A stretch of 64,000 nucleotides of DNA from an uncultured Frankiaceae bacterium (GTDB taxonomy: Bacteria > Actinomycetota > Actinomycetes > BP-191): NCBI GenBank assembly GCA_964651395.1, contig CAZYXZ010000005.1, forward strand, positions 5,007 through 69,006. The letters are read 5' to 3'. How positions within the stretch are numbered: position 1 is the first letter of the stretch; each line of letters begins with the position of its first letter. The position numbers and the translations under genes are program-made. The notes under the pieces were generated by a model. That model had not been told where the DNA came from and did not search any database. It saw nothing but the letters and a program-made list of their open reading frames with translations. Of this stretch, positions 1 through 64,000 are shown one piece after another.

Positions 1-1
1 C

Positions 2-1474
2 AAGGCGTTGCTGCCGCTGGCCGACCGGGCCGGCCTGCTGGTCTATCAGGACTTTCCGCTGCAGTGGTCCTACGACCCTGCCGGCCCGCCCCTGCGTGAG
101 GGTCTGCCCGGATTCGCCGACGCCTCGACCCAGCTCGCCGCCGAGCTGGTCTACGACCTCTACAACCATCCCTGCCTCGTGTACTGGTGCGGCCACAACG
201 AGCCGGCGTACCAGCTGGCCGAGGCCTTCGCGACGGCGGAGATGCCGGAGCTGCAGAGCCTCATGGACAAGATGGCGGCGTATCCCGACGAGCGGGAGCT
301 CGACGAGCGCCGCGGCGCCGTCCTCGCCCACGTCGACCCGTCGCGTCCGTCGTTCAGTGCCTCTGGCCTCGGTGCCAGCCGCGACGAGGGCGACGTGCAC
401 GACTACGCCGGGTCGCTCTCCGGCGGGCACGTGACCCGCGGGATGGCCGGCAAGACGGCGTTCGTGAGCGAGTACGGCGCCTGGTCGGCGAACCCGTCGG
501 CGGTCGAGGCCGCCGTCGGGGCCCGCGGCGACTGGCCGCCCGGGCCCGAGAGCGAGCCGGACTGGCACGGGCGCACGCACCTCGTGGCGACGCAGTCGAT
601 GTTCGCCGGCCGCCCGGACCGCTTCGCCGACTTCCCGACGTGGTGCTTCGCGGGTCAGCTGTGGGCCGGATGGCACGCGAAGGTGTTCACCGAGGCCGCG
701 CGCCTCGCCAAGTACGCACCGAGCGGCGGCGCTCGCTACCACTTCTTCGTCGACCACTGGGGTCAGGGCGGCGCCGGTGTCGTCGACCGGCACCGCACGA
801 CCGGTCCGGCGTACCGCGGACTGGCCGCGGCCAACCGGCCGGTCATCGCGTTGGCACCGTTCCCCCCGGACGGGGTCGTGCGGCCCGGCACAGCCGTCCG
901 GCTACCGGTGTTCGCGGTCAACGACCGCCACGACGCGACGCGACGGGTGCCCCTGCACTGGCGGTTGGCACAGCTCGGCCCGGGAGACGCCTTTCTCGTC
1001 GGGCGCGACGTGCCGCATCAGCTGGGCGCGCTGCAGAGCGAGCTGGCCGCGGAGCAGCACTGCGCCGTCCTGCCGCGCGCCGGCGGGCGCACGCTGCTCA
1101 GCGGGGAGGTGGACGTCGAGCTCACCCCCGACTCGTGCCAGCAGGTGGCCGAGGTGTCCTGGACGGCCGATGTCGAGGGGCCGGTCGCGCTCTTCCTCGA
1201 GCTCGACGGACACGTCGGCTGGACCTCCTTCGTCGTCGCCGACGAGCACTGGCGTCCTGTGCCGGGGCTGGCCGGCCCGAGCCGTTTCTCCGTCGTGACG
1301 GAGCTGGCTCGGCCGCTGCGCCGGCGGTGGACCGGTGACGTGGTCGACCCGGCAGCCGCACCGCCCGACCAGTACCTGCTCGGCGACGTGGCGATCGACG
1401 TCTGGGACGACGTGACCGTCGACGCCTCCGGCGTCGTGAAGAGCAACCCCCTGCCCTGGCCGGACCCGCTGTAG
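2..1474 (+). CDS. Glycoside hydrolase family 2-like protein, C-terminal part (5' end lies outside the window)
   Basis: ORF 8..1474 is open to the window edge. The motif LVYWCGHNEP resembles the GH2 TIM-barrel catalytic region (NHPSIIMWSxGNE-type). GC3-rich codons. Confidence 0.55.
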   Translation, partial: KALLPLADRAGLLVYQDFPLQWSYDPAGPPLREGLPGFADASTQLAAELVYDLYNHPCLVYWCGHNEPAYQLAEAFATAEMPELQSLMDKMAAYPDERELDERRGAVLAHVDPSRPSFSASGLGASRDEGDVHDYAGSLSGGHVTRGMAGKTAFVSEYGAWSANPSAVEAAVGARGDWPPGPESEPDWHGRTHLVATQSMFAGRPDRFADFPTWCFAGQLWAGWHAKVFTEAARLAKYAPSGGARYHFFVDHWGQGGAGVVDRHRTTGPAYRGLAAANRPVIALAPFPPDGVVRPGTAVRLPVFAVNDRHDATRRVPLHWRLAQLGPGDAFLVGRDVPHQLGALQSELAAEQHCAVLPRAGGRTLLSGEVDVELTPDSCQQVAEVSWTADVEGPVALFLELDGHVGWTSFVVADEHWRPVPGLAGPSRFSVVTELARPLRRRWTGDVVDPAAAPPDQYLLGDVAIDVWDDVTVDASGVVKSNPLPWPDPL

Positions 1475-1484
1475 CAGGTTGCTC

Positions 1485-2366
1485 CTAGCGCTGGATGGCG
1501 TCCGAGTAAGGCGTCAGGTCGATGCCGGGGTAGCGCTCGCTGTTGCGCAGCACGGTCTCCTCGGTCCAGTACGGGTCGCCGGGCATCGGGATGCCGAGGA
1601 GGCTGCGCTGCTTGGGCGTCGCCTCCGTCACGAACTGCTTCATCGCCGGCAACGAGCTGGACTGCCAGAAGGACTGGAAGCCCATCCACTCCTTGCCGGC
1701 GCCGCGGAACGCGGTGTGCAGGCTGAGCCGCTGGGCCTGCGTCGCCAGCATTCGGGAGCCGCGGTGCAGGGTGCGCATCGAGTAGATGAGCACCGACCCG
1801 GCCGTGACGACGACTGGCTCCTCGAGCTCATAGAGCTCAGGCCGCTCCTCCCGCATCCGAAAGCCGAGCCCGTGGCTGTCCGACAGGTCCTCGTGCTGCC
1901 GCGAGAGAACGTGAGTGGGGCCGTCCTCGAGGGTGACGTCGCTCAAGTAGATGATCATCGGCAGGTAGGCGAACACACCGTCGTCGCGGGGCCAGAGCAG
2001 CGTGTTGTTGTGGTGGTCCGAGTGCAGCGGCTGCTCGAAGTCGTGCCCGCCCGGGTATTTCGACCACAGCGCCCCGACCGTCATGAACAGCTCGTCTGTG
2101 CCCATGACGCGCTCGGCGAAGTCGACGAGGTCGTCGTGGACGCACAGCTGGTTCAGCACCCGGCCGTCGAACGGGAAGTCAGCGTGGGCGAACGGCACGA
2201 GCATGTGCTCGTAGCGTGGCCGGTTTCGCGCGAACTCCTCGTAGGGCGGGAAGTAGTGGAACGCCTCGTCCCTGGCGGCCGCGACGGTGGCCGGGTCGAA
2301 CAGCTCGCTGATCACGACGTAGCCGTGCTTGAACCAGTGGTCGACGTGCTCGTCGTGGATCGGCAT
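1485..2366 (-). CDS. Phytanoyl-CoA dioxygenase (PhyH) family Fe(II)/2OG oxygenase
   Basis: 293 aa. PhyH-like layout with HSDHH (HxD) and a distal His. Compact ORF with GC3 bias. Confidence 0.65.
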   Translation of the reverse strand: MPIHDEHVDHWFKHGYVVISELFDPATVAAARDEAFHYFPPYEEFARNRPRYEHMLVPFAHADFPFDGRVLNQLCVHDDLVDFAERVMGTDELFMTVGALWSKYPGGHDFEQPLHSDHHNNTLLWPRDDGVFAYLPMIIYLSDVTLEDGPTHVLSRQHEDLSDSHGLGFRMREERPELYELEEPVVVTAGSVLIYSMRTLHRGSRMLATQAQRLSLHTAFRGAGKEWMGFQSFWQSSSLPAMKQFVTEATPKQRSLLGIPMPGDPYWTEETVLRNSERYPGIDLTPYSDAIQR

Positions 2367-2387
2367 CCTGATCCCCTGACCCGGAAC

Positions 2388-2415
2388 CTTGACGCTACCG
2401 ATGTTAGTGCATAAT
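2388..2415 (+). promoter_or_regulatory. Candidate sigma70-like promoter (TTGACG, 15 nt, CATAAT) in an unusually AT-rich patch
   Basis: cttgacgctaccgatgttagtgcataatagtt sits in the divergent region between the PhyH-like gene and the ABC permease. It also contains the 13-mer CGATGTTAGTGCA that recurs at 13291. Confidence 0.3.
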
Positions 2416-2436
2416 AGTTACCAACGTGGACAGGGG

Positions 2437-4521
2437 ATGTTGAGCGAGGCCTTAGCGGCGCGTCGGAGGACGCTCGTCACCGGTGCGGCGATCCTCATCG
2501 CCTACGTCCTGGCGGCGGGATATCTCCCCCACGGGCTGCCCTCCGGAATCGTCCTCCTCGGTGTGACGATCGGCCTGATCAACGCCCTCGGCGCGATCGG
2601 TCTGATCCTCGTGTACCGAGCCGGCAAGTACATCAACTTCGCACACGGCGGCATCGGCGCTGCGGGTGCCGTCCTCACCTTCCAGCTGATCAACTACTAC
2701 CGCTGGAACTGGTACGTCTCGGTCGCCGTCGGGCTCCTCGTCGCGGTCAGCCTGGCCGTGCTGGCGGAGGTCTTCTTCATCCAACGGCTGTTCAAGTCGC
2801 CCCGACTCATCCTCACCGTCGCGACGATCGGTATCGCCCAGTTCGTCGCGTTCTTCGAGTTCGGCTTCAAGCTTCTCAAGGGCAGCAACGTCACGTTCAC
2901 GAGCATCAAGACCGATCCGCCGCTCAAGGCCAGCTTCCACCTCACCGGCGTCAAGTTCAGCGGGGGGCACATCCTCGTGCTGATCGTGGTCCCGCTGATC
3001 CTGCTGGGCTTCACCGTCTTCTTCCGCCGTTCGCGCTACGGGTCGGTCGTCCAGGCGGCGGCGGAGAACTCCGACCGGGCCCGGCTGCTCGGCGTCTCCG
3101 TGCGCTCCATCTCGACGATGACCTGGCTGGTCATCGGTCTGCTGTCCGGACTCACCGCCATCCTCGCCGCGCCGGTGACCGGGCTGAACGTCGGTGGCGC
3201 CTCCGGCCCCGGCCTGCTGCTGCGCGCGCTGGCGCCGGCGATGATCGCGCGGCTCGAGCGGCTGCCGACGGCAGTCGTCGCTGCCATCCTGCTCGGCATC
3301 GGTGAGCAGGCGCTGGCATTCAACCTGCGGTCGTCCGGTCCGATCGACCTGTTGCTCTTCCTGGTCATCCTCCTGGTGCTCGTCACGCGTCGTGGCGCCG
3401 GGGGCCGCACCACCGAGGCCGAGGAGCGGTCGTTCGCCGTCTCCACCACGGTCCGCGTCTTCCCCCGCGAGCTGGCCCGTGAGCTCCCGTTGCGGATCGC
3501 GCGGATCGGCTGGCTGGTCGCCATGCTGCTCCTCGTCCTCGTCGTACCGGCCCAGATGCGGCTGTCGACGCAGCAGCTGGCGACGGCTCTGGTCGCCATC
3601 GCGATCGGCTGCCTGTCCATCACCGTCCTGACCGGCATGGCCGGCCAGGTGTCGCTCGGCCAGTGGGCGGTGGTCGGCGCGGGCGCGCTCTTCGGCGGCG
3701 CCCTGGCCAGCCAGCACGACCTGCCGTTCGAGCTCGGGCTGTTCTTCATCCCGCTGGCCGGCGCGCTGCTGTCGCTCTTCATGGGCCTGTCCGCCCTGCG
3801 GATCCGCGGGATCTTCTTCGGCGTGACCACGCTCGGGTTCGCCGTGGCAGCGCACTCCTACCTGTTCCAGCGTTCCTGGTTCCACGTCGACGGCTTCGTC
3901 GACCGGCCCGCCTGGCTGGAGGGCCAGCTGGCCTACTTCTACTTCAGCCTCGCGATGCTGCTGCTGTGCATGCTCATGGTCGGCAACGTCCGCCGCAGCT
4001 CCATCGGCCGGGCGATGGTGGCGGTCCGCGACAACGACCGGGCGGCGGCGTCGTACGGCATCGGCCAGGTCGGCGCGAAGCTGGCGGCCTTCGCGCTGAG
4101 CGGCTTCCTGGCCTCGCTGGCCGGCTACCTCTACCTCTACAACGACACGCGCCCCGGTGCTGGGAACTTCGCGCCGCTGACGTCGCTCCTGCTCTTCTCC
4201 GCCGTCGTCATCGGCGGGCTGGGCTCGCAGACCGGCGCCATCCTTGGCGCGATCTACTTCCGCGGCGTCCAGTACTTCTTCCCCGACTACATGCAGTTCC
4301 TCGCGACCAGCCTGGGTCTGCTCATGATCCTGCTGTTCCTGCCGGGCGGCATCGGCAGCCTCTTCTTCGGCGCGCGCGACGCGCTGCTCCGCCGGTACGC
4401 GAAGGCGCGGGGCATCCGCGTGCCGTCGCTGGTCGCCGACACACGCGAGGTCGACGACGACGACGGGCCCGACGAGCACAGCAACCGACAGCTGACGCTG
4501 GCGCAGGGTGACGCCTCATGA
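2437..4521 (+). CDS. Branched-chain-amino-acid-type ABC transporter permease, fused LivH-LivM-like double domain
   Basis: About 690 aa, highly hydrophobic, with two permease-like halves. Start moved to the ATG at 2437 (GACAGGGG RBS) because the 2389..2436 stretch is the AT-rich promoter-like segment. Stop overlaps the next gene start (ATGA). Confidence 0.7.
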   Translation: MLSEALAARRRTLVTGAAILIAYVLAAGYLPHGLPSGIVLLGVTIGLINALGAIGLILVYRAGKYINFAHGGIGAAGAVLTFQLINYYRWNWYVSVAVGLLVAVSLAVLAEVFFIQRLFKSPRLILTVATIGIAQFVAFFEFGFKLLKGSNVTFTSIKTDPPLKASFHLTGVKFSGGHILVLIVVPLILLGFTVFFRRSRYGSVVQAAAENSDRARLLGVSVRSISTMTWLVIGLLSGLTAILAAPVTGLNVGGASGPGLLLRALAPAMIARLERLPTAVVAAILLGIGEQALAFNLRSSGPIDLLLFLVILLVLVTRRGAGGRTTEAEERSFAVSTTVRVFPRELARELPLRIARIGWLVAMLLLVLVVPAQMRLSTQQLATALVAIAIGCLSITVLTGMAGQVSLGQWAVVGAGALFGGALASQHDLPFELGLFFIPLAGALLSLFMGLSALRIRGIFFGVTTLGFAVAAHSYLFQRSWFHVDGFVDRPAWLEGQLAYFYFSLAMLLLCMLMVGNVRRSSIGRAMVAVRDNDRAAASYGIGQVGAKLAAFALSGFLASLAGYLYLYNDTRPGAGNFAPLTSLLLFSAVVIGGLGSQTGAILGAIYFRGVQYFFPDYMQFLATSLGLLMILLFLPGGIGSLFFGARDALLRRYAKARGIRVPSLVADTREVDDDDGPDEHSNRQLTLAQGDAS

Positions 4522-6575
4522 GTATCCGGTCGCGACTGCGCGAGAGCCTGCACGGGACGTCCGGCTTCCCGGCCTTCGTCCTGTCGACGTACAACGGCAT
4601 CGACGAGTTCGACATGGCCGCGACGGCGATTCTCGCGCCGGAGATCGTTGCCGAGTTCCACTCCGATGCCGCCACGTACGGCTACCTGATCATCCCGCAG
4701 GTGCTCGTCGGGTTCCTCCTGCCCATCCTCATCGGCTACGCGGCCGACCGGCGCAGCCGGGTCAAGATGACCGTCGTCGGCGGCACGCTGTGGGTCGCGT
4801 CGGCGATCCTCAGCGCGGTCAGCCCCACCATCGCCGCGTTCGCTCTCTTCCGGTTGTTCTCCGTCGTGGCGAAGGGCTTCAGCCCGGTCCATCTGAGCCT
4901 GCTGGCCGACTACTACCCCACGAAGGTCCGTGGTTTCGCCTACGCGAGCTACAACGCGGCGAACCGCGTCGGGCACGCGCTCGGCCTGCTCGTGGTGGGC
5001 TTCCTCGGACAGTGGTTCGGCTGGCGGTGGGCGCTCATCGCCGTCGCGGTCCCCGGTGCCGTCTTCACTCTCCTCGCACTCCGGCTCAAGGAGCCGGTAC
5101 GCGGCCAGATCGAGGCGGACGAGGCCGGCGCCGACGAGGTCGCGGTGGCCAGCCCGATCGGCCCGATCCGGGCCGCGCGGTTGCTGCTGAAGACGCCGTC
5201 GTTCAAGCGCCTGTGCTGGGCAACCGCGTGGGTCTTCGCGGCCATCGCAGGCAGCGGCGTCGCGCTGAGCTTCTACTTCAGCAGCGTCTTCAACGTGTCC
5301 CCGTCGATGCGCGGCGTCTTCCAGTTCCTGACCGTCCCTGCCAGCGTGGGCACGCTTTACCTCGGCGGCGCGGTCGGCCAGCGGCTGCTCGCCCGGGGCC
5401 GGGCGGACCTCGTGGCCAAGCTGAGCGCTGTCGTCAACGTCCTCGGCGGAGTCTGCTTCGCGCTCCTCGCCTTCGCGCCCAACGTCGCGTCGGCCGTCCT
5501 CGTCATGGTGCTGCTCCAGGCAGTGCTGGCGCTGCCAGGCGTGGCACTGCAGCTGCTGGTCGCGCAGATCGTGCCGCCGCACGTCCGTTCGCAGGCGTTC
5601 GGGCTCTTCGGGTTCTTCCTCTACGTGCTCACGCCGGTCGCGCTCATCTTCGGCCTGCCGCTCGGTGACCGGGTCGGCTTCCGCTACGCCGTCCTGGTCT
5701 TCTCACCCTGCCTGCTCGTGGCGGCGTACTTCACCTTCCGCGCCGGGCAGAGCATCCGCGGAGACATCGCGCGGACGCAGGGTGTCGCCCTCGCGGCCGC
5801 GGAGGCGCGGCAGCGCAAGGCGGCAGGTGAGAAGGGCGCGGTGCTCGTGGCCCGGGGCATCGACGCCGGCTACGGCACGGTGCAGATCCTCTTCAACGTC
5901 GACATGTACGTCGCGGACGGCGAGATCGTGGCGCTGCTCGGAACCAATGGCGCCGGGAAGTCGACGATGCTCAAGGCGATCAGCGGCCTGCTCACACCGA
6001 CGTCGGGCGGCATCTTCCTCGACGGCGAGGACGTGACCGGCCTGGACGCCGAGGTGACGGCTTCCCGCGGGATCATCCAGGTGCCAGGTGGACGCGGCGT
6101 GTTCCCCGGTCTGAGCGTCCGGCGCAACCTCGACCTCGGCACCTACATGTACTGGGACGACAAGGACTACTGCGAGGCGGCGCGCGCCGACGTGATCGAG
6201 CTCTTCCCGCGCCTCGGCGAGCGGCTGGACCAGCTGGCCGGCACGCTCTCCGGTGGGGAGCAGCAGATGCTCACCCTGGCGCAAGCGTTCATGAGCAAGC
6301 CGCGCATCATGATGATCGACGAGCTCTCCCTCGGGCTCGCACCGGTCGTCGTCCAGGAGCTGCTCGTGGCGGTGCGCGAGATGAACGCGAGGGGCACGTC
6401 GCTGATCCTCGTCGAGCAGTCGGTGAACATCGCCATGACACTGGCGCATCGCGCGTACTTCATGGAGAAGGGCGAGGTGCGCTTCGAGGGGGCGACCTCG
6501 GAGCTGATGGGCCGCGACGACCTGCTCCGCTCGATCTTCCTCGAAGGGGCCACCTCGAAGATGGTGAAGACATGA
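4518..6575 (+). CDS. MFS-type membrane domain fused to a LivF-like ABC ATP-binding domain
   Basis: The N-terminal roughly 430 aa is polytopic with MFS motif A (GYAADRRSR). The C-terminal roughly 240 aa has Walker A GTNGAGKST, signature LSGGEQQ and Walker B MMIDE. Translationally coupled to both neighbours. Confidence 0.7.
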   Translation: MSIRSRLRESLHGTSGFPAFVLSTYNGIDEFDMAATAILAPEIVAEFHSDAATYGYLIIPQVLVGFLLPILIGYAADRRSRVKMTVVGGTLWVASAILSAVSPTIAAFALFRLFSVVAKGFSPVHLSLLADYYPTKVRGFAYASYNAANRVGHALGLLVVGFLGQWFGWRWALIAVAVPGAVFTLLALRLKEPVRGQIEADEAGADEVAVASPIGPIRAARLLLKTPSFKRLCWATAWVFAAIAGSGVALSFYFSSVFNVSPSMRGVFQFLTVPASVGTLYLGGAVGQRLLARGRADLVAKLSAVVNVLGGVCFALLAFAPNVASAVLVMVLLQAVLALPGVALQLLVAQIVPPHVRSQAFGLFGFFLYVLTPVALIFGLPLGDRVGFRYAVLVFSPCLLVAAYFTFRAGQSIRGDIARTQGVALAAAEARQRKAAGEKGAVLVARGIDAGYGTVQILFNVDMYVADGEIVALLGTNGAGKSTMLKAISGLLTPTSGGIFLDGEDVTGLDAEVTASRGIIQVPGGRGVFPGLSVRRNLDLGTYMYWDDKDYCEAARADVIELFPRLGERLDQLAGTLSGGEQQMLTLAQAFMSKPRIMMIDELSLGLAPVVVQELLVAVREMNARGTSLILVEQSVNIAMTLAHRAYFMEKGEVRFEGATSELMGRDDLLRSIFLEGATSKMVKT

Positions 6576-7552
6576 CCGCCGTACGCCGTGCCGCTGCTGT
6601 CCTGGGGCTCTCTGCTCTCGTGACGGGAGTCCTGCCGTTCACGTCGGCGACCGCCGCCGTGGCGCCGATGACGCTCAAGGTCAACAAGGCCACGTGGATG
6701 TGGACCGGCAGCGCGCAGCACCCCTACGGCACGTCGCATCCCGAGCTGCAGTACGTGATCTCGCAGGCCGACACGCCCACCGCCGAGACCCTCTACGCCT
6801 TCGACGTTGCGGCGCTCCGCGCCGCCGGCGCTGAGGTCACCCGGTTGACTCTGGTCGTCCCGGCCAGCACCGATCCGAGTGCCGGTGGCTTCGACCCCTT
6901 CAACGTCCCCGACGCGCCGGCGGACCTCAGTGCGCTGGTCTCCGACATCCGAGCGTGCCCGGTCACCTCCGACTGGGTCGCCGACCCGCCCGGACGCCCC
7001 GTCGACGCGGCCATCCAGTGGGACTGCAGCAAGGTGGCCTTCCCGGGGGCGCAGGCGCCCAGTGAAGCCGGGCCGACGTGGGTGTTCGACGTCACCGAGG
7101 CCGCCGCGGACTGGATCAACGGCAAGGCACCTGCGCAGGGATTGGTCCTGCTGCCGGTGCAGGGCCGCGGCACGTGGACCGTGCCGCTGATCGGCGCTCA
7201 GGCCACAGTCGTCGCCGAGTTCGGCGCGGCAACCTCCGGACCGGTCGACGTGCCGCCGCTGCCCGAGGTCGGACCGACCGGCCCGGTCGGTCCGGACACC
7301 CGGCCGGTGACCTCGCTCGGCGGTGGGGGTGGCTTCTCGCCCGCACCCGGCCCCGGGGTGGCATCGGCGGCGCCTGCCCCGGCCGTCGCCGCCGACAGCC
7401 CGCGGCCGGCCCTCGTCGCGGCGGTGACAGCGGCGCGAACCGTGCCGGCTGGCGTCGTCGCCGGGCTGCTCGTCCTGACCGGTCTCCTGGTCCTGGCCGT
7501 GCGCGAGCTGCGCCCGAGCCGTGCCGACGTCGATGACGAGGTGGCGCTGTGA
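6572..7552 (+). CDS. Secreted hypothetical protein with C-terminal membrane anchor
   Basis: Signal-peptide-like N-terminus (AVLGLSALVTGVLPFTSATAAVAP), a Pro/Gly-rich linker and a C-terminal hydrophobic segment. ATGA-type overlap with neighbours inside the ABC operon. Confidence 0.45.
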   Translation: MTAVRRAAAVLGLSALVTGVLPFTSATAAVAPMTLKVNKATWMWTGSAQHPYGTSHPELQYVISQADTPTAETLYAFDVAALRAAGAEVTRLTLVVPASTDPSAGGFDPFNVPDAPADLSALVSDIRACPVTSDWVADPPGRPVDAAIQWDCSKVAFPGAQAPSEAGPTWVFDVTEAAADWINGKAPAQGLVLLPVQGRGTWTVPLIGAQATVVAEFGAATSGPVDVPPLPEVGPTGPVGPDTRPVTSLGGGGGFSPAPGPGVASAAPAPAVAADSPRPALVAAVTAARTVPAGVVAGLLVLTGLLVLAVRELRPSRADVDDEVAL

Positions 7553-7905
7553 GGTCCCGTCCGACTCTCCCCGTCCTGGCCGCTGTCTTCGCCCTGGCCG
7601 GCCTGGTCGCCATCGTGCTCGGCCTCGACGCGGCCGCCGAGATGCCGTTGAACGCCGACCGGATCACCGTGCTGGTCGGCGTCTCGCTCGGCGGCCTCGC
7701 CTTCTTCGTCACCGCCGCGACGCTGTTCGCCGCCGACGCGCAGCGCCGGCTCGCGGAGCGCGCAGCCGAGTCGCGCGCCGCAGAGCTGGCGGCGCTGGTC
7801 GAGGCTGTGGAGGCGGTCGCTCACGTCGCGGAGCAGGCCACGGAGGTCGCGGCCGCGCCGCCGGTGAAGGCCGCGCCGCGACCCCGGCGCCGGAGCGGCA
7901 CATGA
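7549..7905 (+). CDS. Small membrane protein (hypothetical)
   Basis: 118 aa with two predicted TM helices. Its stop overlaps the start of the LivG-like gene (ATGA). Confidence 0.35.
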   Translation: MRSRPTLPVLAAVFALAGLVAIVLGLDAAAEMPLNADRITVLVGVSLGGLAFFVTAATLFAADAQRRLAERAAESRAAELAALVEAVEAVAHVAEQATEVAAAPPVKAAPRPRRRSGT

Positions 7906-8729
7906 GCGAGTGGTCGACCCAGGGCCCGATGGCCCTGCGCATCTCCGGGGTCGTCGTCCGCTTCGGCGGGCTCACCGCCGTCGATCTCGACGAGATGCTC
8001 GTACCCCGGGGCAGCGTCGTCGGCATCGTCGGCGCCAACGGGGCGGGGAAGACCACGCTCTTCGACGTCATCTCTGGGTTCGTCGAGCCGGCGGAGGGGT
8101 CGGTCGTGCTCGACGGCCGGACCGAGCTGGTCGGGATGAGCGCGGACGTACGTGCGCGTCGCGGTCTCGGGCGCAGCTTCCAGAACGCCTTGCTGTTCGA
8201 GTCCATGACCGTGGCACAGACGCTGGGTGTGGCGTACGCGCGCGCGTTGCGCGGTGGCAATCTGGTCGGCGCGATGCTCGGCCTGCACGCGCTGCGCGAG
8301 CGCGCGGTCCGCAGGCACGTCGACGAGCTCGTCGACCTCATGGGCCTCGGCTCGTTCTACGACAAGTTCATCCATGAGCTGTCCACCGGATCGCGGCGCA
8401 TCGTGGACCTGGCGTGCGTCCTCGCGCACAAGCCCCGTGTCCTGCTCCTCGACGAGCCGTCCAGCGGGATCGCGCAACGTGAGGTCGAGGCACTCGAGAG
8501 CCTGATCCGCCGGGTCAAGGAGTCCCTCGACTGCACCTTCCTCGTCATCGAACACGACATCCCGCTGATCCGCTCGCTCTCCGACGTGATGTATGCGATG
8601 GAGACCGGGCGGGTGATCGCCAGGGGGACACCCGACGAGGTGCTCAACGACGCGCGTGTCGTCGAGTCCTACCTCGGCACCGACGCGACCACCATCGCCC
8701 GTTCCGGCACCATGGGAGGCACCGCATGA
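7902..8729 (+). CDS. LivG-like ABC transporter ATP-binding protein
   Basis: Walker A GANGAGKTT, signature-like LSTGSRR and Walker B LLLDEP. Start set at the ATG at 7902, which overlaps the upstream stop; the longer 7521 ORF start gives a low-complexity Arg-rich leader. Confidence 0.75.
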   Translation: MSEWSTQGPMALRISGVVVRFGGLTAVDLDEMLVPRGSVVGIVGANGAGKTTLFDVISGFVEPAEGSVVLDGRTELVGMSADVRARRGLGRSFQNALLFESMTVAQTLGVAYARALRGGNLVGAMLGLHALRERAVRRHVDELVDLMGLGSFYDKFIHELSTGSRRIVDLACVLAHKPRVLLLDEPSSGIAQREVEALESLIRRVKESLDCTFLVIEHDIPLIRSLSDVMYAMETGRVIARGTPDEVLNDARVVESYLGTDATTIARSGTMGGTA

Positions 8730-9184
8730 CGGGAGCGATCGGCGTCCTGCGCTATCTGCAGGGTTGGCTCGGCATCGCCGTGATGGCCGCCGGCTACGCG
8801 ACGCTGGGCAGCTGCCTCGTCGGCTACCTGCTCGCCGAGGACGCGAACGACCGCATGGACCTGGCCATCGCCGGCGGCGCGACCGGACTCGGCCTGCTGG
8901 TCGTCGGCGCTGCGCTCGTGCTGAGCGAGCGATCGCGCGGCTTCGCCGAGGCGAGCGAGCGCACGCAGTCCGCGCTGCTCGAGCGGCTTCACGCCCTGAC
9001 CACCCGCGAGGCGCGGCCTGACCTGTTCTCGCTGCCGGAGCTGGTCCTCGCCTCCGGGCAGTCCTTTCACCGGCCGGACTGTCTGCTCGTCGCCGACAGG
9101 AGCGACCTGGCGGAGATGAAGTTCGTCGCGGCGCTGTCGAGTGGCCGGACCGCTTGCCGGCTCTGCCTGCGGGCGATCGCCTGA
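8726..9184 (+). CDS. Membrane protein (hypothetical)
   Basis: 152 aa with N-terminal TM helices. ATGA coupling to the LivG-like gene. Confidence 0.35.
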   Translation: MTGAIGVLRYLQGWLGIAVMAAGYATLGSCLVGYLLAEDANDRMDLAIAGGATGLGLLVVGAALVLSERSRGFAEASERTQSALLERLHALTTREARPDLFSLPELVLASGQSFHRPDCLLVADRSDLAEMKFVAALSSGRTACRLCLRAIA

Positions 9185-9654
9185 TGCGTCGCCTCACCGG
9201 CTGCCTGTCCGCCGTACTCGCCGTGCTCACGCTGGCGGCGTCGAGCGGGTGCTCGGTGGCGCTGCGGGCGGAGCAGGTGCAGGTGCGGGTGAACAACGAC
9301 GCCATGCTCCTGGACCTGCCGAAGGACCGCCCTATCAGGTCCGGCGAAGTCGTGATCAAGATCGAGAACTACACCTACGCCAAGCGGCAGATCGTCTTGG
9401 CCCGTACGTCGCTCGACCCGGGCGCGCTGCCGCAGAAGCTCGTGACGGCGCTGCGCGAGCAGGACCACAAGGACGTCGTGGCGGTCACCGCGGTCATGCG
9501 GTCGGCGAAGACGGAGCTGGTCGGCATCCTGCCGGGCACCGTGCCGTCGGTGACGACGCTGCACGTGAACCTCGTGCGCGGCGAGTCCTACCTGCTCTTC
9601 GACCGGCTCGGCGGCCTTGCGGCCGGCCAGGCGATCCGCATCACCGCCACCTAG
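9184..9654 (+). CDS. Putative lipoprotein
   Basis: Signal peptide followed by a lipobox-like AASSGC. 156 aa. Confidence 0.4.
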   Translation: MRRLTGCLSAVLAVLTLAASSGCSVALRAEQVQVRVNNDAMLLDLPKDRPIRSGEVVIKIENYTYAKRQIVLARTSLDPGALPQKLVTALREQDHKDVVAVTAVMRSAKTELVGILPGTVPSVTTLHVNLVRGESYLLFDRLGGLAAGQAIRITAT

Positions 9655-12600
9655 AACAGCAGGCGGGGGCGGGCGAGGAGTCCGGACACCCGCTGCTCCT
9701 CGGGGCCGAACGGCGTCGGGATGCCGCGCCCGGCCAGTGGGCCCAGCGTGTTTGCGACTTCGAGCTCGATGACGTTGTCGCCGTCCTCGAGGGTCACCGG
9801 CAGTGTCCAGGGCCGGCTGAACAGCACGCCTGCGGGCACGCCGTTGACGGTGACGGCGACGCTGCCGCGTACGTCACCGAGGTCGAGCACGGCGGGGCCT
9901 GCGGTCGCCGTCACGCACGCGCGGTGCAGGATCACGCCGGAGAAGCAGTCGAGGCCCTGCTGGTGCCATGACCGCCCCGCGACGATCGTGCCGTCGCCGA
10001 GCTCGAACAGCGGGTGCTCCCGGAAGCAGGCGGCGCCGCGGTACCCCGCCGGCGCCTGGACGCGCAGTGCCACCCGCGCGTGCTCGTGCAGTGTCAGTCG
10101 CTCGTCGCGCACGCTGACCGGCTCGCCGTCCACCCATGCCCGCACCTCGCCGGCGACGGGCAGCGTGACCGACCGGGCGCCGGGTGGCGCGGTGAAGCAG
10201 AACCAGGCAGGCGGTGGCGGGTCGGGTGAGTCCGACCAGCGTTGCCCGGGCAGGAGCCCGGCCAGGACCTCACTGCCTTCCAGCCAGGCCACGTCGGTGA
10301 GCGCGTGGCACCGCGGCACGGCGGGCGGGGAGTTCTCCTCGGCCGTCCAGGAGATGGAGCCGGCTTCGCTGATCGTGAAGGCGCCGGTCCAGGTGCCGTC
10401 CGGCTTCTGGTACTCCCACAGGTCGTCGCTGCCGAGTGTCACCGTCGTCGTGCCCATCCGCAGGGTCAGGGCGACCTGCAGCTGAGGCGAGGCCATCGAC
10501 CGGCCGGCGACCAGTTCGAGCACGTGCTCACCCGCGGCCAGCCGTGGCGGGATCGCATGCTCGACACCACCGGGCGCCGTGGCGAGCACGCTCACCATCG
10601 CGTCGCGCGGGAGGCTCAGCGCGCGCCGGAAGCGCATCGGGCCGGGCGCGCCCTTGTAGTCCGGGTGCACCGGCTTGCCTCCCCAGATGCCGCCGACCGG
10701 GCGCTCGTAGGGCTGGCCGAACGACCAGGTCAACCGGACCCGCGGCCCGGGACGCCAGCCCTCGAGCATGTTCGGCCCGAGGGTGCGCCGGGTCGCCTCG
10801 ATGCACACCTCGTGCCAGCCCGCGGTGAGCGACACGGGTACGGCGACCACGCCTGCGTCGACCGGTCCCGCGACCAGCGTGCCGTCCAGCCACACCGTGA
10901 CGACGGCAGAGCCCTCGACCACCAGGTGCGTGTCGGCGTCGGCCGGGACCCATCCCCACGAGGTCACCTGGCCGCCGGACTCCCCGAGATCGACCTTCCA
11001 CGGCTCCACGCGCCCCTTGAGCCCGATCGGCGTCGTGAGCAGCGCGTCCTCGATGCCCAGCCGCTCGGAGTACTCCGCGAGTCGACGCCCGTCGACGACG
11101 GCATGCGGGCCGTACGTCGACACGACCTCGTGCCACCCGTCGGGGAGCACCCGGTCGGCCGGTGCCGGCCGGCCGTTCTTGTCCCGCATCCGATCCTCGA
11201 AGCCGAGCTCGACGTGCGGGTGGTCGGCCTCCTCCGGGGTGACCGGGGCGCGCTGCCAGGCCGGGTCGTCGCCCTCGCGGAACGCGAACGTTCGCCTCTC
11301 GACGGGCGGCGTGCCGTCGTTCGCCGGCAGCCGGTAGTCGCCCCAGCGGTTCTCGCCCCACTCGAGGAACTCGCACTCCCATATCTCGGGGAGCAGCACC
11401 ACGTCGTACGCCGACTCCGTGGGCGCCACCGGCGTGCCGGTCGGCAGGGACAGGAGCAACGCGTTGCTGTCGACGGTGAGCAGCAGGTCGTCGCCGTCGA
11501 CCGTCGCCGGGTACGGAGCGATGCCGCCGGTCAGCGGGTCCCAGACCTCGGGCGCGCGGTCGGCGTAGGCACGGAGGCGTACCTGTCCGTGCGCGCCGAT
11601 CGCGACGACGTCGAGATCGCCGACCCGCCGCCACTGCGCCTGGCCGCCTTCGATGCGCGGCGGCGGCAGGTATCGGGTCACCTCGGCGGGGTCGGTCACG
11701 AACGCGGCCACGACCCGCAACCGGTCGACGAGCTTCGTGAACGTCGGGTCGTCGCGCCCGTTCTCGAACGACCAGGCCGGCGCAGGTTCGAGGACCACCA
11801 CCGGCCGGCCGGCCTCGGCCAGGTCCACCAGCTTCTGCAGCGTGGACGTGCGCAGCACCCGGCAGCCCGGCAGGACGACCGGCAGACCGATATCGACGTG
11901 GAACTCGTCGACGGCGATCCGGTCGTAGCCGGCCTCAGCCAGCGGGCTCGCATGGTGGGGTCGCTCGAGATCCCACCCGGACGGCACACCCTTCGTGCCG
12001 AAGACCGACACCCATGCCCGGTCGGACTCCATGGCTTCGTCGTCCCAGGTGAGCAACCCGGTCATGCCGGCCCAGACGGACGACATGGGGTAGAGCACGG
12101 CGACGTCCGGCCGATGGTCGCCGGCGGAGGACCACGACATGAGCCGGCCGACGAAGTCCGCGAACGCCGGGTAGTGGCGCGCGTACGGCTGGCGCCAGCC
12201 CATCTCCGGTGGCGCCCACTCCCACCAGAGCGCCCTCGTCGCGTAGTACCCGCCGTGGGGGAGGAACAGGCTCACCCCTTCGCGCGACCACTCGAGCAGC
12301 AGCCGCACCTGGTCGTCGAGCGTCATCCCGTAGCCCTGCGAGTGGAAGCCCTCGAGCCAGGTCCGCGCACCGCCGCCGAGATCGTTCTGCGACAGCGCGA
12401 ACCGCGCGTCGCCCATGTGGTCGGTGCCGTGCGCGTTGGCCCAGGCCATGGTGCGGAACGGGTCGTAGTAGTACGCGCTGTTCAGGACGGGGACGCCCTG
12501 ACGGCCGCACTGGTCGTAGCCCGCGAGCACCCCGGTGCGGTCGACGAGGTCGGTCTGCCACGCGGTGTACGCCGACACGACGCGTTCGACCGCGAGGTCC

Positions 12601-13286
12601 AGCACCTGGCAGCGGACGGCCGGCGTCGACGCTCCGATGTCCGTCGTCAGTGCGGCGAGCGGCACGTCGTAGCCGTAGCGGTCGCGGAACTCCGCGGCGA
12701 AGGTCGGCGCCCACCGCGGGAATCCTGGGAACTCGTCCTCGAACAGGGCGACCATCTGGTCGCCGACGAGCTCGCGGATCCCGTCCAGGTACGTCGCGCA
12801 CTTCGTGCCGGGTGCCGTCAGCGCGGCGAGCGCGTCGCGGTTGCCGTAGTCGACGCCGTACGGAATGACCTCGCCGTCCTCGACGACGAGCTCACCGCGC
12901 AAGTCGGGCCGGGCGGCCAGGGTCGCGTCGATGTCGTGCGCCTGGCCGACCTGCATCGGGCTCCACGCGCCGACGCCCATCCCGAGCTCGGCCGCGCGGA
13001 CGCAGGCGGTGCGCAGCAGGTCGAACCACTCCGGGGTCAGCGCGCGGGGCTCGTCGGCCCGCGACCCCGCGGACGGGCCGTGCATCGCCAAACCGGTCGT
13101 GACGAAGCCCCCGCAGCCGATCGCCGCCATCTGCTCTACCTGCCAGAGCATCCGTTCCCGCTCCACCGGCTCGCCCGACCACCACCAGAGCGTCAGTGGC
13201 CGGTAGCGGGCGTCGGGACGTCCCGGGAACGCCACACGCAGCTCCGCTGCGGTGCGGTACGTCGTCGTCCAGCTCCCCGTGCCCAC
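9651..13286 (-). CDS. Large glycoside-hydrolase-like protein (1211 aa)
   Basis: N-terminal PLTLWWWSGEP-type motif and a C-terminal region reminiscent of a GH2 sugar-binding/beta-sandwich domain. GTG start at 13286. Very long, uniformly GC3-rich ORF. Confidence 0.55.
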   Translation of the reverse strand: MGTGSWTTTYRTAAELRVAFPGRPDARYRPLTLWWWSGEPVERERMLWQVEQMAAIGCGGFVTTGLAMHGPSAGSRADEPRALTPEWFDLLRTACVRAAELGMGVGAWSPMQVGQAHDIDATLAARPDLRGELVVEDGEVIPYGVDYGNRDALAALTAPGTKCATYLDGIRELVGDQMVALFEDEFPGFPRWAPTFAAEFRDRYGYDVPLAALTTDIGASTPAVRCQVLDLAVERVVSAYTAWQTDLVDRTGVLAGYDQCGRQGVPVLNSAYYYDPFRTMAWANAHGTDHMGDARFALSQNDLGGGARTWLEGFHSQGYGMTLDDQVRLLLEWSREGVSLFLPHGGYYATRALWWEWAPPEMGWRQPYARHYPAFADFVGRLMSWSSAGDHRPDVAVLYPMSSVWAGMTGLLTWDDEAMESDRAWVSVFGTKGVPSGWDLERPHHASPLAEAGYDRIAVDEFHVDIGLPVVLPGCRVLRTSTLQKLVDLAEAGRPVVVLEPAPAWSFENGRDDPTFTKLVDRLRVVAAFVTDPAEVTRYLPPPRIEGGQAQWRRVGDLDVVAIGAHGQVRLRAYADRAPEVWDPLTGGIAPYPATVDGDDLLLTVDSNALLLSLPTGTPVAPTESAYDVVLLPEIWECEFLEWGENRWGDYRLPANDGTPPVERRTFAFREGDDPAWQRAPVTPEEADHPHVELGFEDRMRDKNGRPAPADRVLPDGWHEVVSTYGPHAVVDGRRLAEYSERLGIEDALLTTPIGLKGRVEPWKVDLGESGGQVTSWGWVPADADTHLVVEGSAVVTVWLDGTLVAGPVDAGVVAVPVSLTAGWHEVCIEATRRTLGPNMLEGWRPGPRVRLTWSFGQPYERPVGGIWGGKPVHPDYKGAPGPMRFRRALSLPRDAMVSVLATAPGGVEHAIPPRLAAGEHVLELVAGRSMASPQLQVALTLRMGTTTVTLGSDDLWEYQKPDGTWTGAFTISEAGSISWTAEENSPPAVPRCHALTDVAWLEGSEVLAGLLPGQRWSDSPDPPPPAWFCFTAPPGARSVTLPVAGEVRAWVDGEPVSVRDERLTLHEHARVALRVQAPAGYRGAACFREHPLFELGDGTIVAGRSWHQQGLDCFSGVILHRACVTATAGPAVLDLGDVRGSVAVTVNGVPAGVLFSRPWTLPVTLEDGDNVIELEVANTLGPLAGRGIPTPFGPEEQRVSGLLARPRLLF

Positions 13287-13333
13287 GGTCGCGATGTTAG
13301 TGCAGAGCCATTACGAACACCTGCCTGACGGGT

Positions 13334-14227
13334 CTAGAGCCCCTTGAGCAGCTCGGTCGTGCGTCGGACCTGGTCGGCGTCGCCGTAGCACGCGGCGCTG
13401 AACGTCGTGACGCCGGCTTCCGCCATCGCCGTGATTCCGGCACGCACGGCCTTCTCGTCGCCGACGATCGCGACGTCGGCCGGTCCGGCCGCGCCCTCGG
13501 CGTCGAGCATTGCGCGGTAGCTGGGGAGTCCGCCGTACACGTCGAAGGTCTTGGCCGCCTGCGCCCGGGCGGCGTCGGCGTCGTCGGTCACCGCGACGGG
13601 TAGCGCGGCGACGATCTGCGGGTCCGGCTTGCCGGCCGCCGCGGCCGCCTCGCGGACCTTGGGCGCCACATGCTCCGCCACGGTCTTCGGGCCGGTCATC
13701 CAGAGGACGGTGCCGTCGGCGACGGCGCCGGCCAGCTTGAGCATGACCGGGGCCATCGCGGCGATGAGCACCGGCGGGCCGCCCGCAGGGCCGATCCGGT
13801 CGAGCGGTGCCGCGACCTTGTACTGCTCGCCCTGGAACGCCACCTGCCCTTCGCGGAGCAGGGGCAGCAGGACCGAGAGGTACTCGCGCATGTGCGCCGC
13901 CGGCCGGTCGTACGAGAGGCCGAACATCGACTCGACGACGATCTGGTGCGACAGGCCGATCCCGAGCACCAACCGACCGCCGGTCGCATCCCACACGGTC
14001 ATCGCCTGCTGCGCCAGGGCGTGCGGGTGCCGCGGGAACGTCGGGACGACCGCCGTGCCGAGCCGGATGTTGGGCACCTCGTGCAGGGCGACCGCGATCG
14101 CGGTCAGCGCGTCCAGGCCGAAGATGTTCGACAGCCATCCGGACGTGAAGCCGGCCTCGGCCGCCGCGGCCGCCTGCCGTACGACGTCGTCGACCGTCCG
14201 GCCGCCGATCCCCATCCCTATCTCCAC
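13334..14227 (-). CDS. LLM-class (luciferase-like) F420-dependent oxidoreductase
   Basis: 297 aa with typical LLM features (AGFTSGWLSNIF..., TIM-barrel flavin/F420 family). Confidence 0.7.
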   Translation of the reverse strand: MEIGMGIGGRTVDDVVRQAAAAAEAGFTSGWLSNIFGLDALTAIAVALHEVPNIRLGTAVVPTFPRHPHALAQQAMTVWDATGGRLVLGIGLSHQIVVESMFGLSYDRPAAHMREYLSVLLPLLREGQVAFQGEQYKVAAPLDRIGPAGGPPVLIAAMAPVMLKLAGAVADGTVLWMTGPKTVAEHVAPKVREAAAAAGKPDPQIVAALPVAVTDDADAARAQAAKTFDVYGGLPSYRAMLDAEGAAGPADVAIVGDEKAVRAGITAMAEAGVTTFSAACYGDADQVRRTTELLKGL

Positions 14228-14290
14228 GGCGTACCCCTGTCCTCGGTTGCGTCGAGGCAGAGCGTGTCACCTGCGCCGTACCCTGCCCAC

Positions 14291-15148
14291 ATGTCGATCT
14301 CCGAGCAGCTGGGTGCGAAGTCGCGCGTGGACCTCTCCGGGGGCCCGATCGGCTACCGCGAGACCGGTGCCGGCAAGCCCATCGTGTTCGTCCACGGGGT
14401 CTTTGCGAACGGCGACCTCTGGCGCAATGTGGTGCCCGAGCTGGCCAGTGCCTATCGGTGCCTCACGCCGGACTGGCCGCTCGGCTCGCACGAGCTGCCG
14501 ATGAACACCGATGCCGACCTCTCGACGCCCGGGCTGGCCCGGCTGGTCGCGGAGTTCCTCGACGCGCTCGAGCTCGAGGACGTCACACTCGTCGGCAACG
14601 ACACCGGCGGTGCGGTCTGCCAGCTCGTGATGGCCGAGCACCGCAAGCGCCTCGGCCCTACCGTGCTCACGTCGTGCGACGCCTTCGAGACGTTCCCGCC
14701 GTCGCCGTTCGGTTTCCTGCGCCACCTGCCGCGCATTCCCGGCGCGACGATGCTTGCTGCGCAACCCCTGCGTCTTCGACCGCTGCGCCGCCTGCCGATC
14801 GCCTACGGACGGCTCATGCACGGCCAGCCGGAGGCGGCCATCTCCGACTCCTACGCCCGGCCGTCGCTGCGACCGGAGATCCGCCACGACGCCGGCAAGG
14901 TCTGTCTCGGCATCGACCCGGCGTACACCATCGCCGCGGCCGAACAGCTCAGGGACTTCCCACATCCCGTCCTGCTCGCCTGGGGCGCGGACGACCGGCT
15001 CTTCCCGATCAGCCTGGCTGAGCGGCTGGCCGCCGTACTGCCGGACGCGACGCTCGCACCTATCGCCGGCGCTCGCACGTTCATCGGAGAGGACCGGCCG
15101 CGCGAGCTCGCGACGGTGATCAGCGAGTTCCTCGGCAAGCACGCATGA
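14291..15148 (+). CDS. Alpha/beta hydrolase fold protein
   Basis: HGVFANGDLW and GNDTGG (nucleophile-elbow-like). Start placed at the in-frame ATG by counting residues from the ORF track; ±1 nt uncertainty. Confidence 0.7.
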   Translation: MSISEQLGAKSRVDLSGGPIGYRETGAGKPIVFVHGVFANGDLWRNVVPELASAYRCLTPDWPLGSHELPMNTDADLSTPGLARLVAEFLDALELEDVTLVGNDTGGAVCQLVMAEHRKRLGPTVLTSCDAFETFPPSPFGFLRHLPRIPGATMLAAQPLRLRPLRRLPIAYGRLMHGQPEAAISDSYARPSLRPEIRHDAGKVCLGIDPAYTIAAAEQLRDFPHPVLLAWGADDRLFPISLAERLAAVLPDATLAPIAGARTFIGEDRPRELATVISEFLGKHA

Positions 15149-15609
15149 GCTATCAGCGCGAGGAGATCCAGCGGGCCTTCGACCGCTTCCGCGAGGCGGC
15201 CGCGCAGGCCGGCCGCACCGGCGACTGGCGGCCTTGGGTCGAGTGCTTCACACCCGACGTCCACTACATCGAGCACCTGTACGGCGAGTTCCACGGTCGC
15301 GAGGAGGTGCTCTCCTGGATCACGAGGACCATGAGCGTCTTCCCGTTGACCCACATGCGCGAGTTCCCGTGGGACTGGTACACGGTCGATGCCGAGCAGG
15401 GCTGGGTGATCGGCCAGCTGCAGAACCGCTTCGCTGACCCTGGCGACGGCCAGGTGTACCAGGGTGCGAACTGGACCCGCCTCGTCTACGCCGGCGGCGG
15501 TCTGTTCTCCTCGGAGGAGGACGTCTACAACCCGACGGAGCTGGCGCCGGTCGTAGCGGCGTGGCTCGAGGCGTGGCAGGCGTACCACCCGGACCGGCCG
15601 GCGGGCTGA
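15145..15609 (+). CDS. NTF2-like/SnoaL-like small protein
   Basis: 154 aa. ATGA overlap with the upstream hydrolase. Confidence 0.5.
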   Translation: MSYQREEIQRAFDRFREAAAQAGRTGDWRPWVECFTPDVHYIEHLYGEFHGREEVLSWITRTMSVFPLTHMREFPWDWYTVDAEQGWVIGQLQNRFADPGDGQVYQGANWTRLVYAGGGLFSSEEDVYNPTELAPVVAAWLEAWQAYHPDRPAG

Positions 15610-15916
15610 GACAGGGATCACACCCGTGAGGTGACATCGTCCGGGCCCGCTGCGGCGTTGCACCCGGTGGGCGGACCAACCAGGCCGCCACCGAGGGAAG
15701 GCAGGGGCCATGAGTCATCTGCTGAGCGACGTGAAGGCACATTGGCGTGAGCGCCGCGACCTGTACGCGCGTGAGCGCGCGCTACTCGACGCGGTCACAC
15801 CCGCCCAGCGCAACGAGCTCGAAGTGATCTTCTCGCGAGGCGTGGGACAGGAGAACCGGGCGGCCTGACCCGGCAGGCATTTGGGCGACGCCCCGGGCGG
15901 GTGTCAGGCTGGCGCC

Positions 15917-18631
15917 ATGCGTATCGGCATCACCGGCGTCACCGGGCTCATCGGCAAGCGGCTGGCGACCGCCGCACTGGCCGCAGGCCACGAGGTGGTC
16001 GGCTTCAGCCGACGCCCATGGACCGGGGCGCCCTTTGTGCCCTTGGCGGACCGCCGCTTCCTGACCCTTCCGTCGGCGCCGTCTCCCGGCGACCTGAGCG
16101 GCGTCGACGCGGTCGTGCACCTCGCGATCGCCGCCCAGACGTCCAGCGCCGCACTCGCGCACGCCGTCAATTTCGACGGCACACGACGGCTCTACCAAGC
16201 GGCCGTCGTCGCGGGCGTCGGCCGCTTCGTCTTCGCCTCCACGCCGTCGGCGCACGCGGATGCGGTGTCCACGTACGGGAAGAGCAAGTACGCCGCGGAG
16301 CAGCTGCTGCGCGACGACCCGCGCGTCATCATCGTGCGACCTGGGCTGGTCTACGGCGAGAGCGCGGACGGCCTGCTCGGTAGAGCGGCGGGCATGGCCG
16401 GAAAGCTGCGCTTCTTCCCCGTGTTCGGCGGCACGATGGCCCGCGCGCAGCTCGTGCATGTCGACGACTTCTGCCGGGGCCTGCTCACGGTGCTGGAGAT
16501 GGCAGACCCGCCGCGCGACCTGAGCCTGGCCGAGCCGGACACGCGCCCGCTGGGTGAGATCGTGAGCGAACGCGCAGAGGCGCTGCACGGCGTACGCGCG
16601 CGCCCGATCAACATCGGTCTCAAGCCGGCCCGCGCCGCGCTGCGGATGGCCGACCGTCTGCACCTTCCGCTGCCCGTCTCCGAGGAGAACCTCGACGGCA
16701 TCGAGCAGTTCCGCGTCATGGACACTCGCCCGTCTCTAGAAGCTATCGGCCTCGAGCTGCGGTCGGAGACCGTGACCCCCCAGGCAGTCGGCCCGGTCCC
16801 GGAGGTCGAGCCGGCTCGGCTGCTCCTCGTCGGCGCCGGACGCATCGGCCTGGTGCACGCGCTCACCGCGCTGCATCATCACCGCCTCGTTCTCGCTGGT
16901 GTGGTCGACCTCGACAAGGCTGCGACCGGTCGGCTGGTGAGCCTGCTCGGCCGTCCGGTGCCGCGGTTCACGGACCTCGACGAGGCGATCCGCACGACCG
17001 GCGCGACCCTGGCCATCGTCGCGACCCCGCCGTCGTCACACGTGCCGCTCACGCGCAAGCTCATCGAGGCCGGCCTCGACGTCCTGATCGAGAAGCCTCT
17101 GGCGGCGCGCGCGGAGGACCGGCGCGAGCTCGAGGCGCTGCTTGCCGAGCGGCCCGGCCGCCATGTCGCGGTCGGCTATGTGGGACCTGTGCTGCCCCAC
17201 CTCGTCGCGGCGGGAGAGCGGTTGCGTGCAGGCCGGTACGGCACACCGATGTCTTTCGACGGGTGGGCGTTCGTCTCGCGGATCGAAGAGGGCGCGGCGG
17301 AACGCAAGGACATGTGGGAGCTCGACCCGGCGGTCGGCGGCGGCGGCGCCCTGATCAGCTTGGGAGTGCACGTGCTGTCGATGATCGACGTGCTCCTCGG
17401 GCCGATCTCGATCGACCACACCGTGGTCACGACCTCGGGCACGCGGCGGATCGAGGACGCGGCGGCCCTGGAGCTGACAGCGGGTGGCGTGAAGGGCCGC
17501 TTCGCCACCGCGTGGCACCTGCCGGGGTTCAACATGCCGGACAACACGCTGCGCATCACGACGGACCGCGGCGTCGTACTGCTCACCACGTCCTGTGCCG
17601 CCTTCCTCGGGAACGACGGCGAGGTCGATGTCATCCACCAGGTGGACGCGGACACCGGTTTCGACCTGGCTCCGCTCGACGCGGGTGGCGCCTTCTGGAC
17701 CGAGCAGGACGCGCTGGCACGCGCCGCCGATGCCGGCAACACCCCGCTGCTGGCCGAGCGGATCGAGTCCGCCATCGAGGGCGCGTACGCGGGTGCGGAG
17801 CAGCGCCGAGGGGCCCCGCTGGCTCAGACCACGCGACACCTCAGTCCGGCTCCGCGCACGCAGGACATCGTCGCCGACCTGCGGGGCGCGCCGGACGATG
17901 TGCGGCAGGCGCTGCGCGGCACCGGAGCCGTGCTCATCGGCAGTCCGGTCAGCGACGTGGACCGACAGCTGGTCATGGCTCCCGGCGCGATCGTGGCGGT
18001 GCCGGACGCACCGGCGCACTTCCGCACGCTGACCAACGACGGGCCGGTGGCACTGATTCGCGAGCTCGGTCCCGGGAACCTGACGGGGGCAGCGACCGGC
18101 CTCGCACCGTTGCGTGCCGCCAGCGCGGTGGATCGCCCGTGGGAGGCACTCCTCGTCCTCCTGCGCGCCGAGCTCCGACGGCTTCCCCGCGCCTACCGCG
18201 GCACAGTGGTCGTCGACGCCTACCTTGTCGACCTGGCCACGGCCAACGACCACGTCGCACCGATGGCTGCGGCGATCGCCGACATTCGCGGTCGGCTTCC
18301 GGGTGCGCGCGTCGGACTCGAGGTCAACGCCGTCGGCCGATTCGTCCCACACGTGCCTGCGCTGCCGCCCCTCGACATCGTGGTGGCGCTGGCCACCCCG
18401 GCCGGGACGGCGCTCGACGCGCTGCGCGAGGCGCTTCCGGAGACGACCGAGGTGGTGCTGAAAACCGGGACCGTCCCTGTCGAGGTCTCCGAGGTTGCCG
18501 CGGCCCGGCCAGAGCTCTGGCACAGCGGCGATGGCCGCCGGCTCGTCGTCGACTGGGCGGGCGCCGGTCTCGCGGACGCGCGCCGCGCGGACCTCGACGC
18601 GGCGCGCGCCGCGTCGGGCGCTGCGACGTGA
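15917..18631 (+). CDS. Three-domain fusion: NAD-dependent epimerase/dehydratase (SDR), Gfo/Idh/MocA oxidoreductase, and a C-terminal domain of unknown function
   Basis: GITGVTGLIGKRLA Rossmann motif and YGKSKYAAE (YxxxK). Central LLLVGAGRIGLVH plus an EKPLA motif (Gfo/Idh/MocA). About 300 aa of unassigned C-terminus with coding-like GC3. Confidence 0.6.
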   Translation: MRIGITGVTGLIGKRLATAALAAGHEVVGFSRRPWTGAPFVPLADRRFLTLPSAPSPGDLSGVDAVVHLAIAAQTSSAALAHAVNFDGTRRLYQAAVVAGVGRFVFASTPSAHADAVSTYGKSKYAAEQLLRDDPRVIIVRPGLVYGESADGLLGRAAGMAGKLRFFPVFGGTMARAQLVHVDDFCRGLLTVLEMADPPRDLSLAEPDTRPLGEIVSERAEALHGVRARPINIGLKPARAALRMADRLHLPLPVSEENLDGIEQFRVMDTRPSLEAIGLELRSETVTPQAVGPVPEVEPARLLLVGAGRIGLVHALTALHHHRLVLAGVVDLDKAATGRLVSLLGRPVPRFTDLDEAIRTTGATLAIVATPPSSHVPLTRKLIEAGLDVLIEKPLAARAEDRRELEALLAERPGRHVAVGYVGPVLPHLVAAGERLRAGRYGTPMSFDGWAFVSRIEEGAAERKDMWELDPAVGGGGALISLGVHVLSMIDVLLGPISIDHTVVTTSGTRRIEDAAALELTAGGVKGRFATAWHLPGFNMPDNTLRITTDRGVVLLTTSCAAFLGNDGEVDVIHQVDADTGFDLAPLDAGGAFWTEQDALARAADAGNTPLLAERIESAIEGAYAGAEQRRGAPLAQTTRHLSPAPRTQDIVADLRGAPDDVRQALRGTGAVLIGSPVSDVDRQLVMAPGAIVAVPDAPAHFRTLTNDGPVALIRELGPGNLTGAATGLAPLRAASAVDRPWEALLVLLRAELRRLPRAYRGTVVVDAYLVDLATANDHVAPMAAAIADIRGRLPGARVGLEVNAVGRFVPHVPALPPLDIVVALATPAGTALDALREALPETTEVVLKTGTVPVEVSEVAAARPELWHSGDGRRLVVDWAGAGLADARRADLDAARAASGAAT

Positions 18632-19008
18632 CGGCCACCATCTACCAGGCTTTCCTGCTCGCGATCGTGAGTGGCGTCGTACTCACGCTCACTGTCTGGC
18701 TCACCCGTCGTGGACTACTGTCGCTGCGCTTCGGGGTCAGCTGGCTGCTCATCTCGTGCCTGATGCTGCTCGGCGCGCTCATCGGTGCGGTTGACCTCGT
18801 GCGCCCACTGGCTGATGCACTCCATGTCACCCCCACCGGCCTGATCGTGGGAGGCCTGGGCGTCTTCCTTCTCGGCATGTCGCTGCACCTCAGCGTCGCC
18901 CTCTCCACTGAGGACCACGCCTCGCGCCGCCTGGCCCAGGAGCTCGCCCTCTTGCAGCAGCGCGTCGAGGAGCTGGAGGCGAAGCGGGCAAGCAAAGCGC
19001 GCCAATGA
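18628..19008 (+). CDS. DUF2304-like small membrane protein
   Basis: GTG start overlapping the upstream stop. Two to three TM helices plus a C-terminal coiled-coil (LAQELALLQQRVEELEAKRA). This architecture is typical of DUF2304 proteins found next to glycosyltransferases. Confidence 0.45.
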   Translation: MTATIYQAFLLAIVSGVVLTLTVWLTRRGLLSLRFGVSWLLISCLMLLGALIGAVDLVRPLADALHVTPTGLIVGGLGVFLLGMSLHLSVALSTEDHASRRLAQELALLQQRVEELEAKRASKARQ

Positions 19009-19118
19009 CGTGGACCGTGCCTGTAGTGAAGCCGGTCCCTACAGCAGCATGACCTAGAAACACACGCGACATGACGCCCACCCCGCCTACTCTGCAAAGC
19101 CGGAGATGGCCGAGTCGG

Positions 19119-19982
19119 CTAGCTGCGTAGAACACCGGCGATGGTGTGCCGGGCACGCTCTGGGAAGAGTCGATCAACGATCGTCCGATCGACGAGCCTG
19201 GCCGCACCGTCGGCATGCCGCCAGGGCAGCCTGCGGGCCAGCCCCGGGACACGACCGTGCACCACATAGGACGCGGTGATCACCAGAGTCTGGAAGAAGT
19301 CGACGACCTTCAGCTCGACGTCGTCGAAGCCGGCGTCCTGGCACAGCGCCACCAACTGCTCTTTTGTGAAGACGTGCAGGTTCGCGGCCATCGAGGCGAG
19401 CTCCCAGAAGTTCTCCTCTTCGCTCAGCGGGCGCTGCCTGAGCGCGAACAGGAGCCCACGGACGAGCACCGCGCCGTGCTTCTCGACCGTCGGGGTCGGC
19501 TCCGACAGCAGTACCACGCTTCCACCAGGGCGAAGCACGCGCCGCCACTCGACCAGCGCGGCACGCACGTCGGGCAAGTGGTGAAGCACCCCGCGCGCGA
19601 CGACGAGGTCGATGGACGCATCGGGGAATGGCAGCAGCTCCGCCTGGCACTGCAGAACCGGGTCCGCTCCCGCAGCTCTGGCTTTGTCGAGCATCCCGCG
19701 TGACAGGTCCGTGGCGATGGCGTGCACGTCGGGCCGTGCGCGCCTCAGTCCCGCGGCGACGAAGCCCGTGCCGCATCCGACGTCGAGGACTCGCTCGCCC
19801 GCTAGCAGTTCCCGACCGAGCAGGCCCTCGACTTCGCGTAGCGCCTGCGCCGCGCTCTTGTCGTCATGGCCGATTGCAAAGCGCTCGTCGTAGTAGGCGC
19901 ACTCGTGGTCGTGAAAGACCTTGTTGATCTTGACGGCGTCCCAGCCCTCGTCGACGAACCCCGTCGGCTCGGCATCACTCAT
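19119..19982 (-). CDS. Class I SAM-dependent methyltransferase
   Basis: VLDVGCGTG motif I. Confidence 0.7.
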   Translation of the reverse strand: MSDAEPTGFVDEGWDAVKINKVFHDHECAYYDERFAIGHDDKSAAQALREVEGLLGRELLAGERVLDVGCGTGFVAAGLRRARPDVHAIATDLSRGMLDKARAAGADPVLQCQAELLPFPDASIDLVVARGVLHHLPDVRAALVEWRRVLRPGGSVVLLSEPTPTVEKHGAVLVRGLLFALRQRPLSEEENFWELASMAANLHVFTKEQLVALCQDAGFDDVELKVVDFFQTLVITASYVVHGRVPGLARRLPWRHADGAARLVDRTIVDRLFPERARHTIAGVLRS

Positions 19983-20592
19983 CGCTGTACACCGCGTGCA
20001 CCCACAGGTCCGTCAGGCCGTCTACCAGGCGGCGGCTCTCGAGAGCCGGTCCCGGTGTGCGTCCTGCCTGCGCAAGCGCCACCGTCTGCTCGACCATCGC
20101 CGCGAGCGCCGCGGCAGCGACATCGACGTCGACCTCCGGGCGGGCACGCCCAGCGTCCCGTGCGGCGACAAGGTTGACGCGGATCCGCTGCACGAACTGC
20201 TTGCGCACCTCGTCCACCAGCTCGGCCAGGACCGGTTCCGACGGGGCCGCCGCGAACCACAGAAAGCGGATGTCCTGGTCACGCTCCGACAGCTCCACGA
20301 AACCAGTAATCACGGTGTGTACATCGTTGCGCACATCACCGCTGGTCCATGGCGCCTCGACGAGTTCGTAGAGCGCAGCGGCATGGCGCAGCACCAGTGC
20401 CTCGAGCACAGCCGTCTTGTTGGCGAAGTAGGCGTAGTACGTGCCGTGGCCAACGCCGGCAGCGCGGCACACGTCCTCGACGCGGGCGCGGCTCCAGCCG
20501 ACCTCGGCGAAGGCCGTCCGCGCCGCCTCGAGCAGGCGGGCGCGCGTGCGCTCGCCGCGGGACTGCGGCTGCTCCTCGGGAGCGATCGTCAC
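19975..20592 (-). CDS. TetR-family transcriptional regulator
   Basis: N-terminal HTH (ARVEDVCRAAGVGHGTYYAYFANK). GTG start at 20592. Confidence 0.8.
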   Translation of the reverse strand: MTIAPEEQPQSRGERTRARLLEAARTAFAEVGWSRARVEDVCRAAGVGHGTYYAYFANKTAVLEALVLRHAAALYELVEAPWTSGDVRNDVHTVITGFVELSERDQDIRFLWFAAAPSEPVLAELVDEVRKQFVQRIRVNLVAARDAGRARPEVDVDVAAAALAAMVEQTVALAQAGRTPGPALESRRLVDGLTDLWVHAVYSDE

Positions 20593-20601
20593 AGCCTGTG
20601 A
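20587..20601. promoter_or_regulatory. Perfect 7-1-7 palindrome GTCACAG-C-CTGTGAC overlapping the TetR start codon (candidate TetR operator)
   Basis: Read directly from the sequence. It lies in the divergent region between the TetR gene and the GT4 gene at 20660. Confidence 0.4.
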
Positions 20602-20659
20602 CCCTAGCCTGACGGCGCTTCCACCTCCGGCCTCAGCCCGCCCAATGCCTGGACGCCTT

Positions 20660-21766
20660 ATGCTCGCCGGGATGTCCGGTCCGCGCGTGGTGATCGTCCA
20701 CGACTACCTCAACCAGCTCGGTGGTGCTGAGCGAGTCGTGCTATCGATGCTGCGCGCGTTCCCCGGATCGCGAGTCGTCACCTCCGTGTACGCCCCAGAG
20801 CGCACCTACGACGAGTTCCGCGAGGTCGACATCGAGGCACTTTGGCCGAACCGGATCGGTGCGTTCACGCGGGACCAGCGGCGCGCGTTCCCGGTCCTGC
20901 GGCAGGCGTTCTCGCGGCACCTCATCGAGGATGCGGATGTCGTTCTGTGCAGCTCCAGCGGCTGGGCGCACGGCGTGCAGGCCGGTCCGGCGCGCAAGCT
21001 CGTCTACTGCTACACACCGGCTCGCTGGCTCTACGACAGCGACCGCTACACACGGGAGTCGTCGCGAATCGAGCGCTCGGCGCTGGCCGCGCTGAAGCCT
21101 GGGTTGATCCGTTGGGACCGAGCGGCCATGCGCACCGCGGACGACATCGCCGCGATCTCCAGTGTCGTAGCCGAGCGAGTGAACGAGACGTACGGCTGGC
21201 AGCCACGCGTGCTCGCGCCGCCGATGGTGCTCGACGCAGACGGGCCGACCGCGGCGCTACCCGGCGTGGAGCCGGGCTACCTGCTCGTGGTCAGCCGTCT
21301 GTTGTCGTACAAGCGCGTCGACCTGTTGTTGGACGCGATGCGTCGGCTGACCGAGCACCAGCTGCTGGTTGTCGGCGCCGGTCCGGATGCGGAGCGACTG
21401 CGCGGACTGGCGCCGGCGAATGTGACTTTCCGGGCGGGCCTCAGCGAGGCCGAGTTGCGGTGGGCGTATGCGAACGCTCGCGTGCTGCTCTCGGCAGCGC
21501 ATGAAGACTTCGGGCTCACGCCCGTCGAGGCCAACGCCTTCGGAGTGCCGGCGGCCGTAGTCCGTGAGGCGGGTTTCCTGGACACCATGGTGGAGGGCAA
21601 GAACGGCATGTTCTTCCCGTCGCTCGATCCCACGGACATCGCCGACACGGTCCGCGCGGTGCTCGACGCTGACTTCGAGACACACGTGGTGCGTGCACAC
21701 GCGGCGCGGTACTCCGAGACGTCGTTCATGCAGGAGCTGCGGGACTGGGCCGGGGTCGATCAGTGA
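20660..21766 (+). CDS. Glycosyltransferase family 4 (GT-B)
   Basis: GT4 layout with C-terminal [16 protein letters not shown]. Confidence 0.8.
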
Positions 21767-22716
21767 CAGAAGCGCTGTCACGACGCGCGGTGGTTACAGG
21801 GGGGGCCGGGTTTCTCGGCAGTCATCTGTGTGAGCGCCTGCTGGCCGACGGTTGGTCTGTGGTGTGCCTCGACAACTTCCTAACGGGTATCCCTGCGAAC
21901 GTCGAGCACTTGATGGAGAGGGAAGGGTTCCGGCTCGTCCGGTGTGACGTGACGAACTACGTCCACGTTCCAGGTGATGTCGACGCCGTGCTGCACTTCG
22001 CGTCGCCGGCCAGTCCCATCGACTACCTCCGGCTGCCCATCGAAACGCTGAAGGTGGGTGCCCTCGGCACATTGCACGCACTCGGTCTCGCGCGCGAGAA
22101 GCGGGCGCGCTTCCTGCTCGCCTCGACGTCCGAGGTGTACGGCGATCCGGAGATTCATCCGCAGCCGGAGACGTACTGGGGCAACGTCAACCCAATCGGT
22201 CCCCGCGGGGTCTACGACGAGGCGAAGCGCTTTGGCGAAGCACTCACCATGGCTTACCGACGTACGCACGGCGTGGATACGGCGATTGTCCGCATCTTCA
22301 ACACTTACGGCCCACGGATGCGGCCCAACGACGGCCGCGCGATTCCCACGTTCATTCGACAGGCGCTCGCGGGTGAGCCGGTCACGGTGGCCGGCGACGG
22401 CGGGCAGACTCGTTCCGTCTGCTACGTCGACGACCTCGTCACGGGGATCCTGGCGCTCCTCAACAGTGACCTGGCCGGTCCGGTGAACATCGGCAACCCG
22501 GCGGAGCTCTCGGTCCTCGATCTCGCGCGTGCCGTGATCGCGGCCGTCGGCAGCGAGTCGGAGATCGTGTTCGTGCCCCGACCCCAGGACGATCCCATGG
22601 TGCGGCAGCCCGCGATCGAGACGGCAACGGACCAGCTCGGCTGGAAGCCTCAGGTCGACTTGGAGGACGGACTGCGACGGACCATCGAGTGGTTCCGCGA
22701 GGCCGATCCGCGCTAG
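21763..22716 (+). CDS. UDP-glucuronate decarboxylase (UDP-xylose synthase)-like NAD-dependent epimerase/dehydratase
   Basis: [17 protein letters not shown] (YxxxK) and [15 protein letters not shown], which is UXS-like. ATGA coupling with the upstream GT4. Confidence 0.75.
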
Positions 22717-23801
22717 CCCTTCTGGATCAGACTCGTCGCGACCACGTCGTCGTAGATCTCGCGGATCCGCGGTCCCACGACGTCGGCGAGCATTGGGGCC
22801 GATGTGGCTCTGGCGCCGTCGGCGAGCCTCGCGCGCAGCTTCGGCTGGTGGGCGACCAGGCGGAGCGCCGACGTGAGCAGATCGGGTCGGTCACACGGCA
22901 CGAGCAGCCCATCGATCCCATCCGTGACCAGATCTGCTCCTGGGCCGGGCGACGTGGCGACTACGGTTCGTCCCGACGCCATCGCCGCGAGGATGAGGTC
23001 GTCGTGAGCGTCCTTCTCGTGCGTCAGGTCGACCACGACGTCCACGTCGGAGAGCCACTGGGGCAACCGGGCCACGGGAAGGTCGGCCGCCAGCACGACA
23101 TCTGCCTCATGTGACCGGTTCGGGAATGCGCGCTCGAACGAAGCCAGCGCCTCGCGGCGTGCTCCCTCTGTGGCACACCGCATTCCGAACTGGAGCGGCC
23201 GGTTCCGCGAGGACCGGTACTTGCTCGCCGGGAGCGGAGCCGTTGCGAACACGGGGCCGGGAATCACGACGCACCGTCGTGCGTATCGGGCCAGGGCGGC
23301 TGCGTCCACTGACGTGGCGATGACCGCGTGCGGCAGCCGCGGAACGAGGCGGCGCAGCGGGCCACGTGCCAATGCGTTGACGCCGGCGGCGCGGTCCTCG
23401 TCGCGTAGGTGCCAGACCAGCGGGACCTCCGCCAGCCGTGCTGCGATTCCGCCATACAGGGCCGAGCTCGCCGAGTTGGTGTGCACGACGTACGGGCGAA
23501 GGTGCTCGAGGCGTCGAGCGAGTCGCAGCACGTACGGAACGGTCGCCGCGGGCGCTGCGCCCTTGCGTCGGGGCAGCGGCAGGACCTCAGCGGAGATGCC
23601 ACGGTCGCGCATCACGCCGAGCAGCGGTCCGTCCTGACCGAACAGCACATGCGCGGCGATATCGGGAACTGAGTCGATCAAAGCGGCGAGTGCGAGACCC
23701 TCGCGCGATGCCTCGGCGGAAAGATGCACGTAGACGACACGCAGTCGCGGGTCATGGCCGCCGAGGTCATGGCCTCCGAAGATGTCGACCGGGTGTGTCA
23801 C
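22713..23801 (-). CDS. Glycosyltransferase family 4
   Basis: Only the C-terminal roughly 360 aa of the 556-aa ORF are GT4-like. The start is set at a GTG that overlaps the TGA stop of the upstream PT-rich gene (GTGA). The upstream 200 aa of that ORF is Arg/His-rich low-complexity. Confidence 0.65.
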
Positions 23802-24379
23802 CGCGCGGTGATGGTCGAGTGCACGCCGACGATGACGCCGCCGGCGATCAGTGCCAGCCCGAGAATGCGCAGTTCTGGACTCGAGGTGAATGGCGCCTCG
23901 ACGGTGTTGCCCACGGAGAGAGTCGCGGGCAGGGAGCTCGCCGATGGCAGCGGTGCCACGGTGTTGGGCGAGGCGGGCAGAGAGGAGACGGACACCGCCG
24001 GCGCCGAGGGCGACGGGGAGCGGGTCGGAGCTGGTGTTGGCGGCTTCGTGCTCGCCGCCGGGGCCGAGGTTCGCGTGGGAGTCGCTCGGGGTGACCTGGT
24101 CGGCGCGCGCGTGGGTGTGGGTCGTGGCGTGGGCGCCGTGCTGATCGACGTGACAGACGGCTTCGGTGACGGCGCCGGTGAGTTGCTCGACTGGGTCGGC
24201 GAGGGCACGGGTGATGCCGTCGTCGGCTCGGGCGACGGCGACTCGGTCGCCTGCGCGCGCTCCAGCGCGCGCCCCCCCGCTCCAGGCGCGGTCAGCAGCA
24301 GCAGTCCGCCGACCAGCAGCGGGGCCGAGCCCGCGAGTGCGGCGGCGGGTCCCACGCGCATCGACCTGCTCACTTCCAT
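23798..24379 (-). CDS. Secreted Pro/Thr/Ser-rich protein with C-terminal membrane anchor
   Basis: Signal peptide (MRVGPAAALAGSAPLLVGGLLLLTAPGAG), a long PT/S-rich linker, then LPATLSVG... followed by a hydrophobic segment and a basic tail (sorting-signal-like). Confidence 0.5.
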   Translation of the reverse strand: MEVSRSMRVGPAAALAGSAPLLVGGLLLLTAPGAGGRALERAQATESPSPEPTTASPVPSPTQSSNSPAPSPKPSVTSISTAPTPRPTPTRAPTRSPRATPTRTSAPAASTKPPTPAPTRSPSPSAPAVSVSSLPASPNTVAPLPSASSLPATLSVGNTVEAPFTSSPELRILGLALIAGGVIVGVHSTITAR

Positions 24380-24407
24380 TCACGGCTGACGACTGAACTG
24401 GTCCCCG

Positions 24408-25268
24408 TTACGGGATATCCAGCCGTCGGACTGCGGCAATCGGCCCCTCACGATAGACGTGCCACCGCCGTCGGGCAGCACGGCCCCGCTCGCCTGGGAG
24501 CATCGATCGCAACGCCGCCGCGGTCAGGGCGGCGGCGCGGTAACTCGCCCATCCGCGCGCCCCGTACCACTTGCGGATGTAGGTCTCGGTTCCCGCATGA
24601 GCCAGCCGCTCTCGCCGGGCGGGGTCGCTACTCGTTCCTCCACCGTCGTGTTCCGCGTGGATCTCGGGGCACAGGGCCACCCGCCACCCCCTGGCTTGTG
24701 CTCGGCGCTGCCAGTCCGTTTCCTCCGCGTACAGGAAGTACCTTTCGTCGAACGGCCCCACGTCCTCCCAGGCTGCTCGGCGGATCAGCAGGACCGAGCC
24801 GACGACGAACTGACGGCCCTCCCTCGGCGCGACCGGTACTCCGATCGCCTCGCGCCACAGGCGCCCCGGGGTGGGCAGCGGCCACAGAACCCTGTGCTCG
24901 CCGCTCGTGCCGTGCTGCGCAGGGGCCACGCAGGCCAGGCGGGCATCAACCAGCAGTCGTTCGTGCAGGGCGCGCAGGTCGCTCTCCTCGATGCGCGCAT
25001 CGGGGTTGAGTAACAGCACGTCAGCGCTGGAACCTGCCAGCATCGCCATGCCGGCGTTCACGCCGGCGGCAAAGCCCGGGTTGTTCGGTTGGGGCAGGTA
25101 GATCGCTCCATGTCTCCTTGCGAGGGGTTCAGCAGCTCCGCGGGGGTCGTTGTCGACGATGACGATCTTGTGGGGCTCCATCAGGGCGCCGAGAGTGGCG
25201 GCCAAGGGTGTTGGATCTCCAAAGGCGATGACGATCACGTCGGGTACCCCACCCCCATCGCCCACCAT
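24408..25268 (-). CDS. Glycosyltransferase family 2
   Basis: VPDVIVIAFGDP and the DXD region are typical GT2. Start set at the ATG at 25268; the upstream 126 aa of the ORF is low-complexity. Confidence 0.65.
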   Translation of the reverse strand: MVGDGGGVPDVIVIAFGDPTPLAATLGALMEPHKIVIVDNDPRGAAEPLARRHGAIYLPQPNNPGFAAGVNAGMAMLAGSSADVLLLNPDARIEESDLRALHERLLVDARLACVAPAQHGTSGEHRVLWPLPTPGRLWREAIGVPVAPREGRQFVVGSVLLIRRAAWEDVGPFDERYFLYAEETDWQRRAQARGWRVALCPEIHAEHDGGGTSSDPARRERLAHAGTETYIRKWYGARGWASYRAAALTAAALRSMLPGERGRAARRRWHVYREGPIAAVRRLDIP

Positions 25269-25310
25269 GCACAGACCCTCGCACAGCACTCCTGACCGAC
25301 CGAATACCTT

Positions 25311-26492
25311 GTGGGCGTGGGTACCCCGGTGACACCGCGACTGCGCGTTGTCTATCTCGATCACGCGGCGGCGATGTCCGGCGCGGAGATCGCTCTGTTG
25401 AACCTGCTGTCCTGCCTCGACGGTGTCGACGCCCACGTGATCCTGGCGGAGGACGGGCCCTTGGTCGCGGCTCTGGAGGAACGGGGGATCGCTGTCGAGG
25501 TGCTCGCGATGCCGGCGCGCACGGCCCGGCTGCGAAAGGGCCGCATTCGGCCCGGCAGCGTTCCCATGTTCGCCCTGTGGGACACCGGCGGGTACGTCTG
25601 GCGGCTCCGGAGTCGACTCCGAGCTCTGCGCCCCGACGTCGTCCACACCAACTCGTTGAAGGCTGGGCTGTACGGCAGCCTCGCTAGCCGGCTGGCCGGC
25701 CTACCGGTCATCTGGCACGTCCGTGATCGGGTCGCCAGGGACTATCTCCCTCGCGCGGCGGTATTCCTGGTTCGCAGGGCTCTCGCGTGGCTGCCCACGG
25801 CCGTCGTCGCAAACAGCCAGACCACCCTGGCAACGCTGCCGAGCACGAATGCACGGAGCGTCATCGCAAGCCCGGTCATCTATGACCCGGTTGCCCACCC
25901 CGGGCGAGTGGAGCGGGGCGATGGCGACGTCGTCGTGTTCGGGATGGTTGGTCGGCTTGCGCCCTGGAAGGGCCAGCATCTGTTTCTCGAGGCCTTCGCG
26001 TCGGCATTCAGTGAGCGGACGAACGTCCGGGCACGGGTTGTCGGGGGGGCGTTGTTCGGTGAGGACGCGTACGCGGCGTCACTGGTGCGACTCGCGGAGC
26101 GGCTCGCGGTCTCCGATCGTGTCGTGTTCACCGGCTTCCGCGACGACGTCTTCGCGGAGATGGCTCAGATGGATGTACTCGTCCATTGCTCGACGATCCC
26201 TGAGCCGTTCGGGCAGGTCGTGACAGAGGGTATGGCGACAGGACTCGCCGTCATCGCTCCGTCAGTAGGCGGTCCGGCCGAGATCATCACGCCCGATGTC
26301 AACGGTCTCCTGGTCCCGATCAGTGACGTGCCAGCCCTCGCCGCCGCGATGCGGTTCTTGGTAGACCGGCCTGATGAACGGCTTCGACTCGGCGACGCTG
26401 CGCGCTTGGCGTGCGAGACCTATCGACCGGAACGCATTGCTGAGCAGGTTTATGCGGCCTACTCGGAGGTGCTGCGCAAGCACCGGCGCTAG
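25311..26492 (+). CDS. Glycosyltransferase family 4
   Basis: LRVVYLDH N-terminus and EPFGQVVTEGMATGLAVIA C-terminal motif. Confidence 0.8.
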   Translation: MGVGTPVTPRLRVVYLDHAAAMSGAEIALLNLLSCLDGVDAHVILAEDGPLVAALEERGIAVEVLAMPARTARLRKGRIRPGSVPMFALWDTGGYVWRLRSRLRALRPDVVHTNSLKAGLYGSLASRLAGLPVIWHVRDRVARDYLPRAAVFLVRRALAWLPTAVVANSQTTLATLPSTNARSVIASPVIYDPVAHPGRVERGDGDVVVFGMVGRLAPWKGQHLFLEAFASAFSERTNVRARVVGGALFGEDAYAASLVRLAERLAVSDRVVFTGFRDDVFAEMAQMDVLVHCSTIPEPFGQVVTEGMATGLAVIAPSVGGPAEIITPDVNGLLVPISDVPALAAAMRFLVDRPDERLRLGDAARLACETYRPERIAEQVYAAYSEVLRKHRR

Positions 26493-27724
26493 GGCTGGTG
26501 AGTACCGGCGCTCCCATCGCGCACATTGCTGTGTGCCAAGGCCGCTCCGATGAGGAGCCAACCCGTGACGGGTGTGGAACGAACCCAGTACACATCGACA
26601 AGACCGTGGATGACGATCGAAAGCTGGACGGCTATGGCGACATCCGTCCAGACTCCGTGCCGTCGCCGGAACAGGAACAGCATCGGCAGCGACAGGAGCG
26701 CGAGAAGCGCACCTCCCAGCACCACCCCTCCCTCGGCGGCGTCAAGGAAGAGGACGTTGTGCGGATCACTTACGATGCCGGGGACACCCGCCAGGTTGCC
26801 GATGCCGACGCCCAGGATCGGGTCGCTGCGAAAGGCGCCGAGGGCCTGAACGCGATACACCTCTCTCTGGAGCAGTGCGCCATCCGTCGGCGAGGTTGGG
26901 TTCAGCACACGTGTCTGTGTGGTGGTCGGCAGGAACGGAAAGCTCACCGCCGCCAGAAGGAGTAGTGCGCTCAGGGACGCCGCGATCCGACCCCTTGCCA
27001 CGGTTCGTCCCCGAAGACTCAGCACGATCACCGCCAGGAGGAACCCCAGCATTGCCCCGCGGCTGTCCGAAAAGAGGAGCCCGAGCCCCATGACAGCGAG
27101 CAGGGCCGGTCGGAAGCGGGCGAATGCTGGCAGGACCAGGACGATCAACATGGCGTTCGCGATGCCCTGAGCCGCCGGATTCTTGTGCGTGACGAGGATG
27201 TTGGCCGCACTCGACTGCAGGGGACCGATGAAGATGAGCGAGACAGCGATCTCATAGCCCACGTAGAGCCGCAATGCCAGGGTCAGCAGACGACGGTCGA
27301 GGATCGCGGCACCGATGACGAGCGGTACCGCGGTCAGCTCGACGCGCTGTACGGCGTTGAGGATGGCCGTCAGGCTGAGGTGGTCGACGGTCACCAGTCC
27401 CAGTGCGCCGTAATAGACCGCCACGGGCAGGACGACTGGCCGGAGCTCTCTGAGCCTGGCGCCGACGTCGACATTCACGCGCGACGGCAGCAGGACCAGC
27501 CCGGTCACGGTGAGCACCATCAACAGGTCCGCGATCGTGACCCGCGCCCCGGTCGTGAACACGCTGCGGGTCATCGGCAGCAGCCCGATGGCGATGACGG
27601 CGATCGCCTTGGGGTAGAGGACCCCGGCTACGGCGGCGGCTGCGCCCGCAACGAGGAAGCCCATCTTCGGGCTGGCGACGCTCTGGCTGCCCGCGAGGTA
27701 CGCGCACACGCCGACGCCGAGCAT
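26489..27724 (-). CDS. O-antigen ligase / Wzy-like polysaccharide polymerase family membrane protein
   Basis: Polytopic (about 10-12 TM) with a large periplasmic loop. Start chosen at Met97 of the ORF; a GTG at 27778 is an alternative. Confidence 0.6.
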   Translation of the reverse strand: MLGVGVCAYLAGSQSVASPKMGFLVAGAAAAVAGVLYPKAIAVIAIGLLPMTRSVFTTGARVTIADLLMVLTVTGLVLLPSRVNVDVGARLRELRPVVLPVAVYYGALGLVTVDHLSLTAILNAVQRVELTAVPLVIGAAILDRRLLTLALRLYVGYEIAVSLIFIGPLQSSAANILVTHKNPAAQGIANAMLIVLVLPAFARFRPALLAVMGLGLLFSDSRGAMLGFLLAVIVLSLRGRTVARGRIAASLSALLLLAAVSFPFLPTTTQTRVLNPTSPTDGALLQREVYRVQALGAFRSDPILGVGIGNLAGVPGIVSDPHNVLFLDAAEGGVVLGGALLALLSLPMLFLFRRRHGVWTDVAIAVQLSIVIHGLVDVYWVRSTPVTGWLLIGAALAHSNVRDGSAGTHQP

Positions 27725-27762
27725 CGTGCACGCGGTGGGACCCCGTGCGCGGACCGCGTGGC

Positions 27763-29493
27763 TCAGGTCCGCGGTTGCCACGGTGGCTCGCCGGGATCTG
27801 TGCCCGTCGGCTGGACCGGGCGCTGGGGCGTTGCCCCGCTTCCTGCAGGCGCCGCGTAGTACGGCGGGGCGGCGACCGCAGTGCCGGTTGCGCCCGACGC
27901 CGATTCGCTGGCGTCCGGTTCCCCGGTCGTTTCGCGGCGCCACCGGGAGCGGGACATGTCGCGAAGAGCCTTGATGGCTGCTTGGGTCGTCTGGTCCGTC
28001 GGGAACTCCCACGCCGGATCGCCGACGCCCTTGCCGTCGGCTGGCGTCTCTGCCGTGACGGGCTGGCTCTGCGCCTTGGCAGCCTTGCCGCGCCGTCGTG
28101 CGGGCTGCAGCGTGCGGACGGGGCCGAGGGGAGCGGATTCCGACTTGCTGCCCTTGCTCGCGCCGTACTCGTACGCGTAGGCGTAGCCCGAGCCGGCCCC
28201 ACTGGCCGACACGCGGTTCGCCACCACGCCGATCACGTTCACGCCCACCGTTCGGAAAGCGGTGGACACGCGGCGCACGCCGTCGCGACTGGTGCGGCCG
28301 ACTCTGGCGACGAGTACCGCGCCATCGGTGTGGAGCGCGAGCAGGGACGCGTCCGTAACCGGAAGGGCGGGCGGGGTGTCGAAGATGACCAGGTCGTAGC
28401 GCGAGGCGAGCACGTCCACCAGTTCTTGCATGCGGTGCGAGCCGAGGATTTCACTGGGGTTCGGAGGTATGGGGCCGCTGGCGAGGACATCGATCAGGCC
28501 GTCGCCCCAGCGCTGGATGGCCACGTCGAGTGGCGCCTGTCCGAGCAGGACGGTCGTGAGACCGATGTTGCCTTCCAGGCCCAGGTTGTTCGCGACCATA
28601 GGTCGTCGTAGGTCCGCGTCGACAATCAGCACGCGGCTGCCGCCGCTGGCGATCACGATGCCGAGGTTCGTGACGAGTGTGGTCTTGCCTTCCCCCGGCA
28701 TCGGGCTGGTTACGACGACCGTCTTGAGGTCGAGGTCGATGGACGCGAACTGCAGATTGGTACGCACCTGACGGTAGGACTCAGCACGAACGGATCGCGG
28801 TTGGTAAAGGGCAACGAGCGGGTCTCCGCGGTCCTCGTCCGGTACGCCACCCAGCATCGGAGCGTCACCAGCAAGGCGCGAGAGCTCGTCACCAGACTTT
28901 ACGCTGACATCGAGGGCCTCGGCGATCGCTACGGCAGCCACGCCGAGCATCAAGCCTAGGAGCGTCCCGAGGGCGAGGTTGACCTTGGGACGAGGTGTGT
29001 AGGGAAGGCCGGGCAACGGCGCGGGTTCGAGCAGGCTGACGTTGACGGGGGCACGCCCGCCGGATCGCGGTCCGTCGACGCGGTCGACAGCTGCCTGCGC
29101 GACGTCGCCGAAAGCGTCCGCGACGTTCTTGGCCCGCGTCGGGTCGGAGTCGGTCACAGTGACCCTGAGCAAGACCGTGTCGGGGACGGCCTGAACCGAC
29201 ACCGCGGTGTCCCCGCCGACTGCGCCTGCCTTCGTGAGCGCCGCCCCAACGACCTGGTTGCTCCCCACGAGCTGGGCATAGGTGAGCATCTGCTGCTGGT
29301 ACAGGTAGGCGTTAGCGATCGTGGTATTCGGGTCGGTCGACGGGGGGCTGGAGAAGAGCAGCATCACCCCGGTGCGGTACCGGCGGGGCTGCTCGGCGGA
29401 CGCGTAGGCCGCCGCCCCGACGCAGATCAGCAGGGCCAGTGCGACGAGTCGCCAGTGCCGGCTGAGGCTGCGCAGCAGCTGGGGCAGGTTCAT
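27763..29493 (-). CDS. Polysaccharide co-polymerase / BY-kinase (Wzc-like tyrosine autokinase)
   Basis: N-terminal TM plus chain-length-determinant region. Walker A SPMPGEGKTT, Walker B VLIVDADLRRP, and a C-terminal Tyr cluster YAYAYEY. Confidence 0.8.
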   Translation of the reverse strand: MNLPQLLRSLSRHWRLVALALLICVGAAAYASAEQPRRYRTGVMLLFSSPPSTDPNTTIANAYLYQQQMLTYAQLVGSNQVVGAALTKAGAVGGDTAVSVQAVPDTVLLRVTVTDSDPTRAKNVADAFGDVAQAAVDRVDGPRSGGRAPVNVSLLEPAPLPGLPYTPRPKVNLALGTLLGLMLGVAAVAIAEALDVSVKSGDELSRLAGDAPMLGGVPDEDRGDPLVALYQPRSVRAESYRQVRTNLQFASIDLDLKTVVVTSPMPGEGKTTLVTNLGIVIASGGSRVLIVDADLRRPMVANNLGLEGNIGLTTVLLGQAPLDVAIQRWGDGLIDVLASGPIPPNPSEILGSHRMQELVDVLASRYDLVIFDTPPALPVTDASLLALHTDGAVLVARVGRTSRDGVRRVSTAFRTVGVNVIGVVANRVSASGAGSGYAYAYEYGASKGSKSESAPLGPVRTLQPARRRGKAAKAQSQPVTAETPADGKGVGDPAWEFPTDQTTQAAIKALRDMSRSRWRRETTGEPDASESASGATGTAVAAPPYYAAPAGSGATPQRPVQPTGTDPGEPPWQPRT

Positions 29494-29578
29494 GGGGAAG
29501 TCATCCGGTGTCAGTTGTCCAGATCAGAGGGGACAAGCCGGAGCAAGTATAGGGCCCGGGTCCGCTTCCTCGACCTTG

Positions 29579-30595
29579 TCAGGTGGCAGGGGAGATGACC
29601 GCCCCGTAGACACCCAGCAGGTCATCGACGTGACGCTCGAGATCGAACAGCTCACGCTGTCGGCGGTACCCGGCTTCGCCCAGTTCGCGACGGAGCTGTG
29701 TGTCCTCGGCCAGCTCTCGCAGGAACTGCGCGCCGATGTCCGGACGATCCGCGGGAAAGAGACCGGGGTGAGACGTGCCCAGTGTCTCGAGGTGTCCTGC
29801 GGCGGCCACTGCCACGACCGGACAGCCGGACGACATCGCCTCGAGGACGCTCAGCCCAAAAGCCTCGTCCGGCCGGGTTGCCAGGAACACCCCGGCGTCA
29901 TCGATGCAGGCCTGCACGTCCTGCACGTGCCCGAGCCACTCGACCGACTGGATCCCGTCCTGGCGCACAAGCGCGCGCAGGCGGTCGCCTTCGGCGCCGT
30001 CGCCCGCGATGCGCAGTACCCAGCCAGAGTCGGCCAGGCCGCTGAGCTGCCAGATGCGCAGCGCCAGCTCTGTGTTCTTCTCGCGCTCGAGCCGCTGTGC
30101 CACCAGGACCACGCTCGAGCGGCTGCTCGAGATCGGTCGCGCTGGCACTCCGGGGACGAGAACGGTTGCGGCCGGGCTGTCGATCATGTCGGCCACGAAC
30201 CGGCTCACCGCCAGCTCGCGAGTCAGGAAGCGCCGCAGCATGGGGGCCGCCGCTCGCCCGGCGAGCGTGCGTCCTCGTCGTCGGGCGATGTGCCTGGTCG
30301 CGACAACGGCGCCGCGATGTCTCGGGCGGCTGAGCAGACCTGCCACCTCGGCGGTGGTGAGGTGGGCGTGTACGACGTCCTGCTGCCCGCCCGCCCAGAG
30401 TGCGCGCATCGCCGATCCCAACGACACTCCGGGAACCCACGACACGCTCTCTCCTAATGCGACGGGCATGGCATCACGAGGACCGCCGACCACCCGGACG
30501 TCATGACCCCGATCCGCAAGCAGGGGACACACAGTGCTGACGTAGCGCTCGACACCTGCAAAGGCGTCCGTCACCACGACGTGTGTGATCCGCAT
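29579..30595 (-). CDS. Glycosyltransferase family 4
   Basis: MRITHVVV N-terminus and EAFGLSVLEAMSSGCPVVA. Confidence 0.8.
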   Translation of the reverse strand: MRITHVVVTDAFAGVERYVSTVCPLLADRGHDVRVVGGPRDAMPVALGESVSWVPGVSLGSAMRALWAGGQQDVVHAHLTTAEVAGLLSRPRHRGAVVATRHIARRRGRTLAGRAAAPMLRRFLTRELAVSRFVADMIDSPAATVLVPGVPARPISSSRSSVVLVAQRLEREKNTELALRIWQLSGLADSGWVLRIAGDGAEGDRLRALVRQDGIQSVEWLGHVQDVQACIDDAGVFLATRPDEAFGLSVLEAMSSGCPVVAVAAAGHLETLGTSHPGLFPADRPDIGAQFLRELAEDTQLRRELGEAGYRRQRELFDLERHVDDLLGVYGAVISPAT

Positions 30596-31748
30596 GAAGC
30601 CATTGTCCGCTCAGGCGGTGCTGGCCGGTCGGAGCGCACTGGGAAAGGATGCCGAGGTGCCGTCGCCGACCCACGTCATCGCCTTCCACCTGCCGCAGTT
30701 CCATCCGATCGCGCAGAACGACGAGTGGTGGGGCCCTGGCTTCACGGAGTGGACGAACGTGGTGAGGGCGAAGCAGTTGTTTCGCGGGCATGCGCAGCCG
30801 CGTTTGCCGTCCGAACTGGGTTTCTACGACCTTCGCAGTTCGGAAACCCGCGCGGCGCAGGCTCAACTTGCCCGCGAGCATGGCGTGACGGCGTTCTGCT
30901 ACTGGCACTACTGGTTCGCGGGTCGGCGGCTGCTCGAGCGTCCGGTGGATGAGGTCGTGCAGTCGGGCGAGCCCGACTTTCCGTTCTGTCTTGCCTGGGC
31001 CAACCAGAGCTGGACCGGCATCTGGCACGGCGCACCGGATCGCACTCTGATCGAGCAGACGTACCCGGGTCCGCACGATGATCGAGCTCACTTCGAGTCA
31101 CTGCTGCCGGCCTTGACGGACCCGCGCTACGTCACCGTGAACGGCTGGCCCCTGCTCTACGTCTTCCGGCCGGAGGATCTGCCCGATCCCGCCGCATTCG
31201 TGCGTCGGTGGCGCGAGATGGCGAAAGCATCGGGCCTGTCTGGTCTATATCTCGTCGCGGAGATTTCCGACCTGCTGGGCCGTGGTCCGAAGTACAGCCA
31301 CGTTGCCGAACACGGCTGGGATGCGGGGGCATACATCCGGCTCCCTGCGCGGCAGCGCCGGCAAGACATCTTGATCATGCGGCTGCGTCGCAAGCTTCGC
31401 GGTGGGCCCGAGGTCTATCCCTACAGCGAGGTGAGGTATCCGACACCGGATCTGGACGGACGGATCCTGCCCAGCGTCTACCCGAACTGGGACAACACTC
31501 CAAGGTCGGGGCGCAGCGGCTTGGTCCTGCAGGGGGCGTCGCCAGCACGGTTCCGTCAGCAGCTGCGTGCGGCTCTCGCGAGCCTCGAGCCGCTTCCCAG
31601 GGCTGAACGAATCGTGTTCATCAAGTCGTGGAACGAGTGGGCGGAGGGCAACCACCTCGAGCCCGACGTGGCCTATGGGAGGGGCTGGCTGGAAGCCCTA
31701 CAGGCCGAGGTCGCAGACTCGGTCAGCGCCGCCGTCGCCCGGAGCTGA
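30585..31748 (+). CDS. WbsX-like glycosyltransferase (GH99-like fold) family protein
   Basis: AFHLPQFHPIAQNDEWWGPGFTEWTNV is the hallmark WbsX-family N-terminal motif (from memory). Confidence 0.65.
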   Translation: MIRMKPLSAQAVLAGRSALGKDAEVPSPTHVIAFHLPQFHPIAQNDEWWGPGFTEWTNVVRAKQLFRGHAQPRLPSELGFYDLRSSETRAAQAQLAREHGVTAFCYWHYWFAGRRLLERPVDEVVQSGEPDFPFCLAWANQSWTGIWHGAPDRTLIEQTYPGPHDDRAHFESLLPALTDPRYVTVNGWPLLYVFRPEDLPDPAAFVRRWREMAKASGLSGLYLVAEISDLLGRGPKYSHVAEHGWDAGAYIRLPARQRRQDILIMRLRRKLRGGPEVYPYSEVRYPTPDLDGRILPSVYPNWDNTPRSGRSGLVLQGASPARFRQQLRAALASLEPLPRAERIVFIKSWNEWAEGNHLEPDVAYGRGWLEALQAEVADSVSAAVARS

Positions 31749-32535
31749 GCCGGCCGACGCCGCCACTAATGACCCGTCGCGCGATACGACCCCACGGGCG
31801 CGACCTGCGGCTGATCGAGGAGTTGACTGTCCAGCCAGCCGGGCACGTACCAGGGCCCCGGCGGAGCGCGATCAGGTCGGGGAAGACCATCATCTGATCG
31901 ATCAGGTCAGGCCGGCTGCCGTGCAGACGTACCAGTCGGTCGACGACTGGGTGCAGTGACGGGAGATGACCCCACGGATGGCGGGCCGCTTGGAACTCGG
32001 GCTGTAGCGCCCACGCCCAGTCCTCGATGACGTAGTGGGCGCCCGCCGGAAGCACCGGGAAGAGGATCTCGAAGCTCCGCATCGTCGGCTTCCGCATGTG
32101 AGAGCAGTCATCGATGATCAGATCCAACGGCTGAAGCCCGCGCTCGGCGATGACGCGCTGGAGCGACTGCGCATCGGTCTGGTCCACACCCCAGTACATC
32201 TTCAGGCGGTCGCGCCCACGTCTGCGCAGCCAGGCCGTGAAGTACTCGCTGTCTTCCTTGTTCCTGATGTCGATCGCTGCGTACTTCTCCAGGCCGAGCG
32301 CTTCGACCCAGAATGCCGCACTGCCACCGTCCCAGATGCCCAGCTCGAGAACTCGTCGTGGCGCGTGCTCGAGCGTGCTCAGAAATCGTTCGTACTGCTC
32401 GAGCTGGCTTCGATTCTTGTAGAAGTGGAATCCGTCGGTAGCGGTCTCGGCCACGGCTTGGTGCTGCAGGACGAACTTGCACCCGGCGAGAAGGAAGTGA
32501 TCGCCACGCCACTCCAGGGCTTCCGTCAACTGCAT
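31723..32535 (-). CDS. Class I SAM-dependent methyltransferase (CmcI/TylF-like sugar methyltransferase fold)
   Basis: Only the C-terminal 270 aa of the 569-aa ORF are methyltransferase-like (VLELGIWDGGSAAFW, IDDCSH). The start is set at the internal Met; the upstream part is antisense to the real + gene at 32602. Confidence 0.55.
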   Translation of the reverse strand: MQLTEALEWRGDHFLLAGCKFVLQHQAVAETATDGFHFYKNRSQLEQYERFLSTLEHAPRRVLELGIWDGGSAAFWVEALGLEKYAAIDIRNKEDSEYFTAWLRRRGRDRLKMYWGVDQTDAQSLQRVIAERGLQPLDLIIDDCSHMRKPTMRSFEILFPVLPAGAHYVIEDWAWALQPEFQAARHPWGHLPSLHPVVDRLVRLHGSRPDLIDQMMVFPDLIALRRGPGTCPAGWTVNSSISRRSRPWGRIARRVISGGVGRLSSGRRRR

Positions 32536-32601
32536 GCGGGGCACGCTACATCGAGGCAGCGAACGGGCTGACCGCCGAGTCCTCGCCGCTAGGCTTGCCG
32601 G

Positions 32602-33573
32602 GTGGAATCCAATCCGTGCCGGATCTGCCAGAGATCGGGTATGCGACCGGCACTGCGAGTGGCCTTTCCGTCGATCGGCCCGTCCGGCCGTCAGGCCTGG
32701 CGTCTGGACGAGGTTCCCGATGCGGACACCTGGCTGCTCGCCCGCTGCGACAACTGCGGCGTGTGTTACCCCGACCCGTTCCCCGCAGAGGACGAAATCA
32801 GATCGTTCTACGCGACCGGGGCAGACAGCAACCAGTGGGAAATCGAGCACTACGTGGCCATCCCCGAGGGAAAGGTGGCGGGTTGGGCCGACTTCGCAGA
32901 CCGGCTCACGAGACTCAACGGCGGGCCGGGCAGGGCCCTGGAGGTCGGATGCGCGGCCGGCCATCTGCTGGCCGCGCTGGCTGCACTCGGCTGGGAGGTC
33001 ATGGGGATCGAGATTGCGCCGAAGTTCACACGCGAGCTGGCGGCGCGCGGCCTGCCGCATGTGGAGGGCACCGTGCAGGACCTCGAGGAACGACACGGCA
33101 CGTTCGACGTGATCGTCATGATCGATGTCCTCGAGCACTTGACCGACCCGGTCCGGGAGCTGCAGGTCCTCGGCGAGCGTCTCACCGACCGCGGCCGCCT
33201 GGTCGTGGCCACGTGCGACGTCGGGAGTCTGGCCGCACGTTGGTACCGCACACGCTGGCGGCAGTACGTGGTGAGCCACACGTTCTACTGGACTGCGGCG
33301 AGCCTGCGGGCCGCATGTGCCCGTGCCGGGCTTCGTGTCATCGACCTGAGCTCGTTCCGCTATTGGGATCCGGACCCCGCACGCATGCGACGCAGGCGCA
33401 CCCGGGAGGCGCTCAAGCTCCTTGCTCGGCATGTGCTGACACGGTCATACGTGCCTGCCGCTGCACGGTGGCCGAAGCTGCACTCGGACAAGATGTCGTT
33501 CAAGGTCGGTGACCAGCCGGTGATGTCCGAGGTGGCCCTGGTCGTGGCTACCAAGATGCCGCCGCCCGATTGA
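32602..33573 (+). CDS. SAM-dependent methyltransferase with N-terminal CxxC...CxxC zinc ribbon (sugar C/O-methyltransferase-like)
   Basis: CRICQ...CDNCGVC zinc ribbon followed by LEVGCAAGHLL (motif I). Confidence 0.7.
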   Translation: MESNPCRICQRSGMRPALRVAFPSIGPSGRQAWRLDEVPDADTWLLARCDNCGVCYPDPFPAEDEIRSFYATGADSNQWEIEHYVAIPEGKVAGWADFADRLTRLNGGPGRALEVGCAAGHLLAALAALGWEVMGIEIAPKFTRELAARGLPHVEGTVQDLEERHGTFDVIVMIDVLEHLTDPVRELQVLGERLTDRGRLVVATCDVGSLAARWYRTRWRQYVVSHTFYWTAASLRAACARAGLRVIDLSSFRYWDPDPARMRRRRTREALKLLARHVLTRSYVPAAARWPKLHSDKMSFKVGDQPVMSEVALVVATKMPPPD

Positions 33574-33596
33574 GGTTGTCGAAGAGAGGGTCGCCG

Positions 33597-34652
33597 GTGC
33601 GTCTCACCGTCGTTCGCTCCCTCGAGACGGAGGGCTACGGCGCCGCGACGTACAACTCGCGGGTGGTTGCGCTGCTTGCGGATCGAATCCCAGACGGAGT
33701 ACGGGACATCGAGGTCGGGCCCCTGAGGGCGAGACACCACCGTGGCAGGCATCTACCGGCCGGGGTCACAGCACGGCTGCCGTTGACAGGTGCCCGGGCC
33801 TTGGGAGCATCCCTTTGGGGCGCTGGCCCGGTGCATCGGATGGATGTCCGGCTTCCCCCAGCACGCCATGAGGTCGTGACGGTGCTTGACCTTGCTCCCC
33901 ACCATTTCGCCGACGAGGGCACCATCCCCAGCTTCTCTCTGGCGTCCGTAGCCCACGCGCGGGGCGTCATTTGTCTGAGTGCATTCGTAGCCCGCGAGGC
34001 GACCGAGCTGCTCGGGGCGCGGAGGACGTGGGTAGCCCCCCCTGGGGTCGACGAGCGCTTCTTCACAGCTTGCCCACTCTCGCGCGACGAACGAACTCAA
34101 CTGGGCCTCCCTCCGGGCCGGTACCTCCTCCACGCCGGTGGAGGCACCCATCGCAAGGGTCTCGATCTGCTCGCGGCGGCCTGGCGTGAGGTTGCGGCGC
34201 GACACCCGGACGTGAGCCTCGTGATGACGGGTCCGACCGCGCCGGCGCGAGCGCGCTTCGACGCCCTGCCCCGGGCGTGCTTCCTCGGGCACGTCGACGG
34301 CGCTGCACTGGCCGGCCTCATGGCTGGCGCGGAAGGCGTCGTCGTGTCATCGCGCTACGAGGGGTGGGGGATGCCGGCGGCGGAGGCGCTCGCTGCTGGC
34401 ACGGCTGTTGTCGCTTGCGACGTGAGCTCATTGCCCGAGGTCGTGGGCGACGTTGGCATCCTGGTTGCGCCGGAGCCAGCAGCAGTGGCGGCGGGCATGG
34501 ACACCGTCTTGCGGGGCGGACCGAGTGACGAGCGTGAGGTGAGGGCTCGCCGCGGCTGGGCTGGACAGTTCTCATGGGACGCGACCGTGACCAGGCATCT
34601 CGAGGCATACGAGGCGTGCTTCGATTCGTGGCCACCTGGTCGCGGTGACTGA
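33597..34652 (+). CDS. Glycosyltransferase family 4
   Basis: GTG start with an AGAGAGG RBS. SRYEGWGMPAAEALAAGTAVVA C-terminal motif. Confidence 0.75.
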   Translation: MRLTVVRSLETEGYGAATYNSRVVALLADRIPDGVRDIEVGPLRARHHRGRHLPAGVTARLPLTGARALGASLWGAGPVHRMDVRLPPARHEVVTVLDLAPHHFADEGTIPSFSLASVAHARGVICLSAFVAREATELLGARRTWVAPPGVDERFFTACPLSRDERTQLGLPPGRYLLHAGGGTHRKGLDLLAAAWREVAARHPDVSLVMTGPTAPARARFDALPRACFLGHVDGAALAGLMAGAEGVVVSSRYEGWGMPAAEALAAGTAVVACDVSSLPEVVGDVGILVAPEPAAVAAGMDTVLRGGPSDEREVRARRGWAGQFSWDATVTRHLEAYEACFDSWPPGRGD

Positions 34653-36256
34653 TGGCGATGCTGCCGAATGAACCGCCGGGTGGGCACACGCCTGTGCAGC
34701 CCGTGCTGGCCGCGCGCGACGTGCAGTCCAGAACTCTGCGTGGGTCGCTGTGGGGCCTGGTGGCTGCAGCTGCGGGCGTGCCGCTCGCGGTCGTCTCCAC
34801 AGTCGTTCTCACTCGAACGCTCAGCCCACGAGACTTCGGCCGCTATGCACTCCTCGCATTCCTGGTACCCACGGCAATCAGCTTGACGGACCTGGGAGCC
34901 ACCAATGCCTTCCTGCAGCGGGGGGCAGCAGCGCTCGGCGCTGGTGACAAGGAGACGCTTCGCCGTACCTGTGGCCAGGCCACGACCTGGAGCCTGGCTC
35001 GGTGGCCAGCACTGGTGGTCGCCTCCGCATTTCTCTTCAGGGATGTTCTCGCCGTGGTGTTGATCAGCGTGGTCGGCGTGGTGGCTGTCGTCTGCGCCGG
35101 CAAGGGGATCGCGCTGCTGAGTTCCATCCGGAACGCCGACCTGGCGCGGATCTACCTGCTGGCCAACACTCTGGGAACGGCGACCACGGTCTTGCTGGCT
35201 GTCCAGAGATCGAGTCCTGAACGCGTGTTCCTCGGGGGTATGGCTGTCCACCACCTGGCCATGATCTTGCAATTGAGGCTGGACACGGCGGGCTCTGTCC
35301 GGACACGTGATTGCCTTCGCCCGGCTCGCCTCACTGGACTTGCCCAGGACCTGAGATTCGGCTCAGGGATCTATGCCAGTCAGACGATGACCAACCTGGC
35401 TTTGGGCAGATCGGAGTTGGCGTTCTTCGGAGCAGGTCAGGTGCAGGAGCGTGCTGTGTATGCGGGCGCCTTCACCATGGCCAGCCGTCTGACCCTCCCC
35501 TTCGATGCGCTCTTCGGCGCGCTCGCTCCGGGGCTGAGCGCGATCACGGCGGACGACGACGCTTGGCGTGCAGGCCGGGACCGCAGCCTTCGGCTCAGCG
35601 GGGGTTTGTTTACGCTGCTGGCAGGTCCCTTGCTGTTTCTCGTCGTCGTCGGGGCCGACCTGCTGTTCCCGTCGTCGTATGCCGGCCTTGGTGAAGCAGC
35701 TGTGCTGCTCGCCGGCGCCTCGCTGCTGGTCAGCAGCTGCAGCGCCATTCCCAACATCCACTTCGCATCCAGGCGAGTGGCGCCGCTATTGGTGGCCGCT
35801 GGCGTCGGCCTGGCCGTCAACGTCGCAGTGTGTGTCCTGCTCATCCCCGCGTTCGGCCTGGCCGGCGCTGTGGCCGCGAACGTCATCGGCGCGCTCGTCT
35901 ATTCAGTGGCGCTGCTCATACCGATGGCCGTCGGCGCTGACGGAGCTGCCGCCAGAAGGTTCGCCGCGGTGGTCCTGACCTCGCTCGGTTCTGCAACCAC
36001 CATCGCAGTGGCTGCGACAGCCATCGATTCACGGCCCGCCCGCTGGGTCGGGGCGGCGCTGGGGGGACTTGCCGCAACACTCCTTGTAGCGAGGCTCGGC
36101 AAGTTGCTGCTTCCTTCAGATGTTGCGGCTGCAGCTGGCGCGCTGCCGGCGAGGCTGTCAGTTCCGCTCGTTCGGCTCCTCGCGGGCGCCACGATTCCAC
36201 TTTCGCCGCATGACCCGGTAGGTGCTGGCGAGGAGCACACGGATGAGTCGCCGTAA
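34652..36256 (+). CDS. Wzx-like oligosaccharide flippase (MOP superfamily polysaccharide biosynthesis protein)
   Basis: 534 aa, about 12-14 TM helices. The position in the locus fits a Wzx flippase. Confidence 0.7.
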   Translation: MAMLPNEPPGGHTPVQPVLAARDVQSRTLRGSLWGLVAAAAGVPLAVVSTVVLTRTLSPRDFGRYALLAFLVPTAISLTDLGATNAFLQRGAAALGAGDKETLRRTCGQATTWSLARWPALVVASAFLFRDVLAVVLISVVGVVAVVCAGKGIALLSSIRNADLARIYLLANTLGTATTVLLAVQRSSPERVFLGGMAVHHLAMILQLRLDTAGSVRTRDCLRPARLTGLAQDLRFGSGIYASQTMTNLALGRSELAFFGAGQVQERAVYAGAFTMASRLTLPFDALFGALAPGLSAITADDDAWRAGRDRSLRLSGGLFTLLAGPLLFLVVVGADLLFPSSYAGLGEAAVLLAGASLLVSSCSAIPNIHFASRRVAPLLVAAGVGLAVNVAVCVLLIPAFGLAGAVAANVIGALVYSVALLIPMAVGADGAAARRFAAVVLTSLGSATTIAVAATAIDSRPARWVGAALGGLAATLLVARLGKLLLPSDVAAAAGALPARLSVPLVRLLAGATIPLSPHDPVGAGEEHTDESP

Positions 36257-37024
36257 CTCGACAGGTCGCACGCGTACCCGCGCCGCCAGCCACACGCCGG
36301 CGCGGGGCATGAGAACGGTGGGTCTGGGCCAGCCCGCCCAGTGGTAGACGGGACTGTCGTCAGGCCGGTCAAGCATCATTAGCGCCGAGACTGGTCGGTC
36401 CCCTCGCGTGAGCCGATCGGCGCGGATACCACCCTCGTCGATGAGGAAGTTGAAGAAGGGTTGCTCACCGGTCGGTGCAAATCCGCCCTTGCGAGACACC
36501 CCATCAGCGAGGAGGGATCTGGCCATCTCCAGGGACAGTGCTCCCCGGTTTGCTGCCCACACTCCGGTGTTCCAGCCGCGCGCGCCGTACTGCTGCTGCA
36601 TCTCTACGGCGAGCGCGCCGGTGTAGACAGCTGCCACGTCCTCGTCGGCGAACAGAAGTTGTGAGTCAGATTGAGCCAGCTCAGTCAACAGCCAGGACAG
36701 TGGCTGCCGCACTAGTACGTCGCAGTCGAGGAAGACGAAGCTCTGATATGGGCCGTCGAAGGTGGCCAGCTTGCGGAACAGACGTTGCCCGACGACGTTG
36801 TCGGCAAAGAACGCGGCACCCAGCTCGTCCCATTGTTCCAGCGTCCCCATGTCCTCCCAGTGACCGATCCCGTAGGTCTCAGCGACCTGGCTGATCAACC
36901 TGTTCGGGCCTCCGAACGGAATCAGCAGGACTTCCGCGTGTGGCTCGTGTCTTCTCAGGGTCGACATCGCCACGGACGCCCATTCGACAACGGCGTCGTC
37001 GCCCAGCAGGTAGTAGCCGTTCAC
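36158..37024 (-). CDS. Hypothetical protein, possible GT-A-like nucleotide-sugar transferase (DXD-like FLDCDVLV)
   Basis: 288 aa with coding GC3. ATGA-coupled to the upstream methyltransferase. Family assignment is weak. Confidence 0.4.
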   Translation of the reverse strand: MNGYYLLGDDAVVEWASVAMSTLRRHEPHAEVLLIPFGGPNRLISQVAETYGIGHWEDMGTLEQWDELGAAFFADNVVGQRLFRKLATFDGPYQSFVFLDCDVLVRQPLSWLLTELAQSDSQLLFADEDVAAVYTGALAVEMQQQYGARGWNTGVWAANRGALSLEMARSLLADGVSRKGGFAPTGEQPFFNFLIDEGGIRADRLTRGDRPVSALMMLDRPDDSPVYHWAGWPRPTVLMPRAGVWLAARVRVRPVELRRLIRVLLASTYRVMRRKWNRGAREEPNERN

Positions 37025-37833
37025 AGATGTGGGGAACAGACGGCCCAGCGCATCCGCTCCGGGCGATATTCGCTCAGAGCATGCTGGGCGTCGGCCACCG
37101 AGAGGAGGTCGAGGCTTTCCCGTACTCGCTCCGGACTCAGATGTGCTTCGTCGATCACGGTAACTAGGTGGGTTGGGGCGAGACGGTCCAGCACGACTGT
37201 TGTGATGGTCCGATCGACGAAGTCATGCAGCTCGACCACGATGTCGGCACTTGCGAGATTGGGCATCTTGTCTGGGCGCAGGAGCGTCAGCTCTGCGCCC
37301 TCCACATCCATGATCAACAAGCATCCGGGTTCCAGCAGTGCATCCAACTCAGTGGCGTCAACTTCGCCGCGAACGGCAACACGCTGATCGACTTCATTCA
37401 GCTGAGCCAGCCGGCGACACAGCTCACGGGCCCTCCTGTCTACGTCGATGGCGATGACGATGGCCTCCGGCAGGCGCCTGGCAAGCCCCACGGCGTAGTA
37501 GCCCTCAGCGGAGCCCACGTCGATGACCGTTCTGGGTCCCCTTTCGATGAGGTGCTCCAAGGGCTCGTGCAGCGCGCTCTCGTATGAACCCAGGACCTTC
37601 GGCCAGTAGGCGCTGCCGTAGGCTTCATCGATATACCTCATGCCGGCGAACGGCCCGGTGACAACGACGGCGGGCTGTCCGCGGAGAACGGCGCGGGAGA
37701 TGCGGCTGTTGCGAGCCTGAGCATGTCGACGCAGTAGACGTCTCCGCGGGTTCTGGTCCCACATCGTGGCAAGCCGTTCCACGACTGAAGTAGGGAGAGA
37801 TCGCGTCCCCCAGTTCTTGACCGCGTGACTCAT
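37021..37833 (-). CDS. Class I SAM-dependent methyltransferase
   Basis: VIDVGSAEGYY motif I. Start taken at the internal Met (MSHAVKNW...). Confidence 0.6.
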   Translation of the reverse strand: MSHAVKNWGTRSLPTSVVERLATMWDQNPRRRLLRRHAQARNSRISRAVLRGQPAVVVTGPFAGMRYIDEAYGSAYWPKVLGSYESALHEPLEHLIERGPRTVIDVGSAEGYYAVGLARRLPEAIVIAIDVDRRARELCRRLAQLNEVDQRVAVRGEVDATELDALLEPGCLLIMDVEGAELTLLRPDKMPNLASADIVVELHDFVDRTITTVVLDRLAPTHLVTVIDEAHLSPERVRESLDLLSVADAQHALSEYRPERMRWAVCSPHL

Positions 37834-37915
37834 TCGGTGCCAGGCAGGCGACGTCGGTGACGGTATGTGATCTTCGGTCACGCGCAGTTCTCCTTTGCCG
37901 ACAGCGGTGTGCGGG

Positions 37916-38749
37916 CTACCGCGATCGTGCGGCACGGTTGCGCAGCCGGCGAAGAGCGTTGAACACCGGAGCAGGTGCGTGATCGCGGATCACCGCGCGC
38001 ACGTAGCGCCCTAGAGGTCCGGGAATCGGCGGCACGACGTCCTCGCTCCCCGGCCGCTTCTGGAACCGGGTCGGATGGGAAACCCGGAGGCGCCTCACGG
38101 GCGCCGTGTAGTAGTACATCGCGATCGATCGCCGGCACCTCCCGGCCGGCGGAGTGAGCGGCTCCGGGTGACCGTGGTACGACGTCGACGTCGTGGAGAA
38201 AACCACGAGGCGGTTCAGGATTGGGAGCACTCGAACCGTAGGCTCCGTCAGCTGTTGGTCCCAGAGCTCCAGATGACCACCGAACTCTTCGTCCCAATCC
38301 GGGTTGAGGTAGAGGATCGCGTTCAGGCGCCGATCAAGCGCGAGACGCACGTGCTTGTTGAAGTCGGCATGCACCTTGAGAACGCCGCCCTCGGCGATCT
38401 GATGCAACCCACCGCCCTCCAGATGTGGGTCAGGAACAAGTCCGGTAATGCCGGTGAGCAGTTCGAGAAACTCCACGAATACCTGACCGTTGAGCTCGTG
38501 AATGAACTGCACGAGCGGACCAGGGATGAGCGCCTCGTCTCGCAATGAGTACTTTCGCTCGACCACGCTGTCGAAGCGATACCAGTCCTGTGTCGGCTCG
38601 GGGAACACCTCGGCGAGCTGATGGATGAGATCGTCAGGGAGGAAGTTGTCGATCACGACATGCGGGAACGGCACAGCCTGCGCATATGTCGAAGCAAGGT
38701 CCGCCGCTACCGGCAGCAGGTCTTCCCGGTCGAAGCGGAAGGTCGACAT
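37916..38749 (-). CDS. 2OG-Fe(II) oxygenase family protein
   Basis: HADF (HxD) followed by YHGHPEP (distal His). Confidence 0.6.
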   Translation of the reverse strand: MSTFRFDREDLLPVAADLASTYAQAVPFPHVVIDNFLPDDLIHQLAEVFPEPTQDWYRFDSVVERKYSLRDEALIPGPLVQFIHELNGQVFVEFLELLTGITGLVPDPHLEGGGLHQIAEGGVLKVHADFNKHVRLALDRRLNAILYLNPDWDEEFGGHLELWDQQLTEPTVRVLPILNRLVVFSTTSTSYHGHPEPLTPPAGRCRRSIAMYYYTAPVRRLRVSHPTRFQKRPGSEDVVPPIPGPLGRYVRAVIRDHAPAPVFNALRRLRNRAARSR

Positions 38750-38760
38750 GTCGCGCGAGT

Positions 38761-39972
38761 CTAGTGTCGGCGGCCGATGCGCATCCCGGGAACGGCGACC
38801 GGACGCCGGCGGCTGCGTGTGTGTGCAGGCGGGCCGAACTCGGCGATGGCGGCCTGTCGTCCGGTGGGTGCCAGCGGATGGGACTTGGAGACGGCGTCCG
38901 CGTAGAGGTCTGTCTGATCGCGGGCAATCACTGACCAGTCGAACTGTGCTGCTCGGCGGATTCCCACAAGCCGTCGGGTGGCGGTTTGATCCTTGTCCTG
39001 CGCAGCGACCAGCACGGCGTCTGCCAGCGCTCCAACGTCACCATCCGAAACCAATGTGGCGAGTTCCCCGGCAACCTCCGGGATGGCACCTGTGGCGTAA
39101 CCCGCGACGATCGCGCCGCAGGCCTGGGCCTCAACGGCCACGCGACCGAACTGCTCCACCCAGCTACTGGTGACGTGACTCGGCATGAGCAGGACATGCA
39201 TCCGCTGGTACTGCGCGACCAGTTGCTCGTGATCGGCCCACGGTTGGTGTTCTATGGTCAGGCCGGGACACTCGTCCGCTGCGCTCAGGGCCGACTCAAG
39301 CATGTCGCCTGCGCCGACGAGCAAGAGGCGACATGGTCGTTCCGCCGCAACGAGTCGTGCCGTCGTCACGGCATCCGCGACACCTTTGTGTGCCTCGAGT
39401 CGACCCACCAAGCCGAGGACGAGTTCGTCGGCGGACATGTCCTGCCGGCCAGGCGCGAAAAGGCTCGTGTCGAGGCCGAGCGGTATGACGGAGAGCGCAC
39501 CGCTGAAGCCCTTGCCGCGTGCAACCGACGCGGCTTGAGCGCTGCACGCGTAGATGCCGGAGACGCGTTGGAGGGCCCGTCGCTCCCACTGTGCGAAGGG
39601 CGGCGGGTAGCGCTTGTCGAGGTTTTGCGCCGTGTAACACGTCACGGGAAGGCGGGAGCCAACGAGGCGCAGGACTTGGCGCAGCACGGCGCTGACCGGT
39701 TCAGCGTGCACGTCGATCAGATCAGGTCGCACGCTGTCGATGACCGCCGCTAGCGGGCCGCGCTCGTACCAGTGCGCGTTGACGCTTCCCCCGCGCCGGA
39801 CTACTACCTCATGAATAGGGAACGCGTCAGTTGAGAGCCGACGCTCGCTCCCGGCGTCGGGCCACACGTTAGGCACCACGAGATGGATGTCGTTTCCGGC
39901 GTCGACCAGCGCTGCGTCACGCCGTCGGTGCGCGCGGTCACGACCCGCGTGGTAGATCCGCAATACGCGCAC
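38761..39972 (-). CDS. Glycosyltransferase family 4
   Basis: GTG start at VRVLRIYH, two nucleotides after the upstream gene's stop. EQFGRVAVEAQACGAIVA C-terminal motif. Confidence 0.75.
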   Translation of the reverse strand: MRVLRIYHAGRDRAHRRRDAALVDAGNDIHLVVPNVWPDAGSERRLSTDAFPIHEVVVRRGGSVNAHWYERGPLAAVIDSVRPDLIDVHAEPVSAVLRQVLRLVGSRLPVTCYTAQNLDKRYPPPFAQWERRALQRVSGIYACSAQAASVARGKGFSGALSVIPLGLDTSLFAPGRQDMSADELVLGLVGRLEAHKGVADAVTTARLVAAERPCRLLLVGAGDMLESALSAADECPGLTIEHQPWADHEQLVAQYQRMHVLLMPSHVTSSWVEQFGRVAVEAQACGAIVAGYATGAIPEVAGELATLVSDGDVGALADAVLVAAQDKDQTATRRLVGIRRAAQFDWSVIARDQTDLYADAVSKSHPLAPTGRQAAIAEFGPPAHTRSRRRPVAVPGMRIGRRH

Positions 39973-39974
39973 GA

Positions 39975-41039
39975 CTACCGCGCTGCCCGGAGTTCGTGAG
40001 CGAACTCGCGCGCGCGCGCCGCCCAGGACATTTCCTCCAGGTCTGCGATGGAAGGTCTGTCGGATGTGCGGTGAGTGGCCTCGAGCACGGCAGCGACGAA
40101 GCTCTGTCTGTCCGCGATATGCACGCGCGGATGGCTGATCAGTTGGAAGCCACTGCTGGGTGTTGCTACGACGGGCAGGCCGCTTGCCAGGTACTCGTAG
40201 GACTTGATCGCATCGAGGCTCAGCGTGAAGTCTGTCACCAGATGAGGGCAGATAAGAACATCGAAACCTGCCATCCATGACGGTACCGACGTCCCTTCCA
40301 CCGGCCCGTGAAGGGTCGTGTTGGGGAGTGCCGCGAGCAGGCCGCGGCTGCGTGCTGACAGGGCATTCGGCCCCAGGAGCTGGACGGAACCAACGCCGGG
40401 TGTCAAGGCGACCGCCTTGATAAGGTCGATGTCGAGGCGGTCCTCATGGAGTGTTCCGACGTAGCCGATACGCGGGCGGGCACCGTCCATGTCTCGAGCC
40501 TCGACGTCCGTCCAGCCTGCGACGTCGACGCCGTTGTGAACTACTGCTGCGGTGACCGAGTACCGCTGATGCCACAGCCGCTTCAGCTCGTCACTGCAGA
40601 CCACTGTTCGAGCCCTGGCAGCGAGCCGACGCTCCGCGCGAATGATCCGGCGAATGATGCGCGGCGGAAGCGTTGCGTGGCGCCAGTCGTCGGTCACGTC
40701 GTAGACGGCGGGCACGTGGGCGCCAAGGAGCAGCGCACCGAGCACCGGCTCGTTGATCCAGAGAACGTCGCTGTCGAGCAGGCCCGCTCGGGCGAGCGAC
40801 CGGCTGGCTGCCCGAAAGCCACCCAGCCGTTTGGGCAGGTGAAGCTCCGGGCGGAAGACCCGCACGCCCGGCACCGGGGCAGACTCCCGGGCCCGTCGTC
40901 CCAGAACGGGTGGGTCGATGAAGACGATCTCGCGCACGAGTTCTTGACGCAGCAGCTCGCTGGCGAGCCATTGGTTGCGTCTCCAGATGTCGTCCCAGCG
41001 CTCGTGGCTGATCACGGTGACGCGATCGAGTGACTTCAC
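39975..41039 (-). CDS. Glycosyltransferase (GT-B, GT4-like)
   Basis: 354 aa. C-terminal SYEYLASGLPVVAT is GT-B-like. Confidence 0.6.
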   Translation of the reverse strand: MKSLDRVTVISHERWDDIWRRNQWLASELLRQELVREIVFIDPPVLGRRARESAPVPGVRVFRPELHLPKRLGGFRAASRSLARAGLLDSDVLWINEPVLGALLLGAHVPAVYDVTDDWRHATLPPRIIRRIIRAERRLAARARTVVCSDELKRLWHQRYSVTAAVVHNGVDVAGWTDVEARDMDGARPRIGYVGTLHEDRLDIDLIKAVALTPGVGSVQLLGPNALSARSRGLLAALPNTTLHGPVEGTSVPSWMAGFDVLICPHLVTDFTLSLDAIKSYEYLASGLPVVATPSSGFQLISHPRVHIADRQSFVAAVLEATHRTSDRPSIADLEEMSWAARAREFAHELRAAR

Positions 41040-41041
41040 CT

Positions 41042-41881
41042 CTAGGTGCCTGCTCGCCAGTACGCGCCGGAACCGTCGATGTCCCTGATCTCGTCGTTGA
41101 TGTTGTGACGGTCGCGGAACTCCTGAACCGCGGCTTTGCAGGAGGAGACGCTTCCGTAGTCGTCGATGATGCAGAAACCGCCGGCTGACAACTTCGGGTA
41201 CAGCGCATCGAGCGCCTGCATCGTCGACTCGTAGAGGTCGCCATCCAGGCGGAGAACGGCGAGCTGCTCGATGGGAGCCGTCGGCAACGTGTCCTTGAAC
41301 CAGCCCACAAGGAACCGCACTCGCTCGTCGAGCAGGTCGTATCTGCGAAAGTTGTCTCTCACCTGCTCCACACTCACGGCCAGCTCATCGAAGCGGTCGA
41401 AGTGCGCCCCGGTGTCGGCGGGGTAGCGATGCGGATCCGGTGGCGGCAGCCCGCGGAATGAGTCGGCGACCCACACGGTGCGAGCCGTTTCCCCATGAGC
41501 CTTCAGGCACCCACGCATGAAGATCGTAGTGCCGCCGCGCCAGACCCCCGTCTCGATGAGATCGCCGGGCACCTGATCCGCAATCACACGGTCGATGCAC
41601 TCCTTGACGTTGCGCAACCGTCTGAGACCGACCATCGACTCGGCGCGCGCGGGCCAGTCGAGGCCGTTCTCTCTCGCGTGGGGGTCATAGGGGCGCTTGC
41701 GAACGAGTTCGTATCCGAGCCGATGAAGCGAGGGTCCAATGCGCTGACCGACCTTTTGCTTCCAGCTCGAACGCCCCATGCCCGTCAGCGCGCCGGCGAT
41801 CTCGTCGCTGTCCTCGAAGAGGCTCCGGGTGAGCGTCTTCATCAACAGGTCGAGGTAGAGCTCGCCTCCGGCATCCAGCAT
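41042..41881 (-). CDS. TylF/MycF-family (macrocin-type) sugar O-methyltransferase
   Basis: GDLIETGVWRGGTTIFM and DGDLYEST motifs characteristic of the TylF family. Confidence 0.8.
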   Translation of the reverse strand: MLDAGGELYLDLLMKTLTRSLFEDSDEIAGALTGMGRSSWKQKVGQRIGPSLHRLGYELVRKRPYDPHARENGLDWPARAESMVGLRRLRNVKECIDRVIADQVPGDLIETGVWRGGTTIFMRGCLKAHGETARTVWVADSFRGLPPPDPHRYPADTGAHFDRFDELAVSVEQVRDNFRRYDLLDERVRFLVGWFKDTLPTAPIEQLAVLRLDGDLYESTMQALDALYPKLSAGGFCIIDDYGSVSSCKAAVQEFRDRHNINDEIRDIDGSGAYWRAGT

Positions 41882-41910
41882 GCGAGAACTCTACGGTGCC
41901 AGGCCGCTCC

Positions 41911-42735
41911 TCACCGCGCGCGGTGAGCCACCACCTGGACGTACTCGGATGGGACCGCGAGCGCGCCATCGGTGGAGCGATTGCACTCGTCGGCAAGCGC
42001 GATGAGTTGGGTGCGCAGCGACTCACGTCCGGTGTCGTCGAGTGCCGCGGACGCCTTCACGATCGGTCCGTAGTAGGCCTGGAAAGTGTCGTAGAAGTGT
42101 GTGGCCGAGCGATAGCGGAATACGAAGTGTTGGCGCGTGATCTCCGCCGTGGCTCCGCTGCCGAGCAGTTGCTGGAGTCGCGCGTCCGTACCCCATAGCA
42201 GCGGCGACGGCACTCCGGTGGGCGGGGCGACGTGCGCCCCCACAATCTTGAACAGCCGCCCGATGAAGCCCTCGGGTGTCCAGTTGGCGAGGCCGATGCG
42301 ACCGCCGGGCTTACACACGCGCAGCAGTTCGGCTGCTGCACGGTCGGGGTCCGGGACGAACATCACTCCGAACGTCGAGAGAACGGCATCGAAGCTCGCA
42401 TCGGGGAAGGGGAGGTTCTCGGCATCTGCCACCTGCGTCTGGATGTCCAGCCCCTCGGCAGCGGCGCGTCGCGCGGCACACTCGAGCAGAGCCGGGACGT
42501 AGTCCGTTGCGGTCACCGCGGCTCCGCGCCGAGCGGCGGCCAGCGACGCATTCCCGTTGCCAGCGGCGACGTCGAGAACTTGCGAGCCGGCGACGATGTC
42601 GACGGCCTCGCAGACTGTCTCCCCGACGATCTGCAGTGTTGTGCCGATGACGGCGTAGTCGCCGCTGGCCCAGGTCGCCTGCTGGCGGGCCTTGACCGCT
42701 TCGAGGTCCGGCGTGGCGGTGATGGCGGTGGTCAT
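41911..42735 (-). CDS. Class I SAM-dependent methyltransferase
   Basis: VLDVAAGNGNASL motif I. Start at the ATG with an AAGGAG RBS (42735). Confidence 0.7.
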   Translation of the reverse strand: MTTAITATPDLEAVKARQQATWASGDYAVIGTTLQIVGETVCEAVDIVAGSQVLDVAAGNGNASLAAARRGAAVTATDYVPALLECAARRAAAEGLDIQTQVADAENLPFPDASFDAVLSTFGVMFVPDPDRAAAELLRVCKPGGRIGLANWTPEGFIGRLFKIVGAHVAPPTGVPSPLLWGTDARLQQLLGSGATAEITRQHFVFRYRSATHFYDTFQAYYGPIVKASAALDDTGRESLRTQLIALADECNRSTDGALAVPSEYVQVVAHRAR

Positions 42736-42748
42736 CTCTGCTGCTCCT

Positions 42749-43393
42749 TTAGCTGTTCGGGACGTGGCGTCCGCTGAATGCGACGAGTCGTTCGAGCGGG
42801 CTGGCACCCGCCGGCGGAGTGGTCTCGGCTGCGAAGGTGTCTCCGTTACGAAGCCCGGGCACCACGATCTGACGGGCAGCGGCTTCGATGTCGGCCACCA
42901 GTGCGTCGGAGGGCGCGTACTGCTGACCGGTGGCTGTGGCCAGGTCCCAGCCGTGGATCAGCCCGTCGAAGCACGTGTAGGCGGTGAACGTCGTGGCAGG
43001 CACGGTTCCGAAGGGCGCGTCCATGTCGCGCTCCTGCGATCCCGGGGTGTGTACCGCTGCGAGCAGCTCAGTCATCATCCGGTGCCAGTGCTCGGTGGTC
43101 GACTCCGGCGTGGTCGGGGCGGCCGGGGATGGACCACCGCGGAAGACCGGCGAGAAGTGCGTCGCGCCGTCGATCATGTGCTGGAGGACGCCGGTCACCG
43201 TGTACTCGTCGCACGGCGTGGGTGCGTCGAGCTGGTCCGGCCGGATGCCGTCGACCACGGGCCGGATCGCCTTGATGACCTCGTCGAGCTGTGCGACTGC
43301 GTCCATGCGGACTCCTCGGGTAATGGCGCTGGCGACGGCTTCCCGGTCGCGACCGAGCGTGATGAGCTGCTCCGTGGTCGGGATCTGCGTCAT
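42749..43393 (-). CDS. DinB/TIGR03086-like (mycothiol-dependent maleylpyruvate isomerase N-terminal domain) family protein
   Basis: Start at the ATG with an AAGGA RBS. Family call rests on overall similarity of the N-terminal helical bundle (H-x3-H-type region); moderate. Confidence 0.5.
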   Translation of the reverse strand: MTQIPTTEQLITLGRDREAVASAITRGVRMDAVAQLDEVIKAIRPVVDGIRPDQLDAPTPCDEYTVTGVLQHMIDGATHFSPVFRGGPSPAAPTTPESTTEHWHRMMTELLAAVHTPGSQERDMDAPFGTVPATTFTAYTCFDGLIHGWDLATATGQQYAPSDALVADIEAAARQIVVPGLRNGDTFAAETTPPAGASPLERLVAFSGRHVPNS

Positions 43394-43507
43394 GGCGTGA
43401 TCCTTCGCCGTGGTACGTGCCTGGTCATCGGCAGGTTCCGCCAGTGTTCGGCGGCGCCGATGGCGTGAACTACCCACAGACCGACTGCCGGTTCGTCCCG
43501 GCTATCG

Positions 43508-44683
43508 TTGAGCGGCCTCGCCGCGTTCGTGGCGGGACAGCTACGAGTTGACGGAGGCGGTGTGCCGACGGTGTCCGTTGTGTCGGCGGGCCGTGACCAG
43601 AGGCATCACATCAACGTGTTACGGGGTGCGTCTGCACTCGTCGTGATGCTTGTCCACATCTACATGGTCATCAGCGCACACCGCGACATCCACGGTGTGG
43701 CTGGGTACCGTGCGGTCGTCGTTGCTGCGCAGATGGCCGTGCGGTGCTTCTTCGTCCTGAGCGGCTATCTCTTGATCGACTCATGAATGCGTGAGCGCGC
43801 CGCTGGCCGGGGATGGGTGGCTCGGTTCTACTCAAGGCGTGGAGCGCGGCTCCTCCCGCTCTGGCTCGTAACCGGTCTCTGTCTCGTGCTGCTTCGCTCC
43901 TACAGAGACCTTTTCGATTTCTGGTCCACGCTTCAGTACTTCACGTTCACGCAGTTGTTCGCGCTTCGGCCACCGCTGCTGGATCCGGGATGGACGATCT
44001 ACTGCGAGGTGGTCTACTACGCGCTTCTCCCCATCGTCGTTGCGGCAGTGGCGCGCGTATCAGGCCGACCGATCAAGGCGCTGACCGTTCTTGGGTTCGC
44101 CGTCGCGGGAATCGCCCTGCGGCCTGTGCTGTCCAGCCTTGGTCTGGTGAGTCCGCGACTCCACGCACCCTTGTTCGCGGCCGATCTGTTCGTCATCTTC
44201 CTCGCGGGCGTGGCGCTCCGAATGGCTGAGCAGCGGCTCGTCGTGCTGCGGGGAAAGGGCACGCTCATGCTGGGCCTTGCCGGGGCAGCCGGCATCGTCG
44301 CAGTGTCAACGTACCCACCGCGACTCGGTGGCTCGGTGTTGTTCAATCTCGTCTCAATTCCGCCGCTCGTGGCCATTGTGGCCTCCGGAACGGCCCGCTC
44401 AAGAGTGTTGGCTTACGTCGGCCGCAGCGCCTACGGCGTGTACCTGCTTCATATGTTCTTCGTGGAGTGGGTGATCTTCCGTTTCGCCATCACGACGGAG
44501 TCGAGTCGAACCCGCGTCCTACTGATCGCAGTCACGATCGTGGCCGCCACCCTGCTCGCTGCCTTCATGCTGCACCGGACCGTGGAGCGCCCGGCCATTG
44601 AGTGGATGCGGCGCCGGTTGACTTCACGGCTCGCGAGGAGGCAGCTGGGCTCGGCGCCTGGCAGTGCTTCCAGCGTGGCGTGA
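43508..44683 (+). pseudogene. Acyltransferase-3 (OatA-like) family membrane acyltransferase interrupted by a single in-frame TGA at 43784..43786
   Basis: ORFs 43508..43786 and 43787..44683 are in the same frame, separated only by one TGA. The N-terminal piece carries the family motif (RHHINVLRGASALVVMLVHI...FFVLSGYLL) and the downstream piece has the remaining TM helices. Confidence 0.55.
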
Positions 44684-44801
44684 TCTACCCATCCGCGCAG
44701 CCGGTGTTGGCGGAAGTGGCCGATGTGGGCTGCTTCAGGTCGGCGCATCCTCGGGCCTGACGGCGCGGCACAGCCGGCCGCGAACGACCGGAGGCGAACC
44801 G

Positions 44802-45167
44802 ATGCGTTACAGCATTCAGGAGATCCCAATCGAGATGGAGCTCGACGGCATCCAGACGAGGGCGATCGAGGGCGGAGACATCCTCACTCGCGTCATCGAC
44901 CTGCCAGCGGGCGTGGACTTCACACCACTGTTCGTGGGACTGCCCGGCGACATGTGTCAGTGCCCGCACTGGGGCTACGTGGTGAAGGGGTCGATCAACC
45001 TGCGTTACGCCGACGGCCGCGAGGAGGCCAACCGGGCCGGCGACGTCTACTACTGGCCGGGCGGTCACACCGGCTGGACCGACGAGGGTGTGACGTTCGT
45101 GGAATTCAGCCCGACCGTCGAGATTCTTCCGGTGCTGGACCACTTGTCTCGGCAGCTGGCCGGCTGA
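44802..45167 (+). CDS. Cupin-domain protein
   Basis: 121 aa. GGAGG RBS and ATG at 44802. Confidence 0.55.
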   Translation: MRYSIQEIPIEMELDGIQTRAIEGGDILTRVIDLPAGVDFTPLFVGLPGDMCQCPHWGYVVKGSINLRYADGREEANRAGDVYYWPGGHTGWTDEGVTFVEFSPTVEILPVLDHLSRQLAG

Positions 45168-45193
45168 TCACGCACACGCAGTACCGTGACTGC

Positions 45194-46834
45194 GTGACCG
45201 TGAACACGTTGGCAGCCCTCGCCGAAGCCCGCGAGGCGCTGCAGCAGGGCGACTGGCAGGCGGCGCTCGACGGCGTCCAGTCCGTGGGTGTCACGTCCGG
45301 CATCGCGGAGGCGGACCGGCTCGATATCGCTGCGGAGGCGTTGTGGTGGCTCGGCCACCTCGATCGCTGCATCGCCTCGCGCGAGGAGGCGTATGCCTGC
45401 TACGAGTCGCTCGGTGAGTCGCTGTCGGCCGGCAGGTGCGCGGTAAGGCTCTGGGAGCACCATTCGATGAATGTGCGACCGGCCATCGCCGGAGCCTGGC
45501 TACGGCGTGCACGACGTGCGCTCGAGAGCGCTCCGCAGTCGGCGGAGTACTGCTCTTTGGTGCTGCGCGAGGCGGAGGTCGCCCATGGCGCGGGCGAACT
45601 TGACCACGCGGCGTCGCTAGCGGCTGGCGCCTTGGTGCTCGCTCGCGTGCTTGGATCACGCGACCTCGAGGCCGAGGCACTGCAGACGACCGGTCGTATT
45701 CTCATCGACGCGGGTCGGCTCGCCGACGGCTTGGGACACCTCGACGAGGCGATGCTCTTAGCGGTTGAAGGGCGACTGTCGGCCTACTCGACGGGCAAGG
45801 TCTACTGCAGTCTTATCAGCGCCTGCGAGTCGCTCGGCGATCTGCGCCGCGCGGCTGAGTGGACCGACGCCACCGCGCGATGGTCCGAAAAGCACCCGCT
45901 TGCCATGTGGCCTGGAATCTGCCGCGTGCATCATGCGGCGCTGCTGCAGCTGCGAGGGGACTGGGTCGGCGCCGAGCGCGAGGCACGGCAGGCATGCGTG
46001 GAGCTGGACGGCTTTCATGTGCCCAACGTCGCTGCCGGTTACGTCGAGATCGCTGAGATCCGACGCCGATTGGGTGACCTCGACGGCGCAGAAGCCGCCT
46101 TCGCGAAAGCCGAGGAGCTGTGTGGTCATCAGAGTCCTGGTCTGGCGCTCCTCCGCCTGGCGCAAGGACGGATCGATGCAGCGAGCGGCACCATCACGCG
46201 GATGCTGGCGGAGGAGACCTGGAACCACCTCGCACGCGCGAAACTGCTGCCCGCGCGAGTTCAAATTGCCGTGGCAGCGCAGGACTTGGACGCGGCCGCC
46301 GATGCCGTAGTGGAACTCGAGCAGATCGCCGCCGACTACGAGAGCCCGGCTCTCCGCGCCGCAGCGCTTTCGGCGCGGGGCCGACTCCTGCTCGCACAGG
46401 GCGAGGCCGGAGCTGCGTGCGCTTCGCTGCACGAAGCGCTCAAGCGATGGCAAGAGCTCGAGGTTCCCTACGAGGTCGCGACGGCACGCCTGCTCCTGGG
46501 ACAGGCCTGTCGCAACAGCGGCGACGAGGACAGCGCCGTCCGCTCGTTCACCAGCGCGGCGGCCATCTTCGACCGGCTGGGCGCAGCCACAGACGCGCGG
46601 CACCTTCGCGATCTGACGACGCCATCCGCTCTGCCCGCTGGCCTGACTGCACGAGAGGCGGAGGTGCTGTCGCTGGTCGCGTCGGGCCAAACCAACAAGG
46701 AGATCGCGTCAGTTCTGTTCCTCAGTGAGCGCACGGTCGCGCGTCACCTCTCGAACATCTTCACCAAGATCGGCGTGCCATCCCGTACTGCAGCGGCGGC
46801 CTTCGCCTACGAAAACAACCTCACGCTGACCTAA
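45194..46834 (+). CDS. LuxR-family transcriptional regulator with large N-terminal TPR-like/helical domain
   Basis: C-terminal GerE/LuxR HTH (LTAREAEVLSLVASGQTNKEIASVLFLSERTVARHLSNIFTKIGV). GTG start at about 45194, uncertain. Confidence 0.75.
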   Translation: MTVNTLAALAEAREALQQGDWQAALDGVQSVGVTSGIAEADRLDIAAEALWWLGHLDRCIASREEAYACYESLGESLSAGRCAVRLWEHHSMNVRPAIAGAWLRRARRALESAPQSAEYCSLVLREAEVAHGAGELDHAASLAAGALVLARVLGSRDLEAEALQTTGRILIDAGRLADGLGHLDEAMLLAVEGRLSAYSTGKVYCSLISACESLGDLRRAAEWTDATARWSEKHPLAMWPGICRVHHAALLQLRGDWVGAEREARQACVELDGFHVPNVAAGYVEIAEIRRRLGDLDGAEAAFAKAEELCGHQSPGLALLRLAQGRIDAASGTITRMLAEETWNHLARAKLLPARVQIAVAAQDLDAAADAVVELEQIAADYESPALRAAALSARGRLLLAQGEAGAACASLHEALKRWQELEVPYEVATARLLLGQACRNSGDEDSAVRSFTSAAAIFDRLGAATDARHLRDLTTPSALPAGLTAREAEVLSLVASGQTNKEIASVLFLSERTVARHLSNIFTKIGVPSRTAAAAFAYENNLTLT

Positions 46835-47757
46835 GCCGATGCCGCTGTCAGCACGGACAGCCGATCAGCGGGAGCGATGAGGATGTCGTCGAGTGGCAGC
46901 GGACTCTCGAACCGGTCGAGGCGCAACCACGTCCCATCGGTCTGGCGGCGGTGGAATGTGTAGTCCAGCCCGTCGAACTGATCACTGACCGCGCTGGTGG
47001 GGTCCACACCGCGCCGCTGGAACATTCCCACGTTCCACTCCGCGTAGATGACGGGCCTCATCTCGCGGATGGTCGCCGCCGCACCTTGCAGGAACAAGTC
47101 CTCATGGCCCTCAATGTCCACCTTGACGAAGTCGAGCCGGATTGTGGGTCGGCTCGACAAGTAGCCGTCCAGGGTGATCAGCCGCGTCCGCACGGTAGCG
47201 AAGCGGTCGTCGAGCCCATCCGCAACCAGCACCGACGCATTGCCGGTGCCGGCGCCTCGCTCGAAATCCTCGCGGAGTGTGATCACGGCCTCGGCCTCCA
47301 CGGACGACAGCCCTAGGCGTTCGACTGTGGCGGAGCCCAGTACGCCGTTCCGGCGAAGGTTGTCCTCTAGGCGGTCGGCATTGCGAGGAACCGGCTCGAA
47401 CGCGAACAAATGGCCACGTGCCTCGGCGCAGGTACGCGCCAAGGGCACCGACCAGAAGCCCACGTTCGCTCCGACGTCTAGGGCGCAGCCGCCCTGGCGG
47501 ATGAACCGACGTCCCAGGTTGATGCCGACGTCGTCATACTCGCCCGTGTAATAGGCGCGGAACTCGGTCCGTGCGCGTAGATCTACCAGCATCTCGTGCC
47601 CGAGCTTCATCTTCGCGATGACCTGCGCCGACGGCCCGCTCCCCTGTAGGTAGTCGTCGCAGAGATCGATCAGTCGTGTCCGGCCGCGCATGTCGCGTGG
47701 GGAGTGTCGTAGGAACGTGGCGGCAACCCACCGAGCGGTTCGCAAGGTCATCGGCAC
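46831..47757 (-). CDS. FkbM-family methyltransferase
   Basis: ALDVGANVGFWS and FAFEP motifs. Confidence 0.7.
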   Translation of the reverse strand: MPMTLRTARWVAATFLRHSPRDMRGRTRLIDLCDDYLQGSGPSAQVIAKMKLGHEMLVDLRARTEFRAYYTGEYDDVGINLGRRFIRQGGCALDVGANVGFWSVPLARTCAEARGHLFAFEPVPRNADRLEDNLRRNGVLGSATVERLGLSSVEAEAVITLREDFERGAGTGNASVLVADGLDDRFATVRTRLITLDGYLSSRPTIRLDFVKVDIEGHEDLFLQGAAATIREMRPVIYAEWNVGMFQRRGVDPTSAVSDQFDGLDYTFHRRQTDGTWLRLDRFESPLPLDDILIAPADRLSVLTAASA

Positions 47758-47775
47758 CGATCTAGCCTGCCAGAC

Positions 47776-48747
47776 CTAGCGCGCTGCACCCTCGCCGAGC
47801 CGGGATCGGACCTCGGCCTCGTAGGCCTGGACGGCGGGCCCGGCCCATACCTCCGTGAGGGCGTGCAGGGTCGGATGACCCGAGTCGCGCTCGGCGTCCC
47901 ACTCGTCCGCGAACGCGCCGGATGTGATCTCCGCCAGGACCTCGCGCATGGCGGAGACGACGTCGAGGTGGTCATAGCGCTCGCCGCGGGAGAGCTGGCC
48001 GTACTGGCTGATCGGCGAGTGATGCGCCATCTGCTTGGCATAGCCCTCGAGGCGCAGCAGCCGGTAGGTGCGCTCGACCTCACCAGACAGCACGAGCTCG
48101 GTCATGATCGCCTCGAGCGGGATCCCCTCTTCGAACATCACCTGAGCGAACGACGTGCTGACCCGCTTGAGCGCTGGTGAGAGGACCTGCTCGACGCCGA
48201 GGTCGAGCACCGCCTCCTGGCGCGGGGTGAGCTCGAGGGCACCCTGTCGCAGGCCGCCGAGAGCTCGCGCCAGCGCGAGCAGCCGAGCCTGGCACGTGCC
48301 CGTTGCGTCGCGGTGCACGCCAACCGCAGTGATGAAGCCCTTGTCCTCGGTGTAGCAGCTGCGCACCTCGGGGCCGAGCATCCGCGGCGCGATCATGCCG
48401 ACGTCGCACGCAGGGTCGTAGCGGCCGAACGCCAGGGTGTAGCCGCTGGCGACCACGACCAGCGCGTCGTCGCGGGGCGTGATCGGCAGCGTGGGGATCG
48501 CGTCGTCCGGCACGATCAGACAGAGGACGTCGTACGACGACGCCTCGCCGATGTCGGCCGCCGCGAAGCCGTCGGCGACAGCCGCCTCGCGGGTGGCATC
48601 GGCGCGCACGCAGGCGGTGACGTCGAGCCCGCTGTCCCGGAGGTTGAGCGCCCAGGACCGCCCCTGGTTTCCGTAGCCGACGACCGCGACCCGCTGCCCG
48701 TCGAGGGCGCTGAGATCGGCGTCGCGCTCGTACCAGATCGTGGTCAC
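47776..48747 (-). CDS. ilvC: Ketol-acid reductoisomerase (class I)
   Basis: VAVVGYGNQGRSWALNLRDSG NADPH motif. GTG start with an AGGGAG RBS (48747). The upstream 134 aa of the ORF track is a non-coding extension. Confidence 0.8.
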   Translation of the reverse strand: MTTIWYERDADLSALDGQRVAVVGYGNQGRSWALNLRDSGLDVTACVRADATREAAVADGFAAADIGEASSYDVLCLIVPDDAIPTLPITPRDDALVVVASGYTLAFGRYDPACDVGMIAPRMLGPEVRSCYTEDKGFITAVGVHRDATGTCQARLLALARALGGLRQGALELTPRQEAVLDLGVEQVLSPALKRVSTSFAQVMFEEGIPLEAIMTELVLSGEVERTYRLLRLEGYAKQMAHHSPISQYGQLSRGERYDHLDVVSAMREVLAEITSGAFADEWDAERDSGHPTLHALTEVWAGPAVQAYEAEVRSRLGEGAAR

Positions 48748-48840
48748 GTCCACTCCCTCTGTCCGACGACTCGCCCATCTTGCCCTTTGCTGCCTGGCCG
48801 GGCCCGGGCACAATCCGCGCAAAGCCCTGGGGGAGGGTTG

Positions 48841-50733
48841 ATGGGGGTGCGTACGACGCGGCGGCTGCTCGCCGTCGCCCCGCTCGTGATCGCCGCGAGC
48901 CTCTTCACCGGCCCGCCTGCGCAGGCCGCGGTCACGCTGACCACCAACGACCTCGCGGCCTTTCTCCAGGCTGGTGGCGCGCCGGTTCTCGTGACCTTCG
49001 ACCGAGACAAGCCAGGCTCGTTGTTCAGTGCCGAGAGCACGGGTGGGCTGACGGTCACCGCGCCCGAGGGGGCTGCGCGCCTCGTCGTGGTCCGCGCCGA
49101 CGACACCTTCACCCCGGTGGCGCCCGGGGCGCCGCCCGATCTCGTGCACAAGCTGCCGTCGACGTCGGGCGACAACGTGCTCTCACCCGGCGGACCGGAG
49201 CTGCGTCTCGCCGATCCAGCCTTCGACGACGACCGGATCACCCTGACCTTCGATCCGCCCGTGAGCGCGGTGGGCTTCGATGTGGTGTATCAGTCCTTCG
49301 ACTCGGTGCAGGGCATCGCGGTCACCGTCCTGGCCGCCGACGGCACCGTGCTGGCGACCGACGACGGCATCCCTGAGGGCGCGACCAACCCGGCGGATGC
49401 CCCGGGCGGCAGCGGGTTCGTCGGATTCATCGCCGACGCTGCGGAGATCGCCAGCGTCACGATCGTCGACGGTGACGGGGACGCCGTCTTCACGGACGGC
49501 AACATCGGCCTCGACACAATCCGTGTGGACCCGGCGTCCAGGTCGAGGGTTCGCCTCTCCACCAGTCCGGCGATCCGTCAGCGCCAGCCGGCCTTCGCAG
49601 GGTCACTCGCACCGCCTCAGCAGGTCGACCACTCGCCGAAGGCCAGTGCGATCAGCCTGGCTGTCGGCTCGCTGCTCCTCGCTCTCGTCTTCCCGGCAGA
49701 GCTGTTCAACGCCACTTGGGAGGCGAACTACGAGGTGGTGGCGCAGCGGTTCCGGCGACTGCAGCGACGACCTCGACGCAGCTGGCCCGTGCCGCTCGTC
49801 TTCGGACTCTGCCTCGTCGGGGCCGGGGCGCTGCAGGGACAGCTCGACCGCGAGATGGGCTTTGGCCGCCGCTATGTCGCGTTCATCCTCGGGGCCGCTC
49901 TCGCGGGTCTGACCCGCGTCGCCATCCCGTCGTTCACCGGCGACCGGCTCGACCGCGAAGGCCGTGTGGGCCTACGCCTTGAGCCGCTCCCGCTCGGCCT
50001 CGTCGTGGCTGCGGTCAGTGTCGGGGTGTCGTGGCTGGCGAGGTTCGAGCCCGGCTACTTCTACGGGGCGATCGGCGGGTTCGTTCCTGTGATCGCACTC
50101 ACGTCGCGGAGGGAAGGCCGACGCGTGGCCATCACGCTCGCCGCGACGGTGGCGCTCGGATTGTCTGCAGGATTGCTGCTCGGCTGGCTCGACGTCCTGC
50201 CCATCGTCGATGCCACGTTTCCCGAGCAGGTCGTGAGCGGCACGCTCTCCGCGATCTACATCGGTGCGCTGAGCGGACTCATGTTCGCGATGCTGCCGCT
50301 GACCTTCTTGCCCGGCCGGCAGCTCCGGCAGTGGAGCCACAAGGTCTGGCTCGCGGCGTTCGTCCTCTCCGCGGGCCTCTACATCAAAGAGCTGGTCGAG
50401 CCGGCCAAGGGTACGAAAGGCAGCGTCCGCGTCGTGGTCGTGCTCTTTCTCGCCTTCGGCAGCCTCAGCGTCGGGTTCTGGCTCTACTGCCGCGGGCTCC
50501 GCCGTACGCCTCGGCTCGTCCCGGCACCGGCAACGGCACCGAGTCCGCCAGTAGTGCGGGAGGCCGAGCCTTGGCCGGGGTACGACGGGATGACGGCGAA
50601 GCAGATCACCGCCCTCCTCGCAGAGGCGGACGACGAGCGGCGCGGTGTCGTTCATGCCTACGAGGCAGCCAACAAGGGCCGCCTCACGATCCTTCGGGCC
50701 AGCGCTACTGACGGGCACGAACCGTCGCGCTGA
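48841..50733 (+). CDS. Membrane protein with N-terminal secreted domain (hypothetical)
   Basis: Strong RBS (GGGGGAGGG) before the ATG at 48841. Signal peptide, roughly 250-aa extracytoplasmic domain, then about 8 TM helices. Confidence 0.55.
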   Translation: MGVRTTRRLLAVAPLVIAASLFTGPPAQAAVTLTTNDLAAFLQAGGAPVLVTFDRDKPGSLFSAESTGGLTVTAPEGAARLVVVRADDTFTPVAPGAPPDLVHKLPSTSGDNVLSPGGPELRLADPAFDDDRITLTFDPPVSAVGFDVVYQSFDSVQGIAVTVLAADGTVLATDDGIPEGATNPADAPGGSGFVGFIADAAEIASVTIVDGDGDAVFTDGNIGLDTIRVDPASRSRVRLSTSPAIRQRQPAFAGSLAPPQQVDHSPKASAISLAVGSLLLALVFPAELFNATWEANYEVVAQRFRRLQRRPRRSWPVPLVFGLCLVGAGALQGQLDREMGFGRRYVAFILGAALAGLTRVAIPSFTGDRLDREGRVGLRLEPLPLGLVVAAVSVGVSWLARFEPGYFYGAIGGFVPVIALTSRREGRRVAITLAATVALGLSAGLLLGWLDVLPIVDATFPEQVVSGTLSAIYIGALSGLMFAMLPLTFLPGRQLRQWSHKVWLAAFVLSAGLYIKELVEPAKGTKGSVRVVVVLFLAFGSLSVGFWLYCRGLRRTPRLVPAPATAPSPPVVREAEPWPGYDGMTAKQITALLAEADDERRGVVHAYEAANKGRLTILRASATDGHEPSR

Positions 50734-51121
50734 GCGCCTTGGGCGCCTGGAGGCAGTAGCTCTCGGTCAGCAACTCGCCGACCTCCACCCAGTCGACGCG
50801 ATTCCCGAGGACCAGGCCGACCTCGTCTGCACGCCATGGCGGCGCGAAGTACGGCGCGCCCATCGTGCGGAGCGCGTGGAGCTCCGGTCCGGACGCGCGG
50901 AACATCAGCACGTACGCCGGACCGCCAGTGCCGGCGGCGCGCGCGTAGCCGGGCGGCCACCCCTCTGCAATGCCGAGAACGTGCGCGAACGTCTTGCCGC
51001 GCACCCGCCACCGCCTGCCCACCCATGCGGCTTCCTCGTACGCGTCCGGCAGGGCGAGGCAGAGGTGGCGCAGCCTTGTCACCGTGGCCGCCGGCACGTT
51101 CCCGCCCACGGCGTCGTCCAT
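50705..51121 (-). CDS. MmcQ/YjbR-family putative DNA-binding protein
   Basis: 138 aa. The LRHLCLALPDAYEE...WRVRGKTFAHV pattern resembles the MmcQ/YjbR N-terminus (from memory). Confidence 0.45.
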   Translation of the reverse strand: MDDAVGGNVPAATVTRLRHLCLALPDAYEEAAWVGRRWRVRGKTFAHVLGIAEGWPPGYARAAGTGGPAYVLMFRASGPELHALRTMGAPYFAPPWRADEVGLVLGNRVDWVEVGELLTESYCLQAPKALSATVRARQ

Positions 51122-51124
51122 CGA

Positions 51125-52070
51125 TCAGGAGGCGACCAGGTGGACGGACTTCGACCCGAACAATGAGCCGGCCTGAGCGGAGCAGTAGACGACGTAGGTG
51201 CCGGTGCCGGTAGCCAGCCGGGGAGTGATCGACCACGCGCCTTGCGCGTTGGTCCGCGTCTCCCCGACGTAGGTGTAACGGCCCGTGGCGGTCGTCGCGA
51301 GCCCGACTGCCATGTTCGGCCGCGCAGGCAGTGTGGTCCCGGAGAACGTCACGCGCTGGCCGCGCATGAAGTCGGAGCCGGGAAGGGGCTGGTTGATCGT
51401 GAGCCGTTGGTGGACGCGGATGAGCACCGCTGGCGACGCGGCGTTGTCCACGCGCGCGACGAAGGCGGTCTGGGTCAGCTGTGAGACCGGGAACGTGAAC
51501 GCGCCGTCGCCGCCGGAGACCGTGCTGCCGAGCACCGAGTACTGGCTCGCGCCCCATGACTTGCCATGGATGACAACGGTCCGGCCGGCGACGTCGCCGC
51601 CTCCACCGCTCACGCTGACGACGCCGTACAGGGTGGGTCGGTTGCCGGCGGTGATCCGCGGGGCGCTCGTCTGCAGGCTCAGAGACGTGACAGGGGCGAC
51701 CGCGTGCCCGCAGACGTCGATCCGCTCGATCGGCGCGGGCAGGTCGACGATCGCGTCACCGGGACCGAACGACTGCATCGTCCCGTTCGTCATCTGCACG
51801 TATGCGGAGTCGATCACCTCGTTGCCGATGTGCTGGTACTGCGCCTTGTAGTCCTGCTGCTCAGGGGTGTTCGCCACCACGAGAGAGATCTTGTCGGTGT
51901 CACCGGTGACGGTAGAGGTAGGCCCGCCGTCGCTCACCCCCGTCACCTGGTCCTGCCCATTGGGGCACGTGTACGGCTGCGGGGCGGCCGACGCCGTGAT
52001 CGGTGCGGCAACGACGAGAGCAGGTAGCAGGCCCAGGGCGAGACGGGTGAACGTAGTCAGTCGCGGCATG
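51125..52070 (-). CDS. Secreted hypothetical protein (Ig-like/beta-rich)
   Basis: Start at the internal ATG (52070) with the signal peptide MPRLTTFTRLALGLLPALVVAAPITASA. The upstream part of the 507-aa ORF is Arg/Pro-rich low-complexity. Confidence 0.5.
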
Positions 52071-52116
52071 CCTTGAGTCTTCCACCGGGGTGGAGTTTGA
52101 AAAGCGGACCGCGGAA

Positions 52117-52686
52117 CTACTCCCCAGGCTTCCTGGCCAGGAAGCGGATCTGGTAGTCGCCGACGTCGATGGTCGCGTCCTGGAGTCCGGCGGCCGCCAG
52201 GCGGTCGGGAAGCGTCGCGGGGTCGACCGGCACGAACGTGTCCCCCTCGTGCCCGAGGCGGATGTAGTCGAGGTCGCGCGTGTCGACACCGATGAACAGG
52301 CCTCCGGGCCGCAGCACTCGGGCGACCTCGCCGAACAGCTTGTCCTGGAGCTCCGGCGAGGGCATGTGATGCAGCATCGAGAAGCAGGTCACGGCGGAGA
52401 ACCCGCCGGACGCCAGGCCCGAGTCGGTCGCGTCCCGGCGTACGACGTCGACGGTGGATTCCCCCAGACGGGCCGCGAGTGCCGTCGCCAGTGCCTCGTC
52501 GATCTCGATGGCCGTCAGCTTGCGCACACGGTCGCGGAGGAGGTCGGTCGTCAGGCCCGGTCCGGGGCCGACCTCGAGGACGTCGTCGCCGAGGTCGCCG
52601 ACGCTGTCGACCCAGGGCAGGAGGTCCTTCTCGAGCAGCGCCGCCCACTCGGGGCTCGCGAGGAAGGTGATGTGCGCGTCGTTCAT
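52117..52686 (-). CDS. Class I SAM-dependent methyltransferase
   Basis: VLEVGPGPG motif I. Confidence 0.65.
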   Translation of the reverse strand: MNDAHITFLASPEWAALLEKDLLPWVDSVGDLGDDVLEVGPGPGLTTDLLRDRVRKLTAIEIDEALATALAARLGESTVDVVRRDATDSGLASGGFSAVTCFSMLHHMPSPELQDKLFGEVARVLRPGGLFIGVDTRDLDYIRLGHEGDTFVPVDPATLPDRLAAAGLQDATIDVGDYQIRFLARKPGE

Positions 52687-52702
52687 GGAGCGGTTGTATA
52701 CC

Positions 52703-53104
52703 TCAGCCGGCGAGGAAGCTCAGGCGTACGACGCGCGTGCAGTTGTCGACGTTCGTGTCGACGAGGCAGATCCGTTGCCACGTGCCGAGCTGGAGCACGC
52801 CGCCGAGGACGGGCACCGACAACGACGGTGCGATGAATGCGGGAAGTACGTGGTCACGACCGTGCCCCGCAGTTCCGTGCGCGTGCTCGTAGGCGACCTC
52901 GCGCGGCCAGAGGCGGTCGATCGCGGCGGTCAGGTCGGCCTCGCTACCGGATCCGGTCTCCATGATCGCGAAGCCGCAGGTGGCATGTGGCAGGAACAGG
53001 TGGAGCAGCCCGTCCCCGCGCTGACGAGCGAACTCGCCGGCCTCGGCCGTGATGTCGGTGACCAGCTGGTCGCCGGTCATCCATCGCAGCTCGACGCTCT
53101 CCAC
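52703..53104 (-). CDS. YjbQ/UPF0047 family secondary thiamine-phosphate synthase-like protein
   Basis: 133 aa with the characteristic HGTAGHGRDH motif region. Confidence 0.65.
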   Translation of the reverse strand: MESVELRWMTGDQLVTDITAEAGEFARQRGDGLLHLFLPHATCGFAIMETGSGSEADLTAAIDRLWPREVAYEHAHGTAGHGRDHVLPAFIAPSLSVPVLGGVLQLGTWQRICLVDTNVDNCTRVVRLSFLAG

Positions 53105-53173
53105 ACGCCGACCCTACGAGGACCCGCCCGACGCCGCTTGACGCATCCGCAGCTAGTGGTAATCTACAACCAA

Positions 53174-53527
53174 ATGGTTGTACGAATGCTGGACACCGAG
53201 CAGGCGGACGGCGTGTTCCACGCCCTCGCCGACCCGACGCGCCGCGACATCGTGCGGCGCACGCTGACCACCGAGTACTCGGTGACCGCGCTCGCACGCT
53301 GCTTCCCGATGAGCTTCGCCGCGGTGCAGAAGCACGTGGCTGTCCTGGCAGCGGCAGGACTCGTCACCAAGGAGCGCCGCGGCCGGGAGCAGCTCGTCCG
53401 CGGTGACGTCCGCCAGCTCCGGAAGGCGGCGCGCATGTTGGACCAGCTGGAAGAGGTGTGGCGCAGCCGCATGGACAGGTTCGGCGAGGTGCTCGCCGAG
53501 ATCGACGAGGAAGAGGAGCAGTCATGA
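53174..53527 (+). CDS. ArsR/SmtB-family transcriptional regulator
   Basis: LADPTRRDIVRRL...SVTALA...FAAVQKHVAVLAAAGLV HTH. Confidence 0.75.
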   Translation: MVVRMLDTEQADGVFHALADPTRRDIVRRTLTTEYSVTALARCFPMSFAAVQKHVAVLAAAGLVTKERRGREQLVRGDVRQLRKAARMLDQLEEVWRSRMDRFGEVLAEIDEEEEQS

Positions 53528-54012
53528 CGGTCATCGATGTGACCAAGGACCCGGCGAGCCGATCGCTGACCATCACCTCGGAGTTCGACGCGACCCCAGA
53601 ACGGGTCTGGCGGCTGTGGGCGGAGCCGGCCCAGCTCAACCGCTGGTGGGGTCCTCCCGGGTGGCCGGCGACGTTCGTCGACCACGACCTGAGCCCGGGC
53701 GGCGACGTCCGCTACTACATGACCGGACCGGACGGCGAGAAGGCCGGCGGTTGGTGGCGGGTCAACGTCGTGGAGCCGCCCCACCGGCTGGAGGTGACCG
53801 ACGGCTTCGCCGACGAGTCCGGCAACCGCAACGATGCGATGCCCACCGTCGAGATGGTCGTGACGATCGCCGAGTCCGGCGGTCGTACGCGGATGACGAT
53901 CGCCTCGACGTACTCCACGCTCGAGGACATGGAGAAGGTCATCGCCATGGGCATGGAAGAGGGAATAACGCTGGCCCTCGGGCAGATCGACGCGCTGCTG
54001 TCGGAGGGCTAG
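53524..54012 (+). CDS. SRPBCC (AHSA1/Aha1-like) domain protein
   Basis: ATGA coupling with the ArsR gene. PERVWRLWAEPAQLNRWWGPPGW motif typical of the Aha1-like SRPBCC family. Confidence 0.7.
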   Translation: MTVIDVTKDPASRSLTITSEFDATPERVWRLWAEPAQLNRWWGPPGWPATFVDHDLSPGGDVRYYMTGPDGEKAGGWWRVNVVEPPHRLEVTDGFADESGNRNDAMPTVEMVVTIAESGGRTRMTIASTYSTLEDMEKVIAMGMEEGITLALGQIDALLSEG

Positions 54013-54039
54013 CTCCCCGTTCGGTCATCACGCCAGAGA

Positions 54040-54078
54040 ACCCCGGTCTTCAGGCTCTTGAAGACCGGGGTTCTGCTG
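54040..54078. terminator. Perfect 16-bp stem / 6-nt loop hairpin (AGAACCCCGGTCTTCA-ggctct-TGAAGACCGGGGTTCT)
   Basis: Read directly from the sequence. It lies just downstream of the SRPBCC gene and at the boundary of the integrative element. No U-tract follows. Confidence 0.45.
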
Positions 54079-54092
54079 TGTGGGGCGATGAG

Positions 54093-54139
54093 CGCGCTCG
54101 GAGGGACTCGAACCCCCAACCTTCTGATCCGTAGGTCCG
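54093..54139 (-). other. 3'-terminal tRNA fragment (T-arm GGGGG-TTCGAGT-CCCTC plus acceptor 3' strand CGAGCGC-G); putative att-site remnant
   Basis: The minus-strand reading gives a canonical T-stem-loop and a 7-nt acceptor 3' strand plus discriminator. No matching 5' acceptor strand or D-arm exists upstream, so this is not a complete tRNA. Confidence 0.4.
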
Positions 54140-54272
54140 CACGCCATGTGTCACCACGTATCAGAACGATCCCTGACCTGCGGTTTCACCGCACGAAGTG
54201 TCTCACGGTGCTTCACGACGTGTCACCGCGTTGCAGTAAGACTGCAGCACATCGCAGCGAAGGGCGATCGCT

Positions 54273-54851
54273 CTACGCGCCGCTCGCTCGTCCGAAGGCA
54301 GCTGCGCGGCGCCGCGCGATGAGCCGGGCGCCCGTGGCGTCCATCCGCCAGCGAGCGAGGTCGATGCTCACGCCGAACTGCAGGGCAACCTCCTCATTAG
54401 TTGCCCTTCGCCGAGCCAGTTGTTTGGCGGCCTCGAACGGGACGAGGAGCTCGCCCGCGATTTCAGCGGCTTCAGCTTCCTGCGCCTGGTCTGCGAGCCG
54501 GCAGCCTCGCTCGTTAACGAGGCTTGTCCCAAACTTGTGCTCTCCGAAGACGTGCGCCAGCTCGTGCCCCATTGTCGACCTGCGCCGCACCAAGGGATGT
54601 GAATCGTTCTCGACGATCACTGCTCCAGTTCCGAGCGGCACAAGGGCACCCGAAAAGCAATCCGGTCGGACGTTCATGAAGTAGTTGCGAACGTCGCTAG
54701 TGACCGGCAACAGGCTCAGCGAGAACACTTCGATCCCGTACAGCTCGGCGAGTTTCCACGGGTCCAGCGCATCCATCGGATCGAGGTCGATCTCCGTGCG
54801 TAGCTCACCGGCAAGCCGCTTGCACGCGGCCTTGTTGACGGTGCGCTTCAT
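54273..54851 (-). CDS. ImmA/IrrE-family metallo-endopeptidase
   Basis: HELAHV (HExxH). Sits immediately next to an XRE HTH gene in the same orientation. Confidence 0.75.
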   Translation of the reverse strand: MKRTVNKAACKRLAGELRTEIDLDPMDALDPWKLAELYGIEVFSLSLLPVTSDVRNYFMNVRPDCFSGALVPLGTGAVIVENDSHPLVRRRSTMGHELAHVFGEHKFGTSLVNERGCRLADQAQEAEAAEIAGELLVPFEAAKQLARRRATNEEVALQFGVSIDLARWRMDATGARLIARRRAAAFGRASGA

Positions 54852-54853
54852 CG

Positions 54854-55231
54854 TCAGACAGATCCTTTCCGCGCTGCCCGTGCGTGCTTTACCGTGGCCC
54901 GGATCACTTCCTCAAGGTAGGCGACATCGCGCTTGTCGAGGTCTTGGCGCGCCCGCAGCAGCGGGGCGAGCTGGGTCACGAGGTCAGGTTCAGGCTGGGC
55001 CGCCCGATCGGACTCGATGTCGATCATGAAGCTCTCGGCCGGCATGTTCAGCCAGCGAACCAGAGTCGCGAAACCGTCGGCGTCCGGACGCAAGTCATTG
55101 CCTAGACGCGACAGCAGCGACGGGCTCACGCCGATGTCCTTTGCAAGTTGTCGCCACGACAAGCCACGTGTCGTCCGTTCCGCATCGAGCGCGGCGTATA
55201 GGCCCTGCACGTCGATCTTCGTGGTTGCCAT
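54854..55231 (-). CDS. XRE-family helix-turn-helix transcriptional regulator
   Basis: LSWRQLAKDIGVSPSLLSRLGN HTH. Start at the internal ATG (55231); the preceding part of the ORF is Cys/Arg-rich. Confidence 0.7.
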   Translation of the reverse strand: MATTKIDVQGLYAALDAERTTRGLSWRQLAKDIGVSPSLLSRLGNDLRPDADGFATLVRWLNMPAESFMIDIESDRAAQPEPDLVTQLAPLLRARQDLDKRDVAYLEEVIRATVKHARAARKGSV

Positions 55232-55313
55232 GAGTCCCCTCGGCGGCCGACCGAGAGTGTCGCACTTCCGGGCCACTGCTTGAAAGTCGACACGCACTGT
55301 TCTACAGTCGGCG

Positions 55314-55337
55314 CAATGCGTCACAACCGACGCATTG
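55314..55337. promoter_or_regulatory. 9-bp inverted repeat CAATGCGTC-n6-GACGCATTG between the XRE gene and the Ubl-E1 cassette
   Basis: Read directly from the sequence. Lies in the divergent intergenic region 55232..55362. Confidence 0.4.
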
Positions 55338-55362
55338 TCGATCGTTGAGCAGAGGAGTGGAA

Positions 55363-55623
55363 GTGACGACCGCAGCCCAGAGCGATCACAAGACGAAGGT
55401 AGTCACGATCATCGTCAACACCAGGCCTCACGAGTGGCTGGAGAAGGACATCACCTTCGAGCAGGCAGTCGAGCTCGCGTTTCCGGGCCAGCCGTACGAC
55501 CCCGCCGGAACGACGGTCGAATACAGCCGGGGCCACGGTCCGGACAAGTCGCTGCGGCCCGGAGAGCGTGTGCATGTAAAGGACGGCATGGTCTTCGATG
55601 TCGAAGCCGCCAACCGGTCCTGA
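55363..55623 (+). CDS. Multiubiquitin-domain (beta-grasp, Ubl) protein
   Basis: AGGAG RBS 5 nt before the GTG. KVVTIIVNTRPHEW...ITFEQAVELAF...VHVKDGMVFDV matches the recalled consensus of the prokaryotic Multiubiquitin family (I-VNG--YEV---ITG-QIL-LAG...L--G--F-TVP). Confidence 0.55.
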   Translation: MTTAAQSDHKTKVVTIIVNTRPHEWLEKDITFEQAVELAFPGQPYDPAGTTVEYSRGHGPDKSLRPGERVHVKDGMVFDVEAANRS

Positions 55624-56758
55624 AGACTCGATCTCCAGGCTGTACTCAGACGGGTACGACGTTCTCCTCGAGAACGGTCACCTGAAGGTCCGCGTCCCCT
55701 ACCTGTCGCCGAGCGGACCCCGTGGCGACGGGCGCCTGGTGCTCCCCGTCAACGACACCGATGGTGTCCTGAATGATGCCCTCAGCGACCACACCATCTG
55801 GTTCTCCGGCGAGGAGCCGCGGGACGAACGTGGCGCACCGCTTGGTGGCGCGAACCAGCGCGACCTCGGCAATGGCGACACTGCCAACTTCATGCTGTCC
55901 TTCAAGCCGCCAAGCGGCAGTTACGCCAGCCTGTACGAGAAGGTCCGCGGGTACGCACGCATCCTGAGTACCCCGGCGGTACAACTGGATCCCGTTCTCT
56001 CGGCCACACCAGGCGCGGCTTTTCAAGTGGTGGAAGACGGATTGCCGTTCGTGTACCGCGACACAAACACCACGCGAGCCGGCCTCACGGAGCTAAGCAA
56101 TCTCTTTCGCGGCCATACCGTTGCGATCGTCGGGGTCGGAGGTACCGGGAGTTACATTCTTGATCAGGTTGCGAAGACGTGGGTCGATCGAATCATCCTC
56201 ATCGACGGCGACGTCTTCGAAAACCACAACGCGTTCCGAGCGCCGGGTGCTGCCTCACACGAAGCGCTTCAGAAGCGCCAGAGCAAGGCCGAGTACTTCG
56301 CGGCCGAGTACTCCCGTATGCACACCGGTATCACTCCGCACGCGGAACATCTGACGGCCGATAACCTGGACCTGTTGGCGGACGCAACGTTCGTCTTCCT
56401 CGCGGCGGCCGATGCGAAGGCGCGCCCTGACATCATGGTGTGGCTCCGGGAGCGCAGCATCCCATTCATCGACGTGGGAATGGGTGTGAGCATCGGCGAC
56501 AGTGGGCTCACCGGGCTGCTGAAGGTCACCTCGTACCCGATTGGCGCGGACGCGCTGCCACTGCAGAGTGCGGACACCGCGCCTGGTGAGGATGACTACG
56601 GCAGCAACATCCAAGTTGCCGACCTGAATGCCCTCAACGCGGTGCTGGCGGTCATCCAGTGGAAGCGTCAGCTCGGCTACTTCGCTGCCCATTCGTTGAC
56701 GACCGAAACCGTTTACAAGCTCTACCTCAACGAGCTGCGCAACGGCGACACCGAATGA
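55598..56758 (+). CDS. ThiF/MoeB-family E1-like adenylyltransferase with about 170-aa N-terminal extension; contains no cysteine
   Basis: IVGVGGTGSYILDQVAKTWVDRIILIDGDVFENHNAFR is the ThiF/E1 nucleotide-binding motif. The 386-aa translation has zero Cys residues. Confidence 0.75.
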   Translation: MSKPPTGPEDSISRLYSDGYDVLLENGHLKVRVPYLSPSGPRGDGRLVLPVNDTDGVLNDALSDHTIWFSGEEPRDERGAPLGGANQRDLGNGDTANFMLSFKPPSGSYASLYEKVRGYARILSTPAVQLDPVLSATPGAAFQVVEDGLPFVYRDTNTTRAGLTELSNLFRGHTVAIVGVGGTGSYILDQVAKTWVDRIILIDGDVFENHNAFRAPGAASHEALQKRQSKAEYFAAEYSRMHTGITPHAEHLTADNLDLLADATFVFLAAADAKARPDIMVWLRERSIPFIDVGMGVSIGDSGLTGLLKVTSYPIGADALPLQSADTAPGEDDYGSNIQVADLNALNAVLAVIQWKRQLGYFAAHSLTTETVYKLYLNELRNGDTE

Positions 56759-57153
56759 GTCGCGCGGAGCGCTTTGTAGCGCAGATTGTAGACGCTTTCC
56801 CGTCGCCACTGCAGCCGGGCGTGTTGTACGTCTCCACCGCGTACTCGACCGCGGCACACATCTGTCCTTGCGGGTGCGGAAGTGAGGTGGTCACCAAGCT
56901 CTCGCCAGCCCGCTGGAAGGTGATCTTCGACGGCGAGGTTTCGCTAAGCCCGTCCGTCGCAAGTACCGGACTCCCCTGCAACTCGCACTACTTCATCACC
57001 CGTGGTGCAGTGGATTGGCGTCGGAAGCTCGACTCGAGTGAGGCTGCGCTAACCCAAGCCGTCGATCGTGACGCACTTCATCAGCATCGGGTCCCATCGA
57101 AGAGCAACTGGTTCGCCAGACTGCGGCAAGGGATCGGACGCTTGTTCACGTAG
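56755..57153 (+). CDS. Small CPCGCG-motif protein (DUF6527-like; candidate non-canonical E2-like partner)
   Basis: ATGA overlap with the E1-like gene. 132 aa with AHICPCGCGSEVVT plus a fourth Cys (GLPCNSH). Confidence 0.5.
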   Translation: MSRAERFVAQIVDAFPSPLQPGVLYVSTAYSTAAHICPCGCGSEVVTKLSPARWKVIFDGEVSLSPSVASTGLPCNSHYFITRGAVDWRRKLDSSEAALTQAVDRDALHQHRVPSKSNWFARLRQGIGRLFT

Positions 57154-57168
57154 CTCGCGCTCGAGCAC

Positions 57169-58611
57169 CTAGTCACGGCCGGTCAATCGGTTGGACGTCG
57201 CCGGCTCAACATCTTGCTGTTGCTCGCCGTGACCTGGCGGCGACTCGGCGTTCTGTGTCTCTTCGAGCGCCCTGGCGTACGCGTCCATGGCCGCAGCGGA
57301 GGCGGCGGCTTGATCAAGGTTGGGGTCGAGGTAGCCGCGTGTGGTCCGGTCGTCTGAGTGGCCGAGGTACTCGCGGGCGAACTCGATCGGCAAGCCGGAC
57401 CGCACGATGATCGTCGCGCCAGTGTGACGAAGTCGATGCGGCGTGGCGCGAGCGACGCCGACGCTCGTAGCCACTCGTTGCCAAGCAGCACGCAAGTTGG
57501 CGTCGTCGAGTTGGGTTCCGATGTCGGTCGTGAAGACCAGGTCCTGGTCGGCCCACCGCAGCGGAGATCCGACAGCCGCCATGTGCTCGTTGAATGCCCG
57601 GATCTGCTCTTGCTGACGGGCGTGATGCTCAATCAGTTCGCGATGAAGGACCTCGGGCAGCTTCAACAGGCGAAGCTTGTGGCCCTTCGAGTCGCTCACA
57701 ACGCGCTCGGTCCGCAACGGTGAGCCGTCGCGTCGCTTCTGCCGCCGCACGTTGGCCCCGAAGTAGACCTCGCCGTTCGCCAGGTTGATGCGCGACCATC
57801 GCAGCTCGAGGATCTCGCCGATGCGAGCGGCGAGCATGAAGAGGGCGAGCCAGAGCGAACGGCGCGCGTCCGCGGCCATCGCCGGCCACAGCAATTTCAT
57901 CTCTTCCTTGGTGTGGCCGGTCACACGGGTGGCTGGCGCTCGCTTCCCGCCGGGGAGTTTGCAGTCCATCGCCGGGTTGTAGGGGATGCGGTTGTCGCGC
58001 TTGGCGTCCTGCAGCGATCGCCGGAGCGCCGCAAGCATCCCCTTCAGCGAGGAATATGAGCGCGTCTTCGTCGACGGGTTCTCGATCCGCCGCCGGGCGT
58101 TCGCCTGCCGCTTGGCGATCTCGTTCTTCGACCGATGACCCTTGCCTTCGCCGGTGCGTCGCGGTCCTCCCCGAACGACGACGTCGCGTGACTTCTTCGC
58201 GAGCCACGCCTGGATCAGTGGCGTCGTGAGCTCCTCGAGTTTCCACCCACCGAGTTCCGGCACGACGTGGTTCTCCCAGTCGGCCTCGTAGCCGTCGCGA
58301 GTGGAGGACTCGATGGCGCCGATCGTCACCTCGTCGTCCAGGATGGCGAACCAGCGAACGCCCCACTCGGTAATCGTCATCGACTCACTCGTGGTGGCGC
58401 CCTGCATGCGCTGCGCAATCCGCAGTTCGATGAGCTTGTCCGTGACTTCCTGCTTGGTCTTGCCGTACACCGTTGCGCGCCGCCGTACCCCATCTGGGCC
58501 CCGTACGCCGGTCAGCTGGCCGATCCACCTTCCGTCCTGGCGCTTGTGGATGGAGCCTTCGCCGTAGCCGCGCCTCTTCTTCGGCTTCTTCTCGTCCGCC
58601 TGCTCGGCCAT
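57169..58611 (-). CDS. int: Tyrosine-type site-specific integrase
   Basis: C-terminal catalytic region (RLRHTGATIIVRSG...LGHSDDRTTRGY has the R..HxxR..Y pattern). Start at Met106 of the ORF-track ORF (MAEQADEKKPKKRRGYGEGSI). Confidence 0.85.
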   Translation of the reverse strand: MAEQADEKKPKKRRGYGEGSIHKRQDGRWIGQLTGVRGPDGVRRRATVYGKTKQEVTDKLIELRIAQRMQGATTSESMTITEWGVRWFAILDDEVTIGAIESSTRDGYEADWENHVVPELGGWKLEELTTPLIQAWLAKKSRDVVVRGGPRRTGEGKGHRSKNEIAKRQANARRRIENPSTKTRSYSSLKGMLAALRRSLQDAKRDNRIPYNPAMDCKLPGGKRAPATRVTGHTKEEMKLLWPAMAADARRSLWLALFMLAARIGEILELRWSRINLANGEVYFGANVRRQKRRDGSPLRTERVVSDSKGHKLRLLKLPEVLHRELIEHHARQQEQIRAFNEHMAAVGSPLRWADQDLVFTTDIGTQLDDANLRAAWQRVATSVGVARATPHRLRHTGATIIVRSGLPIEFAREYLGHSDDRTTRGYLDPNLDQAAASAAAMDAYARALEETQNAESPPGHGEQQQDVEPATSNRLTGRD

Positions 58612-58805
58612 CAGCTGGCCTTCCGCATCGAGACGAGTTGATCGAGCGAACTGCGGGGGATACGCAGCTTGCCGCGGATCTGGATTCCCGGGAGCTCGCC
58701 CGCGTCCACCATGCGGTAGATCGACGAGCGCGAGATCGCGAGCAGAGCGGCCGCCTGGGCAGTGGTGCAGAGGAGCGATTCGTGCGGTTCGTTGAGCGTG
58801 TTCAT
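58611..58805 (-). CDS. xis: Excisionase-like HTH DNA-binding protein
   Basis: 64 aa. AQAAALLAISRSSIYRMVDAGELPGIQIRGKLRI is MerR-like/Xis HTH. Its stop overlaps the integrase start by 1 nt. Confidence 0.6.
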   Translation of the reverse strand: MNTLNEPHESLLCTTAQAAALLAISRSSIYRMVDAGELPGIQIRGKLRIPRSSLDQLVSMRKAS

Positions 58806-58897
58806 CGAGAGTCCTTCGTTCGAGGATCGCGTTTGCCGCGACGTCCAACCCCGGGCTAACCGCCGGCTTCACCGCGTGGGTGGGCCGGAGTTGGCGC

Positions 58898-59206
58898 TCA
58901 CGGCGGGGTATCTGTTGGCGACCCATCTCGGCCGTGGAGGAGCACTTCCAGTGCCTCGTAGAGGCCGGTCACGAGCCGCGTCGGATCGCGCTCGTGCGAT
59001 GCGTTGATGACGAGTGCGAGAAGCTCGGCAAGCGCGCCCGCGAGCCGTTCCGTCGCGGCCTCAGCCGCCGCGATGTTGTCCAGCACGTAGGAGTCGAGCC
59101 CCACGAGCCATGCCTCGGCGATCTCTGTGCGAAGCGCGTGGACGCCGTCCACGAGCCCGAGGAACGAGGGCAGCGCACCCTCGGCCGGCAGGACGAGGTC
59201 GGTCAT
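58898..59206 (-). CDS. Hypothetical protein (element-borne)
   Basis: Strong GGAGGTGAG RBS before the ATG at 59206. 102 aa, helical. Confidence 0.4.
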   Translation of the reverse strand: MTDLVLPAEGALPSFLGLVDGVHALRTEIAEAWLVGLDSYVLDNIAAAEAATERLAGALAELLALVINASHERDPTRLVTGLYEALEVLLHGRDGSPTDTPP

Positions 59207-59282
59207 GGAACTCACCTCCGACTCGACCGTGCCGCACTCAAGCCCCACGGCGACTCCCCGTGCCCGCGCATAAGCGACGGTT

Positions 59283-59300
59283 TTGGACACGCGTGTCCAA
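59283..59300. repeat. Perfect 18-bp palindrome TTGGACACGCGTGTCCAA flanked by GTTTTGG direct repeats
   Basis: Read directly from the sequence. Lies in the divergent intergenic region 59207..59415. Confidence 0.5.
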
Positions 59301-59415
59301 GGCGTTTTGGTCGCGGCAGAGCACGGACCCGTCACTCCGGGACCGCGGGCCTGCGCGTTGCCGACATTCCGAACCGAGAGCCGGCGTCGACGACGCCCAG
59401 AGCAAGGAGAGCCAC

Positions 59416-60576
59416 GTGGACGCGCGACGTGCACCCCGACCGAGCTCAGCCGGGATCCGCCAGCTGACGACCGTTGTCGACGTCGAACCGCCGCTAGTGG
59501 GCGTGCACGACGGCACTGCCGGGTGGTGGCCGCTTCGAGTGCTAGCGGAGTCCCGCTTGGTGACAGCTGGGCTGCGAGACGCGCTCGGCCAGGCCATGGA
59601 CCAGCGAGTGGAGGGCGGGCGCGCCGCAGTCGCCTGGACGATCGTCCAACTGGAACGTCTCGGCTGGGTCCGCCCGCTCGACCTGCCACCGCAGAAGCCC
59701 GTGGAGCGTTTCGCACTGCGTCAGGACGCCGAGCGCGTCGCTCGGTCGATGGGCGGGCTGCGCGGGGGGAAAGCAGCCGTGATTGCGGCGACTCTGATCG
59801 ACAAGCCGAAGGGCCTGACCGCAGACGACTTGCGCATCGCGGTCAACGGCGGCGACCCACAGAAGGTGCCCGCGTCCGAAGACCGGGCGTACTACTCGGC
59901 GCTCGCGGTCCTTCAGGCCAAGGGCGCGCTCACCAAGACGAGCTCCGATCGCGTGCCCAAGGTCCTGTGGCTCACACCCTTCGGTGCGGGGTGCTTGTCG
60001 TTGATGGCACGGAGCGGGCGGTGGGGTCTGCCGCACGGCGCGCGGGCCGTCACGATCAGCGCACACCGACGGCATGCTGTCCTCATCGCTGACGCACTAG
60101 CTGCGCTGCTGAAAGTATTTCCCGAGGCCGTCGACACCGTCGTCTGCGACCGAGTCCGCCGGTCCAAGCCCGTCGTCGACATGCCTAACGCGCCGACCAG
60201 CGGCCGTATGCGGCCCGATGTGTACGCGCCGGTGACCTTGGCGGACGGGTCGCGATGCCTGCTCGTCATCGAGTGGGAAACGAAGGGACGGGAGAGCGTC
60301 GAACGGCACCTGATCAACAGCACGAACCTGCTGCATTCCGAGGTACTCCGTGAAGACTCCCCCTACTACCGCATGGTCACGGTCGTCGCGACTGCCCGGA
60401 ACGGTGGGACGCGAGACGGACTTGTGAGCGACACCCTCGCGAGTATGGACCGGGCCGGGTACGGGCAGCTGACGCGATCGCTCGATGTCCGGGTGGCTAC
60501 CCGCGCTGCGCTGACGCGGGTGCTGCAGGACATCAAGGCTGAGGGGAGCTATTGGCGTGAAAGGAGGCTGTCCTGA
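59416..60576 (+). CDS. Hypothetical protein, possibly replication/relaxation-related (element-borne)
   Basis: AAGGAGA RBS 5 nt before the GTG. 386 aa. No firm family recognised. Confidence 0.4.
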   Translation: MDARRAPRPSSAGIRQLTTVVDVEPPLVGVHDGTAGWWPLRVLAESRLVTAGLRDALGQAMDQRVEGGRAAVAWTIVQLERLGWVRPLDLPPQKPVERFALRQDAERVARSMGGLRGGKAAVIAATLIDKPKGLTADDLRIAVNGGDPQKVPASEDRAYYSALAVLQAKGALTKTSSDRVPKVLWLTPFGAGCLSLMARSGRWGLPHGARAVTISAHRRHAVLIADALAALLKVFPEAVDTVVCDRVRRSKPVVDMPNAPTSGRMRPDVYAPVTLADGSRCLLVIEWETKGRESVERHLINSTNLLHSEVLREDSPYYRMVTVVATARNGGTRDGLVSDTLASMDRAGYGQLTRSLDVRVATRAALTRVLQDIKAEGSYWRERRLS

Positions 60577-60813
60577 TTTCTGCCCGGCTTCCCAACGAGC
60601 CAGGGCGACGGGGTTCAGGCCGCGCATCGTGCACGCCGCAGTAACGCCGCCCCGGGCTTGGCTACGCCCTCAAAGGGCGACTCGCCTGATCCATCAACGC
60701 GTCACACAGCAACGGCCCCGAGGACCTGGCGGAGCCAGGTCCATCGGCGAGTTCCAACTCGCCTGCGACGCTCCAGCGTCGCCTTCGGCCCGGCTCATCG
60801 CCGGCCCGCGGCT

Positions 60814-61635
60814 CTAGCTGCTCGACCCGGGACTGGGCACGGCTGTCACCCGGAGACAGTTCGGAGTTGCCGACGCCGAGGGGAACGGAGAGGCGGACGG
60901 CGAGGGGGACAGTCGGCGCGAGTCGAAGTCGGCCTCTGGGACCCGGACGTCTTCAGGAAGGTTGAAGTAGCCACCGGCATACGCCCGACAACTCGACTGG
61001 TCGTCAGGACCCGGACCGTAGTGATGCTGTGAGGAGTACTTCCAGAACTTGAAGACGTCGGTCTTGTCGTTGTACTCAGCTGTGAGACCGAGAGTGCGGT
61101 CGAAGCCGACCTCCCAGAGGCGGCCGTCGGAGCGGTCGCGTAGGAAGTAGTGCATGAGGCCGCGCCAAGTGATCTTCAGGTAGCCCTCGTCATCGACGGC
61201 GAGGGCGAACGTGCTGTGCCGAACCTCGACCGGGCGGAAGTACTCGAACCGGGCCGGCTGGAACCGCACGAGGAAGTTCAACGCCATCAGCGGGCGTTCT
61301 CGCATCTGCCTGACCAGGTCGGTTACGACGTAGGGCGAAGTGGGATCAGCTCCGTTCAGGACCGTGGCCGCGTCGAAGTGACTCGCCTGGACGAAGTCGC
61401 GGAAGAGGTTGAGGACGCGCGCCACGACGTCGGCCGGAAAGTCCTCGACCGCGGCAGGGGTCGGGAGCCCGAGGTCCGGCGGCGCGGCCAGCTCGGCTGC
61501 GCTGTACGACCGGGTGGGCGATGGTGGCGCAGACGGTTCGGCAGCCGGCTTGCCGGAGTCGCGCCCGCAGGCGACCACGCCCATGAGGGCCATCAGAACG
61601 ACGATGCTCCAGCCTCGATCGCGCCGGCTTCCCAT
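60814..61635 (-). CDS. Putative lipoprotein
   Basis: Start at the internal ATG 61635. Signal peptide with lipobox MALMGVVACG. The upstream 219 aa of the ORF is Arg/Pro-rich. Confidence 0.5.
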   Translation of the reverse strand: MGSRRDRGWSIVVLMALMGVVACGRDSGKPAAEPSAPPSPTRSYSAAELAAPPDLGLPTPAAVEDFPADVVARVLNLFRDFVQASHFDAATVLNGADPTSPYVVTDLVRQMRERPLMALNFLVRFQPARFEYFRPVEVRHSTFALAVDDEGYLKITWRGLMHYFLRDRSDGRLWEVGFDRTLGLTAEYNDKTDVFKFWKYSSQHHYGPGPDDQSSCRAYAGGYFNLPEDVRVPEADFDSRRLSPSPSASPFPSASATPNCLRVTAVPSPGSSS

Positions 61636-61696
61636 GCCGCCCCCGATACTTATCAGTCTGTAGACCGAAGAGTAGCGGCCCCGGGACGTTGAGTGC

Positions 61697-61909
61697 GTGG
61701 AAGGCGCACTGCAGAAGACGCTGGGGCGGAACCTGCGCCGCTGGCGGGAGCAGCGCGGTTTATCCCAAGAGGCACTCGCCGACCGCCTCGGGCTCCACCG
61801 CACGTACATCGGCGGAATCGAGCGCGGCGAGCGCAACCTGACGCTGCGCTCTGTGGAGCGCCTCGCAGCGGATCTCAAAGTCCAACCCCTGGATCTTCTG
61901 CAGGAATAG
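61697..61909 (+). CDS. XRE-family (Cro/C1-type) HTH regulator
   Basis: 70 aa. [38 protein letters not shown]. Confidence 0.65.
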
Positions 61910-62653
61910 GGCGCTCTGTTTCCGGCTGGCAACGGAGAACCGCCCGCGTCGCGAGGCCGAGCAAGCCCAGGTCGATCACGGCAAGAACCCGCCAGAGGCC
62001 GTGCTGGGCAGGGTTCGCGGCGAGCCGGGTCACGGCACGCGCGACGACGGCGATGCCGACGAAACAGAACGCCTTTCGGGCACGTGGACGGCGACAGCCC
62101 CAGTGGGCGCGGATCAAGTGCATCGGTACCTCCTGACGACGGCGGCGGGAGCCGGCCGGTCGACGATGCGCTCTTAGCTGGGGCAGTCGACTCCCCTGCG
62201 ATCAGCGATCGAGTGCGCGCTTGCGCTCGTTCAGGGCTCGCCGCGCGGCGGCCGTCGCATGGCCGACGTGCCAGCCACCGCAGAGCCGACACGCGTATGG
62301 CACGAGCCAGCTCGTCTTCGAACTCATCATCCGTTTGGCCGTTGCCATCGCAGCGGAGCGGTCGCGATGGCGAACCTTGCCGGTGCAGCTGCGCCGCCGC
62401 ACCCCGCGCTTGCTGCTCATGCCGCCATGCCTGCCACTCTTGAAGAGAAGCAGTCAGATGACGCTGCTCGACTCCCCGCTGAGCACCAACCCGACGCGCC
62501 AGCGGTCGCCCTCAACGCGTGCCGGTGATCTTCGGGAGCCCGTGCCCTTGCGGCGTTTGAAGTGGCACAACGAAGACGACCACGCGGCCCCACCCACCGT
62601 GGTTGTACCGCGGTTAGCCATCGAACAGAGCCGCGGCGCCCGCCGTGGCCAGA

Positions 62654-62974
62654 GAGATGGAGTGCCCAATGGGTGTCCAGGTTCCGCAGTGGCAGAAGGC
62701 AGGCCGCGCCATCGTGCGCGAAGCGGAGGAACGTGGGGAGTCGCTCGTGACGACGACGCTGCGCTTGCTCCCGAAGATCCCGAAGCGGCGCGAGTTCATG
62801 TTCTGCGACCTGCAGGAGTGGTTCGGCCTCCGGGAGAAGAGCGCTTCGGAGGAGTGGGGTGCCCTCGCCCGCTATCTCCAGTGGCTCGGCGTCACCGTCA
62901 AGACCGGCTGGGCGGAGACGTCCCCGAAGAAGTCCCGCGGCAAGGGCTACGCCCGGACCTGGCTGGTCGCGTAG
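62654..62974 (+). CDS. Hypothetical protein
   Basis: AGAGAG before the ATG. No recognisable domain. Confidence 0.3.
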   Translation, partial: EMECPMGVQVPQWQKAGRAIVREAEERGESLVTTTLRLLPKIPKRREFMFCDLQEWFGLREKSASEEWGALARYLQWLGVTVKTGWAETSPKKSRGKGYARTWLVA

Positions 62975-63253
62975 GGCTGAAGCGACCGATCTCCGGTGGG
63001 CGGCGCCAAAAGATCTTCCAGGTCTCGCCGCTCATCGGGGTCGGTGGATGGCCTTACCTGAGTAGGAAGCGCATCCGCCCGGTGCCGAGAGGACCCCGGG
63101 AGCAGTACGTTCGCCCGCACCACGACACAACTTCACACGACCCGAGAGTCCTGGGGAAAGGGCCTGGCCAACAGCGCCTCGCCGAAGAGAACCCGGGGTC
63201 TACCACCTCGCATGGCGGCAGCGCCATGGGGCTCTCCAGAACAAGGGAGACCC

Positions 63254-63763
63254 ATGGACGAAGCCGCTCTTTCATTAGCCGAGGACTTTGACCTCGTCCG
63301 CTTCAAGGCGGTGGTTGCCTCGAAGTGTCCGTCTTCTCTGTCCGAGCGGGACAAGGAGGACGTGGCCGCCGACATGTTGGCCGACGCGGTGAGAACTTCT
63401 CGCGCGACCGGCATTCCTGTCGGGGTCGCGGCCATCCAGAACCTGACGCGGCCGCGTTACTACGAGCGGCCAGCCGCGAAGGCCAAGGTCGCGCCGGGCC
63501 CGCTGCCCGGCGGAGAAGCCGGGGATGAGACAACACCCGACATCGAAGACCCGCGCGATCTGGTCGCGGACCTCGAGGTGCGAGACCTGGTTGAGCGGCT
63601 GCCGCTCCAGCAGCGCCGTGCCTACCTGCTCGTCGTGGAGTACGCGATGACGCACGCGGAGGCTGCAGTGGCCATGTCGGTGACGCCTTCTACGGTGCGA
63701 GAGCACCTCGGCAAGGCATGTGCCGCGCTGCGGCAAGCCTGGGAGGCCGCCCAACAGAGTTAA
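63254..63763 (+). CDS. Sigma-70 family region-4-containing protein (ECF-like sigma factor)
   Basis: AAGGGAGA RBS. C-terminal LPLQQRRAYLLVVEYAMTHAEAAVAMSVTPSTVREHLGKACAALRQ resembles region 4. Confidence 0.5.
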   Translation: MDEAALSLAEDFDLVRFKAVVASKCPSSLSERDKEDVAADMLADAVRTSRATGIPVGVAAIQNLTRPRYYERPAAKAKVAPGPLPGGEAGDETTPDIEDPRDLVADLEVRDLVERLPLQQRRAYLLVVEYAMTHAEAAVAMSVTPSTVREHLGKACAALRQAWEAAQQS

Positions 63764-63840
63764 CACAGACTCCCCTCCGAACCCGGAAGGGGCTCCCGCG
63801 CGGCGCAAGAGCCGCCGCGCCAAGTGACAAGGAGACAGCA

Positions 63841-64000
63841 ATGAAGACGACCAAGAACACGGCACAGCAGCACCTCGCGAGCCAGCGAGAGTTCGTCAAG
63901 AGTCGGCATCTGGAGAGCCAGCGAGCGTTCGCAGCTCGGAGCGAAGGAGGCTCCGGGCTGGTGGACGACACGATGCTCGCGGCGTCCATGCGCTCGGTGC
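63841..64000 (+). CDS. Hypothetical protein, N-terminal fragment (continues beyond the window)
   Basis: AAGGAGA RBS before the ATG at 63841. Open to the window end. Confidence 0.3.
   Translation, partial: MKTTKNTAQQHLASQREFVKSRHLESQRAFAARSEGGSGLVDDTMLAASMRSV

Follow-up and report, generated by a model that had tools for sequence, protein, structure and literature searches.

A probable horizontally acquired Wzx/Wzy-dependent heteropolysaccharide locus, rich in methyltransferase genes, in an uncultured Frankiaceae bacterium

The window, by which is meant the whole 64,000-nucleotide stretch of DNA analysed, comes from an uncultured Frankiaceae bacterium, and its interval 15917-43393 is tiled completely by 26 genes according to ORF calls and Pfam searches. 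Domain identities come from searching the locus proteins against Pfam, NCBIfam and PDB sequences, and curated cutoffs were passed for Wzy_C, Polysacc_synt_3, BY-kinase, TylF, the 2OG oxygenase, TIGR03086 and the glycosyltransferase (GT) families. The genes are as follows:

15917-18631, + strand: g01, tri-domain oxidoreductase, 904 aa (PF01370 74.6 bits, PF01408 68.6, PF22725)
18628-19008, +: g02, DUF2304 small membrane protein (PF10066 38.1 bits, cutoff 25.5)
19119-19982, -: g03, class I SAM methyltransferase, Methyltransf_11/25 (Pfam; motif I LDVGCGTG)
19975-20592, -: g04, TetR-family regulator (PF00440, EthR_C)
20660-21766, +: g05, GT4 (PF00534, PF13439; longest ORF from 20441)
21763-22716, +: g06, UDP-glucuronate decarboxylase (UXS)-like extended SDR (PF01370, PF16363)
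22713-23801, -: g07, GT4, 362 aa (PF13579, PF13439, PF13692; start picked by codon model)
23798-24379, -: g07b, 193-aa ORF (translation and frame-specific GC3)
24408-25289, -: g08, GT2 (PF13632, PF13641, PF00535)
25311-26492, +: g09, GT4 (PF00534 109 bits)
26489-27781, -: g10, Wzy-like polymerase (PF04932 41.5 bits, cutoff 31.7)
27763-29493, -: g11, Wzc-type PCP/BY-kinase (TIGR01007 160.7 bits, cutoff 108; Pfam)
29579-30595, -: g12, GT4 (PF00534 82 bits)
30585-31748, +: g13, WbsX-family putative glycosyltransferase (PF14307 418 bits)
31723-32544, -: g14, Methyltransf_24/CmcI-like class I methyltransferase (PF13578 31.1 bits, cutoff 26.3)
32602-33573, +: g15, methyltransferase (Methyltransf_23) with N-terminal zinc ribbon (PF13489 82 bits)
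33570-34652, +: g16, GT4 (PF13692, PF00534)
34652-36256, +: g17, Wzx-like flippase, Polysacc_synt_3 (PF13440 29 bits, cutoff 23)
36158-37024, -: g18, GT8-like retaining GT-A glycosyltransferase (AF2 fold and profile matches)
37021-37881, -: g19, FkbM-family class I methyltransferase, weak match (TIGR01444 38.6 bits, cutoff 37.7)
37916-38749, -: g20, 2OG-Fe(II) oxygenase, P4H/Tpa1-like (PF13640, 2OG-FeII_Oxy_3, 61.4 bits)
38761-39972, -: g21, GT4, 403 aa (PF00534, PF13692; L001 gene call)
39975-41039, -: g22, GT4 (PF13692, PF13439)
41042-41881, -: g23, TylF-family metal-dependent sugar O-methyltransferase (PF05711 353 bits)
41911-42735, -: g24, class I SAM methyltransferase, Methyltransf_11/25 (PF08241 89.5 bits)
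42749-43393, -: g25, TIGR03086/MDMPI_N (DinB-like) metal-binding protein (TIGR03086 136 bits, cutoff 83; PF11716)

The locus is a genuine yet fairly ordinary bacterial cluster of the kind that makes and exports a surface polysaccharide, and the Wzx/Wzy/Wzc reading given in the preliminary description is borne out by domain searches and kinase motifs. The polymerase g10 carries a Wzy_C/O-antigen ligase-like domain and about nine hydrophobic segments by hydropathy. The co-polymerase g11 has a Wzz-like N-terminus with two transmembrane segments, followed by a P-loop kinase with Walker A (GEGKT, residues 267-271), A' (VDADLRRP, 291-298) and B (LVIFDTPP, 368-375) motifs and a C-terminal tyrosine cluster (YAYAYEY, 437-443). 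The assignment of g17 as a putative Wzx is weak at 29 bits; the protein has multiple transmembrane segments and 43-49% identity to the flippase-position genes of two related metagenomic loci, L082 (JGI 3300050222) and L085 (3300049432).

Ten GTs are encoded in the locus, namely seven GT4 enzymes, one GT2, one WbsX-family protein and one GT8-like protein. The GT2 and WbsX proteins had been described correctly, but the 11 GT4 genes reported with them come down to seven, because 26 genes tile the interval fully and leave no room for four more. Ten GTs are many for a single repeat unit. Nine genes are shared at 35-61% identity with a locus (L006) of Blastococcus sp. TF02-8 (NZ_QOHK01000004.1): g05 (44%), g08 (52%), g09, g10 (Wzy), g11 (Wzc), g12, g13 (WbsX), g21 (47%) and g22 (50%). 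The WbsX protein has 595 relatives in genomes, the best at 62-65% identity. Newly recognised in the locus is g18, which would represent a rare, uncharacterised GT8-like family (15 members found) related to NCBIfam Npun_R2821/R2822; it matches NF045582 with E 1.5e-14, under cutoff, and has no Pfam match, the Pfam GT8 model not being significantly matched. The best Foldseek matches of its AF2 model (pLDDT 91.6) are glycogenin, XXYLT1, WbbM and LgtC (E about 2e-8, TM 0.5-0.57), and its profile-versus-PDB matches are nearly all GT8. It resembles these enzymes (in WbbM, the GT8 domain) in predicted fold and in colinear DxD (residues 100-102) and H-x-x-G (HWAG, 228-231) motifs, but sequence identity to them is only 12-19% and the family is small. 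Its homologues adjoin Wzx in every related locus compared, these being Wzy/Wzc loci with three methyltransferases each.

The decarboxylase g06 is, as had been described, of true UXS type: in phmmer searches against the PDB it matches human UXS1 (4gll, 2b69) with E 6e-108, against 1e-46 for the next non-UXS match. UDP-xylose is therefore a likely donor, and a methylated, xylose-containing product would be plausible. The scan of window ORFs found no UDP-glucose dehydrogenase, no Bac_transf or Glycos_transf_4 priming phosphoglycosyl transferase, no Wzb-type phosphatase and no LCP ligase; lacking the first two, the pathway is not self-contained. The SDR-Gfo/Idh/MocA fusion g01, likewise confirmed, consists of an SDR/epimerase-like domain (residues 1-215), a GFO/IDH/MocA domain (about 300-555, with Gfo/Idh/MocA matches in the PDB) and a conserved C-terminal region without a domain assignment (about 600-904). 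About 20 full-length relatives occur among 1.84e9 representatives, the best at 54% identity, and the gene is peripheral to the locus, its GC3 of 0.876 resembling the flanks. The small protein g02 has four hydrophobic segments, and its gene begins 4 nt inside the end of g01. The product of g07b has no Pfam match; it starts with a hydrophobic signal-like stretch, is rich in Pro/Ser/Thr in the middle and ends in a hydrophobic anchor, and the stop of its gene overlaps the g07 start.

The chief distinction of the locus is its many sugar-decorating enzymes, above all methyltransferases, which account for six of the 26 genes where at least seven had been claimed. The enrichment is real: the closest skeleton locus, that of Blastococcus, has none, and the related metagenomic loci have three per about 20 kb. 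The TylF-family enzyme g23 has catalytic-domain matches to 4cdz, 5i10, NovP (2wk1) and MycF (4x7u) with E 1e-77 to 1e-82, and keeps their acidic, metal-binding LDGD (212-215) and DDY (IIDDYG, 238-243) motifs. NovP/MycF-type TylF enzymes methylate deoxysugars on polyketide or aminocoumarin aglycones, whereas g23 is set in a Wzy polysaccharide locus, and no aglycone or dTDP-deoxysugar genes occur in the window. The zinc-ribbon enzyme g15 (CxxC at residues 6-9 and 49-52) has a weak colinear match to TcaB9 (E 1.2e-4) and lacks the TcaB9 accessory domains; this resemblance is the one, weak pointer to a possibly C-methylated glycan. Further weak matches link g14 to RMNT_CmcI and a rhamnosyl O-MT, and g19 to the Pfam families MTS and Methyltransf_21; a 43% homologue of g19 sits 4 kb from WbsX in another glycan locus, L049. 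The nearest PDB relatives of g24 are small-molecule and sugar O-methyltransferases, including D-glucose O-methyltransferase (6uv6). The substrates of the methyltransferases are not readable from sequence, and g24 and g25 resemble small-molecule enzymes.

The 2OG-Fe oxygenase of the preliminary description is g20, with H127-x-D129, a distal histidine in YHGH (191-194) and R206/R207, and the DinB-like protein is g25. It is possible, though on balance doubtful, that g03, g20, g24 and g25 take no part in making the glycan and are mere neighbours whose substrates would be small molecules or proteins. For g03 the tie is doubtful: it lies downstream of the TetR gene g04, overlaps it by 8 nt and is co-transcribed with it, and it may have nothing to do with the glycan. 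The family of g25 is a mycothiol-type DinB one, non-sugar methyltransferases are among the closest relatives of g24 with solved structures, and relatives of g20 are source-labelled Tpa1-like prolyl hydroxylases, one of three contexts fetched for them being a non-glycan locus. On the other hand, g20, g24 and g25 lie within a tightly coupled operon with three GTs, and three of four g20 homologues elsewhere are in or beside glycan loci (L088, L090 and L033). The presence of this putative P4H/Tpa1-like oxygenase is the only pointer to a glycan that may be hydroxylated.

This operon runs from 43393 down to 36158 and was correctly described as co-directional and tightly packed, but it comprises eight genes rather than nine, g25 being the first and g18 the last. 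The gaps are 13, 29, 2, 2, 11, 34 and -4 nt, with starts taken from the codon model and, for g19 and g21, from independent gene calls on contig L001, and there is no terminator-like site on the operon strand. Its orientation, opposite to Wzx, and its GC of 0.63-0.68, the lowest in the island, raise the alternative of two adjacent, functionally separate systems, in which a Wzx/Wzy/Wzc core (about 20.4-36.3 kb) would stand beside an operon (36.2-43.4 kb) making a methylated oligosaccharide, glycolipid or protein-linked glycan with its own toolkit of three GTs, three methyltransferases, an oxygenase and a DinB-like protein. The TylF and Methyltransf_11 enzymes of the operon are closest to natural-product sugar methyltransferases, and the region was assembled alone on the 6.6-kb contig L001. 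Such a division is nevertheless unlikely. The operon itself encodes neither a flippase nor an ABC transporter and has no genes for making a lipid or aglycone, homologues of g18 always adjoin Wzx in related loci, and in Blastococcus GT orthologues from both halves (g05, g08, g09, g12 and g13; g21 and g22) occur in one 16-kb Wzy locus, where the orthologues of both operon GT4 genes are interleaved with WbsX and core GTs. A splitting of the locus into unrelated clusters was thus not seen in relatives.

GC3 is 0.72-0.85 over 19.1-47.8 kb vs 0.89-0.94 in the flanks, which suggests horizontal acquisition of an island and that the locus reaches further right than 43393. The extension contains:

43508-44683, +: Acyl_transf_3 O-acyltransferase, interrupted (PF01757 on both halves)
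45194-46834, +: LuxR-family regulator with TPR (MalT-like) repeats (PF00196 71 bits, TPR matches)
46831-47757, -: FkbM-family methyltransferase (PF05050 52.6 bits)

The LuxR gene (GC3 0.78) lies inside the island and the FkbM gene closes it (0.81 vs 0.91 in the next gene); both this FkbM gene and a Methyltransf_11 gene at 52117-52686 had been reported previously and were found. The acyltransferase carries an in-frame TGA at 43784-43786 and is either a pseudogene or a sequencing error. The stop codon hints at some decay, and together with the atypical GC3, the missing priming transferase, a gene order rearranged relative to Blastococcus, and the exact look-up of six proteins, each of which stood alone at 90% identity in a set of about 15e9 sequences, it could indicate a partly decayed or silent acquired island that no longer makes a polymer, its wealth of methyltransferases reflecting tailoring genes gathered piecemeal and serving no coherent product. 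This is improbable, since the other genes of the locus are all uninterrupted ORFs that keep their catalytic motifs and are translationally coupled, priming transferases are commonly encoded elsewhere, and the lone stop codon may reflect sequencing error.

The region is therefore best regarded as probably a Wzx/Wzy-dependent heteropolysaccharide locus of roughly 28 kb that a high-GC actinobacterial genome acquired horizontally. From the domain identities, catalytic motifs, operon layout and conserved linkage in related loci, all observed directly, we infer its substrates, order of steps and product. An unlinked phosphoglycosyl transferase would prime the polyprenyl phosphate carrier, on which up to ten cytoplasmic GTs would assemble a large, probably branched repeat unit. 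One of the sugar donors would be UDP-xylose, which the UXS-type decarboxylase would form from UDP-glucuronate; genes outside the locus must supply the latter. Between four and six SAM methyltransferases (TylF-type, FkbM-type, CmcI-like, zinc-ribbon and Methyltransf_11) would place O-methyl groups on sugar hydroxyls, acting on either nucleotide sugars or the lipid-linked unit, and the 2OG-Fe(II) oxygenase and DinB-like metal protein may add or edit further groups. Wzx would then flip the repeat unit over the membrane and Wzy polymerise it, with the Wzc-type tyrosine autokinase presumably governing polymerisation and chain length.

The Blastococcus locus (21 kb fetched) lacks any methyltransferase gene and also UXS, 2OG oxygenase, DinB-like and GT8-like genes, and differs in gene order and in two additional GT2 genes; its skeleton marks the tailoring genes as add-ons. 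L082 and L085 share the Wzx-g18 pair (41-49% identity) and, like the present locus, have Wzc, Wzy, GT4 and Acyl_transf_3 genes, with WbsX in L085. Each has three methyltransferases (Methyltransf_23, 21, 24 and 11 types) that are not close homologues of those described here, both lack TylF, UXS and 2OG oxygenase, and a Bac_transf priming enzyme is linked in L085, which also encodes a sigma factor. In Actinoplanes missouriensis, wps-1, wps-2, wps-3 and imp are Wzx/Wzy-dependent EPS/CPS clusters of 10-11 genes; both wps-1 and wps-2 have a described SAM methyltransferase, and a sugar (priming) transferase domain is encoded in the second of these (PMC13390465). The present locus resembles these clusters in its Wzx, Wzy, Wzz/kinase-type co-polymerase, GT4 and GT2 enzymes, SAM-methyltransferase tailoring and high-GC Gram-positive host, and differs in its size (about 26-31 genes), its six to seven methyltransferases, its lack of a priming enzyme, and its UXS, 2OG oxygenase and TylF-type methyltransferase. 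The chemistry, earlier called unusual for actinobacteria, is so as a matter of degree, given three methyltransferases in each related locus and one described in each of wps-1 and wps-2; the locus is a new, heavily tailored example of a known Wzx/Wzy-dependent kind.

The window has a GC content of 0.63-0.73, so that spurious frames are abundant in raw ORF lists; genes were therefore called with a codon model whose training set was the clearest ORFs, and all gene candidates between 2 kb and 63 kb were run against Pfam and NCBIfam. By these calls, 26 genes (g01 to g25 and g07b) tile the interval 15917-43393 completely. They comprise ten glycosyltransferase candidates (seven GT4, one GT2, one WbsX and one GT8-like, g18), six methyltransferases, Wzx, Wzy, Wzc, a UXS, an SDR-Gfo/Idh/MocA fusion, a 2OG-Fe(II) oxygenase, a TIGR03086/DinB-like protein, a TetR regulator, a DUF2304 protein and a membrane ORF that was absent from the preliminary description:

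23798-24379, minus strand: 193-aa ORF between the GT2 and GT4 genes, without a Pfam match, its stop overlapping the GT4 start.

Its product begins with a signal-like segment, continues through a long stretch rich in Pro, Ser and Thr, and ends in a hydrophobic C-terminal anchor. The preliminary description had counted 11 GT4 genes, at least seven methyltransferases and a nine-gene co-directional operon here; the locus itself stands on domain and motif evidence, but the counts come down to seven, six and eight, respectively. Four additional GT4 genes are ruled out, since the interval is fully tiled and its sole extra ORF is the Pro/Thr-rich membrane protein. The eight-gene operon runs from 43393 down to 36158 with intergenic gaps of -4 to 34 nt. 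A consensus scan of its strand gave no terminator-like site, promoter and terminator scans being uninformative in DNA this GC-rich.

A standard Wzx/Wzy-dependent pathway is the best-supported reading of the domain identities, motifs and linkage. The matches to Wzy_C and Polysacc_synt_3 exceed curated cutoffs and the Wzc carries a full motif set, in agreement with the export machinery first proposed:

26489-27781: Wzy polymerase (g10), PF04932 (Wzy_C) 41.5 bits against a cutoff of 31.7, about nine hydrophobic segments.
27763-29493: Wzc-type co-polymerase/BY-kinase (g11), TIGR01007 160.7 bits against a cutoff of 108, Wzz-type N-terminus.
34652-36256: Wzx, a MOP/PST-type flippase (g17), PF13440 29 bits against a cutoff of 23, multiple transmembrane segments by hydropathy.

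All the Wzc motifs were found, namely Walker A (GEGKT), A' (VDADLRRP) and B (LVIFDTPP) and a C-terminal Tyr cluster (YAYAYEY). The evidence for the putative flippase is weak but consistent, and includes 43-49% identity to the genes in the flippase position of two metagenomic Wzx/Wzy/Wzc loci, L082 and L085. Wzx and g18 are convergent, with 3' ends overlapping by 99 nt (36158-36256); the pair in L085 is likewise convergent, with an overlap of 17 nt. No ORF scanned across the 64-kb window matched PF02397 or PF00953, the families sought for an initiating phosphoglycosyl transferase, and the priming transferase may be encoded elsewhere; in L085 a priming enzyme gene is linked to the locus. Neither a UDP-glucose dehydrogenase, nor a Wzb-type phosphatase, nor an LCP ligase was present among the ORFs scanned in the window.

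When 185,579 species genomes were scanned with WbsX, no close orthologue was returned (best 62-65% identity, none above 65%), and the six locus proteins looked up exactly were all singletons when about 15 billion sequences were clustered at 90% identity. The nearest relatives are found in Blastococcus, Kineosporia and Cellulomonas, which, with the TIGR03086/mycothiol-type DinB protein, indicate a source in Actinomycetota. In Blastococcus sp. TF02-8 a single 16-kb Wzy/Wzc cluster contains orthologues (35-61% identity) of nine window genes: g05, g08, g09, Wzy, Wzc, g12 and WbsX, together with the GT4 genes g21 and g22 of the eight-gene operon. Homologues of g18 in metagenomic Wzy/Wzc loci always adjoin a Wzx homologue (43-49% identity). 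The single Blastococcus cluster and the g18-Wzx adjacency argue that the two halves of the locus belong together, and no splitting into unrelated clusters is seen in these relatives; it is thus unlikely that two separate systems lie side by side here in place of one locus. The Blastococcus locus contains no methyltransferase, UXS or oxygenase, and hence the tailoring genes are additions to a common glycosyltransferase skeleton.

The limits of this single locus are marked by composition. GC3 is 0.72-0.85 in every gene from g02/g03 (at about 19 kb) to an FkbM-family methyltransferase gene (47,757), and 0.89-0.94 in flanking genes, with 0.876 for g01 and 0.908 for a KARI-like gene; this shift delimits a compositional island of about 19.1-47.8 kb. 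To the interval 15917-43393 the island adds a small cupin-like ORF, a LuxR/TPR regulator, the FkbM methyltransferase and a broken acyltransferase; g01 is only loosely attached to it:

15917-18631, plus strand: SDR + Gfo/Idh/MocA protein (g01), with a conserved but unassigned third C-terminal region of about 300 aa.
43508-44683, plus strand: Acyl_transf_3 O-acyltransferase, divided by a single in-frame TGA (43784-43786) into 92-aa and 298-aa parts.

For the interrupted acyltransferase the alternatives are a pseudogene and a sequencing error. That the island as a whole is decayed is very unlikely; the broken gene shares it with a Wzc in which every motif was found and an oxygenase that keeps its iron triad. 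The fusion in g01, as first described, is real. Its full-length relatives are about 20 proteins of 900-970 aa among 1.84 billion cluster representatives (best 54% identity), and none of these has an assigned function.

Several features of the flanks are recorded here in their own right. At 4518-6575 (plus strand), within a branched-chain amino-acid-type ABC transporter cluster, a 685-aa fusion joins an MFS_1 transporter domain (residues 31-370) to an ABC_tran ATPase domain (residues 459-602), an odd architecture. Directly upstream of the locus, 9651-13286 (minus strand) encodes 1211 aa whose only match, short and N-terminal, is to GH106 alpha-L-rhamnosidase (29.8 bits); the product could be a glycan-degrading enzyme, though the gene's GC3 is flank-like. 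The KARI-like (ketol-acid reductoisomerase) gene, at 47776-49149 (minus strand), directly follows the FkbM methyltransferase, and beside it 48838-50733 (plus strand) is a 631-aa ORF of good coding statistics that matches nothing in Pfam or padloc. Further on, a block of low GC (0.63-0.64) at 54273-58926 contains a CapP/IrrE-like metallopeptidase (padloc capP, E 3.7e-12), an HTH protein, a DUF6791-ThiF protein matching padloc E1-E2 models and a tyrosine integrase (57172-58926, minus strand), and resembles a mobile or defence island. The window contains no tRNA.

Among the tailoring genes, two enzymes can be named with some assurance from sequence comparison. The UXS-like decarboxylase, g06, matches human UXS1 over residues 6-313 (364 bits, E 6e-108), with the best non-UXS family at 163 bits (1e-46); there is strong reason to regard it as a UDP-glucuronate decarboxylase, an extended SDR close to characterised UXS enzymes. 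The TylF-family assignment of g23 is upheld by a PF05711 match of 353 bits (cutoff 23), spanning profile positions 2-263 of 264. Its PDB relatives include the solved sugar O-methyltransferases NovP, MycF and 4cdz/5i10 (E about 1e-82), and acidic metal-binding motifs lie at 212-215 (LDGD) and 238-243 (IIDDYG), so that the case for a TylF-family sugar O-methyltransferase is likewise strong. The 'zinc-ribbon methyltransferase' corresponds to g15, where two CxxC pairs precede a Methyltransf_23 domain. A TcaB9-type nucleotide-sugar C-methyltransferase was considered for g15 and rejected, as it has no PF08421 or PF08484 match and falls short of the length of TcaB9 by about 90 aa; the comparison yields a weak colinear match (E 1.2e-4) and a four-Cys N-terminus. 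The methyltransferase gene g03 overlaps the TetR gene and may be unrelated to the glycan. That some of the tailoring genes are such bystanders is possible though on the doubtful side, and would be compatible with the Wzx/Wzy-dependent pathway.

No Pfam family matches g18 (36158-37024, minus strand), and its NCBIfam match (Npun_R2821/R2822) falls below threshold; a literature search on Npun_R2821 found nothing directly relevant. The family is rare, with five relatives in a first search and fifteen in total by profile search, including a hypothetical protein of Anabaena. With the 15-sequence alignment as input, AlphaFold gave a confident model (pLDDT 91.6, against only 35.5 from the single sequence). 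The structures closest to the model are glycogenin, the xyloside xylosyltransferase XXYLT1, WbbM and LgtC (E about 2e-8, TM 0.5-0.57). Searched against PDB sequences, the family profile retrieves GT8 proteins almost exclusively (glycogenin-2, E 0.004); a DxD motif is invariant across the family and an HWAG motif is also kept. On these structural, profile and motif matches g18 reads as a GT8-like glycosyltransferase with a predicted GT-A fold. The label is 'GT8-like', and not member of Pfam GT8, because the fold and DxD fit but the Pfam GT8 model gives no better than E 0.14, in one family member.

The 2OG-Fe oxygenase, g20, is confirmed as P4H-like by PF13640 (61.4 bits against a cutoff of 27). 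It keeps the iron triad H-x-D...H (H127-A-D129; YHGH 191-194) and a basic 2OG-binding RR at 206-207. The family is large (3,279 clusters at E <= 1e-10); its members stand alone, are about 280 aa long and are often labelled at source as Tpa1-like prolyl hydroxylase. Four homologues were seen elsewhere. Three of them, at 43-51% identity and in unrelated actinobacterial genomes and MAGs, occur inside or next to Wzy/Wzx/GT loci: a Protofrankia symbiont (L088, CAAAFR010000032.1), an ENA locus (L090) and an Acidimicrobiales locus (L033); a fourth context, L089, is the exception. The P4H-like oxygenase thus looks recurrently associated with glycan loci. A literature search for 2OG oxygenases in Wzx/Wzy loci yielded no characterised example, and the 'hydroxylated polysaccharide' reading is therefore speculation.

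In the proposed Wzx/Wzy-dependent pathway, a repeat unit would be begun on a lipid carrier by an unlinked priming enzyme and built to a large size by up to ten glycosyltransferases, with xylose drawn from UXS-made UDP-xylose. The unit would be O-methylated by several SAM methyltransferases, possibly tailored oxidatively, then flipped by Wzx and polymerised by Wzy under regulation by the Wzc-type kinase. The methylated, pentose-containing surface polysaccharide of the preliminary description is, as chemistry, plausible. A bolder proposal, which we consider distinctly improbable, is that the P4H/Tpa1-like oxygenase and the Wzx-adjacent g18 are dedicated glycan enzymes that, with the TylF-, FkbM- and CmcI-type methyltransferases, install a modification pattern new for a Wzy-dependent polysaccharide, such as hydroxylated sugars, oxidative demethylation or bridging in a repeat unit that contains xylose and is O-methylated at several positions.

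As it stands, this is a genuine, heavily tailored locus of a well-known kind, one more variable surface-polysaccharide island. What is most useful beyond the locus itself is the reading of a rare Wzx-linked family as GT8-like, together with the finding that a P4H-like oxygenase recurs in glycan loci. Were the product characterised, a heavily O-methylated, xylose-containing heteropolysaccharide would join the few actinobacterial Wzy-dependent glycans of known structure, and substrates would be assigned for several enzyme families that recur in glycan loci: the P4H-like oxygenase, the rare GT8-like transferase accompanying Wzx, a methyltransferase of TylF type that stands apart from natural-product pathways and the conserved SDR-Gfo/Idh/MocA tri-domain protein.

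The heavily methylated product had been thought unusual, and this holds as a matter of degree: six methyltransferases lie within the 16 kb from 31.7 to 47.8 kb, the FkbM gene at 46.8 kb included. It does not hold for a different kind of locus, since L082 and L085 have three methyltransferases each per about 20 kb, with an acyltransferase and sometimes WbsX. The loci of Blastococcus, the Protofrankia symbiont and L090 have none within the stretch seen. In 62 comparator loci, each 15 kb or longer, a phmmer count gave 0-2 methyltransferases per locus, a lower bound not used as a statistic because it missed most Pfam-annotated methyltransferases of L082 and L085. The methyltransferases of this locus lack close homologues among those of the related loci, which fits independent recruitment. 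A literature search on methylated or xylose-containing actinobacterial glycopolymers found nothing directly relevant. The wps clusters of Actinoplanes consist of 10-11 genes, the descriptions of wps-1 and wps-2 each including a SAM methyltransferase (PMC13390465), whereas the present interval contains six; the methyltransferase load of this locus is the top of a continuum and no separate kind.

What the first reader, a model, noticed from the sequence alone, without database searches (positions are those of the whole stretch)
54040..58926. Integrative element bounded by a tRNA 3' remnant, with ImmA/XRE, integrase-excisionase and defence-like cargo
At 54093..54139 the minus strand reads as a canonical tRNA T-arm plus acceptor 3' strand with no 5' half. 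This is the signature of an att core left by tRNA-targeting integrases. To the right lie ImmA/XRE, the Ubl-E1 cassette, and a tyrosine integrase whose start overlaps an excisionase. GC is visibly lower than the flanking chromosome. The orientation of the remnant (3' end pointing left) predicts the intact tRNA and the other att copy lie to the right, beyond 64000. A perfect 16-bp hairpin sits at 54040..54078 exactly at the junction.
Basis: partly seen in the sequence, partly recalled or inferred. Interest (0 to 1): 0.55.

Follow-up and report, generated by a model that had tools for sequence, protein, structure and literature searches.

The report
Defence-carrying island inserted in tRNA-Arg
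A mobile DNA island has inserted into an arginine tRNA gene of an uncultured high-GC actinobacterium, left a 42-base copy of the tRNA's 3' part at its left edge, and carries its own integrase/excisionase plus two anti-phage-type gene cassettes; this is an ordinary, well-understood kind of element.

Summary
Window 54093..54134 (minus strand) is identical over 42 nt to an intact tRNA-Arg(ACG), from the first base of the anticodon loop to the discriminator base. The window has no tRNA gene, no 5' half and no second copy of this core. To the right lie a CapP/CapH-like ImmA/XRE pair, a complete Type II Bub (bacterial ubiquitination-like) operon (BubA, BubBD, BubE), and a 480-aa tyrosine integrase whose ATG overlaps the stop codon of an HTH_17 excisionase. 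After about 4.5 kb of unknown genes comes a sigma-like/HATPase_c_3/DruA-like module that runs past the window end.

The best reading is an integrative genomic island of at least 13 kb in tRNA-Arg(ACG), with the remnant as the att copy that abuts the original chromosomal flank. The 16-bp hairpin lies on the chromosomal side and is most likely a terminator.

The intact tRNA and second att copy predicted beyond 64 kb could not be tested. The source contig (NCBI, 74,492 nt) could not be retrieved, and no close relatives exist in the collections. One caveat: in distantly related viral contigs with the same core, the integrase sits on the other side of the core, so a composite island is not excluded.

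Verdict: new member of a known kind; modest interest.

The parts
54037..54074 (.). Perfect 16-bp hairpin with a 6-nt loop. It lies on the chromosomal side, between the AHSA1 stop (54012) and the tRNA 3' end (54093). It is probably a bidirectional intrinsic terminator without a U-tract and is not part of the element.
   Evidence: dG -41.6 kcal/mol, z -5.97; position read
54093..54134 (-). 42-nt 3' remnant of tRNA-Arg(ACG), from the anticodon loop to the discriminator base. This is the att core copy that abuts the chromosomal flank (P-core-B').
   Evidence: 42/42 identity to the intact tRNA in L019; no tRNA in the window
54135..54272 (.). Element-side arm next to the core. It carries 3-4 copies of GTGTCACC-like repeats (54148, 54183, 54198, 54220). 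These are candidate arm-type integrase binding sites and are not statistically compelling.
54273..54851 (-). CapP-like ImmA/IrrE zinc metallopeptidase; the HELAH motif is present.
   Evidence: Pfam Peptidase_M78 3.3e-14; PADLOC capP 3.7e-12; sequence
54854..55231 (-). CapH-like XRE-family HTH repressor, 125 aa.
   Evidence: Pfam HTH_31/HTH_3; weak PADLOC capH hit, 0.0073; gene model matches the NCBI call
55280..55337 (+). Promoter-like site (TTGAAA-17-TACAGT) followed by a perfect palindrome, CAATGCGTC-N6-GACGCATTG. This is the candidate operator upstream of bubA.
55363..55623 (+). BubA, a ubiquitin-like protein of 86 aa.
   Evidence: Pfam Multi_ubiq 2.2e-16; GC3 0.82 against 0.62 for the antisense ORF; matches the NCBI call
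55598..56758 (+). BubBD, an E2-E1 fusion of 386 aa.
   Evidence: Pfam DUF6791 3.1e-25 and ThiF 6.1e-13; best PDB hit is Citrobacter BubCD; family-conserved H65, S101, R214 and Y334 are retained
56755..57153 (+). BubE, a DUF6527 Ser-His protease with a C4 zinc motif, 132 aa.
   Evidence: Pfam DUF6527 1.3e-21; CPCGC...S...C..H visible in the sequence
57169..58611 (-). Tyrosine integrase, 480 aa, with an N-terminal arm-binding-type region. The catalytic residues R (ARIGE), HxxR (HRLRH), H (LGH) and Y (RGY) are visible.
   Evidence: Pfam Phage_integrase 1.2e-18, PHROG_1 1.6e-44; 27-29% identity to mycobacteriophage integrases; sequence
58611..58805 (-). Excisionase / recombination directionality factor, 64 aa. 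Its stop codon overlaps the int start codon (TGATG).
   Evidence: Pfam HTH_17 2.5e-14, PHROG excisionase
58898..59206 (-). 102-aa ORF upstream of xis; function unknown.
   Evidence: gene call on the Logan and NCBI contigs; no family hit
59416..60576 (+). 386-aa ORF; function unknown.
   Evidence: no hits; AF2 pLDDT 35
60814..61635 (-). 273-aa protein that looks like a lipoprotein.
   Evidence: weak LppK hit only
61697..61909 (+). Second XRE-family HTH regulator, 70 aa.
   Evidence: Pfam HTH_3 1.3e-16
63254..63763 (+). Protein with a sigma-70 region-4-like domain; first gene of a conserved three-gene module.
   Evidence: Pfam annotation on the Logan contig, PF08281; NCBIfam sigma hits; homologues upstream of HATPase-DruA in L113, L114 and L115
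63841..64000 (+). N-terminus of a HATPase_c_3 (MORC/MutL-type GHKL) ATPase that continues beyond the window. It is followed on the source contig by the DruA-like protein P0058.
   Evidence: Pfam HATPase_c_3 8.7e-15 on L002; P0058 is on the same 74,492-nt contig

Best explanation
An integrative genomic island has recombined into the 3' part of a tRNA-Arg(ACG) gene. It starts at window 54134 and runs rightward past 64.9 kb, probably to at least ~67.5 kb.

How the junction arose. [quoted passage not shown] The element's own copy of that core rebuilt the tRNA at the far, unseen end. The original chromosomal 3' part was displaced and remains as the 42-nt remnant at 54093-54134. It is still followed by the tRNA's native downstream flank, namely the terminator hairpin and the convergent AHSA1 gene. 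Excision would need the integrase together with the overlapping HTH_17 excisionase.

Cargo. The island carries two defence-type cassettes.
1. Between int and the att copy sits a Type II Bub operon (BubA, a Ubl; BubBD, an E2-E1 fusion; BubE, a Ser-His protease). It is transcribed divergently from a CapH/CapP-like repressor/protease pair. CapH probably binds the palindrome at 55314-55337 and is cleaved by CapP after DNA damage or infection. That would de-repress conjugation of BubA through Tyr and Ser oxyester intermediates.
2. Further right sits a sigma-like/HATPase_c_3/DruA-like module.

Shown here: the remnant, the gene identities, the conserved catalytic residues and the gene order. Inferred: the second att copy, current mobility, the regulatory circuit and the anti-phage role.
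For: Remnant.
- It is 42/42 identical to an intact tRNA-Arg(ACG) and starts exactly at the first base of the anticodon loop.
- It is unique in the window, with 0 matches expected by chance.
- The window has no tRNA and no 5' half.

The same core is a used attachment site.
- The 25-mer core is found in 25 IMG/VR viral contigs.
- In about 15 of them only the 3' fragment is present, beginning 1-2 nt from the same boundary (gACTACGG).
- In 8 of them a tyrosine integrase that is 26-29% identical to the window's lies next to it.

Recombination genes.
- The integrase has its catalytic residues.
- The excisionase overlaps its start.
- The order xis, int, then att downstream of int matches the actinomycete element layout described in PMC2440964.

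Foreign origin.
- GC drops from 0.688 to 0.628 in the cargo block.
- Every island protein is a singleton at 90% identity among about 15 billion proteins.

A second sequence context for the core.
- An independent Logan assembly contig (L031) ends exactly 30 nt (k-1) inside the core, at the identity boundary. This is expected if the reads contain a second sequence that shares the core but has a different upstream context.

Cargo.
- Pfam hits are Multi_ubiq, DUF6791+ThiF and DUF6527.
- BubBD retains S101, H65, R214 and Y334, which are invariant or nearly so in 54 family members. They correspond to the residue classes defined in PMC11601596.
- CapP hit at 3.7e-12.
- A promoter-like site and a palindrome lie upstream of bubA.

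Rightward extent.
- The Logan contig L002 continues the window to 64,923.
- The DruA-like protein P0058 lies on the same 74,492-nt contig but not in the window.
Against: - The second att copy and the intact tRNA were never seen, so the island's right end and its current mobility are unproven.
- The integrase is 3 kb from the core and runs in the same direction as the tRNA fragment. In all 8 viral contigs with a detected relative (and, judging by ORF position only, 2 more), the integrase lies on the other side of the core and converges on it. The window geometry is therefore not the one seen in its nearest, though distant, relatives.
- GC and GC3 to the right of 58.8 kb are close to chromosomal values, so composition does not mark that part as foreign.
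- No empty site was found in relatives.
- The Logan contig break could equally be caused by tRNA-Arg genes of other organisms in that sample.
Confidence: 0.75

Rival explanations
1. Composite or tandem island. The remnant was produced by a different integrase that sits next to the intact tRNA at the unseen far end, in the phage-type geometry. The xis-int pair at 57.2-58.8 kb then belongs to a second element, nested or adjacent, or is a passenger. In that case the Bub block plus int and the 59-68 kb block have separate histories.
For: - In the viral contigs that share this core, the integrase is always on the 3' side of the core and convergent with it. The window's int is on the 5' side, co-directional and 3 kb away.
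- GC is heterogeneous: 0.628, 0.657 and 0.678 for the three blocks.
- Tandem actinomycete elements in a tRNA-Arg gene are documented (PMC3218068).
Against: - No second core copy, full or partial, lies between 54.1 and 64.9 kb to separate two elements.
- The viral integrases are only 26-29% identical, so their geometry need not transfer to this one.
- An att site downstream of int is the normal layout of actinomycete elements.
Confidence: 0.15
2. Fossil island. The element integrated long ago and can no longer excise, either because the far end has been lost or rearranged or because the recombination functions have decayed. The remnant would then be only a scar.
For: - The far end is unseen.
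- No replication, transfer or phage structural genes were recognised in the visible 10.8 kb.
Against: - The remnant has no substitution in 42 nt relative to a functional tRNA.
- int and xis are full-length with a translationally coupled overlap, and the catalytic residues are present.
Confidence: 0.08
3. The tRNA-like stretch is a chance match, or the whole region is ordinary chromosome or a complete prophage.
For: Rfam and ARAGORN do not report the fragment.
Against: - 42/42 identity with 0 matches expected by chance; the detectors require a full cloverleaf.
- PHROGs recognises only int, xis and the sigma-like protein. No capsid, portal, terminase or tail genes appear in the visible part.
Confidence: 0.02

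Closest known systems
tRNA-targeting integrative elements of Actinobacteria (AICEs such as pSAM2, SLP1 and pMEA300; PMC2440964, PMC3218068)
   Same: - A tyrosine integrase with an upstream, overlapping xis.
- An att site downstream of int.
- An att identity segment that covers the 3' part of a tRNA gene from the anticodon loop.
- XRE-family regulators on the element.
- A size of order 10-25 kb.
- tRNA-Arg is a documented target.
   Different: - No FtsK/SpoIIIE-type transfer gene, Rep/Prim-Pol gene or Nudix gene was recognised in the visible 10.8 kb.
- 3 kb of defence cargo lies between int and the att core, whereas in AICEs the att site is directly downstream of int.
- The integrase has no relative above about 30% identity in any collection searched.
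Type II Bub (6E.2 / DUF6527) bacterial ubiquitination-like operons with CapH+CapP regulators (PMC11601596)
   Same: - The gene set and order BubA (Multi_ubiq), BubBD (E2-E1 fusion), BubE (DUF6527).
- No JAB peptidase.
- The conserved Ser and His (E2 domain), Arg (adenylation) and crossover-loop Tyr are retained.
- A divergent CapH/CapP-like pair, as in 31% of the 544 Bub operons described.
   Different: - A high-GC actinobacterial member, at most 63% identical to any representative.
- BubA ends in ...EAANRS rather than an exposed glycine, so its reactive C-terminus is undefined.
- The CapH match is weak (E 0.0073).
Temperate actinophage-like contigs that carry a tRNA-Arg(ACG) 3' fragment as attP (IMG/VR contigs L009, L011, L013, L021, L023, L025, L026, L028)
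   Same: - The same 25-42-nt core, with the 5' boundary at the anticodon loop.
- A homologous L5/Giles-type tyrosine integrase.
   Different: - The integrase is only 26-29% identical.
- It lies on the opposite side of the core and converges on it.
- Those contigs are classified as viral, whereas the window shows no phage structural genes.
Druantia DruA (DUF4338) and Mza MzaB-type GHKL ATPases
   Same: - The protein following the HATPase gene, P0058, has a full DruA domain (4.2e-68).
- The ATPase has a weak MzaB/MutL-type N-terminus.
   Different: - The remaining Druantia genes (DruB-E) or Mza genes are not seen next to the module in any of the related loci examined.
- The module is instead sigma-like + HATPase_c_3 + DruA with a C-terminal extension, and sometimes SIR2.

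Membership tests
tRNA-inserted integrative element (tyrosine-recombinase genomic island) | Tyrosine recombinase with an intact catalytic domain | tested here: met
   Pfam Phage_integrase 1.2e-18 and PHROG_1 1.6e-44. R (ARIGE), HRLRH, LGH and RGY motifs were read in the sequence.
tRNA-inserted integrative element (tyrosine-recombinase genomic island) | Excisionase / recombination directionality factor | tested here: met
   HTH_17 2.5e-14 and PHROG excisionase families. The stop overlaps the int start.
tRNA-inserted integrative element (tyrosine-recombinase genomic island) | Partial 3' copy of the target tRNA at one boundary, abutting chromosomal DNA | tested here: met
   42/42 identity to tRNA-Arg(ACG) nucleotides 32-73. 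The terminator hairpin and high-GC3 chromosomal genes lie beyond it.
tRNA-inserted integrative element (tyrosine-recombinase genomic island) | Second direct copy of the core inside an intact tRNA at the other boundary | not testable with these tools
   It is not in the window or in the extension to 64,923. The source contig was not retrievable.
tRNA-inserted integrative element (tyrosine-recombinase genomic island) | Absence from related genomes (empty site) | tested here: inconclusive
   The closest relatives of the flanking AHSA1 gene are at most 59% identical, and none has a tRNA-Arg downstream. All flank proteins are singletons.
Actinomycete integrative and conjugative element (AICE) | FtsK/SpoIIIE-type DNA translocase and a replication initiator (RepSA, RepAM or Prim-Pol) upstream of xis-int | tested here: not met
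   No such Pfam, NCBIfam or PHROG hit for any ORF between 58.9 and 64.9 kb. The part beyond 64.9 kb is unseen, so this holds for the visible part only.
Actinomycete integrative and conjugative element (AICE) | attP directly downstream of int | tested here: inconclusive
   The att core is downstream of int, but 3 kb of cargo separates them.
Type II Bub operon | Stand-alone Ubl (BubA) | tested here: met
   Multi_ubiq 2.2e-16 for the 86-aa protein.
Type II Bub operon | E2-E1 fusion (BubBD) with an invariant E2 Ser (plus His and Lys), an adenylation Arg and a crossover-loop Tyr instead of Cys | tested here: met
   DUF6791+ThiF. In the 54-sequence alignment, H65, R214 and Y334 are invariant and S101 is at least 90% conserved, and all are present in the window protein. 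The residue classes are those of PMC11601596. Correspondence to E. coli S106, R219 and Y342 is inferred from position, not from an alignment with that protein. The accompanying Lys was not confirmed: the Lys after S101 is a majority residue but is not in the >=90% conserved list.
Type II Bub operon | DUF6527 protein (BubE) with a C4 zinc site and a Ser-His dyad | tested here: met
   DUF6527 1.3e-21. CPCGC, a Ser-rich SLSPS segment, and C-N-S-H were read in the sequence.
Type II Bub operon | No JAB/JAMM peptidase | tested here: met
   No JAB hit in any ORF of the cassette.
CapH/CapP regulator pair | HTH repressor plus an ImmA-type metallopeptidase, encoded divergently from the controlled operon | tested here: met
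   CapP 3.7e-12, CapH 0.0073 (weak) in PADLOC. HELAH motif present. The orientation is divergent, with a palindrome in the intergenic region. Cleavage and DNA-damage sensing were not tested.
Temperate prophage | Capsid, portal, terminase or tail genes | tested here: not met
   PHROGs recognises only int, xis and a sigma-like protein in the visible part.
Druantia | DruA together with the DruB-E genes (or DruH/DruE) | tested here: not met
   In the source genome the DNA beyond 64.9 kb is unseen. In the related loci L003, L113 and L115 no partner beyond HATPase, the sigma-like protein and sometimes SIR2 is conserved.

The most novel reading that the evidence does not exclude
The island may be a compact integrative element with no conjugation or phage genes, whose payload is essentially defence. 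On this reading the interval between int and the att site acts as a cargo slot, here holding a CapH/CapP-controlled Type II Bub operon. The sigma-like/HATPase_c_3/DruA(+SIR2) set would be an as yet undescribed three- to four-gene anti-phage system that travels on unrelated integrative backbones across Actinomycetota.
Probability: 0.3. Interest if true: 0.45.

Novelty: new member of a known kind. Interest (0 to 1): 0.27.

Why it matters
The element itself is a textbook case of insertion into a tRNA gene. Three points give it some modest value.

1. It places a Type II Bub operon on a mobile island next to a second defence-type module. The biological role of Bub operons is still only inferred from genomic context, so this adds context evidence for an anti-phage role.
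2. It points to a recurrent sigma-like/HATPase_c_3/DruA module, seen in 7 loci, that is not a described system.
3. It shows that tRNA-Arg(ACG) is a heavily used attachment site in high-GC Actinomycetota, used by both viral and non-viral elements.

None of this changes current understanding.

Tried and rejected
Extending the sequence to the right.
- Exact-protein look-ups found only short Logan contigs. L002 reaches 64,923.
- The NCBI copy, a contig of 74,492 nt, is not indexed.
- The genome-contig scan returned only relatives at 58-62% identity, not the source.
- An exact 47-mer scan of the metagenome contigs found nothing.
- A chimeric protein query, meant to fish out the C-terminal Logan fragment, failed with only one unrelated hit.
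- A DruA profile search did find the source protein P0058, but no near-identical fragment that would allow a further step.

Close relatives of the integrase.
- None in viral contigs.
- None in the 5.8-billion-protein database apart from the protein itself.

Empty site.
- 80 metagenome loci with relatives of AHSA1 were recovered, all at most 59% identical. None has a tRNA-Arg downstream.

orf386.
- No Pfam, PHROG, PADLOC, NCBIfam, plasmid or PDB hit.
- The single-sequence AlphaFold model had pLDDT 35, so no fold search was run.

Readings rejected.
- The 84-aa minus-strand ORF at 55321-55575 is antisense to BubA. It has lower GC3 and is not called in the public record.
- The 585-aa integrase reading that starts at 58926 is rejected. 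The real start is 58611.
- The hairpin as a recombination feature is rejected.
- A second att copy near 59 kb is rejected; none was found.

Full report
OBSERVATION

The minus strand of window 54093..54134 reads CTACGGATCAGAAGGTTGGGGGTTCGAGTCCCTCCGAGCGCG. ARAGORN finds no tRNA anywhere in the 64 kb. Rfam reports nothing there at E <= 1, as expected for half a cloverleaf.

I scanned IMG/VR for the 25-mer T-arm/acceptor core and got 25 contigs. ARAGORN calls an intact tRNA-Arg(ACG) over the core in several of them, for example L019 at 31-105. Lining the sequences up shows that the window is identical to that tRNA over 42 consecutive nucleotides. These run from the first base of the anticodon loop (nt 32) to the discriminator base (nt 73). 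The match breaks at 54135, where the 5' strand of the anticodon stem should be.

The 30-mer core is unique in the window, with 0 matches in 100 shuffles. The 31-nt 5' half of the tRNA is absent at up to 3 mismatches. No partial second copy lies in 53.9-64 kb.

The hairpin also exists. It has perfect 16-bp arms at 54037-54052 and 54059-54074, with -41.6 kcal/mol and z = -6. It lies between the stop of an AHSA1/SRPBCC gene (53524-54012, Pfam 4e-25) and the tRNA 3' end. That places it 18 nt outside the tRNA on the chromosomal side. I read it as the shared terminator of two convergent genes, not as part of the recombination site.

ANATOMY

Gene models come from ORF lists, GC3, gene calls on Logan contigs and exact look-ups in the public protein collection. 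From left to right:
- CapP-like ImmA/M78 peptidase, 54273-54851 (-). Pfam 3.3e-14; PADLOC capP 3.7e-12; HELAH motif.
- CapH-like XRE repressor, 54854-55231 (-).
- A 131-nt divergent control region. It holds a promoter-like site (55280-55308) and a perfect 9-bp palindrome (55314-55322 and 55329-55337).
- BubA, 55363-55623 (+). Multi_ubiq 2.2e-16.
- BubBD, 55598-56758 (+). DUF6791 3.1e-25 and ThiF 6.1e-13.
- BubE, 56755-57153 (+). DUF6527 1.3e-21.
- Tyrosine integrase, 57169-58611 (-), only 15 nt beyond BubE and convergent with it. Pfam 1.2e-18; PHROG_1 1.6e-44.
- HTH_17 excisionase, 58611-58805 (-). Pfam 2.5e-14. Its TGA overlaps the int ATG.

Further right are a 102-aa ORF, a 386-aa ORF without any recognisable family, a lipoprotein-like gene, a second XRE and several small ORFs. 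Then come a protein with a sigma-70 region-4-like domain (63254-63763) and a HATPase_c_3 ATPase that starts at 63841 and runs off the window.

The 84-aa minus-strand ORF at 55321-55575 is antisense to BubA and is spurious. The 585-aa integrase reading that gave the finding's end coordinate of 58926 is too long by 105 codons.

CARGO 1: A TYPE II BUB OPERON

The cassette is a Type II Bub (bacterial ubiquitination-like, formerly 6E.2/DUF6527) operon as defined in PMC11601596. That definition is a stand-alone Ubl, an E2-E1 fusion, a DUF6527 Ser-His protease and no JAB peptidase. In that study, 31% of 544 operons are paired with CapH+CapP.

BubBD belongs to a compact family. It has 384 representative clusters at E <= 1e-30, almost all about 390 aa with full-length matches. 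In an alignment of the window protein with 53 representatives, H65, R214 and Y334 are invariant and S101 (in an FS.KP motif) is at least 90% conserved. These fit the E2 Ser and His, the adenylation Arg and the crossover-loop Tyr that the paper shows to be catalytic. The best solved-structure match is Citrobacter BubCD.

The likely working, by inference from that paper and from the CapH/CapP work it cites, is as follows.
1. CapH represses the bub promoter through the palindrome.
2. DNA damage or infection activates CapP to cleave CapH.
3. BubBD adenylates BubA and passes it through Tyr and Ser oxyesters to targets.
4. BubE processes or removes the Ubl.

One unknown remains. BubA here ends in ...EAANRS rather than a glycine.

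CARGO 2 AND THE EXTENT OF THE ISLAND

A Logan contig, L002, matches the window from 57670 to its end at 64000 and runs on to 64,923 in window coordinates.

Relatives of the HATPase gene in three MAGs are always followed by a roughly 600-aa protein with a full DruA (DUF4338) domain. Where the upstream DNA is present (L003 and L004), they are preceded by a small sigma-like protein. A profile of those DruA-like proteins recovered P0058 (596 aa, DruA 4.2e-68). P0058 lies on the same 74,492-nt NCBI contig as every other island protein and is not encoded in the window. By synteny it follows the HATPase gene, so the island reaches at least about 67.5 kb.

The same three-gene module occurs in two other settings.
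- In a Leifsonia aquatica defence island, with an added SIR2 gene (L113).
- On a Prim-Pol/AAA_25 element whose HATPase is 72% identical to the window's (L115).

In L003 and L004 the module lies 1-3 kb from unrelated tyrosine integrases. In L004 the integrase plus module are bracketed by a perfect 25-nt direct repeat 9,184 nt apart. The module is not a described system. It has only a weak MzaB-type hit, and no other Druantia genes are present.

WHAT COULD NOT BE SHOWN

It rests on sound logic. A 3' fragment followed in tRNA sense by the native flank is the P-core-B' junction, so the element must lie upstream of it, which is to the right.

I could not reach that end.
- The source genome is not among the GTDB representatives.
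- It is not in the JGI metagenomes.
- Its NCBI contig is not indexed for look-up.
- All island and flank proteins are singletons at 90% identity.
- The integrase has no relative closer than about 29% anywhere I could search.
- An empty-site search through the flanking AHSA1 gene returned only paralogue-level relatives (at most 59% identity) with no adjacent tRNA-Arg.

One indirect hint exists. The Logan contig L031 equals window 54105..55331, so it ends exactly 30 nt (k-1) into the core, counted from the identity boundary at 54134. A de Bruijn assembler does this when the reads hold a second sequence that shares the core but has a different upstream context. That second sequence could be the rebuilt tRNA of this genome. 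It could equally be the tRNA-Arg of other organisms in the sample.

GEOMETRY AND RIVAL READINGS

About 15 of the IMG/VR contigs carry only the 3' fragment of tRNA-Arg(ACG), starting at gACTACGG, which is within 1-2 nt of the window's boundary. Eight of them have a homologous tyrosine integrase (26-29% identity) close by. This shows that the core is a much-used attachment site.

In all eight of those contigs the integrase lies on the 3' side of the core and converges on it. Two more contigs (L018, L010) have an unannotated ORF of integrase size in that same position. In the window, the integrase is on the 5' side, co-directional with the tRNA fragment, and 3 kb away.

An att site downstream of xis-int is the standard layout of actinomycete integrative elements (PMC2440964). 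At under 30% identity the viral geometry need not apply. Even so, the mismatch keeps a composite reading alive, at about 0.15. In that reading another integrase near the unseen tRNA made the remnant, and the int-xis pair plus Bub form a separate module.

Two features argue against a dead scar (about 0.08). The remnant has no substitutions, and int-xis are intact and translationally coupled. A chance match or a classical prophage is excluded for the visible part.

The element cannot be called an AICE. No FtsK-type translocase, Rep or Prim-Pol gene was found between 58.9 and 64.9 kb.

Composition separates only the Bub block clearly from the chromosome (GC 0.628 against 0.688). The right part is at 0.678.

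VERDICT

This is an integrative genomic island in tRNA-Arg(ACG). It has a clean 42-nt att remnant, its own integrase and excisionase, a CapH/CapP-regulated Type II Bub operon and a second defence-type module. It is a new member of well-known kinds, and its interest is modest.

Noticed in passing
window 63254-64000 and beyond; L003 9398-13689; L004 9366-13644; L005 1178-4836; L113 7580-13002; L115 1747-6112: A conserved module occurs in 7 loci from different Actinomycetota. It consists of a sigma-70 region-4-like protein of about 170 aa, a HATPase_c_3 ATPase of about 620 aa, and a protein of about 600 aa with a DruA/DUF4338 domain and a C-terminal extension. In Leifsonia aquatica an SIR2 gene is added. 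The module sits next to integrases or inside defence islands. It matches no described system as a whole (weak MzaB hit only; no other Druantia genes).
   Followed up: partly
L031 (= window 54105-55331): An independent Logan assembly contig from run SRR13766249 ends exactly 30 nt (k-1) inside the 42-nt att core. This is the signature of an assembly-graph branch at a repeated core.
   Followed up: partly
L006, L008-L013, L015, L018, L021, L023, L025, L026, L028-L030 (IMG/VR contigs): About 15 viral contigs carry only the 3' part of tRNA-Arg(ACG), starting at the anticodon loop. In 8 of them a convergent tyrosine integrase lies on the 3' side. This tRNA is therefore a hot attachment site for actinophage-like viruses.
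   Followed up: partly
L004 5253-5277 and 14437-14461: A perfect 25-nt direct repeat (ACATTGGACCCCAAATTGGACCCCA) lies 9,184 nt apart and brackets an integrase plus the sigma-like/HATPase/DruA module. A second integrase follows just beyond. This may be a roughly 9-kb integrative element, or a tandem pair, carrying the same module.
   Followed up: no
window 59280-59303: A near-perfect palindrome (GTTTTGGACACGCGTGTCCAAGGC, core TTGGACACGCGTGTCCAA) lies in the divergent intergenic region between the 102-aa ORF and the 386-aa ORF. It could be an operator, an origin or a terminator.
   Followed up: no
window 54137-54231: Three to four GTGTCACC / GTGTCTCAC / GTTTCACC repeats lie within 100 nt of the att core on the element side. 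They are candidate arm-type integrase sites. The motif is not enriched window-wide (24 matches against 41 expected at 2 mismatches).
   Followed up: partly
window 55321-55575 (-): An 84-aa ORF lies antisense to bubA. Its GC3 is 0.62 against 0.82 for bubA, and it is absent from the public gene calls. It is a spurious ORF.
   Followed up: yes
window 43500-44700: A strong negative AT skew (-0.31) with lower GC coincides with a membrane acyltransferase gene (Acyl_transf_3, 43787-44683). It lies among methyltransferase, glycosyltransferase and LuxR genes. This is ordinary composition for a hydrophobic protein.
   Followed up: yes
window 55363-55623: BubA ends in ...DVEAANRS and has no C-terminal glycine. 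The residue that is adenylated, or a processing step (perhaps by BubE), is undefined.
   Followed up: no

Follow-up and report, generated by a model that had tools for sequence, protein, structure and literature searches.

We analyzed a 64-kb stretch of DNA from a high-GC actinobacterium (the window). The span under study, positions 55232 to 57153, consists of an intergenic promoter region and three forward-strand genes, since 55232 is the first base past the likely ATG of a divergent XRE-family gene. The three genes are bubA (55363 to 55623), bubBD (55598 to 56758), and bubE (56755 to 57153). The bubA stop codon (55621 to 55623) reaches 26 nt past the ATG of bubBD (55598), and the TGA of bubBD (56756 to 56758) overlaps the ATG of bubE (56755 to 56757). 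The coordinates, the 26-nt overlap, and the ATGA coupling given in the original prediction for these three coupled genes all hold.

The bubA open reading frame can be read from a TTG (55345 to 55623), and its start is likely the GTG at 55363, which has a GAGGAG (55352 to 55357) 5 nt ahead of it and gives a product of 86 aa; the NCBI-derived protein (P0121) likewise has 86 aa. This product is a ubiquitin-like protein (Ubl) made of one beta-grasp domain; its match to Pfam Multi_ubiq (PF14452) has an E value of 2.3e-16 and scores 60 bits (cut-off, 24.5). Its C terminus reads ...DVEAANRS, as expected from its earlier description as a Multiubiquitin/beta-grasp protein ending in ...EAANRS.

BubBD is a protein of 386 aa without a single cysteine. 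Its description as a cysteine-free, E1-like ThiF protein with an N-terminal extension was correct: Pfam places DUF6791 at aa 12 to 156 (E value of 3e-25) and ThiF at aa 162 to 295 (E value of 6e-13). The E1 adenylation domain (approximately aa 160 to 386) contains a GxGGxG motif (GVGGTG, residues 179 to 184), R214, and D292, with Y334 after the crossover loop, while the E2 domain (approximately aa 1 to 150, encoded by 55598 to 56047) contains H65, S101, and K103. In a structure model of BubBD (pLDDT 90, pTM 0.86), the crossover loop (residues 325 to 331) is disordered and Y334 adjoins it. When this model is compared with the PDB by Foldseek, the top 8 matches are all Citrobacter BubCD (best E value, 3.8e-14), and the N-terminal extension has an E2 fold that is nearest to BubB. 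A profile of the E2 domain does not match any BubB sequence in the PDB, and therefore the E2 assignment rests on the fold and the conserved residues. Among 124 diverse homologues, H65, R214, and Y334 are present in all 124, D292 in 122, S101 in 120, and K103 in 109. The NLNR arginine of Citrobacter BubCD is the counterpart of R214 in the alignment; the published adenylation-site arginine is R227 in Citrobacter and R219 in E. coli. Three E. coli residues, S106, R219, and Y342, were found by mutation to be required for conjugation (bioRxiv 10.1101/2024.11.21.623953), and S101, R214, and Y334 of the window BubBD are offset from them by 5 to 8 positions. Based on conservation and numbering, we infer that S101 is the E2 catalytic position. 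The identity of BubBD to proteobacterial members is ~40%. ATP-dependent Ubl conjugation via oxyester intermediates is predicted for the window proteins by analogy with Citrobacter (Type I) and E. coli (Type II) proteins, on which the oxyester route was established and which are at most ~40% identical to those of the window.

After BubCD, the next structural neighbors of BubBD are MccB, PaaA, ThiF, and MoeB, and its NCBIfam matches, which are weak, are to ThiF and TcdA. Together with a Ubl terminus that is Ser rather than Gly-Gly, these similarities would fit an adenylating enzyme that does not conjugate, i.e., one that modifies the C terminus of a small protein as MccB and PaaA do or that acts on a sulfur carrier of the ThiS/MoaD type. 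The ThiF/MoeB-ThiS/MoaD and MccB/PaaA systems share with the window proteins a Rossmann-type adenylation fold and the (here predicted) C-terminal adenylation of a small protein or peptide. In contrast with those systems, however, the window locus has no Gly-Gly, no sulfur chemistry, and no biosynthetic neighbors, and it does have an E2 domain and a peptidase. A fused E2 fold with an invariant His and a near-invariant Ser has no role in such an enzyme, and a dedicated peptidase gene always follows the E1 gene. Because BubBD has no cysteine and no rhodanese domain is reported for it, nothing in the protein suggests sulfur transfer. The carrier ends in -NRS, and its gene neighbors are regulators, an integrase, and unrelated genes. 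The original prediction had named sulfur-carrier metabolism as the setting that would speak against it, and the annotated neighborhoods contain no thiamine, molybdopterin, or microcin export genes. In addition, the E. coli homologue makes covalent BubA conjugates in vitro (bioRxiv 10.1101/2024.11.21.623953). We consider it very improbable that BubBD is a nonconjugating enzyme.

The third gene encodes BubE, a 132-aa protein that matches Pfam DUF6527 (PF20137) with an E value of 1.3e-21; in a newer Pfam release, this family has been renamed "BubE." The CPCGC motif (residues 37 to 41), the total of four cysteines (C37, C39, C41, and C75), and the DUF6527 match agree with what had been proposed for this protein. 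These cysteines, S67, and H78 are 99 to 100% conserved in 80 sequences. The proposal that DUF6527 is an E2-like protein, on the other hand, has to be abandoned, as DUF6527 is BubE, a C4-zinc-finger Ser/His peptidase whose expression removes conjugates (bioRxiv 10.1101/2024.11.21.623953). All six residues are kept in the window, and, judged by its sequence, the window BubE is a C4-zinc-finger Ser67/His78 peptidase. Its C-terminal tail (...NWFARLRQGIGRLFT) looks amphipathic by eye.

To our knowledge, the Ubl of essentially all other ubiquitin-like conjugation systems ends in Gly or Gly-Gly. In contrast, the terminal residue of BubA is Ser in 70 of 72 related loci from across phyla and Ala in one, and a C-terminal Arg/Lys-Ser is conserved among them; the non-Gly C terminus of the window BubA (-NRS) is, by this sequence comparison, the family norm. 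The 26-nt overlap of bubA and bubBD, which covers the last eight codons of bubA, is found exactly in all 37 of 37 loci from several phyla. We suggest tentatively, as an idea that may well prove wrong, that the near-invariant C-terminal Arg/Lys-Ser and the fixed 26-nt overlap are mechanistic requirements of a cysteine-free pathway and not accidents. The E1 or BubE might, for example, have to recognize the terminal Ser, or oxyester-transfer chemistry might depend on it. Term searches of the main text and supplement of the 2024 preprint (bioRxiv 10.1101/2024.11.21.623953) found no mention of a C-terminal serine, and plasmid records searched for the C-terminal dipeptide of the E. coli Ubl contained no near-identical sequence.

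As the E2 is fused to the E1 in BubBD and BubE is the peptidase, neither an E2 nor a peptidase is missing from the cassette. The original prediction was right that there is no JAB domain (Pfam detects none in the five proteins of the module described below, the integrase, or the excisionase) but wrong that there is neither a peptidase nor an E2. The absence of JAB/JAMM is typical of Type II Bub, with exceptions. The cassette had also been thought to be a reduced or divergent variant of Bub or Bil, in which a Ubl is joined by an E1 whose extension has no assigned role and by DUF6527 as a small noncanonical E2, with no E2 fold or peptidase. Such a reading is helped by the Pfam names DUF6791 and DUF6527, which are uninformative on function, and by PADLOC (2023), which has no Bub models, including none for the Ubl or DUF6527, and in which, among the three Bub proteins, the E1 part alone finds a match, to Cap2 models. 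PHROGs likewise has no family for BubA or BubE. The reduced-variant reading is, however, already contradicted by the E2 fold of the extension, by the identity of DUF6527 as a demonstrated peptidase of which the window has a copy with the full dyad and zinc site, and by an architecture that is standard for the family, down to the terminal Ser. We regard it as extremely unlikely.

Based on the Pfam families (PF14452, DUF6791, ThiF, and PF20137 are all matched well above their cut-offs, with E values that chance would not give), the structure model, and the published definition of Type II Bub, we conclude that the locus is very probably a canonical Type II Bub operon (formerly 6E.2/DUF6527) with divergent CapP/CapH-type regulators, forming a five-gene module, capP-capH/bubA-bubBD-bubE, on inserted DNA. 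The prediction that the genes form a ubiquitin-like conjugation module of the Bub type is thereby borne out. Type II Bub, in the definition of Ye, Gong, Chambers, and Corbett (bioRxiv 10.1101/2024.11.21.623953), comprises a Ubl, an E2-E1 fusion, and DUF6527 and lacks a JAB peptidase. The window has a stand-alone Ubl gene directly upstream of the E1 gene, an E2-E1 fusion, and a DUF6527 gene, and all published Bub catalytic residues are found in it (S101, K103, and H65 in the E2; R214 and D292; Y334; and C37, C39, C41, and C75 with S67 and H78 in BubE). The bubA-bubBD-bubE order is retained in essentially all of 80 related loci, which range from Actinomycetota to Bacteroidota and include one archaeon. 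One of these relatives, in Nocardioides halotolerans (L021), has a BubBD that is 51% identical to that of the window, and its operon is entered as Type II Bub in Table S1 of the preprint (bioRxiv 10.1101/2024.11.21.623953). The operon in the window is complete and standard, neither reduced nor a new variant, and adds no new architecture.

The closest comparison is with the Type II BubA-BubBD-BubE system of E. coli ZDHYS365 (bioRxiv 10.1101/2024.11.21.623953), which has the same three genes in the same order, an E2-E1 fusion of ~390 aa without a catalytic cysteine, the invariant crossover-loop Tyr, the Ser, Lys, and His of the E2, the adenylation Arg, and a DUF6527 protein with the C4 zinc site and Ser/His dyad, but no JAB peptidase. 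Frequent CapH+CapP and a position on mobile DNA beside a tRNA are further features common to Type II Bub and the window. The E. coli Ubl, however, has three beta-grasp domains (222 aa in 9cd2), whereas that of the window has one, and the window operon belongs to a high-GC actinobacterium. The Type I Bub system (6E.1) of Citrobacter sp. RHBSTW-00271 (BubAB-BubCD-BubE; PDB 9ea4, 9ea8, 9eae, and 9eav) provides the nearest solved E1 adenylation domain, and it shares the BubE family, the cysteine-free logic, and, in BubB, the nearest relative of the window E2 domain. In contrast to the window, Type I Bub has a Ubl-E2 fusion, a JAB-E1 fusion, and a C-terminal Gly that is exposed by cleavage; the window Ubl stands alone and ends in Ser, its E2 is on the E1, and a JAB domain is absent. 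The likeness to Bil (bacterial ISG15-like) that had been proposed does not hold up. In Bil Types I and II, too, genes for Ubl, E1, E2, and peptidase are grouped, and these operons are defense associated. Their E2 is a separate protein, however, their peptidase is of the JAB family, and their E1 combines tandem adenylation domains with a catalytic Cys domain; the window has none of these, and its E1 has a single adenylation domain and no cysteine. Finally, the E2-E1 fusion Cap2 of Type II CBASS, with Cap3, uses cysteines, conjugates the CD-NTase rather than a Ubl, and is partnered by a JAB peptidase; the window cassette consists of bubA, bubBD, and bubE only, with no CD-NTase or effector gene.

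Divergently from bubA, on the reverse strand, lie a capH-like gene (54854 to 55231), which encodes an HTH repressor of the XRE family (125 aa when started at the ATG at 55231; Pfam HTH_31/HTH_3), and a capP-like gene (54273 to 54851), which encodes a 192-aa ImmA/IrrE (M78) zinc metallopeptidase with HELAH (HExxH) at residues 96 to 100. The capH-like stop is 2 nt ahead of the capP-like start. The CapP-like protein matches Pfam Peptidase_M78 (E value of 3.3e-14) and the PADLOC capP model (E value of 3.7e-12), and Rhodococcus is among the genomes with annotated orthologues of the CapH-like protein, which have 124 to 125 aa. The CapH+CapP pairs of CBASS and other immune operons have the same layout, in which an HTH gene precedes an HExxH M78 gene, the two diverge from the operon that they regulate, and a palindrome lies at the promoter. 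The window pair differs from these in that the PADLOC capH model is matched only weakly (E value of 0.0073, with no single domain passing) and in that neither protein has a sequence match among the solved structures in the PDB. By analogy, the window pair may be responsive to DNA damage.

ImmA/ImmR-type pairs are common regulators of mobile elements, and the ImmA/XRE pair had been taken as a marker of mobile DNA. The integrase and excisionase genes are 2 to 3.5 kb away in the same low-GC segment, which, like the weak capH match, is compatible with the pair being the integrative element's own repressor and antirepressor (compare ImmR/ImmA of ICEBs1), with control over int, xis, and excision rather than over bub. 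However, the pair is divergent beside bubA and not beside int/xis. Of the 80 related loci, 33 have a capP+capH pair upstream of bubA in divergent orientation, and 25 of these 33 have no integrase within 8 kb. A Rhodococcus plasmid and other genomes also carry the five-gene module with no adjoining integrase, and in two Mycobacterium genomes it is present with left flanks that differ. CapH+CapP accompanies 31% of 544 Bub operons (bioRxiv 10.1101/2024.11.21.623953). Because the pair recurs upstream of bub, mostly without a nearby integrase, it is not merely a mobile-DNA marker; the mobile setting itself stands, but these comparisons indicate that the pair is best read as a CapP/CapH-type operon regulator. 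That it serves the element instead of the operon seems unlikely to us, and regulation of bub and regulation of the element are not mutually exclusive.

A predicted bub promoter (TTGAAA, 17-nt spacer, TACAGT; 55280 to 55308, forward strand) is the only sigma-70-like site detected in positions 54000 to 59200, and both hexamers are kept in the closest relatives. Just 3' of the -10 hexamer is a perfect inverted repeat, CAATGCGTC-N6-GACGCATTG (55314 to 55337), which is a candidate CapH operator. It outranks every other palindrome of the intergenic region and is matched by 4 of 100 shuffled sequences (P = 0.04), which puts it modestly above chance. Palindromes of different sequence are found at the same position in two relatives (L002 and L008), and in a set of 26 related capH-bubA intergenic regions, 17 contain a palindrome that reaches P ≤ 0.05, although a strong palindrome is missing in several of the closest relatives (L001 and L003 to L005). 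We infer that CapH binds the palindrome at 55314 to 55337.

The location of the module on integrated foreign DNA, which had also been predicted, is upheld by sequence features on both sides. To the left is a tRNA-like 3' fragment (54093 to 54144, reverse strand) that extends from the anticodon loop to the acceptor end, with the T-arm and 3' acceptor strand visible; its Rfam tRNA score of 17.4 bits is under the gathering score of 29, and it folds no better than shuffled sequence (z = -0.04). By reading of its sequence, it resembles tRNA-Arg(ACG), and it is a probable att remnant at the left edge of the inserted DNA, as GC drops from ~0.69 to ~0.62 just to its right. On the other side, a tyrosine integrase gene (57169 to 58611, reverse strand; ~480 aa; Pfam Phage_integrase, E value of 2.2e-18; PHROG 1 integrase, E value of 3.4e-42) is convergent with bubE across a 15-nt gap. 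Its start is overlapped by the stop of a gene for a 64-aa excisionase-type HTH_17 protein (58611 to 58805, reverse strand; Pfam HTH_17, E value of 2.5e-14; PHROG 66 excisionase). The window contains no second att copy of the tRNA fragment and no right-hand island border that we could find. ARAGORN detects no intact tRNA in the 64 kb, and the calls from a relaxed run that permits introns were all spurious. Three relatives with an integrase beside bubE showed no att repeats; one relative (L003) has only a partial tRNA-like repeat between two integrases. Exact-sequence look-ups with BubBD, BubA, and a neighboring AHSA1 protein returned no record, and no empty insertion site was obtained. The open reading frames to the right of xis (58.9 to 64 kb) have no matches to defense or phage families except generic HTH, and a defense-island setting could not be shown within the window. 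The fragmentary tRNA at the border and the lack of a second att copy and of an intact tRNA in the window would be expected if the cassette were a decayed, nonfunctional remnant that is passively carried on an old island. In opposition to this, the five open reading frames are unbroken, the catalytic and metal-binding residues are all retained, and the overlaps, the ribosome-binding site, and the predicted promoter are in place, and we give decay very little credence.

A working model for the operon can be drawn by homology at every step, and the window residues that it calls on are observed to be present. In an unstressed cell, CapH would occupy the palindrome at the bub promoter, past the -10 hexamer, and hold the operon silent. 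DNA damage or phage infection would activate CapP (M78, HELAH), leading to cleavage of CapH and derepression of the operon, and bubA, bubBD, and bubE, linked by the 26-nt and ATGA overlaps, would be produced together. The E1 domain of a dimeric BubBD would bind ATP (GxGGxG 179 to 184, R214, and D292) and adenylate the carboxylate of the C-terminal Ser of BubA. BubA would then pass to an oxyester with Tyr334, beside the flexible crossover loop, and on to Ser101 of the fused E2, aided by His65 and Lys103, and from Ser101 to a lysine on a target protein, all without a cysteine. BubE, with its zinc finger, Ser67/His78 pair, and putatively amphipathic tail, would strip BubA off its targets and so restrain the pathway. 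A link to stress or defense is plausible, and the benefit is possibly anti-phage defense, a wider DNA-damage response, or a gain for the mobile element. Phage protection has been reported for no Bub operon, and function tests in E. coli have so far been without success.

Genes annotated as "ThiF family adenylyltransferase," "multiubiquitin domain-containing protein," and "DUF6527" should be recognized jointly as the parts of a Type II Bub operon that comes with a regulator pair. The Bub family is intriguing as a form of ubiquitin-like conjugation that proceeds without cysteine. With an 86-aa, single-domain Ubl in a self-regulated five-gene module that adjoins int/xis, the window copy is a compact actinobacterial test case in which Bub function could be tested in a host other than E. 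coli.

The reading frame of the Ubl gene, bubA, counted from a TTG, spans positions 55345 to 55623 (+); a GTG at 55363, 5 nt downstream of GAGGAG, gives an 86-amino-acid product, and the NCBI-derived protein for this gene is also 86 amino acids long. The bubA stop falls 26 nt into bubBD (55598 to 56758, +), which starts at ATG 55598 and whose TGA shares bases with the ATG of bubE at 56755 (56755 to 57153, +). All three genes of the original prediction, together with both overlaps, are therefore present, and its family assignments are borne out by Pfam matches far above the curated cut-offs: Multi_ubiq for the Ubl (E value of 2.3e-16), DUF6791 (3e-25) and ThiF (6e-13) for the 386-amino-acid BubBD, and DUF6527 (1.3e-21) for the 132-amino-acid BubE. 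BubBD contains no cysteine, as had been noted, while BubE has four, three of them within CPCGC. The cassette is flanked by an M78/ImmA peptidase and an XRE HTH protein on one side and by a tyrosine integrase and an HTH_17 excisionase on the other.

This architecture is exactly that of the Bub operons (earlier called "6E" or "DUF6527"), defined by Ye, Gong, Chambers and Corbett, so the kind of system is settled by the literature. In that work, the Bub E1 and E2 act via oxyesters on Tyr and Ser in place of Cys thioesters, and DUF6527 proved to be a serine protease, carrying a Ser/His dyad together with a C4 zinc finger, which strips BubA conjugates (10.1101/2024.11.21.623953). The same authors catalogued as Type II Bub a relative from Nocardioides halotolerans (10.1101/2024.11.21.623953), whose BubBD is 51% identical to that of the window. 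BubE residues C37, C39, C41, C75, S67 and H78 are 99 to 100% conserved in 80 sequences. The suggestion that the DUF6527 protein is a small E2-like protein thus fails, since the family is published as a Ser/His peptidase and the window protein keeps both the four cysteines and S67/H78. Homologues of BubBD were counted in at least 593 species genomes; at E ≤ 1e-30 they fall into 384 clusters (50% identity). They are also present in 126 plasmid records and in none of 50,697 phage records.

The best PDB sequence match of BubBD is Citrobacter BubCD (E value of 4e-6), and R214 aligns with the arginine of its NLNR motif. A structure model predicted from an alignment of 124 diverse homologues has a pLDDT of 90 and a pTM of 0.86, and its sole internal disordered stretch is the crossover loop (residues 325 to 331). 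When this model was compared with the PDB by Foldseek, the top eight hits were Citrobacter BubCD chains (best E value, 3.8e-14), with MccB, PaaA, UBA5, ThiF and MoeB ranking below. Among the 124 homologues, with identity down to 33%, H65, R214 and Y334 are invariant; D292 is conserved in 122, S101 in 120 (Cys in the remaining 4) and K103 in 109. The window residues are offset by 5 to 8 positions from E. coli S106, R219 and Y342, mutation of which abolished conjugation (10.1101/2024.11.21.623953). The original prediction suggested that the cassette may be reduced, having neither a canonical E2 nor a peptidase; the conserved E2 residues in BubBD and the published peptidase activity of DUF6527 contradict this. 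At the position of window R75, directly after the nearly invariant P74, 59 of the 124 sequences have Cys. Together with the four Cys at the S101 position, this suggests that in some members the E2 step may proceed through a thioester, perhaps by reversion.

The missing Gly-Gly of BubA had likewise been read as a sign of divergence. However, all 120 close homologues terminate in ...RS, nearly all in ...NRS, and the C-terminal residue is Ser, preceded by Arg or Lys, in 70 of 72 loci from Actinomycetota, Proteobacteria, Bacteroidota, Verrucomicrobiota, Chloroflexota, Planctomycetota and Firmicutes (Ala in one). These sequences indicate that a non-Gly terminus is the family norm and no mark of decay. 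In structure 9cd2, of a Type II Ubl from E. coli, the crystallised chain stops two residues past ...TQTD, a length that fits the proteobacterial ...TDKS pattern. Term searches of the 2024 preprint text and supplement gave no mention of the [Arg/Lys]-Ser terminus of Type II BubA, which lies at 55615 to 55623 (+) in the window. The bubA/bubBD overlap (55598 to 55623, +) is exactly 26 nt in 37/37 related loci with a placeable BubBD N terminus, drawn from Actinomycetota, Alphaproteobacteria, Planctomycetota, Verrucomicrobiota and Chloroflexota. The bubBD ATG spans the Asp and Val codons (GAT GTC) of the BubA tail ...FDVEAANRS, and the final eight codons of BubA thus code in two frames.

The M78 peptidase (54273 to 54851, -) has HELAH at residues 96 to 100 and matches the PADLOC capP model (E value of 3.7e-12); the HTH protein (54854 to 55231, -) matches the capH model weakly (0.0073). 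In 33/80 related loci this pair is found upstream of bubA in divergent orientation, and CapH and CapP adjoin 31% of 544 Bub operons (10.1101/2024.11.21.623953). The same five-gene module is found on a Rhodococcus plasmid, in GCA_900161855.1, and in two Mycobacterium genomes whose left flanks differ. The original prediction took the pair as a sign of mobile DNA; it does sit beside the cassette, but 25 of the 33 pair-bearing loci have no integrase within 8 kb, and it is not merely a mobility marker. Based on these linkages, we read the pair as the regulator of the bub operon; it may additionally control the island.

The sole sigma-70-like promoter in 54.0 to 59.2 kb (TTGAAA-17-TACAGT, 55280 to 55308) lies in the capH-bubA intergenic region and is kept in relatives. 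Directly 3' of its -10 hexamer is a perfect 9-bp inverted repeat (55314 to 55337), which modestly exceeds chance (p = 0.04). Significant palindromes occur in 17/26 related intergenic regions, after the -10 position or over the -35 hexamer. Streptomyces- and Nonomuraea-type relatives (L017, L018, L023, L026, L029, L033, L054 and L056) have a strong palindrome, CAGTGCTCGAAA..TTCGAGCACTG, ~51 to 56 nt 5' of bubA, and in locus L046 the motif forms a 27-nt direct repeat. The window palindrome differs from that of the Streptomyces- and Nonomuraea-type relatives, of which the window retains only the left half, CCACTGCTTGAAAGT, containing the -35 hexamer.

That the cassette lies on integrated DNA was upheld by low GC (~0.69 falling to ~0.62 over 54.0 to 57.2 kb), by the integrase (57169 to 58611, -) and excisionase (58611 to 58805, -), and by a 52-nt tRNA-like 3' fragment (54093 to 54144, -; Rfam 17 bits, below threshold) at the left edge of the low-GC DNA. 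The fragment adjoins the terminator hairpin of the AHSA1-family gene that precedes it and, on inspection, resembles tRNA-Arg(ACG) from its anticodon loop to its 3' end; no intact tRNA, tRNA 5' half or second att copy was found within the 64-kb window. A UUCUGA ~30 nt upstream could pair with UCAGAA of the anticodon stem (54093 to 54170, minus strand). The xis stop and int start overlap (58609 to 58613), so the two genes look translationally coupled; int and bubE converge, with only 15 nt from stop to stop.

To the right of xis, ORFs gave no informative matches in Pfam, PADLOC or PHROGs apart from a generic HTH protein. Two unmatched ORFs appear genuine (59014 to 60576, +, and 58898 to 59206, -, the latter a 102-amino-acid gene with a good ribosome-binding site ahead of ATG 59206) and may be extra island cargo. 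A 70-amino-acid HTH_3 protein (61697 to 61909, +) matches PADLOC "Control_protein" (4e-21), whose models are C proteins of restriction-modification systems, and capH (4e-11); neither a nuclease nor a methylase is recognisable next to it, and the long ORF at 62221 to 63291 looks like a non-coding frame. At ~20400 to 40300 (GC 0.64 to 0.68, slightly below the left part of the window) is a polysaccharide biosynthesis cluster with several GT4 and GT2 glycosyltransferases, a Wzy-type polymerase/ligase, a flippase, a methyltransferase and a ParA/AAA_31-type chain-length regulator kinase. Among relatives, GCA_900161855.1 (L082) encodes downstream of bubE, convergent on the opposite strand (8347 to 9993, -) and beyond a 58-amino-acid ORF, a 548-amino-acid protein with dCMP_cyt_deam and MafB19-like deaminase domains, possibly a toxin- or defence-type neighbour. 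The Mycobacterium loci L083 and L084 share the module and a ParA-like gene and diverge left of ~6.9 kb, where L083 carries a phage-tail-type gene (Sipho_Gp37) and another M78 peptidase; this is consistent with a module moving between contexts.

With the genes, domains, folds, residues, overlaps and promoter elements of the cassette present and conserved, published work on homologues suggests its probable chemistry and regulation. CapH would repress the operon until CapP action de-represses it; BubA would be adenylated, then passed via Tyr334 and Ser101 onto a target lysine, from which BubE would remove it. The authors found phage protection for no Bub operon (10.1101/2024.11.21.623953), a position unchanged as of June 2026. 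We conclude that the cassette, standard in both architecture and regulators, adds one more uncharacterised copy to a family already described; the [R/K]-Ser end of BubA and the overlap of exactly 26 nt are small leads at the level of that family.
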